A DNA stretch of 64,000 nucleotides from Ostrea edulis (GCF_947568905.1 NC_079170.1:27094001-27158000); one strand, 5' to 3'. Shown: positions 1-64,000, counted from the stretch's first letter. Numbers and translations: made by a program. Notes: generated from the letters alone by a model not told the origin.

Positions 1-420
1 GCACCGAGATTCGGTGAAAGTGTCAGTCCAAATATTCAGACGAACCGAATCTCATCCGATATTGCATTCGCGGTAGATTAGATTGAAGACTACCGCTTCA
101 AAAACGATAACGTCGAGTTTGATTCTCGATCCTGACGCTGCGTCAAACATTAGAAGTACACCAAAGGTACTGACTGCTCATTCACCAAACGCCTGGTATT
201 ACAAGGGAAACTCGTTTTATCTTTCGGGGTTTAGGATATGAGTTTTCAAACGGAAGTCAAGTGTAAAGGTAGGCGTTCGCATGATGAAGAACTACCGCTT
301 CTGCGGCCCAACCCCAACCCCCTCCCCCTTACATAGGTCAAAATTTGTGGCACTTCACTTAGAGTTGGTGACGACTCTCCGTCAGTGAAACATGCTGAAG
401 GTGAAGTAAAACAACATAAA

Positions 421-1041
421 GCAAACAAGCAAACATATTTATACATCAGCAAACAAGCACACATACTAACACTTCAGCAAGCAAGAACAAATATTTACAC
501 ATCAGCAAACAAGCATAAATATTTACACATCAGCAAACAAGCACGCATATATACACATCAGCAAACAAGCACAAATATTTACATATCAGCCAGCAAGCAC
601 AAATATATACACATCAGCAAACAAGTACACGTATTTCCACATCAAACAAACACAAATATTTACACATCAACAAACGTACAGAAATATCTACACATCAGCA
701 AACAAGAACACATATTTCCACATTTTCAAACAAGCACAAATATTTACACATCAGCAAACAAGCACAAATATTTATACACCAAGAAACAAGCACACACATT
801 TTTACATCAGCAAACAAGCACAGATATTTACACATCAGCAAACAAGCACAAACATTTACACATCAGCAAACAAAAACAAATATCTACACATCAGCAAACA
901 AGCACAAATATTTACACATCAGCCAGCAAGCACAAATATTTACATATTAGAAAACAAGCACAAATATTTACACATCAGCAAACAAGCACACATATTTACA
1001 CATCAGCAAACAAACACAAATATTTACACATCAGCAAACAA
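421..1041 (+). repeat. 28-bp minisatellite (~22 copies, consensus ATATTTACACATCAGCAAACAAGCACAA)
   Basis: Tandem unit read directly; explains the 28-aa periodicity of ORF 385..1086. Confidence 0.95.
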
Positions 1042-1458
1042 TGTAAAGACATAACATGCTCGATAAAACATTACGATTTACAGTAACAAAACAGATATGA
1101 GATATACTGAAAGCATGAGAATATATTCACTGACTTGTAACATAATAACAATTGAAGAAGGAAGATGCTTATGAAAAAGAGCAGATAAGAAATGGATAAC
1201 AGAAGCCTACTTTATTCTACACGAGTAAACGAATGGATCGTAAAAACAAAACTTACCAAAGTTATGAAAGGATGAATTTAGGTTCAGGATGGATGATGCA
1301 ATTGATGCCACATCTTTGGTGCTTTTTGTGACAGTCCTATTCACTCCAAAAATAGAGTTATTAACATATTCTGTAAAAAGATAAATCCCTTAATAATTCT
1401 ACGTAACATGTATACTATCTTATGAAAGCGTCTGATAATGCTAAATTACTTGAGCTAT

Positions 1459-1667
1459 ATTCACGGTTCTTCGGATGAGAGCGCAAAAACCGAGGTCTCG
1501 TGTCACAGCAGGTGTGGTACGATAAAGATCCCTCCCCTGCTCAAAAGCCGTAATCGCCGAGCATGGACCTAATTTTTGCAGTCCCTCATCGAAAATGGTG
1601 ACGTCTCCATATGAGTGAAAAAAATCTCGAGTTAGACGTTAATCAATACACAATCCATCAACCAATT
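1459..1667 (+). mobile_element. 5'-truncated tRNA-derived SINE (Meta-type central domain plus 3' tail)
   Basis: AAAACCGAGGTCTCGTGTCACAGCAGGTGTGGTACGATAAAGATCCC and GGTGACGTCTCCATATGAGTGAAA match the reverse complement of the complete SINE at 41366-41704. Confidence 0.7.
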
Positions 1668-1669
1668 TG

Positions 1670-2160
1670 ATATATCTTAGTGAACTCGAAATATAAGACA
1701 CCACAGTCTTCCATATCTCTTCATATTTTGATGTTTTACTGAACATCGACATTAATGGCAAACTAACAATTTAGCTTTATAACAGACTTCAGCTTCTACA
1801 TTGTCAACTTCCCATAGTTGTGTAGTAATTTCCCGCTATCATCTGATTATAGTGTACAGATGTATGTTGCAAATAATTTAACACCCAAGAGCACGAATTG
1901 TGTGCATGACAATATATACAGACTGTTGGAAGACTTATTTTCCAAAGACTACATAAATATTGTCAATTAGTAACTCCCGTTTACCTTATCAGGATATACA
2001 ATTGTAGGGCTCACGACGGGTGTGACTGGTCGACAGGGGATGTCTACTCCCCTTAAGCACCTGATGTGGTGTGTCCAGGGGTCCGTGTTTCCTAACTATG
2101 TAGTTTGTATTGCTTATAGGAGTTATGAGATTGATCACTGTTTGTTATCTTCACCTTTCA
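1670..2160 (+). mobile_element. Penelope-like (Naiad-type) RT fragment plus 3' pseudo-LTR fragment
   Basis: Decayed ELEIKDTT..SYFDVLLNIDINGKL..VNFP, then the recurrent GGTGTGACTGGTCGACAGGGGATG...GATCACTGTT..TTATCTTCACCTTTCA end. Confidence 0.75.
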
Positions 2161-2261
2161 TTGTATGTATTAATCAGTTAGAAATATCCAATGATATTTT
2201 ATCTAATGAATTTTATTAAATTTGATTTAGTGACCGATTATATTTACATACAAATGTATAT

Positions 2262-2350
2262 TTCCGGTCGAGATAACTCAATGGTAGAATGTTCACATTG
2301 TACAAAATGTAACAGGGAATCGTGAGTTCAAGCCCCGCACGTGCCATGGT
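2262..2350 (+). mobile_element. Degraded tRNA-like SINE head
   Basis: A-box-like TAACTCAATGG and B-box-like GTTCAAGCC, followed by GCACGTGCCATGG as in the SINE head at 41640-41704. Confidence 0.5.
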
Positions 2351-3121
2351 CGCCTCAAGCCCATTGTCCTATTCGCTTACTGTCATCTTCCCCTTAGCGG
2401 ATTTAGTCCTATCTAATAAGCGTTCAAATTAAAGTGCCCTGGGTTTCCAGGGCATCCAATTAAAACGCGTATTTTAAACCAAGACTACACAGTTTTTTTC
2501 TCTCATTATAGATACCAGTAGCGCAATAACAACAATTGCAATGGTGGAAATTTAAAACGACTAATACACTTTCGTAAAACATTGATTTGTTACCGCTACT
2601 GGTTTTACTGTCAATGAACACATTGCGTCTTGCGCACACAACTTGTGATCCTTTATCTGATTATCTCTTTAAACATTCCATATTAAAACACCCCCGTGTG
2701 TCCTTCCTTTCGAGTTCATCCTTTTTCGTTGTATACGTGTTTATTTTAAACATTCACACTGTCTGTTGTGTAACGTTTACTCCGATTGATTGACGATTCT
2801 ACTGGCAAAGAGCAACAACTCCTGAAATCCGCTGGCGGGCAATAATGATACATGTAAATATGTAATTAGGACCAAATCCACCAAGTGGGAGATGAGAGTA
2901 AGAAATCGGACACTTGGCTTGCAAAGATGACACAAGTAGTGATATATTATAAAATTGCAAAAACAGATGATAAGTGATAAATTGGATTGAGTTTAAAAGG
3001 ATTTTTTTTTAGATTATTCTATGTAATATTTGAAAGTTGAGTCATTTATCCCATTATTAGTTTGTCACTGCAAGTTTCACTATTCATTTTTCTATTTTAT
3101 CAACACACATTTATACGTTAT

Positions 3122-3415
3122 ACGGGTGTTCGGGTAGCGCAGAGGTAGCGTTCTCGCTTCTCACCGCTGTGACCCGAGTTCGATCCCCGTGATCGGCAGT
3201 GGTTGTATGTGAGAGGGTATGGTGGTCGCCCGCTCGGACACGTGGGTTTCCTCCGGGTACTCCGGTTTCCTCCCACATAAATGACCCCCTAGCGCAAACA
3301 TCCGTGCATCAACGGACCCCATTGGAAATAAGCTTTCGAGCTTTCATGGGTTATCGTTGGTATTTATGTATGTATGTTTGTATGCATGTATATACGGAAT
3401 AAATATTTATTTCAT
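3122..3415 (+). mobile_element. Full-length V-SINE-type tRNA-derived SINE
   Basis: A box TAGCGCAGAGG (3135), B box GAGTTCGATCC (3176), V-domain core GTGGGTTTCCTCCGGGTACTCCGGTTTCCTCCCA (3242-3275), simple-repeat tail. Confidence 0.8.
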
Positions 3416-3481
3416 TTCTATTCTTTCTTTGGTGTATTGAAGTATATAGATATATATATGTAATGGTTTGACAATAGTTTG

Positions 3482-3656
3482 ACATGTAATCCGCTGGAAA
3501 AGTGTTTAGCTAGTTTTGTAGTGTAGCTTTAGTGCTTATTGTTAATTATATTTGTCTTTTCTCCATAATGTAATCCTTTCATGTCCTGACGAAGGGACAG
3601 GTTGTCTCGAAAATTTGACAATTCCAATTGTTCATGTCGTTGGTCATTCTAGTGCT
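3482..3656 (+). repeat. 175-bp direct repeat copy 1 (Penelope-type pseudo-LTR with hammerhead motif)
   Basis: Near-identical to 4188-4362 (offset 706); both end at AGTGCT and run into TA-rich sequence. Confidence 0.85.
3583..3619 (+). ncRNA. Minimal type I hammerhead ribozyme motif (family B)
   Basis: GUC-CUGACGA-A-GGGAC(AGGUU)GUCUC-GAAA-AUUU-GAC: core boxes, stem II, palindromic AAUU stem III, 3-bp stem I. Confidence 0.6.
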
Positions 3657-3741
3657 TTATATAATTATTTTCCCTGACCATTGTATCTATTTAATATAGA
3701 TCCGACAGTTTTGGATACTGAATGTTGTTGGTTCTTCAGTG

Positions 3742-3799
<58 letters not shown>

Positions 3800-4187
3800 G
3801 CAGTTATCTTAACTTTATTTCTCTTAAGATATCTGCGTACCGCCTCATATTACCAACGATACATCACCTTGCTTCACCAACTGGATGCATAGCAGTACCA
3901 GCACTGCCAACGTCGTTGGCACTCATCATCAACAAGTTCCATTTTTAGTTTTTTACAAGTAACCAATAGCTTAGACATTACGCCAATTTCATTTACTATT
4001 ATCTAAAATTTTGATTTTCAATAGTTTGATCTAGGGGAGAATACCACGATGTACGAATTAACTGTTTCACCTTTTGATCGGCCAAGTTAGTTCTTCCATT
4101 AATTAATTTCACACTTTACCGACTGATACCACGGTGACCAGACACCCTGATTGTTATTCTTTTTTTGAGTCAATAACAAAGCCTGCA

Positions 4188-4362
4188 ACATGTAATCCGC
4201 TGGAAAAGTGTTTAGCTAGTTTTGTAGTGTAGCTTTAGTGCTTATTGTTAATTATATTTGTCTTTTCTCCATAATGTAATCCTTTCACGTCCTGACGAAG
4301 GGACAGGTTGTCCCGAAAATTTGACAATTCCAATTGTTCATGTCGTTGGTCATTCTAGTGCT
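4188..4362 (+). repeat. 175-bp direct repeat copy 2 (Penelope-type pseudo-LTR with hammerhead motif)
   Basis: Near-identical to 3482-3656; followed by (TA)n. Confidence 0.85.
4289..4325 (+). ncRNA. Minimal type I hammerhead ribozyme motif (family B)
   Basis: GUC-CUGACGA-A-GGGAC(AGGUU)GUCCC-GAAA-AUUU-GAC with perfect 5-bp stem II. Confidence 0.65.
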
Positions 4363-4385
4363 ATATATATATATATATATATATA

Positions 4386-5257
4386 CAGCGGGGTTAAGGT
4401 GTCCCGAGTAAAATAACAAGTAATAACAGCATATTTATATAAAAGTAAAATTCTTTCAAGCGTCGCATATTTTTGTCAATACATAAACAAACATCGCATC
4501 ACGTGGGGAAATCCTGTGCTTAACTATTACGTCGTCATACAAGTGACGTAGAGATATTTTTATCCGCTAAACCTTTAGTTGTTTATCACCTAGGTACAGG
4601 TGAAAGATGCACTCAAATCATTTACAGTTTGTGCTTGATATGTCGACATTGATATGGTAAATTTAAAGAGTGATACGGATCGGTACAATATCCTCTCAAA
4701 TATAGCAATTTCCATTATCCCAACTGAAATTTTGGGCATTTTCCACATTCACATCCAAATCGTATCTAAACGAGGCAAAATATTGTACCTTCCATATCAA
4801 AATCGTAAATCTGCAATTAGTTACCTTTCTGAATATGCCTTGATCGAAATAAAATATCGTCATCTTTCACCTGTACCGAGTCGATATGTACATGCGTTGG
4901 TTTTCTTTATTCCAAATGACTATACACATTGGGGGCGATATCAAGGTCACAAAGTGATGTAAAGATTACTTTACAGTCTTTCGTGTACATACAATATATA
5001 AAAATATGAGACTTATATATTATCGAAGAAAACTGGGGAAAAAATCATATGATAAACCAATTTAAACACATACAGCTTGAACACTATATAACGGCAATAA
5101 ATAGCGAGAAAATATTATCACATTTTCCCCGCGATACAACTATAGACCTGTACGTCGTGACGCACTTTTATATTGTGACGTCATATAGTATGAAGTGCAC
5201 CGAGGTACATTTTATGATGTTTGTTTTAACTTTACTCGGGACACCTTAACCCTTCTG
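4386..5257. mobile_element. Non-autonomous TIR DNA transposon inserted in (TA)n
   Basis: GGGTTAAGGTGTCCCGAGTAAA at 4391 is inverted as TTTACTCGGGACACCTTAACCC at 5231-5252; no transposase. Ends fit either TA or TTAA targeting. Confidence 0.75.
4597..4873. mobile_element. Nested 277-bp MITE with TA target duplication
   Basis: TA-CAGGTGAAAGATG ... CATCTTTCACCTG-TA perfect TIRs inside the 4386-5257 element. Confidence 0.65.
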
Positions 5258-5360
5258 CGTATATATATAAAAGCACAAAATCCCAACAACAACTTACTTT
5301 CGTAATGTTGTTTATCGATACTTGTCGTTTTTGCGTGTTATTTGTTTATGTAATATATGT

Positions 5361-5397
5361 CTCTTAATAAAGACGAGGGTTGCGTCGAAAATTTGAG
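5361..5397 (+). other. Degenerate hammerhead-like motif of a related Penelope-type terminus
   Basis: CUC-UUAAUAA-A-GACG(AGGGUUG)CGUC-GAAA-AUUU-GAG: stems I-III in place but CUGANGA box mutated; followed by AGTGCT(TA)n. Confidence 0.45.
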
Positions 5398-5433
5398 TTT
5401 TAAATAACCAACAGTGTCGTGGCCTTTTCAGTG

Positions 5434-5475
<42 letters not shown>

Positions 5476-6540
5476 CTTACAGACTGAATCATTTGTGAAG
5501 GATGTAACAAGTGAATAAGGGGAATGATGGTCCATTTTTAAATGTGTAATCTTTCATCTTTGAGTGACTAAACTATGTAGCATGATTTTCGTAATTTTAA
5601 CACTAGTAATGAATTTAAAAATCAATTAATTCCTTTCATCATCAAATAGGTCTAATAGAAATATAAAACCTTCATGAACGCACTTTTCCAGAAATATGTG
5701 CAGGTATTTAATCTAAAGTTTGTTTTGAATTCACCAATTGCAATCGATTATTACTTTGTCTATCATAGTGCTTTTTACCCAACTTTCCTAATCTTTCATC
5801 CTGAAATCCCGATCCGTTTTCTATGAGTACATGTGCAATGCAAATATAGTCCTTCACCCAAATTTCGTCACAGCTTAATATTTATCTTGTAATTGTAAAA
5901 CTTTAATCCATGATGTATATGAGTTAGATTACTTCGAATTAATTTGATTTCAGTGCTAAAATCAATCGCTTTTAATAAGAGTGAGACTCTATAAATACTA
6001 CTATTAGGACATTCAGATACTACTTTAATTTGATTTCGAAAGGTACGTCATGTCGGACAACTTACTTAAAAAGGAAACTTTATCCCAAAAAGTAAATTCC
6101 TAAACCCAATTAGTTTACTTTTCGTTTTGATTAATGGGGAACTTATTTTGATGATATCTGACTTCCAAATCCGCACCATTTCCGTTTTATCTTTAAAACT
6201 TACAAAGTTAGTTCTCTCTCTCTCTGCCCTTCATTCATTTTGGTGAGCCATAAAGAATAATGAAAGCATCATCTTCATATCGAAATGGTTTACATTCTTC
6301 ACCAGATAAAAGCATGTATACCTAAATTCCAAATCAAATTTCCACAAACTGTACACATAGCAACACTATAAAGGATGATATTGGATGACCTTGTCTGTAC
6401 CCTCTTAAAGGACATAGGTAATCTCTTATGAATCCATTTTGGATCAAACATTTCTTTAAACACTTACTAATGCAGTGGCTCCAGTGTGCAATTCTTCAAC
6501 AACTTTTAAGTAGTTACAAAATGGTTTCTGAAATACTTAC

Positions 6541-7258
6541 CAATGATGTTTCTGTGTACCATATCCATTTGAAAGGAAACATTCTGATACATGTCTGAAA
6601 CGACACTTGACAAAGACCCATCTAAATTCGAAATGTTCAATTGCAACTCAAAAAGAGACAGTGCAATGTAACGATTCTGAGTATTCAATCTGTCAATCAT
6701 ATTTGAAACATTTGATAATTTATCTCGTTCGATTGCTTCATCTATTTTCACCTGTTGCAATATCGATGATTTGACCAAATCTATTCTGTCAACTATCGAG
6801 GACAAGTTCCATTTGTTGTCTTCACAGCAATCTGATAAAACGGTAATATTTTTCTGTGAAAATTCAACTTCCTGCTTCAATACATTTGTTGTTTGCATAC
6901 ACGTTTGCAAATCCTTCCGTAGCCCGGCAACAATGGTGCTTTGTTGCTGAAATGTTCGGTTTAAATTGTAATTTTCTTGTTTTAATACGTCTATCTCCGC
7001 TCTTTGCTTTTGAAGTTCTTGTTCAAAGTAAGAGTTTTTGATTTCCAAGACGGACACTTTTTGAATAAGTGATCGTGTTGATTTCTCGAGTTCCAAAAAT
7101 TCCTGAGTCAATAATTGATGTAGAGTATTCGTGTCTGAATTCGTTCGGTCCGTTGAAGAAGAGGGTGTAATGGTGGTGAACGTGTGGTGCCCATTGAGGA
7201 GTCCATTTACAAAATGAAATTGTAGATTGAATGCGAGGAAAACTATGCCGAAAAGCAT
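6541..7258 (-). CDS. First coding exon of a secreted protein: signal peptide plus long coiled coil (C1qDC/FReD-type N-terminus; downstream domain not in view)
   Basis: 239 codons + 1 nt; hydrophobic N-terminus MLFGIVFLAFNLQFHFVNG; heptad-rich body; ends ATCATTG|GTAAGT (phase-1 donor at 6540). Confidence 0.8.
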
Positions 7259-7314
7259 AATGGTCGTTTAGGTCCCCTGATCTTGCATCAAATCTTGTAA
7301 TATGCAGGTCCTTT

Positions 7315-7322
7315 TATTTATA
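7315..7322 (-). promoter_or_regulatory. Putative TATA box (TATAAATA) of the coiled-coil gene
   Basis: TATAAATAAAAGG about 60 nt upstream of ATG 7258. Confidence 0.4.
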
Positions 7323-7450
7323 AATATGTATAATCACAAAACAAATAAACAAGAGATACCGATATTCATCATGGTTAATGGTATACTTTATAATGGGATA
7401 TGTACACGTCACGATATTAATCCAGTCACCGATAAATCTTGACTGCCTAT

Positions 7451-7454
<4 letters not shown>

Positions 7455-7494
<40 letters not shown>
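7455..7494 (+). repeat. (GA)n microsatellite
   Basis: Direct read; other tracts: (TA)n ~3747-3795, ~4363-4385, ~5436-5473 and (GA)n ~11832-11882. Confidence 0.95.
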
Positions 7495-7497
<3 letters not shown>

Positions 7498-8464
7498 GTA
7501 CATGATGAAAACTTAATCTTTATTACTTTTTATTTCCAGATGTTTTACATTGCGTGGAAACGTATCATAAAGTCATAGTAAGAAATTGATAGCAGTGTCT
7601 CTAAATGACGCTGTAGCTTTTCGCGTACGATGTCTTTGAAAGAAACGTTAAACTTTGTCACAATTTTAGCTATTAATTTAAACTATATAGCGTTGGTTGT
7701 AAAATTTAGATAAAATATTTGTCTTTAGCATTCCATTTCAACCAGCTATTCGAATATAATCTGAAGATATGTAACACATGTACATTAGGATGTTTTTCCT
7801 CATGAATGCAGGTGCTCACTAAATCTAACTTTACGGTATTCTGGGACTTCAAAGCGTCATTTTAGAAACAAATACTGGGCCTCAAAGGATTTCAATCTTT
7901 CCAATACAGATGCCTCTAAATCACAGCATGTATCAACAGATGTCATGTTCGTAGAATTGCAAGACATATTCATTTTTAACGGTGATAGATAAAAGAAGCT
8001 AAGCTTTAAATATGATTTCATAGCCAAATATGTTATGAAGAAGTTCAACTTTCACCGAGATCGTGTCCTGAGGAAATTAATGACAACAACAACGAATGGC
8101 AAATTCGGTCGGACAAACTGGAACCAAGCTAGAAAACTGAATTAGGAAAATGAACAATTATTGAGAGCCAAAGAGGATTACCTTTTAATGACCTATGCAC
8201 AATCAAATGACCTTGAACTGAATGGAAATGTAATTTGATTCATTTCTATTTCATTGTGGATCTGGAATTCATTTGAACATTTCCATTCTGTACAACAGTG
8301 TTGGAGCCTTACCTGCCTTCAATCGGACTATTGTTTAATGCTACAATGACAACGTTACTTTCTTGTTTTCATAGGATGTTGCATCCAAAATAGTCGGAAC
8401 ACGAAAATATTTTTAATAAACATATGAACAGGATCACCACAGGTATATCGTACATGTAACAGCA

Positions 8465-8752
8465 CAATACCCATCTTTCAGGTTATGTCAATAAAATTTA
8501 TTTTGATCTCGTCTTCTCCATATAACGTATCACAACTCAATACCCATCTTTCAGGTTATGTCAATAAAACTTATTTCAATCGTATCTCCTCAAGATAACT
8601 TATCGCAACTCGATACCGATCTTTCAGGACTTATTTTGATCTCGTCTCCTAAAGACAACTGATCACAATTCGATATCTATCTTTCAGGTTATGTCAATAA
8701 AACTTATTTTGATCTTGTCTTCTCAAGATAACTTATCAGAATTCGATAGCCA
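8465..8752 (+). repeat. ~73-bp minisatellite, ~4 copies
   Basis: ATACCCATCTTTCAGGTTATGTCAATAAAA recurs at 8467 and 8540, with degenerate copies after. Confidence 0.85.
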
Positions 8753-9420
8753 TTATGTTCTACTTTAAGGTGACTCACCACACATGGATCAAATAATCAC
8801 GAAAAGCTTTCATCATGAAAGATATTATGTAATAAGTACATACATGTAAGTCGATAAGGCAAACTATGCAATTTCGGAGAGGAAAAACATGATTTTCAAA
8901 ACATAACACAAAAGATACTAGCAGATTTAAACTCGGGGTCTGCGGATCAGTAACCCTATACCTTTTTATCTTTTTGTAACCTGATACATATACCTTGTAC
9001 ATGTAGCTCCGTAGATACGCAAATATACAATGGCAATAAAATGATTGATAACGTAATTTCAAAAAACACTTGAATCTTCATCTTGTGGCATATTATCATA
9101 TCATTGATGTAGTTAGTTACAATAATTAACACTCCTATTCGGATCGAAATTTTACCACTTTTGATACAGTATAAATTCCGATGTTTACTAATGAAATCTG
9201 ATCACGTTGAACATTCCGAAATTTCCATGCCTTTTCTTTAGACATGGCTAAAACTATATCAGTATCGAGGATTTCCAGTATTGATGTAAATTTTGTGTCA
9301 TTAGAAATTATGGATATAGCATTTTATTCCAACTTTCTTTACAATGTGTTACAACTAGAAATAGTATTAGAAGAGTTACTGTTCTTGGATTAGCACACTT
9401 ATAAATGTAATTGGGTGTAT

Positions 9421-9550
9421 TGATTGATTGACTATTGTTTAACGTCCCCCTCGGTTTTAGCGGTCTTATCCGCAGGACTGCTCCATTCAATCGTCCCTTA
9501 CGACAAGCAAGGGGTACTGAGGACCTATTCTACCCCGGATCCCCACGAGA
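9421..9550 (-). mobile_element. SINE 3' tail fragment
   Basis: (TGAT)n tail, TTTAACGTCCC and CGACAAGCAAGGGGTACTGAGGACCTATTCT, recognised from oyster SINEs. Confidence 0.5.
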
Positions 9551-11223
9551 TTTACTTGAAGGGGGAAATGCATCATCGTAAAAATAATGTTGCATGGGGA
9601 CTGTGCTAAACTTCGCAAACACTTGATTATCATATACAATCTATAATTATTACGCAGAAAATTGTGGTTCATTTTGACTGAGGTATTTTCGATACAGTGA
9701 ATGCAAATGTCATACGATAAGCAAAGAATAAGCATATAATATTCTTTTAATATTCCGTATTCGGCATTTTCTAATTAGAAAGATGATGTCACCTCATCAG
9801 ATTATATATAACGATGTAAATTTATTTCATGAAGAATATCATGAAGCCTAATTTTCATTTTAGTGAGAAGACCCATGGGTGGCAGGGGTGGTGGAGTAGA
9901 TTGCATATTATCTAAATATATTTTATTATAATGAAAATATTTCTATAACTAAAATGCTTGTAACTGAGGCATAAAACACACTTAAGGAAGTTGTAATGGA
10001 TGCAAATTACCAGACATGTTTGTCTATGATAATCTCATGGTAATTAAAACTACATTTAATAACTTTTAAAGTGATGACTTTATCATAATGAATATTTCAG
10101 TGTAAATGAAATTACACATGCTATAAATGAAAATGATATAGTTTGATTATCTTTGCATTTAGTTGATAAAGAAAAATGATGGAGCGATAAACATTATTGA
10201 GTAAACACGGCAAGCCGACAGTAATTACGGAGATTTGCAGGTTTATCGATAGATAATGCACAGATGCTAGAAATAACTTGTGTACGTGGTCAGTGGGTAA
10301 GAATACATGATATCACTGGGGTCAGTTTAGAAATAAGTAGCTTCTCACATGGAGCCAGGGAGGTGAGAGTGCTGAATCCCCTTATTAGGATAGGCGTTAT
10401 TTAAGAATAATAATAGGTGGTATAAAAACGCGCGCAAGGCGAAAAGTCGTCAGAATTCCTTCCCTAAATTCTGACGAAGTCTTGCTGTTTTTAGGTAAGA
10501 AGAAGTTGTGTGATTTTGTAGTTTTTAAGATTAACTTGTTGAATCTGCTAAGATAATAGATTCTTTTATTGATTATTTATTTGTTGATGTTTAAGCTTTA
10601 CTTTAATATTTGTAAATATAAAATTGTATTTATTAAATGTGTGTGTGTTAAACATGACGAATTCCTTCGCTAAATTCTGACAAAGTCTTGCTGATTTTAG
10701 ATGCTGAGGACGCTATACACCAAAGTTAACGGGTAGACTTTTCGCATTTGAATTGAGATTGGTTCAGTAGTTATCGCTAAATAAATTAGTTGATAATCCA
10801 TATGGGGAGACTGAACTTGTATTAATTCCTTTGAGCTAAGACCCTGTAACTATAAGGGATACTCCGAATACGGGGAAATCATAAAATCATAACAAAAGAG
10901 AAAGAATTGTTATGATAACTTAACAACGATGCTAATTGGATGGAAAAGTCGTTTGATTTATTAAGTTTAAAAAAAATCATCTGGAATTCCTTTGCACTAA
11001 GCAAACTACGCCCATTGAGGAAACTTTCGTCCAATTTTTCGTTTGATACATGCATCAAATAAAGATTTTTAAGTTTAATTTCTTACTTTACTTGATGAAT
11101 AAACCTTGCATTCTTTATATGATAAAAGGTGAAGATAATGAGCGGTGATCAATATCATAACACCTATAGGCAATACAAAATAGAGAGATGGACAAACACG
11201 TACCCTTGGATGTACCAGAGGTA

Positions 11224-11826
11224 CAGTACGGCCAACGCGGATCCCGTATTTTCTGCGCTCCTCCCCGCGGGATAGAGCTACCGCGGTATATCTCAGGTAA
11301 CCCTGCATATCCCGCGCTCCCCCCGCGGTCCCGCTGTCCTCGCCGCGGTCTTACCTGTAGATGATTAATGCCATCAACAAACGCGAGTTATCTCCCGTTA
11401 ACGTAAAAATAAATACTGATCATCAACTGAAAACAGATCGTTTGTTCAGCAATACTACAAATAAATCAATTGCCATATACATGTGCATGCACCGTTTGTA
11501 AAAACACATTTTACAAAAACTTATCATGTTACCTTTATTGAACCATACATTCAATATAAGGGTAGATTACCATATACCAATGTCGGAAGATGACCATATA
11601 CAAGTGCATATATATACGCTTTATCCGTAAATCGGCAAAGGTAACTTCACGAAAACTGATTATCCCTGTCAGTATCAATCACATATTTGTGGTTTCATAA
11701 ATTGTTTTTCAGGAATTTAATTCTATACAATGTATTTGTACAAATATTTAAAAACAAAACATAACATAAATTTATATCAAAGTAGGGGAAAGAAAACCTT
11801 GCATCAGCAAATTCTAATCTTTATAA

Positions 11827-11890
<64 letters not shown>

Positions 11891-13852
11891 AACATAGCTG
11901 ACTGGACTGTGAAGAAACGGTCATGGGTATGTGTATATCTGTTACATAACACGCCCTGTCTGCTTCAACGCCTCAGACATCGATCGGCGCATGCTTTACC
12001 CGTGAAACAGCAAAAGTAACTTCACGAAAACTGATTATCCCTGTTAGTATCAATCACAGAGTGGTTGTTTCATAAATTATTTTTCAGGAATATAAGTCTA
12101 TACATGTATTTGTACAAATATAAAAAAAAACATGTATCACGCAAATATTAAAGTAGGAAAAGGAAAGCCTAGCATCATTATTTGAGAGGGGGGGGGGGAG
12201 ATAAAACGTGTAAAGTGAGGACAATTTTTAACGATTTGACAAAAATCTGCCCAAATTACGTCTCCATAAACGTGACCCGCAGCATAAGAAAGATGTAGAT
12301 ACAAAATGTTAGATTAGAGGGGACAAGTGGTGTGAGGATATGTTCTAATTAATATTCTCTCAAAACCATTTTTTTCCCAATTCGAAAGAGAGTATTAGTT
12401 AGGTGTCCCTATAGCTATATAAACACAGTACATATTTGCCTTTACATCAACATGCGTGTAATCTCTTCTAGACATTGTGAAGACGTCCTAACTTAATAGG
12501 TTTCATAGTGTTGAGAACGTCTCGGGTATGTGTATATCTGTTACATAACACTTCCTGTCTGCTTCAACGCCCCAGACCTCGATCAGCGCACGCTCTACCC
12601 GTGAATCTGCTAAGACAACATTAGACTAGCCACACAAACACCGCTTGGTAATCAATACAAATAAAGCATCAATCTAATTAAGTTGGATCCAAATTCTCAA
12701 ATTTTAATTAAATTTTTGGGGCTTTGAATATAAGAGAGAGAGAGAGGAAAAAACCGCAATGCATATTTTAATGGATATAATATAATACCAAAAAGTAGAT
12801 AACAAGTAAAACGCAGTTTTGGGGTATACACCACCCCTGTCGTATATGTGTGGCCTTATTTTACAGCGTATATTAAATTTTGATTTAACATGCAATTAGA
12901 GAGTAATTTTGATGATACTGACATTCATATGTACCGTAATAAAAAGGAATTAGGAAGTTGTAAGCGAGGAAACCAGCACATGACGAAGGAATTAAAAACA
13001 AACACCCTAGTTTAATTACTGGTAAAATTTGTTGCGTATAGGTAATTGCAAGCTGATAAGTAGATCCCATGTCCTGGAGTAGAGACATTACAATTTTGAC
13101 ATCCTGTATTCGACGCGTTGAACATATACACACAGGGTCTTCTCCCCCGTGTGTTGTTTTAAGAACACGGTCAGCAGGGACCTAACAGGTGTACATATAA
13201 ACGATGTTCGATTGAAATGAGAAAACAAAAATCTTTCTTTTAGCATAATATAAAATTTACATTTTTTTAATTCATAAAACATACAAAATAATATTTTGTT
13301 ATTAATAAATTTTTGAACCAATTCTCGAAGTCTACACAAACGCCATTAAAACAGGCAGAACATATTAATCTTGCACTCGTATACGGTCATTTGTAGATCT
13401 ATTTGTATTATTTTTTCACTGTAAAAAATATTAGGACACAGCTCCTAATCCTTATCATTAAATGTAGCATAAATAAAATGTTTTGTGTTGGGGGTTTTTT
13501 AGAATAAAAAAATCGGAGGTGTATTAAATATGCTAAATCCTAAGTATATCTGGTTTTAGTAGGTCCCTGATTTTCTTTTTCTTTTCTTTTTTCTTTTTTC
13601 TAAAATGATTTATTTAATATACCGGTATGTAATGCGAAATAGCTGGCCATAAGCAAGCCGTACTCATTTTCTGCCGACGAATAAAATAGCTATCGTACAG
13701 TTAGTTTGTCCCTGTTAGGAAAATAACGGTACTCCACACCGCGGCGGTGTAAATCTGCCCCGCGATGAAATCCCGCGGAGGGTTAGCGCGGGAAGGATTA
13801 ACATACCGCGGGGGGAACGCGGTCTAATACGGGATCCACGATGGCCGTACTG
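11224..13852. mobile_element. 2.6-kb non-autonomous Tc1/mariner-like TIR element with TA TSD
   Basis: TA-CAGTACGGCCAACGCGGATCCCGTATT ... AATACGGGATCCACGATGGCCGTACTG-TA; splits a minus-strand Naiad pseudo-LTR (~11125-11221 and 13855-13940); internal duplications; no transposase ORF. Confidence 0.85.
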
Positions 13853-16317
13853 TATACTCGGGTGTCTAGGAGGAGTAAGCGCCCCCTGTCGACCTATGAA
13901 ACCTGTCATGAGCGCTCTATATTGATCAGGTAAACGAAATATGTAAATGCAAAAATTACCAGTGGAAAAAAATCAATTATCCAGTATATAAAACAATCGA
14001 TGCTACAAGGTGCCCATTTTTGGAAAATTCCTCTCGCTTACGAAAATTTGAATCTGCACTTTATGACGTTACAACGACCCAGCAATGTTTCCAATGGCAA
14101 GTAAAACTTCAAATTACTCGCCCTTGATTACAGGTGGCGCACGATACGTTAACGTCCAAGGCGTTTCTAACCTCAATTTTAAGAGAGCGTCGGAAGGACA
14201 CGTTTAGATTAGAAAGTTGTTGAATATTTAGTAACGATTACGGTTCGTGGTACCTCATGACATCACTATAGGTAAACAGTCCTTGCGATTTAATTTTTTA
14301 TTACGCCCATAGGACAAGCGAGAGCATAAAAATTGGCAGCTCAAATAAATTTTACTACCCCAAATGCTAGCGGTACAATAATGATCAAAGGTTTCTACAT
14401 TTTAATTAAATATAACGATTTGGAATGCAAGTTTAGGACAATAGTTCAAGCTCTCTTTCAGCTTCTAATTTACGTCTCTATTCATATGATATGATCGATA
14501 TACTATGAGTAGGTTGCACTTAAAAGCACGACTGTATCCTGCGTAGGAATGGTTATGTGCACCAACCCTTACAATCTTCTCCCACGATTAAGGATTTAGA
14601 GTTTTGGATTAGAATTTAGTTGTCAATTTTCAGGCAATATTGTGAAGTCATCTTTTCTCCCCCCCCCCCCTTTTTTTTAGACAAAGCTACGTGCCTGACT
14701 CATTGTGGTTTTAATTTTAGGTGTTGTTTTTAAAACGCATTACTTCTGGAATTCTCTATATCAATTGCATAATAACGTCGATAGAACTAAACGTCAAATA
14801 CGACTATAACACCCCCTCCCTCCCACCCCAACTCTACAATTTGACGAACTGTGCGTATAAAAAAAATATTATTTAAAATCGAAGGAACTTAAGCTTGTTT
14901 TGTCATAGATATAGTACAAACTGTTAAAACTCATTATGATGAAGAATTTGATTACATAAGCTTTACTATGTAATCTGTTTGTAAATACTATTTCTGTGAA
15001 GCTTAAGCCCGGAATGATAAGTGCGTCCTCAACTTCCGGTGTAAAAGGAGTAACTGCAAATTGTAGGCCATTAACATATTATTTTTGAAGGGGCACTTGT
15101 TTTGTGTTAACAATTTATTTCAAAATCTTCATTTGGTAACTCACATATGCTTCATGGACAGAAAAAAAGTATTTTCTTTCGAACTCCATTTTTTAGCGAT
15201 TCTTGTTGGAAAATTAAGGTTGCAGCCCAAATTTGGAAAGGAAAAATAAATTCTGGTAAAAGAAAGTTTAGTTCTACATTAGTTTTGTATTTGGATATAT
15301 TTGGACGTTTTATTTTTAAATTTATGTTTGATCAATGTCATATCTTGTATAAAGCAGTCATTTCCTATCATTTTCTGAATTCAACTTTTTAAAAATTCAG
15401 AAACATGAAGGATTTCTTATCTAAAATGTTATGTTGTCTTCATGTATATTGCCAATAATATATATCTTAGTTTTCGAATAGCTAAGTAAAGCCTAGCCTC
15501 ATTTTTTATTGGGGTCCTCAAATATCCCATTTTCCCTTTGAAGTACAGAAGCCAATATTTAATATGTTGTTTGCATGTGTTTTCTGTTTTATGTTGCAAT
15601 TAGTTAAGGTTTTGCCCATACATGGCTAGATTGACTAGACTACTTGTTTTTTTTTAAGCTTCATTTCTCGGGGAGCCTACCCCCGTCCCTGTTTGCACAA
15701 CAAAAAGCTTACACTCTCTCATTAATCTTATGCACACCGGAAGTCAACAAGAGCATTGTAATGAAGTTCTTTTAGATTTTGTGTAGGCAATAGAGAAAAG
15801 AACTTCATTACATATGATGGCAGCGGTGGGATTTTGTGATAATTGGTTTAGAGAAAAGATATTTGGTAGAATATCGGTGGTTCAGAAAAAGTTCTATCAA
15901 ATCAATCTAATTTTTGCAATTTTGATTTCAGTGCAATTTGAAAGTTTGGTTTATTGGGTTTTTTTCCTTTGCTGCTCTGGTGTGTAGTTGATAATATCAT
16001 TGCCTCAGTGGGTTCAGGACGCTGTTTAAAAGGGTCAGGACTTAATTGTCAGTGTGTCTCGAGTTGTGGAAACATGCTACGGCAGTTGATAGAGAAGAAA
16101 CAAGAGATGGAACTACAACGAATGGCCATGGAGAAAGATGCAGAAAAACAGAAACTGGACGTAGAAAGGGAAATGGAGGGAAAAAGGTTACAGGTAAAAA
16201 TGAGAAAATTAGATCTTATCCTTGGACGAATTTGGCTCCACTTTTTTGGCACGCTGTTTTGGCTATATTTAGCTCTAACACTTCATTGTTATTTCGGATT
16301 TCAAACATTTCGGTTGA

Positions 16318-16361
16318 GCATCACTGAAGAGACATTATTTGTCGAAATGCGCATCTGGTGC
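16318..16361 (+). ncRNA. Type I hammerhead ribozyme (family A), predicted cleavage after C16355
   Basis: GCAUCA-CUGAAGA-GACA(UUAUU)UGUC-GAAA-UGCGCAUC-UGGUGC: full core, 4-bp stem II, palindromic AUGCGCAU stem III, AUC site, 6-bp stem I. Confidence 0.9.
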
Positions 16362-16669
16362 ATCCAAATTGGTACCGTATAAGTTTTACATTATGACCCC
16401 TGGGTCGAGGCCTCTGCTGGTGGACTGTTAGTCCCCGAGGGTCTCTACAGCCCAGTAGCTAAGTACTTCGTTACTAGCTTGAAAATACGGATGTATATTT
16501 AATTGCTGTTATAAAATTTTAAAAATTCATTTCAAAATTAAGGATTATCTTCCTCATGCATAGTTCTTATCCTTGGACGAATTTGGCTCCACTTTTTTTG
16601 GCACGCTGTTGTGGCTATATATAGCTCTAAAACTTCATAGTTATTTCGGATTTCAAACATTTCGGTTGA

Positions 16670-16713
16670 GCATCACTGAAGAGACATTATTTGTCGAAAT
16701 GCGCATCTGGTGC
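16670..16713 (+). ncRNA. Type I hammerhead ribozyme (family A), predicted cleavage after C16707
   Basis: Identical to 16318-16361. Confidence 0.9.
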
Positions 16714-16834
16714 ATAAAAATTGGTACCGTATAAGTTTTACATCTACAGGAACAGGCAATGAAAGCCAAGGGTAAACCGGGTGATAGTGACACCAAAGAA
16801 CAGAAGCATGAGGTAAAGTAACGGCAAACTACGG

Positions 16835-17345
16835 AATGATTTCAACTTCTCCATCGTCAACTTCCCATATTTATGTAGCAACGTTCCGTTATCACCTGCA
16901 ATTGGTGTTTACATTTCTCAACTGATTCGATACGCAAAAGCTGGTTCTGCGTATGATCAGTTTTTAAATCTAAGCAGGCTACTGACAAACAAGTTGATGG
17001 TGCAAGAGTCTCGTTTAAAATCAGCATTTCGCAAATTCTATGACCGTTATATCGAACGAGTTTGCCAATACAACATATCACTGGGCCAAATGTTGTCTGA
17101 CGTGTTTCATACGGATTGTTAGACCGTCTTGGTACACTGATGTTGACTACGGATACCTCCGTTTATGTGATCTGGATATAGGGCTAACGGCGGGTGTGAC
17201 CGGTCGACAGGGGATTCTTACTCCTCCTAGACACCTGATCCCTCCTCTGGTATATCCAGGGCTCCGTGTTTGCCCAACTATCTATTTTGTATTGCTTATA
17301 GGAGTTGTGAAATTGATCACTATTCGTTATTTTCACCTTTCACCA
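16835..17345 (+). mobile_element. Naiad-type Penelope-like element, RT C-terminus plus pseudo-LTR
   Basis: DFNFSIVNFPYLCSNVPLSPAIGVYISQLIRYA...KFYDRY; shares a diagnostic deletion (GTGCAAGAGTCTCG) with 40505-40910. Confidence 0.8.
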
Positions 17346-17499
17346 GCATTCATTAATAATTCCGTGTCAGAGTAATTTTGATTTTGAAGTAGGGAGATGA
17401 CTCTTGTCCTAACTAAAACGTTACCATTCCTTAAACCTCTGTGAACCATATATTGTAGATAGGACGGCATGTTCTAGAGAAATTTTAAGGCTGCATTAA

Positions 17500-17743
17500 A
17501 GATCGTAGCGGCTAGTATAGGGCTAAGTATGATTGCTGATTTGCAGCATCTATCATCTTTTTGTCCTTTTTAGGCGACAAGAAGCTAATATTATCATTGT
17601 GTTGTCTTTTCGCTATCTCGAGACGAAAAGTCATTACAAATCGTTTTGTTGTCTTTTCACCTCGAAATAACAACACACAAACAAATGTAAAATGACACAA
17701 ATCAGTCACCATACCTATCCCCTAGGCTAGCCGCCTACGATCT
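17500..17743. mobile_element. ~245-bp MITE with ~45-bp imperfect TIRs
   Basis: GATCGTAGCGGCTAGTATAGGG...GATTTG vs CAAATCAGTCACCATACCTATCCCCTAGGCTAGCCGCCTACGATC; paralog at 41066-41309. Confidence 0.7.
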
Positions 17744-17802
17744 AGAACACAGCCCAGGTATATTGTTGGTTTCTGTAATATACTGTTGTCATCTTGTTAT
17801 GA

Positions 17803-17952
17803 TTGATTACTTTTTACGCCCTGTTCAGAATTTTTCACACGTATTGAGACATCACCAGCTGTAGGTAAAGTACCACGAAATTAGACCTATGCCTAGTATC
17901 CAGGGCCGTAGTAGTGATGGTTCTTTTTCGTGCCAACTCCTGTCGCTACCGC
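17803..17952 (-). mobile_element. Internally deleted copy of the SINE at 41366-41704
   Basis: Joins CTGTCGC|TACCGCGA; 185 bp of the paralog (41513-41697) are missing. Confidence 0.8.
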
Positions 17953-18098
17953 GATTCAAATGATGTCATTGCACATTTTCTCAATGATCAGGTGAGCGTC
18001 TCTATTTTGATATGTGTTGTTTTAATCAAAGGTTACGAAGAATACACACATGGATGGATACTGTTTGTTTTTGAAAGACTCATATTGCTCCACCAGAA

Positions 18099-18400
18099 TT
18101 ATAGCGTGTTCATTGGAAAACCAGAAAAGACATTATAAAAAGCGTGGTCATCAGTTTTGTCTTTTTGATTCAGATTCTGTCACCTTTGTTTAACAACAGC
18201 TGTAGAAGCTGACTTGCATGTGGATGTGTATTAGTTTTAAAAACAAAATAGATGTCTTTTTGCTATGTTTAGCAACATTGACATGAAAATGATTACTTCG
18301 ATGACTCATGGAGCTGCAAGGGATAATGTAGAAACTCTTCAGAGTCTACAACGTTCATAGCAAAAATACTGTTTACTCGGATTTACGCAGGTCTTAGTAA
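18099..18400 (-). pseudogene. C1q-domain pseudogene
   Basis: CSSMSHRSNHFHVNVAK...QLLQLLLNKGDRI*...YNVFSGFPMNTL* with frameshifts and Trp>TGA. Confidence 0.8.
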
Positions 18401-19904
18401 TCTGAATTTCATTTTAATAGCATCATTGAAATATGTAAGATGTTTTAAAAAGGGTTTATTTTCTTCAATGAAGTTATTTTGTTAGGCGAGACCCTGGAAA
18501 TAAAAGCACCTTCTTTCATATTGGTTTAACCTAAAACCAGACATTCTAATAATTCATTATTGTCCGATGAATGAAAATACTGAATAAAGGTTTACAGATG
18601 ATTTTGGAAAAGTCAAAGTCACCTGCATGATATAAACTTCACAAATTCTTCTTGGGATCTTGGAACTATCAGAACCTATGCATATGTAACGTTATCAAAA
18701 ACCCTAATTGTTTTAATTTTATTTGATGATAGCCGAGATCAACGACCGGTCCGAAATTCTACATCACATATCACACCGACGTGCATATTAATCCAAAAAT
18801 TACGTATTCGTTAGTAACAATCAAAGTATTTCTTGTAGTAAATCAATGTATCATTATTTCCAAAGATAATCATAATCAATGCGCATGTGCATCAAAAGTT
18901 TTTAACCAATGTATCAAATATTTACGCTTATAATAAATCAGCGCACCAAAGTGTTACCATAGTAAATCATTGCATCAAGGTTTTTATCATGGTAAATAGA
19001 GGATATCTATATTGCGTGTTTTGATATTTGGTTTATTCAACGAGTTGACATGGTGTATTTATTCGAGAGGCTTGCCGAGCGATTCATGTATATTACAAAG
19101 GGCATTTTTATAAAAGAAATCATGGATGAAAAATGTTTTAGAAGGGATATACTTTATGATTAATAATGAATTTGCCATTCCAACAAAATATTATAAACAG
19201 CTATTGATCGAGCGAGTATTTATTTTTTTTATGTAGGCCTGACCCTTTGGTTAAAGGTTTGATGTCGCTGTCTTTCTAAAAAAAATACTTGTGTAACAAC
19301 GATCATTGAAAATGGGCCTAATATTCTAATATAGCGTTATTAGAATGTTCAACATTTTACAATGAAAAGTAGAAGTGTTTGTGCATTTGTAATTTATTCA
19401 CATGGTTTCTTTGAATATAAGGGCGTGAAAAAATCCTGAGGCACTTTAGTAAGTTAGTAAGTAAAGCTGTTGAGATTTATTACATTCAATATGGCTCCAA
19501 CGAAAAGAGGTTGTACTTGTGAATGTTTAATACCGCAGCATGTCGAGGTACTTTCGATTAGGCCTGTCCAGTAAGCGGTTGATTCTTTATTGATGATAAT
19601 AGTGTGGACATCACTTTGTTTTCTTATCATAATATTTTTGAGTAGGTATTGATCGAGTTGACATTTTTATGGCCGGTAACTTGCATCTTATATCAGTGGG
19701 GTCACTATCATTTTAATTTTGTTATAAAAGAAATTCTAGATAAGTACAGAAAAACAAGTCATATGCTTTATTTCATGCATTGATATGCATCAACACGGGA
19801 AATATGTCATCCAAGCGGGGACAGTGTCAAACGTTGTTCGGACCAGAAGCTAATGCTTATCTCACTTGCAATATACAGCACATGTATGAGATAAAGTCAT
19901 ATGT

Positions 19905-21720
19905 TTAACACCACTCTGATTCACCGCACAAGTACTCTGAAAGTTGAAATAAAAAAATATGCTAGAGTTCTTCATTGACAATATCTTCGTGGTCTTTGGT
20001 GATCAGGTCTTCCAACAGTTTCTTGGAATTCCCATGGGCACGAATTGTGCTCCTTTGTTAGCTGATCTGTTTCTATATTCATAGGAAACAGAATTTATTC
20101 AAAAACTTCAAAAAATATCTCGCTGTGGTCTTCAAATCGACATTTTGATATATCGATGACGTTTTGTCTATTCACAATCATAACTTTCATTCATCTGTCT
20201 TTTTGATATATCCCTGTGAGCTCGAAATAAAGAACGCCACAGAGTCGTCCACTTCTGCTTCATACTTAGATATTTCATTGAAAGTAGACATTAACGGCAA
20301 ACTGACAACTCAACTTTGTGAAAAGCGGGGTGATTTTAGCTTCTCCCTCGTCAACTTTCCATATTTATGTAGCAATATTCCAGTATCACTTGCATATGGT
20401 GTTTATATATCTCAACTGATTTGATATGCAAGAACTCCATCTGTATATAATCAGTTTTTAACTCGAGGTAAGCTACTGACAAACAAATTGATGGTACAGG
20501 GGTTTCAACAGTCTCGATAGAAATCATAATTTCGCAAATTCGATGGTTGTTATAACGATCTAGTTCATCAATAGAACCTATCATTAGGTCAAATGCAAGG
20601 TGAAGATAACGAACAGTGATCAATCTCATAACTCCTACAAGCAATACAAAATAGATAGTTGGGCAAACACGGACCCCTGGACACACCAGAGGTGGGATGA
20701 GGTGCCTAGGAGGAGTAAGCATCCCCTGTTGACCGGTCACACCCACCGTGAGCCCCATATCCTGATCAGGTAAACGGAGTTATCCGCAGTCAAAATCAGT
20801 GTGCCAAGAACGGCTTAACAATCGGTATGAAACACTTCAGACAGCATTTGACCCAATGCGAGGTTGTATTGACGAACTAGATCGTTATAACGACCATATA
20901 ATTTGCGAAATGCTGACAAATTGTTAGGCCATTGTTGGCACACTGATTTTGACTACGGATAACTCCGTTTACCTGATCATGATATAGGGCTCACGGCGGA
21001 TCTAATCGGTCGACAGGGGATTCTTACTCCTCCTAGGCACCTGATCCCACCTCTGGTGTGTCCAGGGGTCCGTGTTTGCCAACTATTTAGATATATGAAT
21101 TCAACTCTGGGACTCCGTATCTAATAACAAAAACTCTAGAAACTCTATTCCACATGTATGTACATATCATAAGGGCATGAAAAAAATGCAGTATATGATA
21201 AGTATAATATCACATGCCAAAATCCTTGTACTATATCATATCAGCCCTCAAGTATTCGGCCCTCAGGGTGATATGACATATGACATGGATTTTAACATGT
21301 TAAATTGAGGCAGGTTACTGACAAATAAGTTGATCTTAGTGGGATTTCAACAGTCTCATTTCGCAAATTCTATGGTCGTTATGATATAATTTGCAAATAT
21401 GTCCTCTCATTAGGTTCAATGCTGTCTGGCCTGATCCATACCAATTGTTAGATCCTTTATTATATATTGATTTCAATTACGTCAAATGCTGTCTGACTTG
21501 TTTCAAACCAATTGTTATGCCGTTCTTGGCACACTGATTTTGACTACGGATAACTCTGTTAGCCCGATCAAGATGTTGGGCTAAGAGTGGATGTACCTAG
21601 TACACAGGGGATGCTTACTACTCTTCGACACCTGATTCTACCTTTGGTGTGTCAAGGGGTCCGTGTTTCCCCTACTCTCAATCTTGCATTTTTTACATAC
21701 TTGATGAGAATGATCACTTT
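19905..21720. mobile_element. Complex tandem/inverted Naiad-type Penelope-like insertion
   Basis: Plus-strand RT (GIPMGTNCAPLLADLFLYS, YIDD, ELEIKNATES) at 19905-20585, inverted 3' segment at ~20590-20915, further plus-strand pieces to 21720. Confidence 0.8.
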
Positions 21721-21814
21721 TCTCCTCGCTTTTTCATTTGATATTAGTATAACCAACAATTTGATATTTCAGATATGCAGTATATGATACATATATTATT
21801 ATACCTCAGTATGA

Positions 21815-22410
21815 GAAATCCATGCAACGCATAATCTGATTGGTCTAGACGGTCACGTGCCAGGGATGACAAAACTTCATATCTCCCTCTCAAACATCAT
21901 ATCTCCCTATCATATTTACCCCTTGGGCAGCCTCGTGCAATTTTCATAAATTTAACGTCAAGGTAGACGTCACAATAAGTCATTCTACTTTCATAGTTGT
22001 ATGACAGAAATATACGGGTGTCTGATAGACAGTTTAAGCGCATAGTTTTAGTGGATACAAAATCAAGCAAGTAAATTAGCATTTAAGGAGAATGGAAATA
22101 CAAAAGCTGGTTATCATATCACTGTATTTCGTTGTCTGTACCCTCTACCGTAATACGTTGACGGATCGGTGTTACCTTTAGGGCGATCTCAGCTACATAC
22201 AATGTATAGATGAGCGGACTCCAATTTCAAATGCACTTTTGTATTCTTTTTTTTTTCGGTATAATAAACAATTTATTACATGAATGTTCGGGAGATAGAA
22301 AGATTTATTCACCCCCCAAAAATTCATATTCCCCTAGGGCGTTGCCCTCAGGGAATATGATTTTTCTTGAATGAATAAATATACATATCTCCCTCACTAT
22401 AATGCAATAA
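21815..22410. mobile_element. Unclassified ~600-bp non-autonomous element with internal hairpins
   Basis: Absent from the paralogous site (~42290); contains the TCATATTCCC...GGGAATATGA palindrome. Confidence 0.45.
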
Positions 22411-23219
22411 ATGTATAATATTAAATGTTAAAATCCATGTCATATTTCATATCAGCCCTCGGGCCCCATTTAAAATCATCGGGTCTTCGGCCCTCAGGAT
22501 TTTACACATATAGTAGTGGCGTTTTTTTTACGTTTTGAACATAGTTGTTTGATGTAGTCGTGCAACGAAAGTTTCAAAAATGTTCATAATCCAATGTTTT
22601 GTGTCCCCATTTATGTCTTCTGTTAGATCGATTTGATTCAAAAAGAAAACTTTTCATTAAGGGCGAAGTCTTCATGAAAGGTGAAGATAACGAACAGTGA
22701 TCAATCTCATAACTCTTATAACCAATACAAAATAGAGAGTTGGACATAAATTCAAATATGTAATGCAACTCTACTTTTAAAAACATTGTGTTTCCTGTTT
22801 GAATCCGTTCAGAAGTTGCATATTTCATGTTTCTCGCGTACTTGAAAATTAGCTAATATATTCTAACATGGATTTTGGAAAGCATGTTTCTATGTAATGC
22901 CAGACGTAGAATGTCTTTAAGAGTGACCAATTCACGTGAACTGCTATTTTAAAATAATATAAAAAATTATTGGAAGTATGTGATATAAACGAAACGCTTA
23001 TGACTCTGGTGATCTAAAACCAGAACCATTTCTGACTTAGCAGTAGTTATTTGACTGTGAATCAGTTGGAACGTTAAGTTCAATTGTGATACCATCATAT
23101 CATGGAAATTATTCAACGCAAATCTGAGTAAATTATGAATATTTGAATTTTCCATAACTATGTTCAACACCATAGGTTTCCTTCCTTTACAATATCCTTC
23201 ATTTATTATAGACACAGGT

Positions 23220-23620
23220 TTACAGTTCATTTATCAGAACACCAGAAAACACATTATACACTTTACCATCATGGATCTTTGCTGCAACATTATTATTGTT
23301 CCGCATCCATATTTTGTCGCCTTTGTTTAGTAATAAGTGTAAGGTCTGACTGGATTGTGGATAGGTTTTGGCTGCAGAAAACACCACGGATAATCTGATA
23401 CCATTCTTCATTATTCCTAGATGAACATGATTCTTTGGGAGACTCATCAAGCTACAGGAGAAGCTGTAGAGACCGTTATAGGGGGCAGTAAAAACGCCGG
23501 TTGTTGGTTGATAGGCTCCTCCCCAATTTGTCAACACGTGATCATACTTCACCACAGCATAAGCGGCCACTGTTGTGTCTTTGGACAGAAGGGCTGTGAA
23601 AGCAACACTCGGTCCTCTCT
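23220..23620 (-). CDS. C1qDC gene A, C1q-domain exon (CDS = complement join 26230..26281, 23220..23620; 150 aa)
   Basis: gC1q motifs VAFTA, YDHVLTNWGGAY, TGVFTAP..GLY.FS, KNG, LLLNKGDKIW, YNVFSG.L; acceptor TTTAACAG at 23621, phase 1. Confidence 0.92.
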
Positions 23621-24879
23621 CTGTTAAACATGAATTACATTTTAGTACTTCGTGCATTTTCTGAATATCTTTTTAAAAATTGTTCATGTTCTAAAATTTC
23701 CAAAGGGTGAAAATTTGCAATTTGCCACTAGCAATATGCAGTTTTTATTGCATACCACTTTATATTATCATACCTAAGCTAAATATATCTAATGTTATAA
23801 CGATTTAGTTTGCAAATACAACCTATCATTTGGTCAGATCTGTTTGACGTGTTTCATACCGATTGTTAGACCGTTCTTGGCACACTGATTTTAACTACAG
23901 ATAACTCCGTTTATCTGATCAAGATCTAGGGCACACGACGGGTGTGACCGGTCGACAGGGGATGCTTACTCCTCCTATGTGTATCCAGGGAACAGTGTTT
24001 ACCAACTCTATTTTTAATTGCTTATTGAGGTTATCAGATTGATCACTCTTCGTTATCTTCACCTTTCATCTAATGTCTAGTTCAAGTATTCCAATTATTA
24101 TTCTTATCAGTTATTCAAATATCATTAAGACTTTCTGCTTTCTCTTTTTCAAAATGCGTAACTCAAACGTCTGTTCATTTAAAATTATTATGTGAAAAAA
24201 TTCTCATAACGACAATCAATACGGAAGTTCCGAGTTCCCCAAGAATTATTTCCCTTTATCAAACTCTTCCGTAAATTATGACGTAAAATATGATGACAGT
24301 GTGTGCATTTGCTAATTACTATCGTTGTATTATTTCTTAAAAGATGATATCCAGAGTTTCTGAGACCATCCTATCTCAGGGGAAAGGCAACTTTAGTGAG
24401 TTTATGAGTATCGGATAACAGAATGGCTCAAACAAATACTGTTAATTGCCTTCTTTCTATGATAAAAGCGACACTCGTGTAGAAGAGGAAACGAATAATG
24501 ATTTAAAAACCAATTTGACGATCTTATTCAAACAAATCATGCTTGATATGGCCAGAATGTACATACCAGTGATTGATTTAAACAAAAGTTACGCTTTTAT
24601 TACATTAATCGTACGTAATCGTTATGTACAATGCCAGTCTACGATATAATGTGTGCATTGTGTACCCACCATACGTCATAAAATGCGAAAGAGATCCACA
24701 AAGAAATAATGTTTGTGTAACTCGGAACTTGCGTATTGTAGCATAACAAGGCTGATGTGACCATGTACTTAATATCCTATGCCAACTACCGTCAGCAGAT
24801 ACTAGTAATATAAGATTAAGTCAATGTATTTGATCAAAGAAGGGAAACAATATTCTAGTGATTTACATGAAATCATAAT

Positions 24880-26130
24880 CAATTCATCTTTATACTTTGA
24901 AATTTGTATTTGATCCAAACCTTCACAAAAATTTTTAAAGAGGTATTTTGCTGTATCCAGTAAATGATTTACCGAATCCCTATCTCTGTTCCTTGGAGAT
25001 ATATCAACTGCTTTGAATGAGATACTTCAAACGTATTCTATCACAATATATACAAGCAGTGATGTGAATCCAATGTGGATTCTCTAACATTCCAAAGAAC
25101 TTTTCAAAACTTTTAAATCACAAAGTTTTTCCCTAATGAAGAGCATCAAAACGTATGGTTTTCAACACTTTACACGATCATTCCTCACAATAAATCAAAG
25201 ACTATCTTTTTAACATCTTAAATATTGCTCTTTCAATAAAAATGGAACAGATAAAGGTTCATATTGTGATAATCATTAATAAAATTTCTTTCTTAGACAT
25301 CATTTTCATTCTACACGTAAGTACTCTCAAGTTGATATAAAAACGAGGCAGGAGTGGTTCATTGACAATATCTACGTCGTCTTTGGAGATCAAATCTTTA
25401 AACAGTCCGTTAGAATTCCCATTGACACGAATTGTGCTCATTTATTAGCCATTTTGTTAACATTCTATGAGGCAGAATTCATTCAAAACCTTCTACAAGA
25501 GAAGAAAAAATGTCTTGCTGTGGTCTGGCGTGTTTAAATATATCGACGTTTTACCTATTCACAATGTCTATTTCTATTAATATGTTGATGTGATATATCC
25601 CTATGAACTCGAAATAAAAGACACCAAAGATTCTTTTCGATATCCCATTCATATTTTGATATCTCATTGAACACATATGTTCATGACAAACTGACAACTC
25701 AACTTTATGACTACTTCAGCTTCTCCATCGCCAACTTCGAATATTGATGCAACAATATTCTATTATCACTTGCATGTGTTGTTTATGTCTCTCAACTGAT
25801 TAGATACATGAGAACATGTTCTATGGTCAATTTTTGATCAAGGCAAGTTACTGTCAAATAAGTTAATGTTAGGGGGTTTCAAAAGTCTTGTGTGACGTCA
25901 GAATTTTGCAAATTAATGCTCTTGTTTGAAAATACAACCTGTTGTTAGGTCGAATGTTGGCTGACGTATTCCATACCAATTGTTAGACTGTTTTTAAGAT
26001 ACTCGGTTTAACTGCGGATTACCCCGTTTACATCATCAGGATGTAGGGCTCACGGCGGGTTTGACCGGAAAAGGGGATGATTACACCGCTTAGGCACCTG
26101 ATCTTATCTCTGGTGTGTCCCGGGATTAGT
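24880..26130 (+). mobile_element. Decayed Naiad-type RT plus pseudo-LTR in the intron of gene A (antisense)
   Basis: Remnants of MWIL..SKEL, motif A (IKTY.FSTLYT.IPH), IPLTRIVL (ex-GIPMGTNCA) and VNF; paralog at 50180-51530. Confidence 0.75.
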
Positions 26131-26229
26131 ACTACCCATGCACTGCAAGTTCAGTGGCTATTTTTTTCATCTTCGTTTTGCTTTTTATTCCTTCAATTAC
26201 AAAAATAAGAAGATTGTAATCATACTTAC

Positions 26230-26281
26230 GACAACCAGAAACGAGTCCCAGTACAGCAAGAAAAACAACACACTTCATCAT
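26230..26281 (-). CDS. C1qDC gene A, signal-peptide exon (MMKCVVFLAVLGLVSGC + 1 nt)
   Basis: Acceptor TTTTTCAG at 26290, ATG at 26281, donor C|GTAAGT at 26229; C+AG gives an in-frame Gln before RGPSVAF. Confidence 0.88.
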
Positions 26282-27733
26282 GTTTTTTTCTGAAAAAGAT
26301 ATATCAAAACAATTATATATATCTCTTATATTAGCGCCAAAATTTGCAATATCTTCAGATCAGTTCACATTTTCATTAATGCAGTCAAAATAGTGAGTGT
26401 TAGATTAGATTTCAGGATCTCTATTGTCACCTTCACATTCGTCAAACTTATTTTCAAATCAATCGTCATTATGATCACATATTACTAATCTCCAAAAAAA
26501 GAAACCAATGTATGATATTGTACACGATATATCATATTGTACACAAAATCACATTGTAAACCATACCCAGCTGACGTATTTTTATTCATCATATTTTCAC
26601 AAATAGTTCTCAAATGCTTTCTTCATTGTCTACCGATTTCACACAAAAATACACAGAATCATTAACTTATGCATATATCATCTATTTTACTGCGTTTATC
26701 AGAACTTCATTTTAAAATCATCAATGAATTGTGTATGCTGTTTGTAACATGTTACATAATATACAATGGTGGGTATCTTCTAGGGGAGAATATGAGTTAG
26801 GGGGATATGATGATGAGATGAAAGTAGTCAGATTCATCTAAAAATCATTTTATCATAGAAAGGTGGTTTCTTCTGTTTGAAAAATGACAAATTATATATA
26901 TATGTCAATGAGTTGTTTCTATGGAAACAACCCCTGAACCCAACAATGTTGCAAAAAACACCAAAGGCTAAAATTTAGCAGTTGTAGATCCAAAAATATG
27001 TACAACAAACAAACAGGTTGTAAAATGAATATATTTAAGGACCATGATACAAAGAGTATATGTGATGTGGAAATATTTTAAATGGAACACAAAAACAAAT
27101 TACCCAAAATCCAGTCCGAATTTCCTCAGCGCCTCTAAAAATATCTTTTTGAGGATAGAGTTTTCTAGGAAAATGGCTAAAACATTTACTGAATGTAATT
27201 GGATTTTAACTATTTTGCTATGATCTAATGACGGCATCCATGGCTACAGGACTAACCACAACTATTGGCATATTAATGAATTGGATAAAAAGATATGATG
27301 ATCTGAAGGTCATCAGAGGTCATTGAAAATTGCTACAAACAGAAATTGGACCGATTATTCTTTCTCTACAACACATTTTTTGAAAACATCAAACACAACG
27401 TTTAAATATTATGCTCTTAAAAGTAATTAATTTGTGAAAATGATTTAGTTGGTATCAAACGGATTCAATTTGGAAACCAAACGGTCTTAATTTCCTCTGT
27501 CTTTTTGCGTTTGAGAGTTAATTGTTAAGATAAACGCCAAAAAATTGTATCCTGTATGAATGTATATAGATTTTTTTGAAATTTCATTTTAAAAATACAT
27601 AAAGGTACCGAACCAAATAAAAAAAACTTATAGATATCACTGACCAACCTAAATATACTGATCTCATTAAAACTTTAATACTTTAGAGATTATTTAACGA
27701 CTATAATCAAATTTTTGGCTCGGATTGTTTTGA

Positions 27734-27991
27734 ATGTAAAACTTATACGGTACCAATTTTGATGCACCAGATGCGCATTTCGACAAATAATGTCTCTTCA
27801 GTGATGCTCAACCGAAATGTTTGAAATCCGAAATAATTATGAAGTTTTAGAGCTAAATATAGCCAAAAACAGCGTGCCAAAAAAGTGGAGCTAAATTCGT
27901 CCAAGGATAAGAGCTATGCATGAGGGAGATAATCCTTAATTTTGAAATGAATTTCTAAATTTTATAACAGCAATTAAATATACATCCGTAT
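27734..27991 (-). mobile_element. Retrozyme-like repeat, partial unit with one hammerhead
   Basis: Reverse complement of the 16214-16743 unit. Confidence 0.85.
27764..27807 (-). ncRNA. Type I hammerhead ribozyme (family A), site at 27770
   Basis: Identical core and stems on the minus strand. Confidence 0.9.
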
Positions 27992-29294
27992 ATACAGCCT
28001 CATTTTGCTTCGAAAAAATAATTCAATCAATCAATAATCTGACATCCGATATTGATACAGTTGCGCCTTAGTATTTAATAATCTAAGATAGTCTTGTGCC
28101 ATTAGTTGTAACTGAATCAGTGTAATTTATTTTAGTAAAAGTATCAACTGTGAAAAAAATAAATAATAAAATTGACATGAATCAACGGATGATCGACACA
28201 TTCTAATTGGATCATTAGTGATTTAACTAGATACTCACTTAAATAAATTACATAACGTAGATCTACATAACTATGTACCACTCTAAACTGCAAATATTGT
28301 TTACATGCATGTATAAATTATTTGATTGTTATTGATTCTAACTATTCTTAAGTTTCAACCAATATTCTGGGGAAATTAAAAACCTTTCGAAAAGGGAAGG
28401 GGTGTAACAAGGTGGGTGCACTAAACATTTTCATAAAACTTTTAATGAATTTGGAGAAACTGATCAGTGATCAATCTCATAACTCCTATAAGGAATATAA
28501 AATAGATAGTTGGGCAAACACGGACTCCTGGACACACCAGAGGGGGGATCAGGTGCCTAGAAGGAGGGAGGGGTTAGTGCTTCATCTCCTCTAGATCCCC
28601 ATCTTTATTGTTTTAAAAAATTACACAAGAATTATAATCAAATGTTTGGTTTGGTTTTCTTTTTACGCAATCTGGGGAGGGGTGGGATCGGGTCTATGTG
28701 AATATGGAATTTGAGTAACAAATATGCCTGTTTTAAAGAAGAAGAGAGGCAGTCTGGAACACGCGTTCAAGTCTCCCCCCCCCCCACCTCACCCCGATCT
28801 GCAAATGAAAATTAGATTTGGTATAATGCATGTACTATGTTAGATTTAAAGCATACAATCATTATTTGATGAGAGCAGATACAGGATGATAAGTAAGTTT
28901 TGATTTTGCCGATTCCGCATTTCCTCTGTTTTATGTCATAGACACGTATCGGCCGATCTTATTTTAAATCCAAACATCTAACATTATATGATTTTGATTC
29001 AAATAAGCAATTAAACTTACGTACATTTCATTTATTTTTGCCCCAAAAAATGCATGCATGCACAATTCATTTGGAGCCATTTTCTTTGATGAGTAAATCG
29101 ATCGGTAATAAATTCCACCATGCATATGCAGAAATCAGTGCTAAATAATTCGTAGCCTGCTTTGTATTTTTCTACTTATTATAGTACTTGAGGTTGCATG
29201 TATCATAAATGAACCAATGAATTGCATTAAATAATTCACAACACTCAGACAGTATATACATGTTTTTCCCTAAAATATCTCTAGCAAATTTATC

Positions 29295-29398
29295 GTTATT
29301 TCGGACTTCAAACATTTCGGTTGAGCATCACTGAAGAGACATTATTTGTCGAAATGCGCATCTGGTGCATCAAAATTGGTACCGTATAAGTTTTACAT
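29295..29398 (+). mobile_element. Retrozyme-like repeat, 104-bp 5'-truncated copy
   Basis: Same 3' end (AAGTTTTACAT) as the other copies. Confidence 0.85.
29325..29368 (+). ncRNA. Type I hammerhead ribozyme (family A), site at C29362
   Basis: Identical core and stems. Confidence 0.9.
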
Positions 29399-31329
29399 GT
29401 ACAGGTAGAGGTATATACGTAAGCGGTACCACATGTACCTATATGCCGACAAAATGTTTAGTCCTCGGGTAAAGATATTTTTCAATTATTTTCATTATTT
29501 ACGAAATATCGGAATATAATACAAAATATTTATTATTACTCCGGCATGATGATAATTTTGCAAAATTTTTAGCACCAAGTTTATTGTCGTTCAATTTGGC
29601 TACATCTTTAAAATTGTGCAGAGATTCTGTTCGACTTGTTGCGATTCCGTGTTACATTTCTATTTTGAACAGATTACACAGGTCTAGAGGTATATAATAA
29701 CATGTAGTACCGTGACATATGTCAAACTCTATCTACTGTCAACGTAAACAATGTAGACATGGAGTCGAAAATCACCCGCTTGTGTCGTTACATGTACCTC
29801 ATATTTGCTAAAACACGTCATAACGGAATTTACACAAAATTATTTAATCACAATAAGGCCCCAGCTGTTATGATTTATGGTTTTGTATTTCGAAAATATG
29901 ACTTTGGTTAAAGTCATAATCAATGTATGTTACGACAACCAAGACCTAAGTACGTTAGTTCGAGTTGCGCAGTGACTTTAAACATGTCACAATAATATTC
30001 CCCTTAAAGCTTACATATTAGAAAAATATACTATTGTTACATCTAAAGGGTTCGCATGGTATAAAAGGGGATCATTTTTCCTACCCTTCACTTCTCATCA
30101 GTGTTTCCGATTTATTTGTGCAGATAGTCTCGACAGGTAACACGTACATGTACATATCCGATACTAACGTAAGGAGTGCATGTATCGACAACCAATGAAT
30201 TGACGTTTGATAACACCACGCACTGCTCACAATTACAAAAATATATATCATACATTAGTAAAGAATTTTAAAAGTTTTGGATATATAACGTTAGAATAAA
30301 AAGCTTTTCTATGGCTGATGTGACTGGTCAACAGGGGATACTTACTCCTTCTAGATACCTAACCGCACTATTGTTGTGTGCATGGGTCCGTGTTTGTCCC
30401 ACTCTTAATTTTGTATTCTTTATTGCAATTTATTAGATTGATCATTGTTCGCTAACTTCATTTATTCATACATTTTTCCTGTTTCTTTATGAAATGCAGA
30501 TATTTTTCTTCTTTAATTATTTCATATTTTTTGTTTAACAGACTGGTTTTTCTAACACAAATTAGCTTTTGGCAGAAGATGTGAAAATGTGCACGGGCAA
30601 ATACACATCGAGCGTAAACACCACAATGGCCGGAGAAAGAAAAATCACTTTGAGAATTGTTGATGATTGTTCTGAATATAATAATTAGAAACGTACTTCT
30701 CATTTGCTGAATATCAATTCAAATAAAAGATTAATTTAACATTATATGGTTGTTATAACCATGAAATTGTTAGGTCGATCTGCACACACTGATTTTGACT
30801 ACGTATTACTCCGTTTACATGATTAAGATATATGTCCAACAAGGGTTTCGATCGGTCGACAGGGGATGGTTACTCCTCCTTATCACCTAATCCCGCCTCT
30901 GATATGTAAAGGGTCTGTGTTTGCTGAAATCTTATTTTTGAATTCCTTATAGGAGTTATGAGATTGATTACCCTTCGTTATCATCACCTTTTCAGGAATC
31001 TCTCAATTAATTTACCTTCAACAAGTTATTTTCTTACGTTTTAATTGAGAAATTAAGTAAATAAGATTAGCTGAAAACACAAGAAATGCAGAGAGGTAAA
31101 TTACAAACAATTTCAAAAATCCCAAGTTCCCTCTTCATTTTACTAATGTTTGATATTTTTGTAATTATCTCAATAAGCAGACAAACAATGTATATATCAT
31201 TAGGAATCATGTTTGAAACAGCACCTTTATCGTGTCGTTTTGTTTTGGCCCACAACCAGTTTTCACACCTGCTGCACGGAGAACAATAACCACAGCCCTC
31301 ATAAGCGCTTCTCAGTACAATGTACCGTT

Positions 31330-31520
31330 GATATTTTTTCTGAGTACTTATCAGTAAATAGCAAAACTCAGAGTAAATATCAGAATTTCTCAGTACTTGA
31401 TAGAAATCACCAGTGCAGCAGTAAAATTATCAGTAATTATCAGAACCTATCGGTATCGACAGCAGAATCGCAGTAATTATCAGAACTTCTCAGTACCGAC
31501 AGCACAATCGCACAAATTAT
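31330..31520 (+). repeat. Degenerate ~41-bp minisatellite
   Basis: CAGTAATTATCAGAAC / TTCTCAGTAC recur several times. Confidence 0.6.
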
Positions 31521-33084
31521 TAGCATTTATCAAGAAGCAATGTCACTCAATACGTTTTTCTTTGAATAGGGTTGACTAAAATAATCATGATGCCTCCGAT
31601 TGTTCTCTTAGAATTTGATATTTGCAAGAGCTCATAATTATGATTTTCATACTCAGAAGCCAACATCATTAAAACTTTTCGAAGACATTTCTACATAAAA
31701 TATTGTATTAAATACATTGTTTTACGAATGCTACGGTTTATTTATAGTCGTACTTACCACCACGGCTTCACGGTACTGTAAAGTAAGGTTGAGAATATAT
31801 CAGAATACCTACATATTATATACCATTCCATCACCACATCTGGTGATGAATTACATACATAATATCGATACTTAATTTTGTTTATGCGGCTCCAGTATCA
31901 GTTACATTTGTAAAGAACAAATGTTAACATCAAAAACCCAGATATTCAAATTTATAAAACTACATTTCAAATATAATGGATCCCGTTATGATCAGAATGC
32001 CCACATATTATTTTAATAATTGATGGTATCGCCATCTGGTTCCAAACTCCTTTGATGTTATCGATATTTGATTTCATGTATGCCTCATCAGAATGAGTTA
32101 CATTTGTAAAGAATAATTTGTAGCAACAAGCTAGGAGATATTGAAGTTTATAAACTGCATTTTTAAAATGTTGCTTATTATTATAGATTAGAATACCTCT
32201 ATATTTCCTATCATCCCACATCCAAATCTGGTGTCAACTTACAGAAACATTATCGAGTCACGTGCTGAAACAGGTGATGATCACTGGATTAGAACTTTGG
32301 GTATTGCATTTCTATATGGGCGTAATGATAAAGTAGAAAATGTGGGGTAACTTTCAAGTCTACAATCAAGAATGAAATTGTTTGAAATAGACAGAAATAG
32401 AGAAAAGACTAAAGAAATTACCGTGGTAGGGGTATGCCTGAAAAGAAGGGGGTAATTTACTGTAGATCTATGTATCTTGTAAAAACAAAATACCAATATG
32501 ACTTATTAAAAGCAATAGAATTACTTGTATATACTTTTGTAGTTTTTTATTAGCACTTGGAATGAACTTTAAATTGTTGGTGGAAATTCAATCTCAAATC
32601 AACAGAGTTAATAAATGAAAGAGTCATGTGAGAAATGAATTGGTACTCCTTTTATTTATAATTTAGACGCGGTGTTTTTTATGGATACCCTCCAAAGGCT
32701 TGTATGTGAAAAAAAAATATTTGACGAGGGATACAGTTTCAAATCTCTTTCATTTTTTTTCCAATTGTACACCAAATAAGAGAAACTCGTTATGGAATTA
32801 AGAACATTTTCTACTGTTTTTAATGATTAAGTAGAAAAAATCTATTATAATATGGAATGCATTAAGTGCTTATCTTAATATAAATACAGTGTAAAAATAG
32901 AAACATATCACGATTGGCATGATAATTTATGCCAATATGACGATTGCTATAATAGAAAGGTATATTATGAATTCACCAAATCAAATTTTCTCATATAGCA
33001 AACAGGTTATGTAAGTATAAGATGTATTGTGTACAATATTCACTTGATGAAATATGTTACTGTAGCAGATATGGTTTTGTCTTT

Positions 33085-33315
33085 GCTGAGAATCGTACCG
33101 AGACTTCTGGCACGACAGTCCAGTGCTCTACCGAGAAAGCTCAATGGTTAGCCATCTAGCCAGAGCTAGTAGGGGAGTCCTGCATTTTACACTACTACAT
33201 TGTCTCCCCTCAGCGAGAGATGCGTCACGACGCTCCCTAACGTGTCTGTGGGATGGAGTTCTTCGGGTAATCACCAGAGATTACCTGGGCCCCACGTTAG
33301 GGACGAAATGTAACA
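33085..33315 (-). mobile_element. TRIM remnant with tRNA-like LTR (Helenus-like): LTR end, PBS, short internal region, PPT, LTR start
   Basis: Minus strand TGTTACA|TTTCGTCCCTAACGTGGGGC (tRNA-Lys-like PBS) ... GAGGGGAGACAA|TGTAGT, then CGGTAGAGCACTGGACT...GGTACGATTCTC (A/B-box-like). Confidence 0.55.
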
Positions 33316-34225
33316 GTCATGTATATACATCTATTGAAGACTGAACCCAAGATCGCTGACACGACAGTCTATGACTCTACCGATCGAGCTAAAGAGCATC
33401 TACCACTACCACATTACAATATCCGTAATGATATAAAATTACATTGCATGTTTCTTACAAATACTTTAACTTCACTTACTGATTATGAATTTTATTACAT
33501 TATTTATTCTCTCTGTCTAATGCCCAAAATATGTATTTTGGAATGAGATATTGTTTCAGTCTTTATATGTGAATTGAGAAACATAAGGTAAAATAAAGTT
33601 TAGAAAAACTCCTTATATATGATCTGAGTAATGCTATGTAATACTATATATCTGAATTATCTGTTATCTATATATCTTATGAAAATATCCAAATAACGGC
33701 GAGAGAAAAAATTGAAAATGTGATCATTCCGGGTTGTAAAACTGCATTATAAGGATATTACTTCCATTTCGACCTATCGGTATTTTGTTTATCATTTCAG
33801 ATGGTCTAATCCGCGATATTCTTAGAGGGATATTCAGAATTACAGAAAACAATTGATCGAAATACTCTAAAGAACCACAACAGAAAAAAATTATGGATTA
33901 TTTTTGCTCGTTCTAGATGAACTAGAGTGATAACACTTGTTGTTACCCTGTGTGACCCATGTATTGAGGCTATGACCGCACGTTCTACGGAGAGTTCAGG
34001 TATATTTTTACTATCTGTAATGTACTGTTGTCATCTTTTTATGAAACCTATAGGAAAACCAGTTTCTCAGAATACGCACATTGTGCCATTGTGCATCGTC
34101 TCAGTCATCAGGAGAGCGTTTGTAGGCTGATGGACCTCTTGTTTTTTTAATCAAAAGATACAATGAATCAACACATGAATAAATGCAGTTTCTGTTTGAT
34201 AAATCTTCACGCTGCTCAAATATAT

Positions 34226-34623
34226 TTCTAGTTCGTTAATTAGAAAACCAGAAAAGACATTATAAAAGCCGTAGTAATGAAATTTAGCTTTTACTCCGTT
34301 CCTGTTCTGGATCCAGATTTTATCCCCCTTGTTTAACAGCAGCTGTGGAGTCTGACTAGCAAGTGGATATGTGTTGGCATTAGAAAACACAACGGACATC
34401 TTGTCGCCATTCTTAGCAATATTGACGTGGACAGAATTACTTGGAAGACTCATCAAGCTGCAAGAGATGCTGTAGAGACCGTTATAGGGGCGGTAAAAAC
34501 ACCAGTTGTCGGTTGATAGGCCCCGCCCCAATTCGTCAACATGTGATCATACTTTACCACAGCATGAGCACTCACTTTTGTGTCTTTAGATAAAATGGCC
34601 GTAAAGGCAACCTTCCCTCCTCT
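34226..34623 (-). pseudogene. C1qDC pseudogene, C1q exon
   Basis: Full gC1q homology, but 2 nt lost after the acceptor, -1 in ACCGCCCCTAT, and stop codon changed to GAA. Confidence 0.85.
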
Positions 34624-35608
34624 CTGTGGTCAAACAAAAATAAAACATCATCGTACGAAGTACATTTGGGTAGATTTTTTTAGTGTTCATGTTCACAACC
34701 ATAGTGGAATATAGCAATCTGACTAAAGCACAGACCTATATTATATATATATAGTATAGGTCTGTATTTTAGTCAGATTGGTACAATAGTTTTCTAGAGG
34801 TAGCACTTTCCAATGTTTCCATCAAATACACGTATCATTCATATGATAATATTGACGATAATCAGACCTAAACAAAAAAAGAGAACTTAATTACATCTAA
34901 ACATTTCTTTGATATCATCTTTTGTATTAAACTTGTTATCAAATTGATAAGGGTATAGATTTACCTTTAAATCTGTCTCAGATGAAGGCTATACCAACAT
35001 CAAAATCAAGCTAGATTGACAACACCAAGCTAACATTATGTTACTATATAAAATTGTATTGTTTTGAGAAGTGCTTAACACAGTGGTTACCAATTAATAA
35101 GCATGTCTGAATATCTCGATTTATGTTCCATGAATAACAATTAGTTGTATAAATAGTTTTTTTTTTTTAATCCTATAATGTAATGACAATGCATTAGTTA
35201 AGCACGGTAATGGTAATGTAAGGATTTACTTTTTAAAGACAACGACGATTGGTAAAGGTAATTTAATGCCCAAAATAATTACGATAATTGTAATAATATA
35301 TATAATATCCATTTTTTCTTCTAAGATATTTTCCATTAATTTGTCTGTTTTTGTAATGGCAATGCATCACCTAAGTAAGGTAATGGTGGTGTAATGACTT
35401 AATATTTAAAGAAAGAGACGAATGACAAAAGTAATTTATTGCCCAAAATAATTCGATAGTTGAAATGAAATGCACTACTTCAAAATGTTATTCTCACCAA
35501 GCCTGTTCAATACATTACAAATTCAATATGTTTCTTTCTTTTGAGATATTTACCATTAATTTTTTTATTTCTTCATTTACATAATCATATCAGTGTAATT
35601 GTACTTAC

Positions 35609-35660
35609 GACACCAGAAATGAGTCTCAGTGCAGCACAAAAAGTATGAATATTTCATCAT
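35609..35660 (-). pseudogene. C1qDC pseudogene, signal-peptide exon
   Basis: Homologous 52-nt exon with acceptor and GTAAGT donor; compensating +1/-1 indels give MMKYSYFLCCTETHFWC. Confidence 0.75.
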
Positions 35661-37791
35661 GTCTCTCTTCTGAAAAACATAACGTTATAAAAAGATATAA
35701 TTTGGATTTGTTCCTGATATTAGCGCAAAAAACATACAATATCTTCACTTCAGTCCACAGTTTCATTATCACAGTTAAACAGTTTATAGTGTTATGCCCC
35801 CTGTCAGTATCTCTTTGTTCACTTAGATTAATGATGCTTTTTTCCGAATTATTTGTACAATATATCAGAATCCAACAGTTGCCCACGACTTCATTACCTT
35901 AAACTGAGTGGAGAAAGTCGGAAATCCCTGGTGTGTCCAGGGGTCCGTGTTTGCCCAACTGTCTATTTTGTATTGCTTATAGGAATTACGAGATTGATGA
36001 CTGTTCGTTATCTTCACTTTTCATCAACAATGTACCAGGTTTGAACAAGTAAACCATGGTTCACACCGATTTCCACATGTCTAATCTATTTTACCGTGTT
36101 CATTAGAATGTCTTTGCATTATTATAAGGGAATTGTATACGATGATTGGAAGGGTCATATTTTACGATGAAGGGTATATCTTTAGTATAAGCTGAGATAT
36201 TGTTTTATTTCTATTCCGATTACTTTGATGTCACAAATAAAAAAATTTATCAGCTTCTAAACTTGATACTGAGTATTCTAGCAATGCAGTAGTATCCGAT
36301 GAATTTAAATACTCGAGAGAACAGTTTCGTGATACCTTTTGATATAGTCAACCTGACCTGCGTGTTAAATTTCACAACTTTTTCTGGGAACTCTCAATCT
36401 CTAGAATTCCATTCTGAATCCATATATTCTATTTCAATTCATTTACGATATATTAATTTGATTGAGATTTGTTCTAGAAAAACTTTAACACTTCGCAAAT
36501 ATTATATGTTTGACCTGTATCAAATTTATGTTTATTTCTTAACAAAGTTGATAAAAGAGATATATATGATGTTTTTTCTATTCAATGATTTAACATGTTT
36601 GCTTTATGGGGTACACTTATTATTGCGATTCATTTCTGCTAATTGTAAACATGAAAAAGCTAGATGATATCTTTTTAATTGAAAAGGAGTCAACGTTCAT
36701 GCTAACTGGCTTATCATCAAGAACAATGACTTCAATTTTTTCCTACATATTAACATTTGCTGCAGATATAGAATACATGTCTTTTACTCGGGATTCAACA
36801 ACTGTGAAACATTCAACAGAAATATTTCTACTTCAAGCTCATAATCAATGCATTGCATTAAAGATATTGTTCTCACTAGTTTTAATGTTTATTTACAGTC
36901 ATGATAACAACCAACAGAACTTATCAGTACTATAAAATACGGTTCAGCGGAAATATGTTTACCTGATTTAACAGTTTTAGCTTATGTTTTTAAGGCTTAT
37001 TTACAGTCACAATTACAGTCAGACGAATTAATCAGTAATGTTAAGAATAGATCGGAATACCTACATATCAAATCCTACTCCCTATATACACCTAGTGCGA
37101 ATCAGAGTGTCATTAGCAGTACTTGAATGTATTTATACGACCTCAGTGTCAGCTATACTTGTGTAGAATAAATTTTAACTTCCTTACATGAAAGGTATTC
37201 TTAAAGTCATAAAACTGTACTGTTGAAATATTGCCCCATGTCCAGCTTATCGGCGTAGTCTGAAACTTTTTCTTCATAATTACAGTCCAATTCTAGATAT
37301 TCCTAGACGAGTATTTCGAATTACTGAAATCCCCAGGATTTTTATCTATATTTTTTGTATTCTTTTTAGAGAAATGCTCTTATATACAAAATACACAAGA
37401 TAAACAATTTTTTGGATTGCTTATGATCATTTTAAGTCATGTGATTTTATCAAAGCTTTTTCCGTTTCATTACTTTTCATTTTGAATTAGAACAACTCAC
37501 ATTTTTACATAGACTTGTCCGTCCTTATTGTTTGTGAACTGTTTATTGTGGCTATGACTGCACGTTCTAAGGAAAGTTCAGGAACATTGTTGCCACTGGA
37601 TATTTATTTTTATAACTTGATAATAGCACATACAGGGAACCAGTTTCGCAGAGTATCATTGTGTAATCTTATTCTAATCATCAGATCATTGTTTCAATGT
37701 CAACGTTTCTCTTGGTTTTTTTTCTTCAGTTCGATGATATAAAAAATTAGCGCATGTTAAACGGATAACTTTTTACATTTGTCAAATAAAT

Positions 37792-38210
37792 TTATAGCAC
37801 AGCCATTAGAAAGCAATAAAAGATACTAAATAATCAATGATTGTTCAGCTTTGCGTCCTGACCAGGCCTGTCCTCGATTAAGATGTCACCACCGTTGTTC
37901 TGCAGTAGGTAAAGCGTCTGACTAGCGTGTAATTTCGGGGGGGGGGGGGAGTTAATTTAGAAAACAAAATGGATATATTTATACCATCTTTATGAGTTGT
38001 ATCTACACATCTCTACTTGTTTGACTCATCAAGCTACAGTAAATATTGTTAATATCTTTTTAAGGGCAGTGAAATCACCGCTTGTTGGCTGATATGCTCC
38101 AACGCAGTTTGTCAACACGTGCTGATATTTAAAAACATAATGACGCTCACTGGGTGTAGTTGTACAGCAGGACTTTAAAAGCGACCATTGGCATTGTGGT
38201 ATAAATTGGT
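37792..38210 (-). pseudogene. Old C1q-domain pseudogene
   Basis: VAFKVLL..., YQHVLTNCVGAYQPTSGDFTA, YCSLMS, ...FLMAVL*; multiple stops and shifts; interrupted near 37870-37945. Confidence 0.75.
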
Positions 38211-39699
38211 TTCAATACAGTACACACTGATGAAAGGTGAAGATAACGAACAGTGATCAATCTCATAACTCCTATAAGCATTACAAAATAGAGAGTTGGG
38301 CAAACACGGACTCCTGGATATACCAGAGGTAGGATCAGGTGCCTAGGAGAAGTAAGCATCCTCTGTAGACCGGTCACACCCGCCGTGAGCCCTATATACT
38401 GTTCCAAATGAGATACCAGTTATTATCATATCTGATTATAAATGAACTCGCTTAGTCTGCACATCTTGCAATTGCAAGAATCACTTCATTTTGTCGTATA
38501 CATGCAAAGGATAGGGATACAATATTGACAGGTCACAAGTCATGTGGGTTATTTATACAAACTAAAATGTTTAATATGAAAAGTTCAGAACATACATGTA
38601 TAAAAACAAAACAAAAAAACCCCAATCTTTTCAAGATTACATTATGTAGAACTTTCGATATCCATAGATCAATACATGTATATTCTACATTTATTTGAAA
38701 GTGATAAAAATATTTTCAAAATAAACATATTCAAATGTGGAAAAACATTTTCATGATGGGTTGTAGGATATTTAACATAATTCACTTTAAATTTCTTATG
38801 ACCTACAGTTGCAAAATGAATTTCTTTAATTTGAAGGTATTCAAATCAAGATTTCTTCGATTGATGATTTAATATTGAATCCCCAGATCCCAAGGAGGGA
38901 GAAATCTTTTGAAATATTTCGCTATTTGGGTGTGTTGTCGATATTTTTCTTACAATAACATCAAACACAGCTCAATACTAAAATTACAATTTTATTACCA
39001 TCCCTATGATATTGCTCTAATGTATAAAAGGCAAGGTGGCTTTCATGAAAAGTGAATTTAACGATTACAGCACCAGTTTTACTTTTTTTTCCTTCAAATT
39101 GTAAATCCCGGAATAATATCAAATCTCTTAAAATTTTATAAAACCTCGACATTTAGATACATGGTCGTTATATCGATATAATTTACCCATACTAGCTATC
39201 GTTGGGTCAAATGATCACTGACATGTTTCATATCGATTGTTAGGCCGTTCTTGGCACACTGATTTTGACTATGGATAACGACGTTTACCTGATCAAGATA
39301 AATGTTTACTTCTCCTAGGCATCCCATCCCACCTCTGGTATATCCAGGGATCCGTGTTTGCCCAACTTTCTTTTCTGTGTTAGGAGTTATGAGATTGATC
39401 ACTGTTCGTTATTTTCACCTTTCAGTATAATATGGAATGTATTAAGTGCATATGTTGATATAGATAGAGTGTATATGATGGAAACATCATTCGTGAGCGT
39501 TATGCAAAGAGTTTATTATAAATTTAATCACATAACTTGTCGCATATAGCAAAAAGTGTATGTAATTATAATATGTACTGTACCCTTTATTCACTTGATG
39601 AATTATGTTACTATAACCGATATTTTTTGCATACAAGTATTTTTTAAAGCACATAGTACCGTGATTATAAATCAGATTTTTTGACGTTTACGAGTTTTC

Positions 39700-39805
39700 G
39701 GGTAAAAACATGAAATTTGAACAAATAATATGTTGGGGTAAAAACATAAAATTTGAACAAATGATACATTAGGGTAAAAACATGAAATTTGTATAAATAA
39801 TATCA
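39700..39805 (+). repeat. 36-bp tandem repeat, 3 copies
   Basis: GGTAAAAACATGAAATTTG at 39701, 39737, 39773. Confidence 0.85.
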
Positions 39806-41065
39806 AAAACTGGAAAAAACAAACCTGGTACCACGTTGAACAGAAGTGATAAAAATATCTTTGATAAAATATTTATGGTCCCCGCCCTGCAAGTGCTATT
39901 AGATAGTCTCAACCATAATTCAGCACACGTGACCATGGGTAACCGTGGTCATTGTCCCTCGTTACCAGATGATAGCACAATGGAGGGGGTGGTATTCATT
40001 CGCATAACGATCAACAAGTTTTCGAAACATTTTGGTACAATCAAATTATAATCATTATGTATTTCTTTATCACTCAAAATGTGTATTTTCCTTAATAACC
40101 CACATGCCCGGCCTTGTGTAACGCTAAAGGACTTGATAAATTGAACTTCTAAAATTTTATTTAAAAAAACATTATTTGCCGTACGAGTTATGTCCCTTTG
40201 GTACACAAAACCTAGGTGGCGGTTAAAAATCAAGATGGCAGCATCCACTGATGTCTGCTCTGCAACAGTATTTTGATAGCCACCGTGGAACCCATCACAT
40301 ATTTACACCGGAATCAGCTGGAATTTATTTTAAAGATTGTTCAAGAGCAATTCTAGGACATTTAAGATCGTGCAATTTTAGTGAGAAATACGTGAACCTG
40401 GACTACTTGCCATCCGTTCTGCCCTCTGGCATTCGGATTTAGATCAAAATGTTACTGTTTGTGCCAACCACAGATACAGTCATGGAATCTACAGGAAACC
40501 ATCGCATAAATCACCTGCAGGTGGTGTTCACATCTCCCTACTGGCAAACAAGTTGATGGTGCAAGAGTCTCGTTTAAAATCAGCATTTCGCAAATTCTAT
40601 GGTTGTTACAACGATCTAGTTTGCCAATACAACCTATCATTGGGCCAAATGCTGCCTGAAGTGTTTCAAGCTGATTGTTGGGCTGTTCTTGGCACACTGA
40701 TTTTGACTACGGATAACTCCGTTTACCTGATCTAGATATAGGGCACACACCGGGTGTGGTATGTTGACAGGGGATGTTTACGCCTCCCAGGCACCTGATC
40801 CGATCCTTCCTCTGGTATATTCAGGGGGTCCGTGTTTGCCCAACTATCTATTTTGTATTGCTTATAGGAGTTATGAGATTGATCATTGTTCGTTATCTTC
40901 ATCTTTCACCAGCATTCATTAATGATTCCGTGTCAGAGGAATATTTATTTTGAAGTAGGGAGATAACTCTTGTCCTAACTTAAACGTTACCCTTCCTTAA
41001 ACCTTTGTGAACCATATATTGTGGGTATGACAGCATGTTCTAGAGAAATTTTAAGGCTGCGTTAA

Positions 41066-41309
41066 AGATCGTAACGGCTAGTCTAGGGCTAGGTATGGTT
41101 GCGGATTTGTGCCATTCATCGTCTTTTTGTCATGTTTAGGCGAAAAGTAGCTAATATTATCATTTTGTCGTCTTTTCGCTATTTCGAGACGAAAAGTCAA
41201 TAAAAATCGTTTTGTTGTCTTTTCGCCTCGAAATAACAATTAAAAATCAAATGTAAAATGGCACAAATCAGCCACCATACTTAGCCCCTAGGCTAGCCGT
41301 CTATGATCT
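41066..41309. mobile_element. MITE, paralog of 17500-17743
   Basis: Same imperfect TIRs. Confidence 0.7.
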
Positions 41310-41365
41310 AGAACACAACCCAGGTATATTGTTGGTTTCTGTAATATACTGTTGTCATCTTGTTA

Positions 41366-41704
41366 TGATTGATTACTTTTTACGCCCCGTCCAGAATTTT
41401 TCACACGTATTGAGACGTCACCAGCTGTAGGTAAAGTACCACGAATTTAGACCTATGCTTAGTATCCAGGGCCGTGGTAGTGATAGTTCTTTATCGTGCC
41501 AACGGCTGTCGCGACACGGGACCTACGTTTTTAAGGTCATATCCGAACAACCCGTGATTCTTACTTCAAATTACCGAACGTTTGGCGAAGAAGCAATCAC
41601 TACCTATTTTAACGTATTAGGTTTCAAGCAGCCATGGAACGAGCGCGGCTCGAACGCACGACCTCCCGTTTACGAAGCAAACGCTCTTCCACAGAGCTAC
41701 CGCG
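41366..41704 (-). mobile_element. Full-length tRNA-derived SINE (Meta-type domain)
   Basis: Minus-strand A box TAGCTCTGTGG (41699-41689), B box GTTCGAGCC (41655-41647), central AAAACGTAGGTCCCGTGTCGCGAC...GCACGATAAAG, (TCAA)n tail. Confidence 0.8.
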
Positions 41705-41829
41705 ATTCAAATCATGTCATTGCACATTTTCTCAATTATCAGGGGAGCGTCTCTATTTTCATATATATTGTTATACACACATGGATGGATACTGCTTGTC
41801 TTTTAAAGACCCATATTGCTCCACCAGAA

Positions 41830-42050
41830 TTATAGCGTGTTCATTAGAAAACCACAAAAGACATTATAAAGACCGTGGTCATCATTTTTGTCTTTTTGAT
41901 TCAGATTATGTCACCTTTGTTTACAGCAGCTGTAGAGTCTGAGTTGCATGTGGATGGGTATTAATTCTAAAAACGATATAGATGTCTTTTCACTATTTTT
42001 AGCAATATTGACATGAAGATGATTACTTGGATGTCTCATGGAGCTGAAAG
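41830..42050 (-). pseudogene. C1q-domain pseudogene, paralog of 18099-18400, 5' part deleted
   Basis: SSMRHPSNHLHVNIAKN...NKGDII*...YNVFCGFLMNTL*; shares the Trp>TGA lesion. Confidence 0.8.
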
Positions 42051-44499
42051 TGACTCCGTTAACCCTATCAAGATGTTGGGCTAAGAGTGGATGTGCCTAG
42101 TACACAGAGGATGCTTACTACTCTTCGACACCTGATCCTACCTCTGGTGTGTCCAGGGGTCCTTGTTTCCCCTACTCTCAATCTTGCATTCTTTACATAA
42201 TTGATGAGAACGATAACTTTTCTCCTCGCTTTTTCATTGAATATTAATATAACCAACAATTTAATATTTCACATATGCAGTACAATGTATATGATAAATA
42301 TAATATTGAATGTTAAAATCCATGTTATATGTCATATCAGCCCTCGGGTCCCATTTAATATCCTCGGGTCTTCGGCCCTCTGGATTTTACACATAGAGTA
42401 GTGGCGAGTTTTTATTTTACTTTTGAACATATTTTTTTTTTTTATAATTTCATCAAGTATTTCAGAAAGTATACATATTATTTGGGAGAAAATATCCTCG
42501 GATACTCCCGCATAATTCTCACCAATGGTGCCAGGGTCCCATTGTATTGAATGTATTTTATCATGATTATTATTTTATATAAGCCGTTCTTTTCACACTG
42601 ATTTTGACTGTGGATAACTCCGTTTACCTGAACAGGATATAAGGCTCACAGCGGGTGTGACCTGTCGACAGGGGATGCTTACTCCTCCTAGGCGCCTGAT
42701 CCCACCTCTGGTGCGTCCAGGGATCCGTGTTTGCCCAACTATCTATTTTGTATTACTTGTAGGAGTTATCAGATTGATCACTGTTCGTTATCTTCACCTT
42801 TCATAAGGCATATATATAATTTATATGAAAATACATAATATCACTCTATGTATAATAACAAATATTTTTCGAAGTCATAGAAATATCATATACAACGTTG
42901 ATGTAGATATATCAACGGTAGAATAACATAGAAATTACTCCCGTGTAGTTATAATGATAAATATTTAAGGATAGTATATACTGGTCAGCAGTGAAGTTAC
43001 ATTAATTTACAAAGATGTTCAAAAAATGTATGCTCTTTTGCATTTATATATATTTCAATACTGATGTATAGAAACATAATGATTTTTTAACATGATTATA
43101 CATATTAAAAGTCGTTTCACTTAAAGAATCTAATCTACATAACATTTTATGCTTGTATAATCTATAGGCTATATAAGTAATAAGTAAATTTAAGGATTTG
43201 GTTTTATCATTTTGACCTGGAAAAAATACAAGAACAATGTGTTTCCATTGAACTTTGAAGGATAGATAACTGCTAACAGTGTTCCATATATTTAAAACAT
43301 TATCACACTCGTAAATCAAATGTTTTGTAGTCTCAACTTGCTTACAGTGTGTACATTCATTCTTTGCATCTTTTTTCCATTTGCTAATATATGCATTATT
43401 ACATAATAAGTTTTTCAATAACTTATATCTGAATTCTGCTATCTGTTTGTATTTCAAATCTTTCATTTTACATTTATAAATGTTCATCCAATTTGAATTA
43501 TAAAAAAAATTACTTGATGTTTTAAGTATATTGGTAAATCGAAGAAGGAAGTTAAAATTATTGACATTTTGTTTATTTACACAGCTTGAATTTGAAAAAT
43601 CGTTCAGTCTTCTTTTTCTCGTGATTGTCATAATAATTTTGTATTCACATAGCCAGTTAGATTTGTCATTAATATTTGAATACTGTTCTAGCGGTTTAGA
43701 AACTTCCATCATCAAACAAATCACTAACATATAAGATACCAGATCTCGCCCAATTATCGAAGAAAATGGGTTTTCCTTTATATTTCAGATTTGTTTTGTT
43801 CCATAGTGGTTGTTGTAAAATATCATCAGGTAATCTTTTATCAAAGTTAAGTTTGCTTTTACATTCATTAAAGCAACACAACATGTCTTTATAAAATAGT
43901 GGTAATTTAGTTTTGTTTAAATTCTCCACATCAGTAGTTGAACATTTTAACATTTATCACCGATTCCTGTCCAAAAAAAACACTGTACAACCACTATAAT
44001 AATGAACGGTATTTATTTGTTTTGGCGCTCTTGGCCGCGGTGATGGTTGGGGGCTACCCCTCAACAATCAATCAATCAAATGTGACGTCCCCAGATGGAC
44101 GAATTGTGCACTGGGTAAACGCAAGTGCACAACGTCACTAAATGCAAATACAATAAATGAATAAATCAATCAATAATACAAGGATTAAGATAACCAATCA
44201 ATCAATAGTCCGACAATTCAATGTCAACAACAATTCAATCAATCAATCAGCAATTCAATTATCAATCAATACTGCAAATTTTCAAATTCATGGCATGAAG
44301 CTGTAGAATATTGGGTGCGTTCCTCCATTTGAGTTGGGGTGCGCTGAAACGCCACTTGCACGTGCCACACACGCCCGTGAAACAGGAGCGCTTGTGGGAC
44401 TGCAACCGTCACCAAGGGATGCCCAGAACCGTGGTGACGGCGGCAGTACGCCAACTTAAATGATCACCGCTAACCAGATTGCCGCAAATCGAAACAGGT

Positions 44500-45070
44500 C
44501 TAAGGAAATCCATTAATCCTGCCACCAATGAAGGTTTCAAGGGCACCTTGTAGATTATTCAAAAATAAGTCATTCCCGAGCTGTGACAGATGCACACCAT
44601 CAGAATGATACAGGTGAACGGGCTTAGCTTCAAACTGTGTATGTTTGATGAACGTCCCACCCTTTGAAGCTATTAACCTAATACCCTCCTGTTAATTCTT
44701 GCTCTGGCGCTTTCCATTGCCTGTATCTGCGTAGAATAACGCCAACTACATCTAGGTAGAAGTTAGGACGACACTAATCTCACACTAGGAAAAAATTTGG
44801 TTATTTCTAGTACAGTTGACTGAAGAAGTCTGACCAGTGACCTCAGGTTGGTACGGCCTATCTTGTTTGCCCCACATGAACAACGATAAAATCATGAACA
44901 TGTTGCACCTGCTTTAATATTTTAACTTTCGGCACCAACTCAAATAAATCCATACCCCTGTAACCTTGCCACCAAATGGTCGTGTTTGGAACGGTAAGGG
45001 TTGGTCCCCCTGTCCTGAAGCTGGCAGCCACTGCTGCCCTCTTAATAATGGAGGATCCAACAATCCACAC
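44500..45070 (-). pseudogene. SGNH/GDSL hydrolase-like ORF of the YR retrotransposon (disrupted)
   Basis: VWIVGSSII (block I), WWQGYRGM (II), VVHVG (III) and HSDGVHLSQLG (V, DxxH), ending GFP* at 44500; frame break near 44858. Confidence 0.7.
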
Positions 45071-45145
45071 TTTAATTTGACATATGAAAAACTTGGTGAA
45101 TGTTAGGCATGCTACTTACCCAAGGCATATATGAACGTTAAGAGA

Positions 45146-45967
45146 TTAGCGAATATATGACTGATATGCAACAGATCTCCATTGACCTGCCGCTTGAATA
45201 ACTTTGGCTGACATGCCTTGTTGTGCGAGTGTAGTTGCTGCACCAATGCGAAACGAGTGGGATTTGAAGCGCCTACTGTCTATCCCAGCTAAATAAAGCG
45301 ATCGTGACAAAACTGAGGTAAATTGGTAACGAGTAAAAGGCTGACCAGAGTAATGACAAAATAATGGCCCCGATTTCGGTGCCCTAACCTCCATATAATC
45401 GTGCATGGCCTGCATTGGACAAGTAGTTCCGGTCATCGTATGTACTGTCAATGTGGTACCCCTTCCTAATTGGTCAGTTTTCGAATATCTAATGTGAATT
45501 ATTATATAAGTAGTGTGGAGGGAAATGTCCCCAATATGTAAAACCCGATCCACAGAATTGCCCTTTGACAAAGCAAATTCCCCTATCCTAAGCAAGGCAT
45601 TAAAAGCTAGCGAAAATGATGCTTTAAAAAGAAGGGTCTCATACGTGCTAGAGCATACAACCTGTAGTTTATTTATGATTAGTTTCAAAATGTCCAATGT
45701 GATAGGTAAACGTGCATCCGACATTGAATTTGTACGCTTCATACCCTGCAACAATTTCTGCACTATAAAATGCTTAGTCAGATCCGCATTCCAATGGAGT
45801 TTGCAATGAAAACTAATGGTAGAGATGTATGCTTTAGCTGTGGATTGCTTGTAACCGTGTATGGATAAATGTGCAATAAATGTATTGATGTGAGCATCCG
45901 GTGGTTGCCAAGTGTTAGGTAGTCCCTGGATGCTATGGAAATGATTGAATGCCTGAATATCCACCAT
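45146..45967 (-). CDS. Tyrosine recombinase, open reading frame intact
   Basis: LRIGE (R), YSKTDQ (K), HSFRIGAAT (HxxR), GQW, SYIR (catalytic Y). Confidence 0.9.
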   Translation of the reverse strand: MVDIQAFNHFHSIQGLPNTWQPPDAHINTFIAHLSIHGYKQSTAKAYISTISFHCKLHWNADLTKHFIVQKLLQGMKRTNSMSDARLPITLDILKLIINKLQVVCSSTYETLLFKASFSLAFNALLRIGEFALSKGNSVDRVLHIGDISLHTTYIIIHIRYSKTDQLGRGTTLTVHTMTGTTCPMQAMHDYMEVRAPKSGPLFCHYSGQPFTRYQFTSVLSRSLYLAGIDSRRFKSHSFRIGAATTLAQQGMSAKVIQAAGQWRSVAYQSYIR

Positions 45968-46013
45968 ATATGCTTGGTTGGTTTTGCTGACAAGGATGAG
46001 TGTAAAAGGCGGT

Positions 46014-46830
46014 TTATTTCACTTGACAAAGCAGCCTCTGGAACGAAGCTGGAATTAGCTGAGGGTTATGGTCGGCTGTAAGTGCCAGGTCCCTGAACAA
46101 GTCCCACTGCTTGCGAGATATAGAATCAGCAATTTTATTGGTTTTCCCAGGGATATGCTGGGCTTTAGACTGAATATGAAAGTGCAATGATTGAAAGATA
46201 AGTCGTCTAACAAACGACATGAACTGATGTGACTTAGATGACTGTTAAGAATGTACTAAGGCCATATTGTCAACATGATATATGTTTTTGTTTTGCAACC
46301 TACTGCCCCATACTGATATGGCTAGGGCAATGGGCACAAGTTCTAAAAATGTAAAATCGACGGTTGAATGCCCTGCTACCGGATATTGCTATACCAATTT
46401 CATCTAAATTTAACTTGCCCACCAGGCTCTGAAGGGTAGATAACTTAATTTTGTTTTTCGAGACCCAGAAAGGTAGGAGATTCATGAGTTTGTCAGCCTT
46501 TTCTCGGGGTATTTTAATTTGGATTTTGATACTATCAATCTCCAGACCGAGAAATATTAAACACGTAGTGGGTTAAACAGATTTATCCTGGTTCAAAGGT
46601 ATTCCCATCTCGACACACATAGACTGAAATGTATGCATAAGGACATGACAATGGCTTGTATGCGCACTGCCTGCAAAAATAAAATCATCCAAGTAAGGAT
46701 GAACCGTTTCAATCCCTGATTTTTCTATGAAAATTTTTCTATAAAAATGATGAGAACATTTCAAACATTTTGCATGAAATAGCGCATCCAAAAGGTAAAC
46801 ACTTGTCAACATAAAAACTGCCATTCATAT
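46014..46830 (-). pseudogene. RT/RNase H remnant of the YR retrotransposon
   Basis: YVDKCLPFGCAISC, YLDDFIFAG, FLGLEID, LVGKLN, LELVPI, HIPGKTNKIADSISR; motif A and part of RNase H deleted. Confidence 0.85.
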
Positions 46831-46849
46831 ACAAGCCCTGTGTTAGAAG

Positions 46850-47580
46850 GGGTCATGTAAATGAGCCAAAGCTCTGTGTCAACCCTGCCCCAGTCCATAG
46901 ACGGATTAGTTGCCATGAGCAAGCGAAACTGCTCGTCATAATTAGGCCAACCCTGTGACTTTTCTGCCCCCTGTCTAACATCGTGGACGTACTTCAATAA
47001 TTGCTGTGTTTTATCTGGATGAGCAGCAATATATATGCTAGTAAATATGAGGAATGCATCTGTCCAGCGTTCAATAGTAGTGATTTTGTTTGATTGCTTA
47101 GGATGTGCAATGATTTGGTCAAATTTGTTGACTGAAAGAATAGATACTATGCGAAAATTACTGCTGTCACGTACAAACAAAGTGGCTAAATTAACAAATT
47201 CACCGTTGACTATTTTATGTTTAGTGTGGTTATCAACATGATATGCCAATGGGGCCTGATTTGAATTGATCATTGTAGGTAGCGGTTGTGGGCCTGATTA
47301 AATTCATTGTGCAAAATATCATTACCTGTACTCGACGTTAATTCTATCCCAGGCTGCACCCGCTGGGGGGTTGAAAGTGATCGTTGGGCTGGACCACATG
47401 TATCTGTGGCTGGACTCCGCCATGTGCTACACTGGGGTCAGCATCATTGCTCCTCCATGTCCTACAATTACGCCCTGTCTGTACTGCCTGAGCATGCTGA
47501 GACTGGTCCGACGTCGTGGATCTGGATGCCCCCTTTTTGATTTGGTCTTCGGCATATTGTTAAGTGATATGTATAATAAT
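46850..47580 (-). pseudogene. gag-like ORF of the YR retrotransposon
   Basis: KIVNGEFVNL, WTDAF.IF, W..YDEQFR as in DIRS/Ngaro ORF1; fused by deletion to RT. Confidence 0.7.
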
Positions 47581-49067
47581 TTACGCTGTACCAATTTCAA
47601 TGGCCACGCCGTTTGGAAGAATGTTCCAGAAAGGAAGTGATGTGTACGTGTCAATATATATTAGACTATTGCAGAATTAAATTTCCCGGAATAAATAAAA
47701 ACAAGCCCCCCTCCCCCTTCCCTTTTAGTAAAAACTGACAAGGATACAGTTACGGAGATAAATGCACATAACCAACACAAGCTTAAATATGCGATAATAG
47801 TATATATCAAAGTTAAGTTTTCTACAATAATTATTTAAAATTTCAAGTAAGACTCCCTTTGAATTTAATAATCTCGGTTTCCATGCTGCTTTTAATGCTT
47901 TTAATTTGCATTCTACATCTACTATTGAAAGACCGCCTCTTGTTACATCTCCAACCAAAGTGTTTCGTTTGATTTTTTCTTTTTTATCCCAAATGAAGTT
48001 AAAGATTAATCGTTGTACCTTTTTTATAAAGTCTTTATCAGGAAGACATAGCATTGACGATACATATTTTAATTTTGAAATGGCAAGTGTATTTATTATG
48101 CATGCTTTGCCAAAAAGTGTTAATTTTCTTCTCTTCCAGGATTCAAACAGTTTTTCCATTTAGTTATATATTCTCATCCAATTTTTATTATAACATTCTT
48201 CTTTATCGTGACCTAAAAATGCCTAGACACTTGACCGCTTTACTTCTAACTCTAATACGAAAAGGTTCTTCAAACTGATTTGTCAATCTTCCAAGCAAAA
48301 TACATTCAGTTTTGTTGATATTAATTTTATAGCCAACACTTTCACAGAATTTATTTATTTGCATAGACTTTTGAACATAGCTGTTATATGTAGTCGTGCA
48401 ACGAAAGTTTCAAAAATGTTCATAATCCAATGTTTTGTTTTCCCATTTATGTCTTTTGTTAGATCGACTTGGTGTCATTTGAAAAGAAAAACTTTTCATT
48501 AGGAGCGAAGTCTTTATGAAAGGTGAAGATAACGAAAATTGATCAATATCATTACTCCTATAACCAATACAAAATAGAGAGTTCGGCATAAATTCAAATA
48601 TTTAATGTAACTCTACTTTTAAAAACATTGTGTTTCCTGTTTGAATCCGTTCAGAAGTTGCATATTTCATGTTTCTCGCGTACTTGGAAATCAGCTAATA
48701 TATTCTGACAAGGTTTTTGGATAGCATGTTTCTATGTAATGTCAGAAGTAGAATGTCTTTATTAAGAGTGACCAATTTACGTGAACTGCTACTTTAAAAT
48801 AATTTTTAAAAAATTAATGGAAGTATGTAAAATAAACAAAACCCTTATGACTCTGGTGTTCTAAAACTAGAACCATTTCTGACTTAGCAGTAGCTATTTA
48901 ACTATAAATCAGTTGGAACGTTAAGTTTCAATTCTGATACCATCATCTCATTGAAGTTACTCAACACAAATCGGAGTATATTATGAATATTTGAATTTTC
49001 CATAACTATGTCAAAAACAACAGGTCTTCTTCCTCTGCAATATCGTTTATTCATTATCGACACCAGT

Positions 49068-49468
49068 TTACAGTTCATCTATCAGAAAACCAGAAAACAC
49101 ATTATACACTTTACCATCAAGCATCTTTGCTGCAACATTATTATTGTTCCGCATCCATATTTTGTCGCCTTTGTTAAGTAATAACTGTAAGGTCTGACTG
49201 GATTGTGGATAGGTTTTGGCTGCAGAAAACACCACGGATAATTTGATACCATTCTTCATTATTCCTAGATGAACAGAATTACTTGGATAACTCATCAAAC
49301 TACAGGAGATGCTGTAGAGACCGTTATAGGGGGCGGTAAAAACACCAGTTGTTGGTTGATAGGCTCCGCCCCAATTCGTCAACACGTGATCATACTTCAC
49401 CACAGCATAAGCGCCCACTGTTGTTTCTTTGGACAGAAGGGCTGTGAAGGCAACACTCGCCCCTCTCT
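49068..49468 (-). CDS. C1qDC gene B, C1q-domain exon (CDS = complement join 51671..51722, 49068..49468; 150 aa)
   Basis: Intact gC1q; acceptor TAGCAG at 49469, phase 1; 13 of 132 aa differ from gene A. Confidence 0.92.
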
Positions 49469-50179
49469 CTGCTACACATGAATTACATCTTAGTACTTTG
49501 TGCATTTTGTGAATATCTTTTTAAAAATGTTAATGTTCTAAAATTTCCAAAGAGTAGAAATGTCCGATGTTGCCACTAGCAATATGCAGTTTTTATTTTA
49601 TACCACCTAATATCATCGTACCTAAGCGAACTATATCTAGTGTTAAAACGATTTAGGTTGTCAATACAACCTATCGTTAGGTTAAATGGTATCTAAGGTG
49701 TTTCAGACCGATTGTGAGAGCGTTTTGGCACAGCGATTTTGACTGTAAGATAATTCCGTTTACCTGATCAAGATCCCTACTCCTCCTAGATGTATCCAGG
49801 GGACGGTGTTTACCAACTTTATTTTGAAATTGCTTACTGGAGTTATGAGATTGATCACTGTTCGTTATCTTCACCTTTCTTCTAATGTCTAGTACAAGTA
49901 TTCTAATCAATATTCATATCAGTAACATCTTGTGTACAAAGATATATTGATAACGTTATTCAAATATCATAAAGACTTTCTGCTTTCTCTTTTTCAAAAT
50001 ACGTAAAGCTAACGTCTTTTCATTTCAAATCATTATGTGACAAAATACTCAAAACGACAATGAATTGTAACACAATTTGGTAAATGTGATCATGTACTTA
50101 ATATCCTATGCCAACTACCGTTAGCAGATACTAGTAATATAATTTTAAGTCAATATATTTGCTCACAGAAGGGAAACAA

Positions 50180-51530
50180 TACTTTAGTACTTTACAAGAA
50201 ATAATAATCAATCAATCTTTATGCTTTGAAATCTGCATTTGATCCGAAACTTCACAAACACTTTTAAAGAGGTCTATCCAGTAAATGATTTACTTAACCC
50301 CTATGTTTGTTCCTTGGAGATATATAAACGGCTCTGAATGAGATACTTCAAACGTATTATATCACAACATATGCGAGAAGTGATGCGAATCCAATGTGGA
50401 TTCTCTAACATTCCAAAGAACCTTTCAAAACTCTTAAATCACAAACTTTTCCCTAAAGAAGAGCATCAAAACGGATGATGTTCAACACTTTACACGACCA
50501 TTCCCCACAATGAATTAAAGACTAGCTTTTTAACATCTTAAATAGCTGCTCTTTCGATAAAAGTGGAACACCTAAATGTTAATATGTTGTGAGATTCTTT
50601 AACAAATTTCTTTCTTTGACATAATTTTCATTCTACATGTCAGTGCTCTCAAGTTGATATAAAAATGAGGCAGGAGTTCTTCATTGACAATATCAACAAA
50701 TTATTTAGAGATCAAGTCTTTAAACAGTCCTTTGAAATTTCCAATGGCACGAATTGTGCTCATTTATTAGCCGAATTATTTTAACATTCCTATGAGACAG
50801 AATTCATTCAAAATCTTCTACACGAGAAGAAAAAATATCTTGTTGTTGTCTGGTGTGTTTAGATATATCGATGTTTTATCTATTGACAATGTCTATTTTT
50901 ATTAATATGTTGATTTCATATATCCATATGGACTCGAAATAAAAGACACCAAAGAGTATTTTCCATACCCAATTCATATTTTGATATCTCATTGAGCACA
51001 GATGTTCACGACAACTGACAACTCAACTTTATGTTGAATTCAGCTTTTCCATCGCCAACTTTGAATATTTATGTAACAATACTCCATTATCACCTGCATA
51101 TGGTGTTTATGTCTCTCAACTGATTTAATACGCGAGAACATGTTCTGTATATAATGAATGTTTAATCAAGGCAAGCTAAATAAGCTAAAGTTAGAGGGGT
51201 TTCAAAAGTCTCGGGTGTTGTCAGAATTTTGCAAATTAATACTCTAATTTGCAAATACAACCTGTCATTAGTTCGAATGCTGGCTGACGTATCCCATACC
51301 AATTGTTTGACTGCTCTTAGTATACTCATTTTGACTGCGGATTACTCCGTTTACATGATTAAGATGTAGGGCTCACGGCGAATGTGACCGGAAAGGGGAT
51401 GATTACTCCGCTTAGGCACCTTATCTCATCTCTGGAGTGTACAGGGATTCGTATTTCCCCTATTTTTTGTATTTTCCCTATTCTTCATTTTGTACTCTTC
51501 ATGGGCTATTTGAGATTGATCACTGTTCAT
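50180..51530 (+). mobile_element. Decayed Naiad-type RT plus pseudo-LTR in the intron of gene B
   Basis: Paralog of 24880-26130. Confidence 0.75.
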
Positions 51531-51670
51531 AATCTTAATAATTATAATAATAATCTTTATTTATAATCTTCGCTCTTCATTACTCATGCGCTATATATTC
51601 AGTGGCTATTTTATCTTCATTTTTTTTATTCCTTCAATTACAAAAGTAACAAGATTGTAATCATACTAAC

Positions 51671-51722
51671 GACAACCAGAAACGAATCCCAGTACAGCAA
51701 GAAAAAGAACACACTTCATCAT
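51671..51722 (-). CDS. C1qDC gene B, signal-peptide exon (MMKCVLFLAVLGFVSGC + 1 nt)
   Basis: Acceptor TTTTTCAG upstream, donor C|GTTAGT at 51670. Confidence 0.88.
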
Positions 51723-52422
51723 GTTTCTTCTGAAAAACATATATTAAATAATTTACATATTTCTCTGATATGAGAGCCAACATTTGCAATATCTTCAGAT
51801 CAGTTCACATTTTTATAAACGCAGTCAAAATGTTGAAAGTGTTAAATTAGATGTTAGGATCTCTATTGTCTCGTTTGCATTCGTCAAACTTATTTTCGAA
51901 TCAATCATCATTATGATTCACATATTACTAATCTCCAAAAATAACCAATATATCATATCTTACAAAATATATCATATTGTACACAAAATCATAATATTGT
52001 AATTCATACCCAGTTGACGTACTCTTATTTATCATATTTTCACAAATACTTCTCAAATGCTTTCTTTATTGTCTACCAATTACACACAAAAATACACAAA
52101 ATTACTAACTTATGCATATATTATCTATTTTACTGCGTTTATCAGAATTTCATTTTAAAATCATCAATGAATTGTGTACGCTGTTTGCAACATGTTATAT
52201 AGTATACAATGAAGGGTATCTTGTAGGGGAGAAAATGGGTTAGAGGAATATGATGCTGAGATGAAAGTAATTAGATTCTTCTGAAAATCATTTTATCACA
52301 GAAAGGAAGTCTCTCCTGTCGAATAAATGACATCTTTTATAAATGTTAATAACTTCGTTTCCATGGAAACAACCCCTGAACATAACAATATTATGTAAAA
52401 CTTACACGGTACCAATTTTGAT

Positions 52423-52466
52423 GCACCAGATGCGCATTTCGACAAATAATGTCTCTTCAGTGATGA
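52423..52466 (-). ncRNA. Type I hammerhead ribozyme (family A), site at 52429
   Basis: Core intact; outermost stem I pair mismatched. Confidence 0.85.
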
Positions 52467-52775
52467 TCATCCGAAATGTTTGAAATCCGAAATAATAATG
52501 AAGTTTTAGAGCTATTATAGCCAAAAACAGCGTACCAAAAAATGTGGCGTCAAATTCGTTTAAGGATAAGAGCTATGCTTGAGCGAGATAATCCTTAATT
52601 TTGAAAAATGAATTTCAAAATTTTATAACAACAATTATATATACATCTGTATTTTCAAGCTAGTAACGAAGTACTTAGCTACTGGGCTGTAGAGACCCTC
52701 GGGGACTAACAGTCCACCAGCAGAGGCCTCGACCCAGGGGTCATAATGTAAAACTTATATGGTACCAATTTGGAT

Positions 52776-52819
52776 GCACCAGATGCGCATATCGACAAAT
52801 AATGTCTCTTCAGTGATGC
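52776..52819 (-). ncRNA. Hammerhead motif with core mutation GAAA>GAUA (probably inactive)
   Basis: A at 52791 changes conserved A14 to U. Confidence 0.75.
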
Positions 52820-53819
52820 TCATCCGAAATGTTTGAAATCCGAAAAAACAATGAAGTTTTAGAGCTATTATAGCCAAAAACAACGTGCCAAAAAAGTGGA
52901 ATCAAATTCGTCAAAGGATAAGACCTATGTATGAGGGAGATAATCCTTAATTTTGAAATAAATTTCTAAATTTTATAACAACAATGAAATATACATCCGT
53001 ATTTTCAAGCTAGTAACGAAGTACTTAGCTACTGGACTGTAGATAGTTATACCATAATTAAACATTCCACCATCCATTTATTGGATATGTACAATCATGT
53101 TAATGTGCATGATTATGCATAACTGAATTTTGTGGCTTTCCTTGAATATTTTTGTCTGCTATTATGAAATTTTATTGTTTGTCGTTTGGAATTACAAACA
53201 TTATTGATAAAAACTAAGTCATCAATTTCATTTAAATCTGCATTATTATACATTTTATGAAGATGAGAAGCATTTTCTATTTCTAGGTTGTTTGTGTTAC
53301 AGGGAGATAACAACAATGGAAACATGGCGGATTCGCTAAGTCACTAACACTCGTGTTATTATATTCATAGTACAAAAACACATTCCTTCCAAAAGAAAGT
53401 GCACAGTGCCTATCACGTGTATTTTATCATATAATCCTTCATATCAAAGGTAACAACATTGTTCATAGTATTCATCATATTAGTTGTTCAAACAAACTTT
53501 TATGAAACTCAATTTTGCACTTGTCTTTTCGTGAGTTTAAATAAACTAACAGAAAATGATAGAAAAACATTGAACTTACCTACTGTGTATTAAGCCTCTG
53601 AATGAAAGATCGATTTGTCGTGGGCACGTATGTTTTGTTTATATACAGACAGTTTTGTGTTGTCGTGTGTATTGTTTTCATTTTAATTGCCTAAATTCCT
53701 ATATAATTGACGCCAATTACATGGAAGACTTTTTCCTTCCTATCCAGGCAGATTTCAGAGCAATAAAATATTTTTGTAGCATTAACTTCAACCTACCAAG
53801 GATATAGAACACACATTAA

Positions 53820-54720
53820 AAACAAGAGGCTCTCAGGCCTCATCGGTCACCTGAGTATTGATTAAAAATATCACTAGACCAAATAGCTGTGAACTCTATG
53901 ATGATTTTCCTGTTCTGCATATCTAAGGTAAATTCTAATATTCAACAGTAAAATAAAACAAGACATGTTATTAAAACACAAATGCCCCAAATGTCCCCAT
54001 ATACATGAACAACTTTACATATTATGATATATCATATATGTCCAAAGTACATGTCTATTTTAATTCGGACCCGTGTAAGAGTTAAAATCCAGTTATTACG
54101 AAAATCATTTTTCAGACACCTCATTTTCAGTCTTTTCGGAATATGAATTAAAATTTTATACAATATAAGCAACATTAAAGAAGAGGTTTTCGCAATGACG
54201 AAAATAATAATCATTGTCATAACTTTGTTCTACCTCTGGGATCATGAAATTTACAATGTTAGGAAAGGCTAAAAGGGGCACCTGCTTATTCTAATGTCCT
54301 TTTTTTCAATACAGTATCAATAGCATTAAAGAGGATGTTGTTTTAATGTTTTACTCATAAACACTACATACCAATATATTATCAACAGCATTAAAGAATA
54401 TATTGTTTAAAGTTTATTTTCACACATACGAAGTTTGGTTCTGCCCTGAGGTAAGAATCTCTACTCAGGTGATCACCAAACTTACAATTTTGGTCGAGAC
54501 CTCCTTACTCAAAATGACGACGCATTTATAGTGGACATATCCGGTTGTAGAGAAGAAGAATGAAAATTTGTTAAAATTTTGGCAGATTTTGCCCCGCTCC
54601 TAATATCTGGGGGATCCTTAGATTTTCTGCTTTTCTCACAATTGTCCCAAAAATGCTTCATACGAAAAAAAAAAAACGATTAATGAAAAGGCAAGTAAAA
54701 TGCTTATTCATCGAAATACA
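53820..54720 (+). mobile_element. Helentron/HINE-like non-autonomous remnant
   Basis: Starts AACAAGAGGCTCTCAGGCCTCATCGGTCACCTGAGT, with degenerate GATCATGAAATTTACAAT / TTTGCCCCGC units as in oyster Helentron satellites (recognised from memory). Confidence 0.55.
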
Positions 54721-57700
54721 TATTGTAAACATTTTCTATCACCAATTTGTTTATGTGATAAACTCATATTTGATATTCTCTTGTTTGATAATGTGTATTT
54801 TTGAAAACATCGATGATGAAATAGAATATATTTACCACCAAACACCAAAACACTATGAGAATAAACGAGATATTAGATGTATCGAAATAATTGCCTAAAA
54901 TACTCTACTTACAAATCGCCTTTGCGTTCAGCGGTGTACATCACTCGACCACCTTGCTTACAAAACCCATGGGGATTTAAGTCATGCATGATATAACGTC
55001 TTCAATGTAAAAGACTTGGAATATTTGTTTTTTAAATGTCTATCATTTTGTATCAGAGTTTTACATCTTTCATCTATATAGCATCCATAAGTCAAATAAC
55101 GTCATTACGTACTGCTAAATGACTCTATACAAAACAATGTTGCTGTTTTGTGTTTTGTTTTTTGGTGGGGGTTTTTTTTTTTGAAACACGGAAAAAGATC
55201 ATTTTTACTCTGTCAATAACTGTAACCGTAACAGAGTTGAGGAAAGAATTTCCTTATTGATAAAAAATGTATAATATTGTTTTATAATACTGATCTTTAT
55301 ATACTTCTATTTGAAATTAAATATACGCTTGTTCGCTTGATTTACGCCTGCATTATTAAAGGTAATAAAGTTGCGCCTCATATATCGACAGTTTTCTAAA
55401 CAACAAATGTGTATGAAAAAAAAATTATTTGTAACATTTATTCAACTATCACATTTTATATCAAATTGATATATCATATATTCATTTACATACATATACA
55501 CATCTCCATACATAAACATACATGTACATATATACACCAACACACCCATAGAAGATTTGTACACGCGTTAATGTGAACGTCGTTTTTAATATAGAAGAAA
55601 AAAGAACAGAAAAAAGAAGAAAGGTGTATCAAAATATTACTTGTTACAAGAAGACTCCCGTGAATCTTTGGAACAAAATAACTATAAGCATTGCATTACA
55701 GATGCAAAATTCCCCATGTTGATAAACTGCACAAAGTAGGTAGTTTTCAACCGAATTTTTCACACTTTTCGGGGAGAGGTTACATATAGGTTTCCTAAGT
55801 AAACAACCGTGCTAAAGAGCGCTTTTGGAAATAAAATCTTGCATATTTTTTAGTTCACCAGTAGAAATGATGTCGCCTCTCAGGCTGACAAAATCTCCAG
55901 CTCGGAGTTTTGTTTACTGTAACTAATGGAAATACTTACGGGGGAAAACTCTTTCAAGCTTCAAATTGGGGTACCTAATGGGGATTTAAAAAATAAAAAT
56001 GAGAAACGTATCTAAATGTTTATATATTTTCTGAACAAAATAATTCTGATACTGTCACCATTGTAAACATCTAAGTTTTGTTTTTCATTATCAAGTTTAT
56101 AGTAGGGAATAGTGTTATCAGGAAAAATAAATAAAATAAAAATAATAAATACATGCATTTTTGTCAATGCAGAAATGAATAATAAGGAGTAAAAATGCAT
56201 ATTTTTATCAATAAATTGATTTAAGATAAATAGATCAACGAATAAATAATAAATGGGAATAAATAATTAAATAGAAAAATACACAGAAATACACAGAAAG
56301 TCAGTGAAATATACAAGTATATATTCATGATAATTATTATATCTATGAAATATCCCTGCATATTTTATGTGAAATCTTATGAGAGTAAATCTTGCACACG
56401 CACATCTCTACTTTTTTTTTTCAAAAAGTAGATATTGTCACATTACACAATCTAAAATCACAATTATACAAAAAGATCAAATCATGTTTGATTTCTTTAA
56501 CTACATGTAAAACTAAAACTACTTGTATATATATACTAGTACTTATATCAATTGTTGTTGGTTTTTCTCTATCTTTTTTTTTTGAGACAGTATTATCTTA
56601 TATATCTGATGGTCAATTACCTGGATTGGATTTCATTGCATATATAATATGCAATAGGTTTGAGTACAAGTTCAGACAACTTAAGAGGTCCTCACTTTCT
56701 TTCTACGAGCTTTTTGTGATACGTCTTGCAATACCCTCATGATTTTGAATTCTGATGTGATTAACTCGAAAGGTATTATAGAACATCTGAAACCATGAAT
56801 AGACCATTATGAGGATTGTAACCTGATGGTCAAAATTTCCTAAAATTTACAATAAATCTATGATTAAAGAGGGCATCATTTTTTAAAGTCTAGTAAGGGT
56901 AGCTTTACCGAATTGTGTAAAATTCTTGAAAAGCAAAAATTAATAAATGTTAAATAGACACTAATAAAAAATACCACGTTGTGTTCACAAAACTTTCAAA
57001 ATATTAAATATTTCGGGGATGGGGATATAGCCATCTATATTTACCTTAAAACATTTTTTTGCCTAGGCTTCGATTTCCATTCCTAAATTTAGGGAGCTCG
57101 TTCATATATCAAAAATACATTGAGTCAATATTCATAATTTTAATCTTACATTTGTCAGTTGTCAGTTGAGGGGGGGGGTGTTCATTTTTTATTCGCTTTC
57201 CATTATTTAAATACATACAATGTTACTAGTAGTTATTTTTAAATGCAACATTAGTTATATAGGTAAATTTACACCCTCCACTTTTTTTTTTATAAAAGTA
57301 ATGAATAGTAAGAATGTAAGCTTGAACTGATGGATTGAAACCATGTCGTGAAAGTGGAAAGCTACCACTCCTCCTCCAACCTAACACCCTCAGTCTCATG
57401 CTCAACTATCTTCGAAGAAACACTGGACCAATTGCAATCAATTTTTTTCACAAATCATCATTGAGTAAAGGACATTTATGTTTATTCAATCCAGGTACCC
57501 ATGATGTAGGGTGGGGCCACAATTACAATGTACATACAGCTATTACAGTGCTGTATAAAAAAAAACCTGTAGTTTGTTATTATACCGATGTCCTTTCTAC
57601 GTATTTAATTATTCATAAGGGTTGTTTTAAATTGTTTTCTAAGTTATTAGGGTAATCATATCATTACATTAGGAGCTATATACTAATAATAATAATTACG

Positions 57701-57948
57701 CATTTTAATTGTAATACTATGAATATTTTATTCACATGTATGTACACATCGATTTCATATTATCTCCTTCTTTCACATTTGTAAAGCGCTTTAGAGAACT
57801 AATGTTGATAGGGCGCTATATAAATCTTTTAATTACAGAGTTTTATATGGGACTATACATGAAATGAAATTCTTCTCTAGAGTAACAGGGCCACACTAAA
57901 AGAAATCCCAATGCAAATATTCCCATGTTGTGTGGATAAAAGAAAATT

Positions 57949-58460
57949 AAGCTCCCGCGACAATGGTCAGAGCATATTATTTTGTCCTGTCTGTAAGTAT
58001 GTCTCAACCTTTAACCGTGATATTGCTCATAACTTTTGAATAGTGTTTGATAGAGCTTTCATATTTCATATCCATATTCCTTAATTATTTTTGCGCCAAA
58101 GCGTTTAACCTTTTGATCTTGGCCTTGAATTGTTGAGGAGTTTAACTTACTTTTAAGAAAACGTAACCTATCTTACCTCATGAACTATATAAGATAGTGC
58201 TTTCACAATTTGTATATAAATTACCTTTAGTAGAGCTTTACATTTTATGCATGATATTTAACCTTGTGAACTTGACCTTGGGGTATGACCTTGGAGTATG
58301 ATTTTTAAAGTTTCTAACCTTGTGACCCTAACCTTGGAGTTTGAACCACTCTTAAGAAAACCTAACCTGTCAAATATGTCATGAACCTTAATAACACACT
58401 ATGTATATATAAATTCTATATGGTAAAGCCGTTTATTTATTATTATGATGTTTGACCTTG
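57949..58460 (+). mobile_element. Helentron-like remnant with TGACCTTG motif array
   Basis: AGCTCCCGCGAC...GCATATT start and repeated TGACCTTG/TAACCTTG. Confidence 0.5.
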
Positions 58461-58474
58461 TTCATATATTTGTT

Positions 58475-58640
58475 TGAAGTCCCTTCGAGAATTTTTCACT
58501 CAATGAGACGTCACCAACTGTAGGTTTGTAACTATGCTTTATAAGCGCTCAGGGCCGTACCAGTGTGGGTTCTTTAATGTGCCAACGCCTGCCACGACAC
58601 GGGACCTCCATTTTTAAGGTCATATCCGGAAAAACGCAAT
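58475..58640 (-). mobile_element. Meta-type SINE fragment
   Basis: GAGACGTCACC...GTGCCAACGCCTGCCACGACACGGGACCTCCATTTTTAAGGTCATATCCG as in 41366-41704. Confidence 0.7.
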
Positions 58641-59624
58641 ACTCGCTTTTAAGGTGACTCACTACACCCAGAAATAGTTTCTCAAATCAGTACGAATTGA
58701 TTTAATTATAAAAGATATGATGATATAAAATAAGTATATATGCTAAAAGCTGCATCACTGGCAAATTGGCCACTTATTTCGATCTCAAACAAAACCTCAA
58801 TACTGAAAAGTATTTATTTTTGAAAAATTATGAACAACGAAAGATAATATGCAAAGAACATGACCCACAATATGCCATTTTTGGCCTACCAAATTTGGAA
58901 AAATTAAAGAACACTTTAGAATAAATCTAAGATTATATTTTTTATCCTTAACATGAGCCAAGTTGTATTGCGCAATCGTTTCCTCACACCGGATGTTTAA
59001 AGCACTCACGTAAATGCCCAAACCTACCGCAGTTTCACGTTTTCCGGGAAAATCACATAAATTTGCCAACTTCAGTCTATAAATTCACATGGGTCGCATT
59101 ACTCACGACTCAATTTTGTAAACTATAATTAAAATGCAAAGTTAGATTAACATTTTCTATTTAAAAAATTAACTCGTAATCAATGCGGCCATGTCGAAAA
59201 AAAAAATAATAACAAGAGTGTCGTCTGGAAACGTCAGATTCCAAGGAAGTCAATACATACATCTAACGCAGTTGATACGACTCAAAAAGAAACAGCAAAG
59301 AGGTGAGTTTTTAAGTTGTTATATATTTTTTTGAAATAAGAAATTAATATCTAAACGAGTAAATATGAGAGTCATGGCCTATGGTAAAAATGTACAGGGG
59401 AGGGGAGGGGGGGGGTTACACCTATCGTGTATGTTTGATTCCGAAGTCCGTTCCGATGGCTTTAAAAGTACCAATTTCCCTACCTTTTGTTACTTTAGAA
59501 ATGATATTGTTCGAAACAGAATGAATGTTCGAATCAAACGTACAGTACAAACTTATACGGCCATACGGAATACCCTAGTTAGAATAATCTAACTGTGTCT
59601 CGGGACAGGCCCTCACCACAATCG

Positions 59625-59668
<44 letters not shown>

Positions 59669-60654
59669 GAATACCCCAGTAAACATTTCAAATACAGGGG
59701 CCCAGCATGTACACATGAATTACGCATGGAGGTGTGCGATATATATTCAGACAGTATGTTCTATTGTATGAATTTGTCCATTGGTTCTCACAATTTTTAT
59801 AAATTTTGTACGTTTAATTATTATAGGCTACAGTTCAAAGTTTCTTATAAAATATGAAGTCTGTCAATCGTAAGTTCTGTAAAGTTGTAGCAACTTGTTA
59901 CACTAACAAATGTCGCATATTATGGCAATGTCAAACACAGATGTTAGCTTTATCTATTTTACATTTTTACTTGAGAATTTGAACGCACAATATTCATACA
60001 TCGAACGGAGCATAAACAATTATTGGTTTGTTTTCAATTTCAACTATTTAAGTTCGTAAATTCATAAGTCCCTTGTATATACGTGGAAAGAAACCTACAA
60101 AAACACACAGAAAGTTTGTTTTTAATGAAGTAGGTCAATTTAAATACATATCAAAGTATATCTTGTTAAATAATATTTGACATAACTTGTGTTGAAATGT
60201 AGAGTATTCACTTAATTATATTTACTTTTTTTTCGATTGAAGGGCAATAACTCTAAATGGAAAACATAGTTTACTAGTGGTGGATCCTAGTTTTTTTTTT
60301 CTCTTTCGTTTTGTTTTATATATACACACGTATATCAAACGCTTTAATTGATTTTAGAATTTTTATTTTGTGCTATAGACAAAATTGATATTGAAAAGAT
60401 ATGTTTTAAATGTTAGGAAAAAACCCAATCTATAAAGGTGAAACAGCAAACCCCCCACCCCCCGAAAATGTATTACAATACTACTGATAATTTTTCTATT
60501 ATTTATATTATTTCATGTATGGAGATGTGCATGGTTTTTGCACCAGTTTTCTTTTTGGATTAGGAAAATGGTTTATTTTTTCCTTAAAAAAGGACTTTGG
60601 AAGGGTCCATTAAACAGACCCAGGTTGGGAGATTTCAGGCTCTCATGGACTTAA

Positions 60655-60748
60655 TTTCCGTGGAAACGAGGGGGTTATTTATATTCGGTCTTTCCTACCC
60701 CGGGATAGGAAAGACCGAATATAAATAACTTCCTCGTTTCCACAGAAA
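60655..60748. repeat. 94-bp near-perfect palindrome
   Basis: GTGGAAACGAGG-GG-GTTATTTATATTCGGTCTTTCCTA mirrored by TAGGAAAGACCGAATATAAATAAC-TT-CCTCGTTTCCAC. Confidence 0.9.
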
Positions 60749-61078
60749 TGTACATGGACTACATAATAGAAAAAAATTAACCATGTAATATACATTGTTG
60801 TAAACCCCATACCCCCTCTATATTTCACACTGACATTAATCAACAAAACATTTGAAGATACACATTTTCAGTTTATTAGTGGGGAAAAAAATAATTCCAA
60901 ATTTTTGAATACAATTTATTAATTGATTCACCAAGCATTAATTAACAAGTTAATTGATTTATAATTAGATTTTAGGAAAAATAACCTAGGCTAATGGGTT
61001 TTAACATGAAGATAAGATTTTCATCCAACCCAAATTTTATAATTTCAATTACATGTATATGACATAAATATTTCAGAT

Positions 61079-61690
61079 ATGCCAAGGAGTGGTCCCAAAT
61101 TCTTTCTCTGTTTCAACTGTTCATGGAGAGTAAAACCAAAACACAGATCCAGGATTTCAAAGAAATATAGGACAGTGATCACCACTCTGATAGGGAGGGC
61201 ACCATCGACATCTAATCATGATTTTCTGTGCAATAGATGCCAGAGTGTGTGTGTTGCTCCCATATTAAACAGAAGAATATCAAGTCGGTTAGGCCACATA
61301 TTCAAGACAGTCCAGCACCACCACCACCAGCAGCAGCAGTTCTTCCAATTAGTCCCCCTTCTGTATTACTCCCATTCCCATGTACATCAAGAGGACACAC
61401 TTCATGCTGTATCTGCGAGTGACCAGGTCCGAAGTTAGTTGTAGTCCCAGTAGGAGTAAGGCATGAAATCTTCATTTCAAAAGAGGCCATCATTCCTGCC
61501 GGGGCTCGCTTCTGTACAAATCACCTACAACAAGACATAGAAGAACTTCAACCTATTGCTGACAACACCATGTTCAACAAAACAGGAGTGACATAATTAA
61601 TCAATCAAGTTTTTGAGAGCTGAAGTTTTGAGAAAAGAGAAAATAAGGTTGGATTTTGACAACAGTGAAAGTCTAACAGTGAGCATCAGC
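61079..61690 (+). pseudogene. N-terminal fragment of a Cys-rich transposase (ISL2EU/Harbinger, DDE_Tnp_4-type)
   Basis: CFNC...CNRC, then (frameshift at a GT run) CCIC.*PGPKL..VP...IIPAGARFCTNHL...RLDFDNSESL; family from memory; DDE core absent. Confidence 0.5.
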
Positions 61691-63504
61691 ATCTCCTGGG
61701 AACCCCTAAAGCTGCTTTTGAGGACTTGCTGACATATGTAAACCTGTAGAATATGGAAATTTGTGCTAGATAAAAGCTTTATAACCTTTCTACCAGTGAT
61801 GTATTTGTTGACAATAAAAAGGGTATTTGATTTTAGCAGAATACTTACTTATTATAAACTACTAGTATTATCATTATGATACTTAACTGGCAAATAACAA
61901 ACAACAAACATGATTTGTAAATGTTATTTCCTGTATAGATTTACATGATACTTCTATTTTGGGAACATTATGAAAATAGGCCAATTTAGATTATTTCTCA
62001 TTCTGTGGCATTTACAAGCATGTATACATTACATGTAAATGCAATATAATCCAAACAGTTTAAAACTGCAGTGCCTTAGGATATATTCTATTTCAAATCT
62101 GTATCTAGATGTAATTCTATTAAAATCTATATTAATGCCTGAAAGATTTTTAGATCACAGCTCATGAATTACGTTCTGTCAGTCAATAATGTATAGCACA
62201 AACATTTAAAATTGTTGGTTAAAAGACCTCAGTATCTTTACATGATTAATACGTATAGGAATATACAATTATTGATCAAGATAAATACAGTAAAATTTAT
62301 ACAGTATCATTTCTCAAATCGTATTTTCAGAGTCATTAATATACTGACTCTGATCCCCTATATCGGTGTTGTGTTGTTATTATTCACGCCATGAAATCTA
62401 CATGTACATGTAACAAAAAAGATCATTTGATACTTACTATTAGGTGTCTACAGTAAGTTTCCTTTAATCAGGTTTCACAGCAAATGCTCGTTGAACGTGT
62501 AATTCCGAGTAAATTCGAATTGAACATGTTTTGACGAGACGCGGTGTCAACTTATTTCGTTACCATTGATATCGATACTCGGTCGTTTTAATAATAATAA
62601 AAAAAAAATTGGAATATGATATGAAACAGAATTGTTCCAATGATTCACTTCTTTCACCATGTAAATAGACTACATACTATATTTATTCTTCTTATTTCAG
62701 TATTTTAAAATTCAAGTAAAACTAATTTAAAAGTAAAGTTGAACAATCACGGCTTTGAACATCATTTCCCAAATATTTCTTATTTCTATTTCCCAAATTT
62801 GGTCAAAAATGCTTGTTATGATCATTGAATAAGCCATTCTAGCTATTTGAGTGCATATAGCTTGATATATTCAGAGATTTATAGGTTCATGTACATTGTA
62901 CATGGTCATTGGAGGTTTATTGTTGTGACGTGTATCCCGAAATGTAAATTTTTAAACATTAAATACCACAATATTCAACGTCATATTAACAAAAAAGTAT
63001 AGAATATATGGAAAAAAGAAAAACATTTCTAGAAAGCCTATATCCCGAAGATTATTATCTTCGGAAATTATCAATATCCCAGGCTAGGCCATTTTTCATG
63101 GTTCGTGGGTCATGTTCTTTAGAATAAGTGCTCACAATCTCAGATTTGAGAGTGGGAGGTCTGAAAAAATAACTAACACTGAAAGTGAAAAAAAGTTATA
63201 CTTGAGCGAAACAAAGTAATTTGCAATACGCATGACACGAATTGTGTGGGAGATGAGATACAATCACTTATTGGTTGTCCTTTATATACAAATGAAAGGC
63301 AGACCTTTTTCATATTTCTAAATGTAATACAAACTTTTTAGATTTCTTAAGTAAAGAAAAATTTCTGTGGTTTATGTCAAATGACGATAACATGTTAACC
63401 AAGCTGGGGAATTTTTAATCAGCATTTTGAAATGAGAAACAATAATATACATGTAAGAGGTAAAACTTACGGAAGCGTATTGCTGCCAATTGATATAGTT
63501 TTTT

Positions 63505-63925
63505 GCTATGTCTTACGTACGAGATACTAAGGCATACTTACGAGGTAATATGTCGAACGTACGAGATAATAAGTCGTTATAACGAGATAAGAAGTTGTAA
63601 TTTCGAGATAATAAGTCGTACGAACAAAATAACAAGTCATAATAACGACATACTAACTCGTACGGAGGAGAAACACTTAGTTGTACGAACGACATAATAA
63701 GTCGTTATAGCAAGATACTAAGTTCTAATAACACTATAACATCTCGTAATAACGAGATACTTAATCATACAAACGAGATAATAAATCGTAAGGACGAGAT
63801 AATAAGTCGTATGTACGACATAATAAGTCGTAGTAACGATATGATAAATCGTTATAACGAGATAACAAGTCATACAAACGACATACACTAAGTCGTACGT
63901 ACGAGATAATAAGTGGTTTGAACGA
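63505..63925 (+). repeat. Degenerate 21-bp tandem array (ACGAGATAATAAGTCGT core)
   Basis: Direct read; gives 7-aa periodic pseudo-ORFs on both strands. Confidence 0.85.
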
Positions 63926-64000
63926 TATAATAATCTGTAGGATGTGCAATAGATTTTTAGCCACGCAGATGCCCTTTAACTTATAGACCTCGTAAAGGTA

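What the first reader, a model, noticed from the sequence alone, without database searches (positions are those of the whole stretch)
16214..53043. Retrozyme-like system: six hammerhead ribozyme motifs in four insertions of a ~352-nt tandem unit
Seen: GCATCA-CTGAAGA-GACA-TTATT-TGTC-GAAA-TGCGCATC-TGGTGC occurs at 16318, 16670 and 29325 (+) and at 27764, 52423 and 52776 (-). It has the full CUGANGA/GAAA core, stem II, a self-complementary stem III (AUGCGCAU), an AUC cleavage triplet and a 6-bp stem I. Successive sites are 352 nt (16355-16707) and 353 nt (52429-52782) apart. The spacer has further hairpins (GACCC/GGGTC, GGACT/AGTCC). Known: type I hammerheads in tandem non-coding repeats define non-LTR retrozymes, which self-cleave to monomers and circularise; these have been reported in metazoans including mussels. 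Inferred: this oyster-type family yields ~352-nt circRNAs. It would be masked as a plain satellite by standard annotation.
Basis: partly seen in the sequence, partly recalled or inferred. Interest (0 to 1): 0.88.

Follow-up and report, generated by a model that had tools for sequence, protein, structure and literature searches.

The report
Hammerhead retrozyme family in oyster-like genome
The four repeats are copies of a small non-coding mobile element that carries a self-cutting hammerhead RNA motif; this kind of element (an animal "retrozyme") is already known from mussels, corals and salamanders, so this is a well-documented new family and not a new kind of system.

Summary
Six copies of a 44-nt type I hammerhead lie at the stated coordinates, in four insertions of a 351-353-nt ORF-less unit. 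Five have an intact catalytic core. The sixth (52776-52819, minus strand) reads GAUA instead of GAAA and is probably dead.

Genome-wide there are 7,275 exact copies of the 32-nt core, on all chromosomes. Every insertion examined ends at the same base, 36 nt past the predicted cut site. The 5' ends are variably truncated, lengths run from 0.35 to 3.7 units, and no target-site duplication is seen. Catalytic A6, A9 and A14 carry about half the variants of the free N7 and loop-II positions. A sister family (78% identical) keeps the ribozyme, a 56-nt hairpin with one compensatory pair, and the same 3'-end geometry.

This fits a non-LTR retrozyme. It was probably copied by a Penelope-like element, but I did not identify the partner.

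Circular RNA is not shown: the RNA-labelled runs hold the element, but DNA carry-over cannot be excluded. I retracted my own "fossil of cleavage" test after controls.

The kind is known (Cervera & de la Peña 2020), so this is a new member. The scan already holds 150 notes mentioning retrozymes in this genome.

The parts
16210..16743 (+). Insertion A: unit positions 206-352, a full unit 1-352, then the 36-nt tail (1.5 units). It is the only insertion in the window with two intact hammerheads. 97.4% identical to the family consensus.
   Evidence: blastn of the unit against the window; boundaries and flanks; identity
16318..16361 (+). Hammerhead A1 (stem I GCAUCA/UGGUGC, CUGAAGA, stem II GACA-UUAUU-UGUC, GAAA, palindrome AUGCGCAU, C17). 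Predicted cut after C16355.
   Evidence: (RF00163 31.2 bits, model 1-45)
16670..16713 (+). Hammerhead A2, identical to A1. Predicted cut after C16707.
16356..16707 (+). The 352-nt cut-to-cut monomer that double self-cleavage of a transcript of insertion A would release. I used it as the reference unit (u1-u352).
   Evidence: release itself is inferred and not shown
16400..16455 (+). Conserved 56-nt hairpin (u45-u100). It is the most conserved part outside the ribozyme in the sister family, with one compensatory pair (u54-u88, G-C to U-A).
16708..16743 (+). 36-nt 3' tail (u1-u36, ending ...AAGTTTTACAT). This is the invariant 3' terminus of all insertions.
27733..27991 (-). Insertion B: u130-u352 plus tail (0.74 unit), with one intact hammerhead at 27764-27807. 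It is the youngest copy in the window (99.2% to consensus).
29275..29398 (+). Insertion C: u266-u352 plus tail (0.35 unit), with one intact hammerhead at 29325-29368. 94.3% to consensus.
52390..53043 (-). Insertion D: u89-u352, a full unit, then the tail (1.86 units). 93.9% to consensus, the oldest copy in the window.
   Evidence: (TRF period 353, 1.9 copies)
52423..52466 (-). Hammerhead D2 (3'-most in the element). The core is intact; the outermost stem I pair is lost (U instead of G).
52776..52819 (-). Hammerhead D1 with GAUA instead of GAAA (A14 to U). It is probably catalytically dead, so insertion D cannot release a monomer by double cleavage.
   Evidence: one of 54 such A14 variants genome-wide; loss of activity follows from established hammerhead mutagenesis and was not tested here

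Best explanation

Shown here:
- The unit is 351-353 nt, has no ORF, and carries one minimal type I hammerhead with every conserved core nucleotide.
- Helix III is an 8-nt palindrome. It can form a stable helix only between two ribozyme copies (a double hammerhead).
- The family has at least 7,275 perfect cores in about 7,000 loci on all chromosomes.
- Insertions always end at the same base, 36 nt downstream of the predicted cut. Their 5' ends are truncated at variable positions. They span 0.35 to 3.7 units and show no target-site duplication in the one site with empty paralogues.
- Catalytic positions vary about half as much as free positions.

Inferred:
- Transcripts that contain two ribozymes pair them through helix III and cut after C17. 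[quoted passage not shown]
- The lone ribozyme in a monomer circle has too weak a helix III to re-cut efficiently.
- A reverse transcriptase supplied in trans starts cDNA at a fixed internal site (u36) and runs across the cut-site junction on a circular or multimeric template. It stops after a variable distance, which gives the fixed 3' end, the 5' truncation and the multi-unit copies.
- The enzyme most likely comes from a Penelope-like element. A resident RT plus GIY-YIG element has the same layout: its own minimal hammerhead, with the cut site about 40-46 nt from its 3' end (exact end blurred by TA microhomology).
- A linear read of a source locus can never yield more ribozymes than the source has. 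Keeping two-ribozyme copies in the population therefore argues for rolling-circle copying or template switching.
For: Motif and significance: (6 matches, 0 in shuffles). Ribozyme model: (RF00163, full length, 31.2 bits, E 1e-6). Dimer helix III: (-27.3 kcal/mol for two copies against 2 x -7.8).

Copy number: 3,728 + 3,547 exact cores, reversed-pattern control 0; 8,136 junction-plus-tail matches; copies 96-98% identical on all chromosomes.

Insertion anatomy. In 34 insertions the 3' end is at u36 +/- 3. The 5' starts fall at u1, 3, 89, 112, 129, 130, 135, 179, 201, 206, 214, 226, 239, 266, 273, 279, 301, 302, 310, 314, 316, 331 and 334. One insertion has an inverted 47-nt piece at its 5' end (L022).

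Empty site. The L002 insertion lies between CATATT and TATG of a repeat whose two window copies are uninterrupted.

Units per locus: in the first 100 places there are 69 single, 11 double and 3 triple junction loci.

Selection on the core: with the other 31 nt exact (7,275 exact cores), variants number 90 at A6, 75 at A9 and 54 at A14, against 144 at N7 and 147 at the loop II A. N7 and loop variants recur within tandem arrays.

Sister family in L069 and L070 (78% identical): same stems and core, a different loop II, the hairpin conserved with a G-C to U-A compensatory pair, and a tail ending about 33 nt after the cut.

No ORF.

Literature: PMC7229834 and PMC7761336 define non-LTR retrozymes, including a 350-390-bp mussel family. 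PMC8557442 describes 5' truncation, partial tandems and a 30-40-bp tail in Penelope-like elements. bioRxiv 10.64898/2026.07.22.740005 relates vertebrate retrozymes to Penelope pLTRs.
Against: No RNA evidence for cleavage or circles. Only assembled contigs could be laid. They include insertion-flank junctions and an unrelated repeat at similar depth, so DNA carry-over or read-through transcripts could explain them.

Rfam's own cut-off is not reached (31.2 against 34 bits).

The whole unit is not more stably folded than shuffles (z -0.8 and -1.3), unlike the 'highly self-paired' circles described for other retrozymes.

The partner is not identified. There is no significant similarity between the unit and the 3' UTR of the resident Penelope-like element. 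That element ends in (TA)n in most copies, whereas only about 6 of 33 retrozyme insertions do.

An excess of 5' ends at the cut site, which would have been a fossil of cleavage, did not survive controls.

The selection test rests on five sites and ignores site-specific mutation rates.
Confidence: 0.85

Rival explanations
1. It is a SINE-like element that carries a hammerhead but is mobilised by a LINE reverse transcriptase that is not of the Penelope type. The ribozyme only trims transcripts, and circles play no part.
For: A fixed 3' end with variable 5' truncation is the general signature of target-primed reverse transcription and is not specific to Penelope-like elements. No sequence link to the resident Penelope-like element was found. 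The strong (TA)n preference of that element is only weakly shared (about 6 of 33).
Against: There is no poly(A) or simple-repeat 3' tail, and no target-site duplication in the one site that could be checked. Multi-unit copies of up to 3.7 units and a 5' inverted piece (L022) match Penelope-type insertions (PMC8557442). The cut site lies 36 nt from the 3' end, similar to the ~40-46 nt measured in the resident Penelope-like element. Minimal palindromic-helix-III hammerheads are the type found in Penelope pLTRs (PMC7761336).
Confidence: 0.1
2. The copies are 5'-truncated terminal repeats (solo pLTRs) of an autonomous Penelope-like element whose coding part I did not sample. They are not an independent non-autonomous element.
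For: Penelope insertions are mostly 5'-truncated and leave terminal pieces with a hammerhead (PMC8557442; one search shows this for the resident family). A second hammerhead family in the window (3482-4362) is exactly such a derivative of a coding element.
Against: In all 34 insertions, the sequence upstream of u37 is u36 of another unit or unrelated flank, and never a coding region. Units repeat at exactly 351-353 nt, up to 3.7 times. None of 30 GIY-YIG loci has this unit as its 3' UTR; the two that contain it carry ordinary nested insertions. A unit trimer has no ORF over 56 codons.
Confidence: 0.04
3. It is an ordinary satellite or minisatellite spread by DNA-level processes (unequal crossing-over, segmental duplication), and the hammerhead-like motif is incidental.
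For: Tandem Repeats Finder reports insertion D as a plain 353-bp repeat. Some copies are clearly spread by duplication of larger segments: six loci share a 2.1-kb carrier repeat, and there are regularly spaced hits on C2, C6 and C8.
Against: About 7,000 dispersed loci sit on all chromosomes with unrelated flanks. One end is invariant and the other truncated. One precise insertion stands against empty paralogous sites. Every core nucleotide of the ribozyme is present, and catalytic positions show a two-fold deficit of variants. The ribozyme is conserved in a 78% sister family.
Confidence: 0.01

Closest known systems
Non-LTR retrozymes of metazoans, especially the Mytilus galloprovincialis family (Cervera & de la Peña 2020, PMC7229834; review PMC7761336)
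   Same: Type I hammerhead in each unit. ORF-less tandem units of 350-390 bp in the mussel (351-353 here). Thousands of genomic copies (~5,000 hammerheads in the mussel; 7,275 exact cores here). The ribozyme lacks the loop-loop tertiary contacts. Penelope-like elements are present in the same genome.
   Different: Circular RNA was shown by northern blot and RT-PCR in the mussel and is not shown here. The published accounts state that the repeats show no motif that points to the mobilising element. Here every insertion has a fixed 3' end 36 nt past the cut, with 5' truncation. The whole-unit fold here is not unusually stable. I did not compare the sequence with the mussel family.
Minimal type I hammerheads in pseudo-LTRs of Penelope-like elements (Cervera & de la Peña 2014, as cited in PMC7761336; Craig et al. 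2021, PMC8557442)
   Same: The ribozyme is minimal, with no real helix III loop, a palindromic centre and predicted action as a dimer. Insertions are 5'-truncated and in partial tandems. A 30-40-bp 'tail' is present. There is an occasional inverted 5' piece. Some insertions lie in (TA)n.
   Different: There is no RT or GIY-YIG reading frame. The repeat unit is only 352 nt. There is no detectable sequence similarity to the 3' UTR of the resident element. The (TA)n preference is much weaker.
Newt and salamander satellite 2 hammerheads and the Schistosoma Sm-alpha SINE-like element (seed-type members of Rfam RF00163; my own knowledge, plus PMC7229834 for the salamander)
   Same: Type I topology. 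Helix III is too short to fold alone and has a GC-rich palindrome; the Rfam consensus itself reads ACGCGCGU at that place. The motif is embedded in a ~170-350-nt repeated unit.
   Different: The unit sequences are different. The score against RF00163 is below the family cut-off. The host is a mollusc.
Plant LTR retrozymes (Cervera et al. 2016, PMC4918200)
   Same: Non-autonomous retroelements whose transcripts are cut by hammerheads and are proposed to act as circular templates.
   Different: Plant elements have type III hammerheads inside LTRs, a primer-binding site, a polypurine tract and 4-bp target-site duplications, and they depend on Gypsy elements. None of these features is present here.

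Membership tests
Hammerhead ribozyme, type I (Rfam RF00163) | Conserved core C3 U4 G5 A6 N7 G8 A9 ... G12 A13 A14 A15.1 ... U16.1 H17 | tested here: met
   CUGAAGA, GAAA, and A...U flanking the palindrome followed by C17 are present in five of six motifs. The sixth has A14 changed to U.
Hammerhead ribozyme, type I (Rfam RF00163) | Three helices around the core, with helix I open (5' and 3' ends) and helices II and III closed | tested here: met
   The Infernal alignment covers model positions 1-45 with all pairs standard. Stems I (6 bp) and II (4 bp) fold in the isolated 44-mer. Helix III forms only between two copies, as in the family consensus.
Hammerhead ribozyme, type I (Rfam RF00163) | Score at or above the curated gathering cut-off (34 bits) | tested here: not met
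   31.2 bits. There is no hit at gathering threshold in the window and no hit in a 901-nt search. The shortfall is 2.8 bits, with E 1e-6 for the stretch searched.
Hammerhead ribozyme, type I (Rfam RF00163) | Site-specific self-cleavage 3' of H17 | not testable with these tools
   Needs transcription and a cleavage assay. My indirect test, counting 5' ends of insertions at the cut site, was inconclusive.
Non-LTR (metazoan) retrozyme | Short (about 170-400 bp) tandem units, each with a type I hammerhead | tested here: met
   Units of 351-353 nt, each with one hammerhead.
Non-LTR (metazoan) retrozyme | No coding capacity; no LTR, PBS or PPT | tested here: met
   The longest open frame in a unit trimer is 56 codons. 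Units abut directly with no terminal repeats other than the unit itself. PBS and PPT were not searched for explicitly.
Non-LTR (metazoan) retrozyme | Dispersed multicopy family, that is, mobile | tested here: met
   7,275 exact cores on all chromosomes, unrelated flanks, and one insertion with empty paralogous sites.
Non-LTR (metazoan) retrozyme | Expressed as unit-length linear and circular RNA | tested here: inconclusive
   RNA-labelled runs from three studies hold contigs confined to the element, and two cross the cut site. However, these are contigs only, flank junctions are present, and DNA carry-over is not excluded.
Non-LTR (metazoan) retrozyme | Co-occurrence with Penelope-like elements | tested here: met
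   At least 1,102 GIY-YIG candidates. Intact 973-aa and 787-aa ORFs with RVT_1 and GIY-YIG domains.
Penelope-type insertion (non-autonomous derivative) | Frequent 5' truncation with a common 3' end; partial tandems | tested here: met
Penelope-type insertion (non-autonomous derivative) | [quoted passage not shown] | tested here: met
   Every insertion carries 36 nt (u1-u36) beyond the last cut-to-cut unit. The figure is about 33 nt in the sister family and 40-46 nt in the resident coding element.
Penelope-type insertion (non-autonomous derivative) | Sequence homology of the unit to the pLTR or 3' UTR of an autonomous element in the same genome | tested here: not met
   The best local alignment to the 3' UTR of the one resident family I could read scores 29, and 20 of 300 shuffles do as well. 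Other Penelope families in the genome were not examined.
Penelope-type insertion (non-autonomous derivative) | Insertion bias for (TA)n microsatellites | tested here: inconclusive
   About 6 of 33 independent insertions abut (TA)n or TA-rich runs. Most copies of the resident Penelope-like element do.

The most novel reading that the evidence does not exclude
The invariant cDNA start 36 nt downstream of the cut site, the multi-unit copies and the near-geometric fall-off in unit number would be genomic evidence of two things. First, an animal retrozyme is reverse-transcribed by rolling round a circular RNA from a fixed internal priming site. Second, the module 'hammerhead plus 33-46-nt tail', shared in geometry with coding Penelope-like elements, is what the Penelope enzyme recognises. 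That would give the long-unexplained Penelope hammerhead a role in defining or presenting the 3' end of the template, and not only in cutting transcripts.
Probability: 0.3. Interest if true: 0.6.

Novelty: new member of a known kind. Interest (0 to 1): 0.35.

Why it matters
It adds an oyster-type bivalve family to the animal retrozymes. The family is large (at least 7,275 perfect ribozyme cores), with copies in this window 94-99% like the consensus.

Published descriptions say that animal retrozyme repeats show no motif pointing to the element that mobilises them. Here three features give concrete handles for testing the Penelope hypothesis: the invariant 3' end 36 nt past the cut, the 5' truncation, and the matching geometry in a resident Penelope-like element. 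The conserved 56-nt hairpin gives a handle for mapping what the reverse transcriptase recognises.

Practically, standard Rfam annotation misses this ribozyme. Repeat finders would label the element a satellite.

Tried and rejected
1. Rfam. The gathering scan of the window gave no hit. A 901-nt E-value scan gave no hammerhead, and only a 71-nt scan found it. RF00163 over the whole genome was uninformative: 85,583 candidates, 73 scored, best 25.6 bits elsewhere.

2. 'Fossil of cleavage'. I first saw 319 copies with a non-C base before u1, against 91 and 91 at two control positions, and read this as 5' ends at the cut site. One search showed that 211 such copies still have the ribozyme upstream, so they are C17 variants. 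A strict count requiring three non-consensus bases upstream gave 20 at the cut site, against 4, 9, 13 and 21 at four control positions. That is at most about two-fold, so I withdrew the claim. In my sample of 33 insertions, 4 start at u1-u3 (L012, L022, L028, L041). This is suggestive only.

3. C17 'hypervariability'. The variant fraction is 2.7% (211 against 7,705), only slightly above the free loop site at 2.0%. It is therefore not a special scar. The spectrum (A about equal to T, G rare) fits tolerance of H17 but proves nothing.

4. Partner search. The six loci with identical flanks turned out to be a 2.1-kb ORF-less repeat carrying a nested copy. The L062 hit is a decayed, internally deleted copy. 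Local alignment to the Penelope 3' UTR was not significant.

5. RNA. Only contigs were available, so no starts, ends, strand or back-splice junctions could be read. No joints were reported.

6. Whole-unit folding is not more stable than shuffles on either strand. No second ribozyme was found on either strand.

7. No target-site duplication could be found at any of 34 junction pairs by eye. No paralogous empty sites exist in the data in hand for the window's own four insertions.

8. I found no paper on oyster retrozymes or hammerheads in the library.

Full report
THE OBSERVATION

The 32-nt core of the motif occurs six times in the window: five exact copies and one with a single mismatch. One hundred dinucleotide-preserving shuffles gave none. 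The spacings of 352 and 353 nt are correct.

Two motifs differ from the rest. The one at 52423 has lost the outermost stem I pair. The one at 52776 reads GAUA where the core needs GAAA.

I took the cut-to-cut stretch 16356-16707 as the reference unit (u1-u352). Mapped against the window it gives four insertions:
- A, 16210-16743 (+): u206-352, a full unit, then u1-36.
- B, 27733-27991 (-): u130-352, then u1-37.
- C, 29275-29398 (+): u266-352, then u1-36.
- D, 52390-53043 (-): u89-352, a full unit, then u1-39.

IS IT A HAMMERHEAD?

Rfam at its gathering thresholds reports nothing in the window, and a 901-nt E-value search also missed it. When only 71 nt are searched, RF00163 (Hammerhead_1) aligns over its whole length (positions 1-45) at 31.2 bits, with E 1e-6, just under the cut-off of 34.

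Every conserved nucleotide is present: C3 to A9, G12 to A14, the A15.1-U16.1 pair and C17. Stem I has 6 bp, one of them G-U. Stem II has 4 bp with a 5-nt loop.

'Stem III' is the palindrome AUGCGCAU with no loop. The isolated 44-mer therefore folds only stems I and II (-7.8 kcal/mol). Two copies cofold at -27.3 kcal/mol through an 8-bp intermolecular helix III. This is the double-hammerhead arrangement known for newt, Schistosoma and Penelope ribozymes. The review PMC7761336 states that the weak helix III of many type I motifs prevents cleavage as monomers but not as dimers.

No other Rfam family, and no ribozyme of the opposite polarity, is found in the unit.

THE FAMILY IN THE GENOME

The assembly has 895 Mb in 52 contigs, and the window is C7:27,094,001-27,158,000.
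- The exact 32-nt core occurs 7,275 times (3,728 forward, 3,547 reverse). The reversed-pattern control gives 0.
- The cut-site junction with 28 nt of tail occurs 8,136 times.
- The forty best full-length matches are 96-98% identical to the window unit (the query's own locus 100%) and lie across the ten large contigs.
- Among the first 100 junction matches there are 83 loci: 69 with one junction, 11 with two and 3 with three.
- About one locus in six therefore has two junctions a full unit apart. About 7% have two perfect cores a unit apart (7 pairs in about 93 loci).
- The window's copies are 99.2% (B), 97.4% (A), 94.3% (C) and 93.9% (D) identical to the consensus of 40 full units, so these four copies differ in age.
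- A unit trimer has no open frame longer than 56 codons.

INSERTION ANATOMY

I determined both ends of 34 insertions: 30 fetched loci and the window's four.
- All end at u36 (+/- 3 nt, where the flank happens to match), with ...AAGTTTTACAT.
- The 5' ends are scattered over the whole unit.
- Lengths run from 124 nt to 1,309 nt (3.7 units).
- One insertion (L022) has a 47-nt inverted piece of the element at its 5' end.
- I saw no target-site duplication.

One insertion (L002) lies in an abundant repeat of which the window holds two uninterrupted copies. The empty sites read CATATT-TATG-TAGCAA. The filled site has the element, plus one extra C, between CATATT and TATG. This shows a true insertion without duplication.

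About six of 33 independent insertions abut (TA)n or TA-rich runs (L014, L022, L024, L026, L028, L041).

A fixed 3' end with 5' truncation is the mark of target-primed reverse transcription. Craig et al. (PMC8557442) describe frequent 5' truncation, partial tandems, adjacent inverted 5'-truncated copies and a 30-40-bp tail at one end as features of Penelope-like elements.

All insertions of about 40 nt or more contain the cut-site junction. The template was therefore continuous across the cut site: either an uncleaved multimer or a religated circle.

A linear read from a genomic source can only yield as many ribozymes as the source has, and 5' truncation removes some. A family that keeps about 17% multi-junction copies therefore needs a way to regain units. 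Rolling-circle copying of a monomer circle, or template switching, would provide one. This last step is inference.

IS THE RIBOZYME UNDER SELECTION?

I counted single-base variants inside the 32-nt core while requiring the other 31 nt to be exact (7,275 exact cores).

| Position | Role | Variants |
|---|---|---|
| N7 | free | 144 |
| loop II A | free | 147 |
| A6 | catalytic | 90 |
| A9 | catalytic | 75 |
| A14 | catalytic | 54 |

All five sites are adenines. The catalytic ones carry about half the variants (mean 73 against 146).

N7 and loop variants also recur in neighbouring units of the same array, for example four N7=C units at C2:71.74 Mb. That is expected if such variants are passed on by active lineages.

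Position 17 varies at 2.7% (211 against 7,705), mostly to A or U, which the hammerhead tolerates.

The test is limited to five sites and ignores site-specific mutation rates.

A SISTER FAMILY

A scan of metagenome contigs with the core, loop II left free, found two records.

L069, from a marine metagenome, carries a 5'-truncated unit, a full 350-nt unit and a tail. It is 78% identical overall to the consensus.
- Its ribozyme stems and core are identical. Loop II differs (UUAUU to UGUAU).
- Its second ribozyme was not selected by the search and has one change, in the palindrome.
- Conservation is uneven: the ribozyme and u37-u100 are 89% identical, against 63-70% for u101-u300.
- In the hairpin u45-u100, two of the four differences form a compensatory G-C to U-A pair (u54-u88) and the other two lie in an internal loop.
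- The terminal copy departs from the internal copy about 33 nt after the cut, so the 3'-end geometry is conserved too.

The 25 core bases required by the search are biased by ascertainment. Stem I, the hairpin and the second ribozyme are not.

PENELOPE-LIKE ELEMENTS IN THE SAME GENOME

The Pfam GIY-YIG family gives at least 1,102 candidates.

[quoted passage not shown] L065 holds a 787-aa frame of the same kind, repeated every 3,717 bp.

About 25 of 30 GIY-YIG loci carry, roughly 750 nt past the endonuclease domain, a different minimal hammerhead. The element ends about 40-46 nt after that ribozyme's cut, with the exact end blurred by TA microhomology. It then either runs into (TA)n or continues into the next copy as a partial tandem.

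The geometry 'cut site a few tens of nt from the 3' end' is therefore shared with the retrozyme. The sequences are not related: the local alignment score of 29 is reached by 20 of 300 shuffles. The retrozyme's (TA)n preference is also much weaker. The partner is therefore not identified. After I could fetch no more genome DNA to look at other Penelope families.

RNA

Runs labelled RNA from several studies hold the unit. I laid four of them, from three studies, and all four held it. Only Logan contigs could be laid.
- One 377-nt contig (X1) runs u11 to u352 to u36.
- One 321-nt contig (X7) runs u67 to u36.
- Both cross the cut site, and neither enters the flanks of insertion A.
- In an oligo-dT metatranscriptome (X17), only the ribozyme-tail part (u334-u33) is present.
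- Other contigs join the element to foreign sequence at u302, u333 and u36. These are genomic-type junctions.
- An unrelated repeat next to insertion A has similar depth.
- In X3 the ribozyme-tail part is 10-30 times deeper than the middle of the unit. I cannot explain this.

These data show presence in RNA-labelled libraries. They do not show transcription, cleavage or circles.

A TEST THAT FAILED

I expected reverse transcriptase to run off at the ribozyme-made 5' end. I found 319 copies with a non-C base before u1, against 91 and 91 at two control positions. But 211 copies have a non-C base at position 17 with the ribozyme intact upstream, so most of the 319 are C17 variants.

Requiring three non-consensus bases upstream leaves 20 at the cut site, against 4, 9, 13 and 21 at four control positions. 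That is at most a two-fold excess, and I do not claim it.

COMPARISON WITH WHAT IS KNOWN

Non-LTR retrozymes were defined by Cervera and de la Peña (PMC7229834): type I hammerheads in 170-400-nt ORF-less tandem repeats, expressed as circular RNAs in a coral, a mussel (350-390-bp units, about 5,000 hammerheads) and the axolotl, with Penelope-like elements proposed as mobilisers. A 2026 preprint (10.64898/2026.07.22.740005) relates vertebrate retrozymes to Penelope pLTRs.

This element meets the structural definition, so it is a new member of a known kind.

What seems to be added is the insertion-junction analysis. [quoted passage not shown] I found no mention of tails or target sites, and only a passing one of 5' truncation of Penelope elements themselves, in the 2026 preprint. 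I found no paper on oysters.

The scan itself already holds 150 notes mentioning retrozymes in this genome. This is therefore a repeated finding on other DNA of the same genome.

VERDICT

It is a known kind of element. The family is large and its ribozyme appears to be under selection. The mechanism is well supported at the DNA level and untested at the RNA level.

Noticed in passing
window 3482-3655 and 4188-4362 (+): A second hammerhead family: two ~175-nt units, each with a minimal ribozyme (CCUGACGA...GAAAAUUU, then GAC). They are 80-84% similar to the last ~100 nt of the 3' UTR of a coding Penelope-like element (L067/L068). Each ends 40 nt after its cut site, next to TA-rich sequence or (TA)n.
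   Followed up: partly
L045 (G000:C9:52624592-52627843), about 350-560 in the orientation of the ORF: A third minimal hammerhead family (AACUGU CUGAAGA GGC-AUUAAA-GCC GAA AGCGCU A). It is present as a head-to-head inverted pair of short 3' ends, each ending about 48 nt after its cut site. The pair sits between microsatellites, next to a 5'-truncated Penelope-like element.
   Followed up: partly
L005, L006, L015, L016, L017, L029 (e.g. L016:300-2395): A ~2.1-kb ORF-less repeat, 97-98% identical between six loci on different chromosomes. It carries a nested 440-nt retrozyme copy (u301 to u37), so some retrozyme copies multiply as passengers of another repeat.
   Followed up: partly
window 16836-17066, 20175-20565, 1665-1816, 25570-25745, 51074-51236: An abundant dispersed repeat, also present in many fetched loci. 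It hosts the L002 retrozyme insertion and supplied the empty-site comparison. Its nature was not determined.
   Followed up: no
L065 (G000:C1:110501500-110511499): A Penelope-like element in head-to-tail tandem every 3,717 bp. It has a 787-aa RVT_1 plus GIY-YIG frame, preceded by an overlapping 406-aa frame with no Pfam match. My pattern scan found no hammerhead there. Many genomic copies have identical GIY-YIG scores, often as inverted pairs.
   Followed up: partly
window 16270-16395 and 16617-16747, run X3: In one small RNA-labelled library, the ribozyme-plus-tail part of the unit (about u270 to u36) has 10-30 times the contig depth of the middle of the unit. Five-prime truncation of DNA copies would give far less. 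This is unexplained.
   Followed up: no
G000:C1:26560277-26560351: Two 36-nt tails (u1-u36) lie head to tail 38 nt apart, each preceded by A. Isolated 36-nt tails without an upstream ribozyme also exist: 16 of the 20 strict hits do not continue past u36.
   Followed up: no
genome-wide, position 17 of the ribozyme: Variants of the cleavage-site C are about equally A and T, and rarely G (about 40, 47 and 13 of the first 100). Free sites in the core show mostly transitions. This could be tolerance of H17, a subfamily, or an effect of the junction. It is not resolved.
   Followed up: partly
L062:2775-2901 (-): An old retrozyme copy (88% identical) with an internal deletion that fuses stem II of the ribozyme directly to the last bases of the tail.
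   Followed up: partly
window 420-1041 and 63510-63933: Two minisatellites unrelated to the finding: a 28-bp unit x 22 (82% matches) and a 21-bp unit x 20 (67% matches).
   Followed up: no
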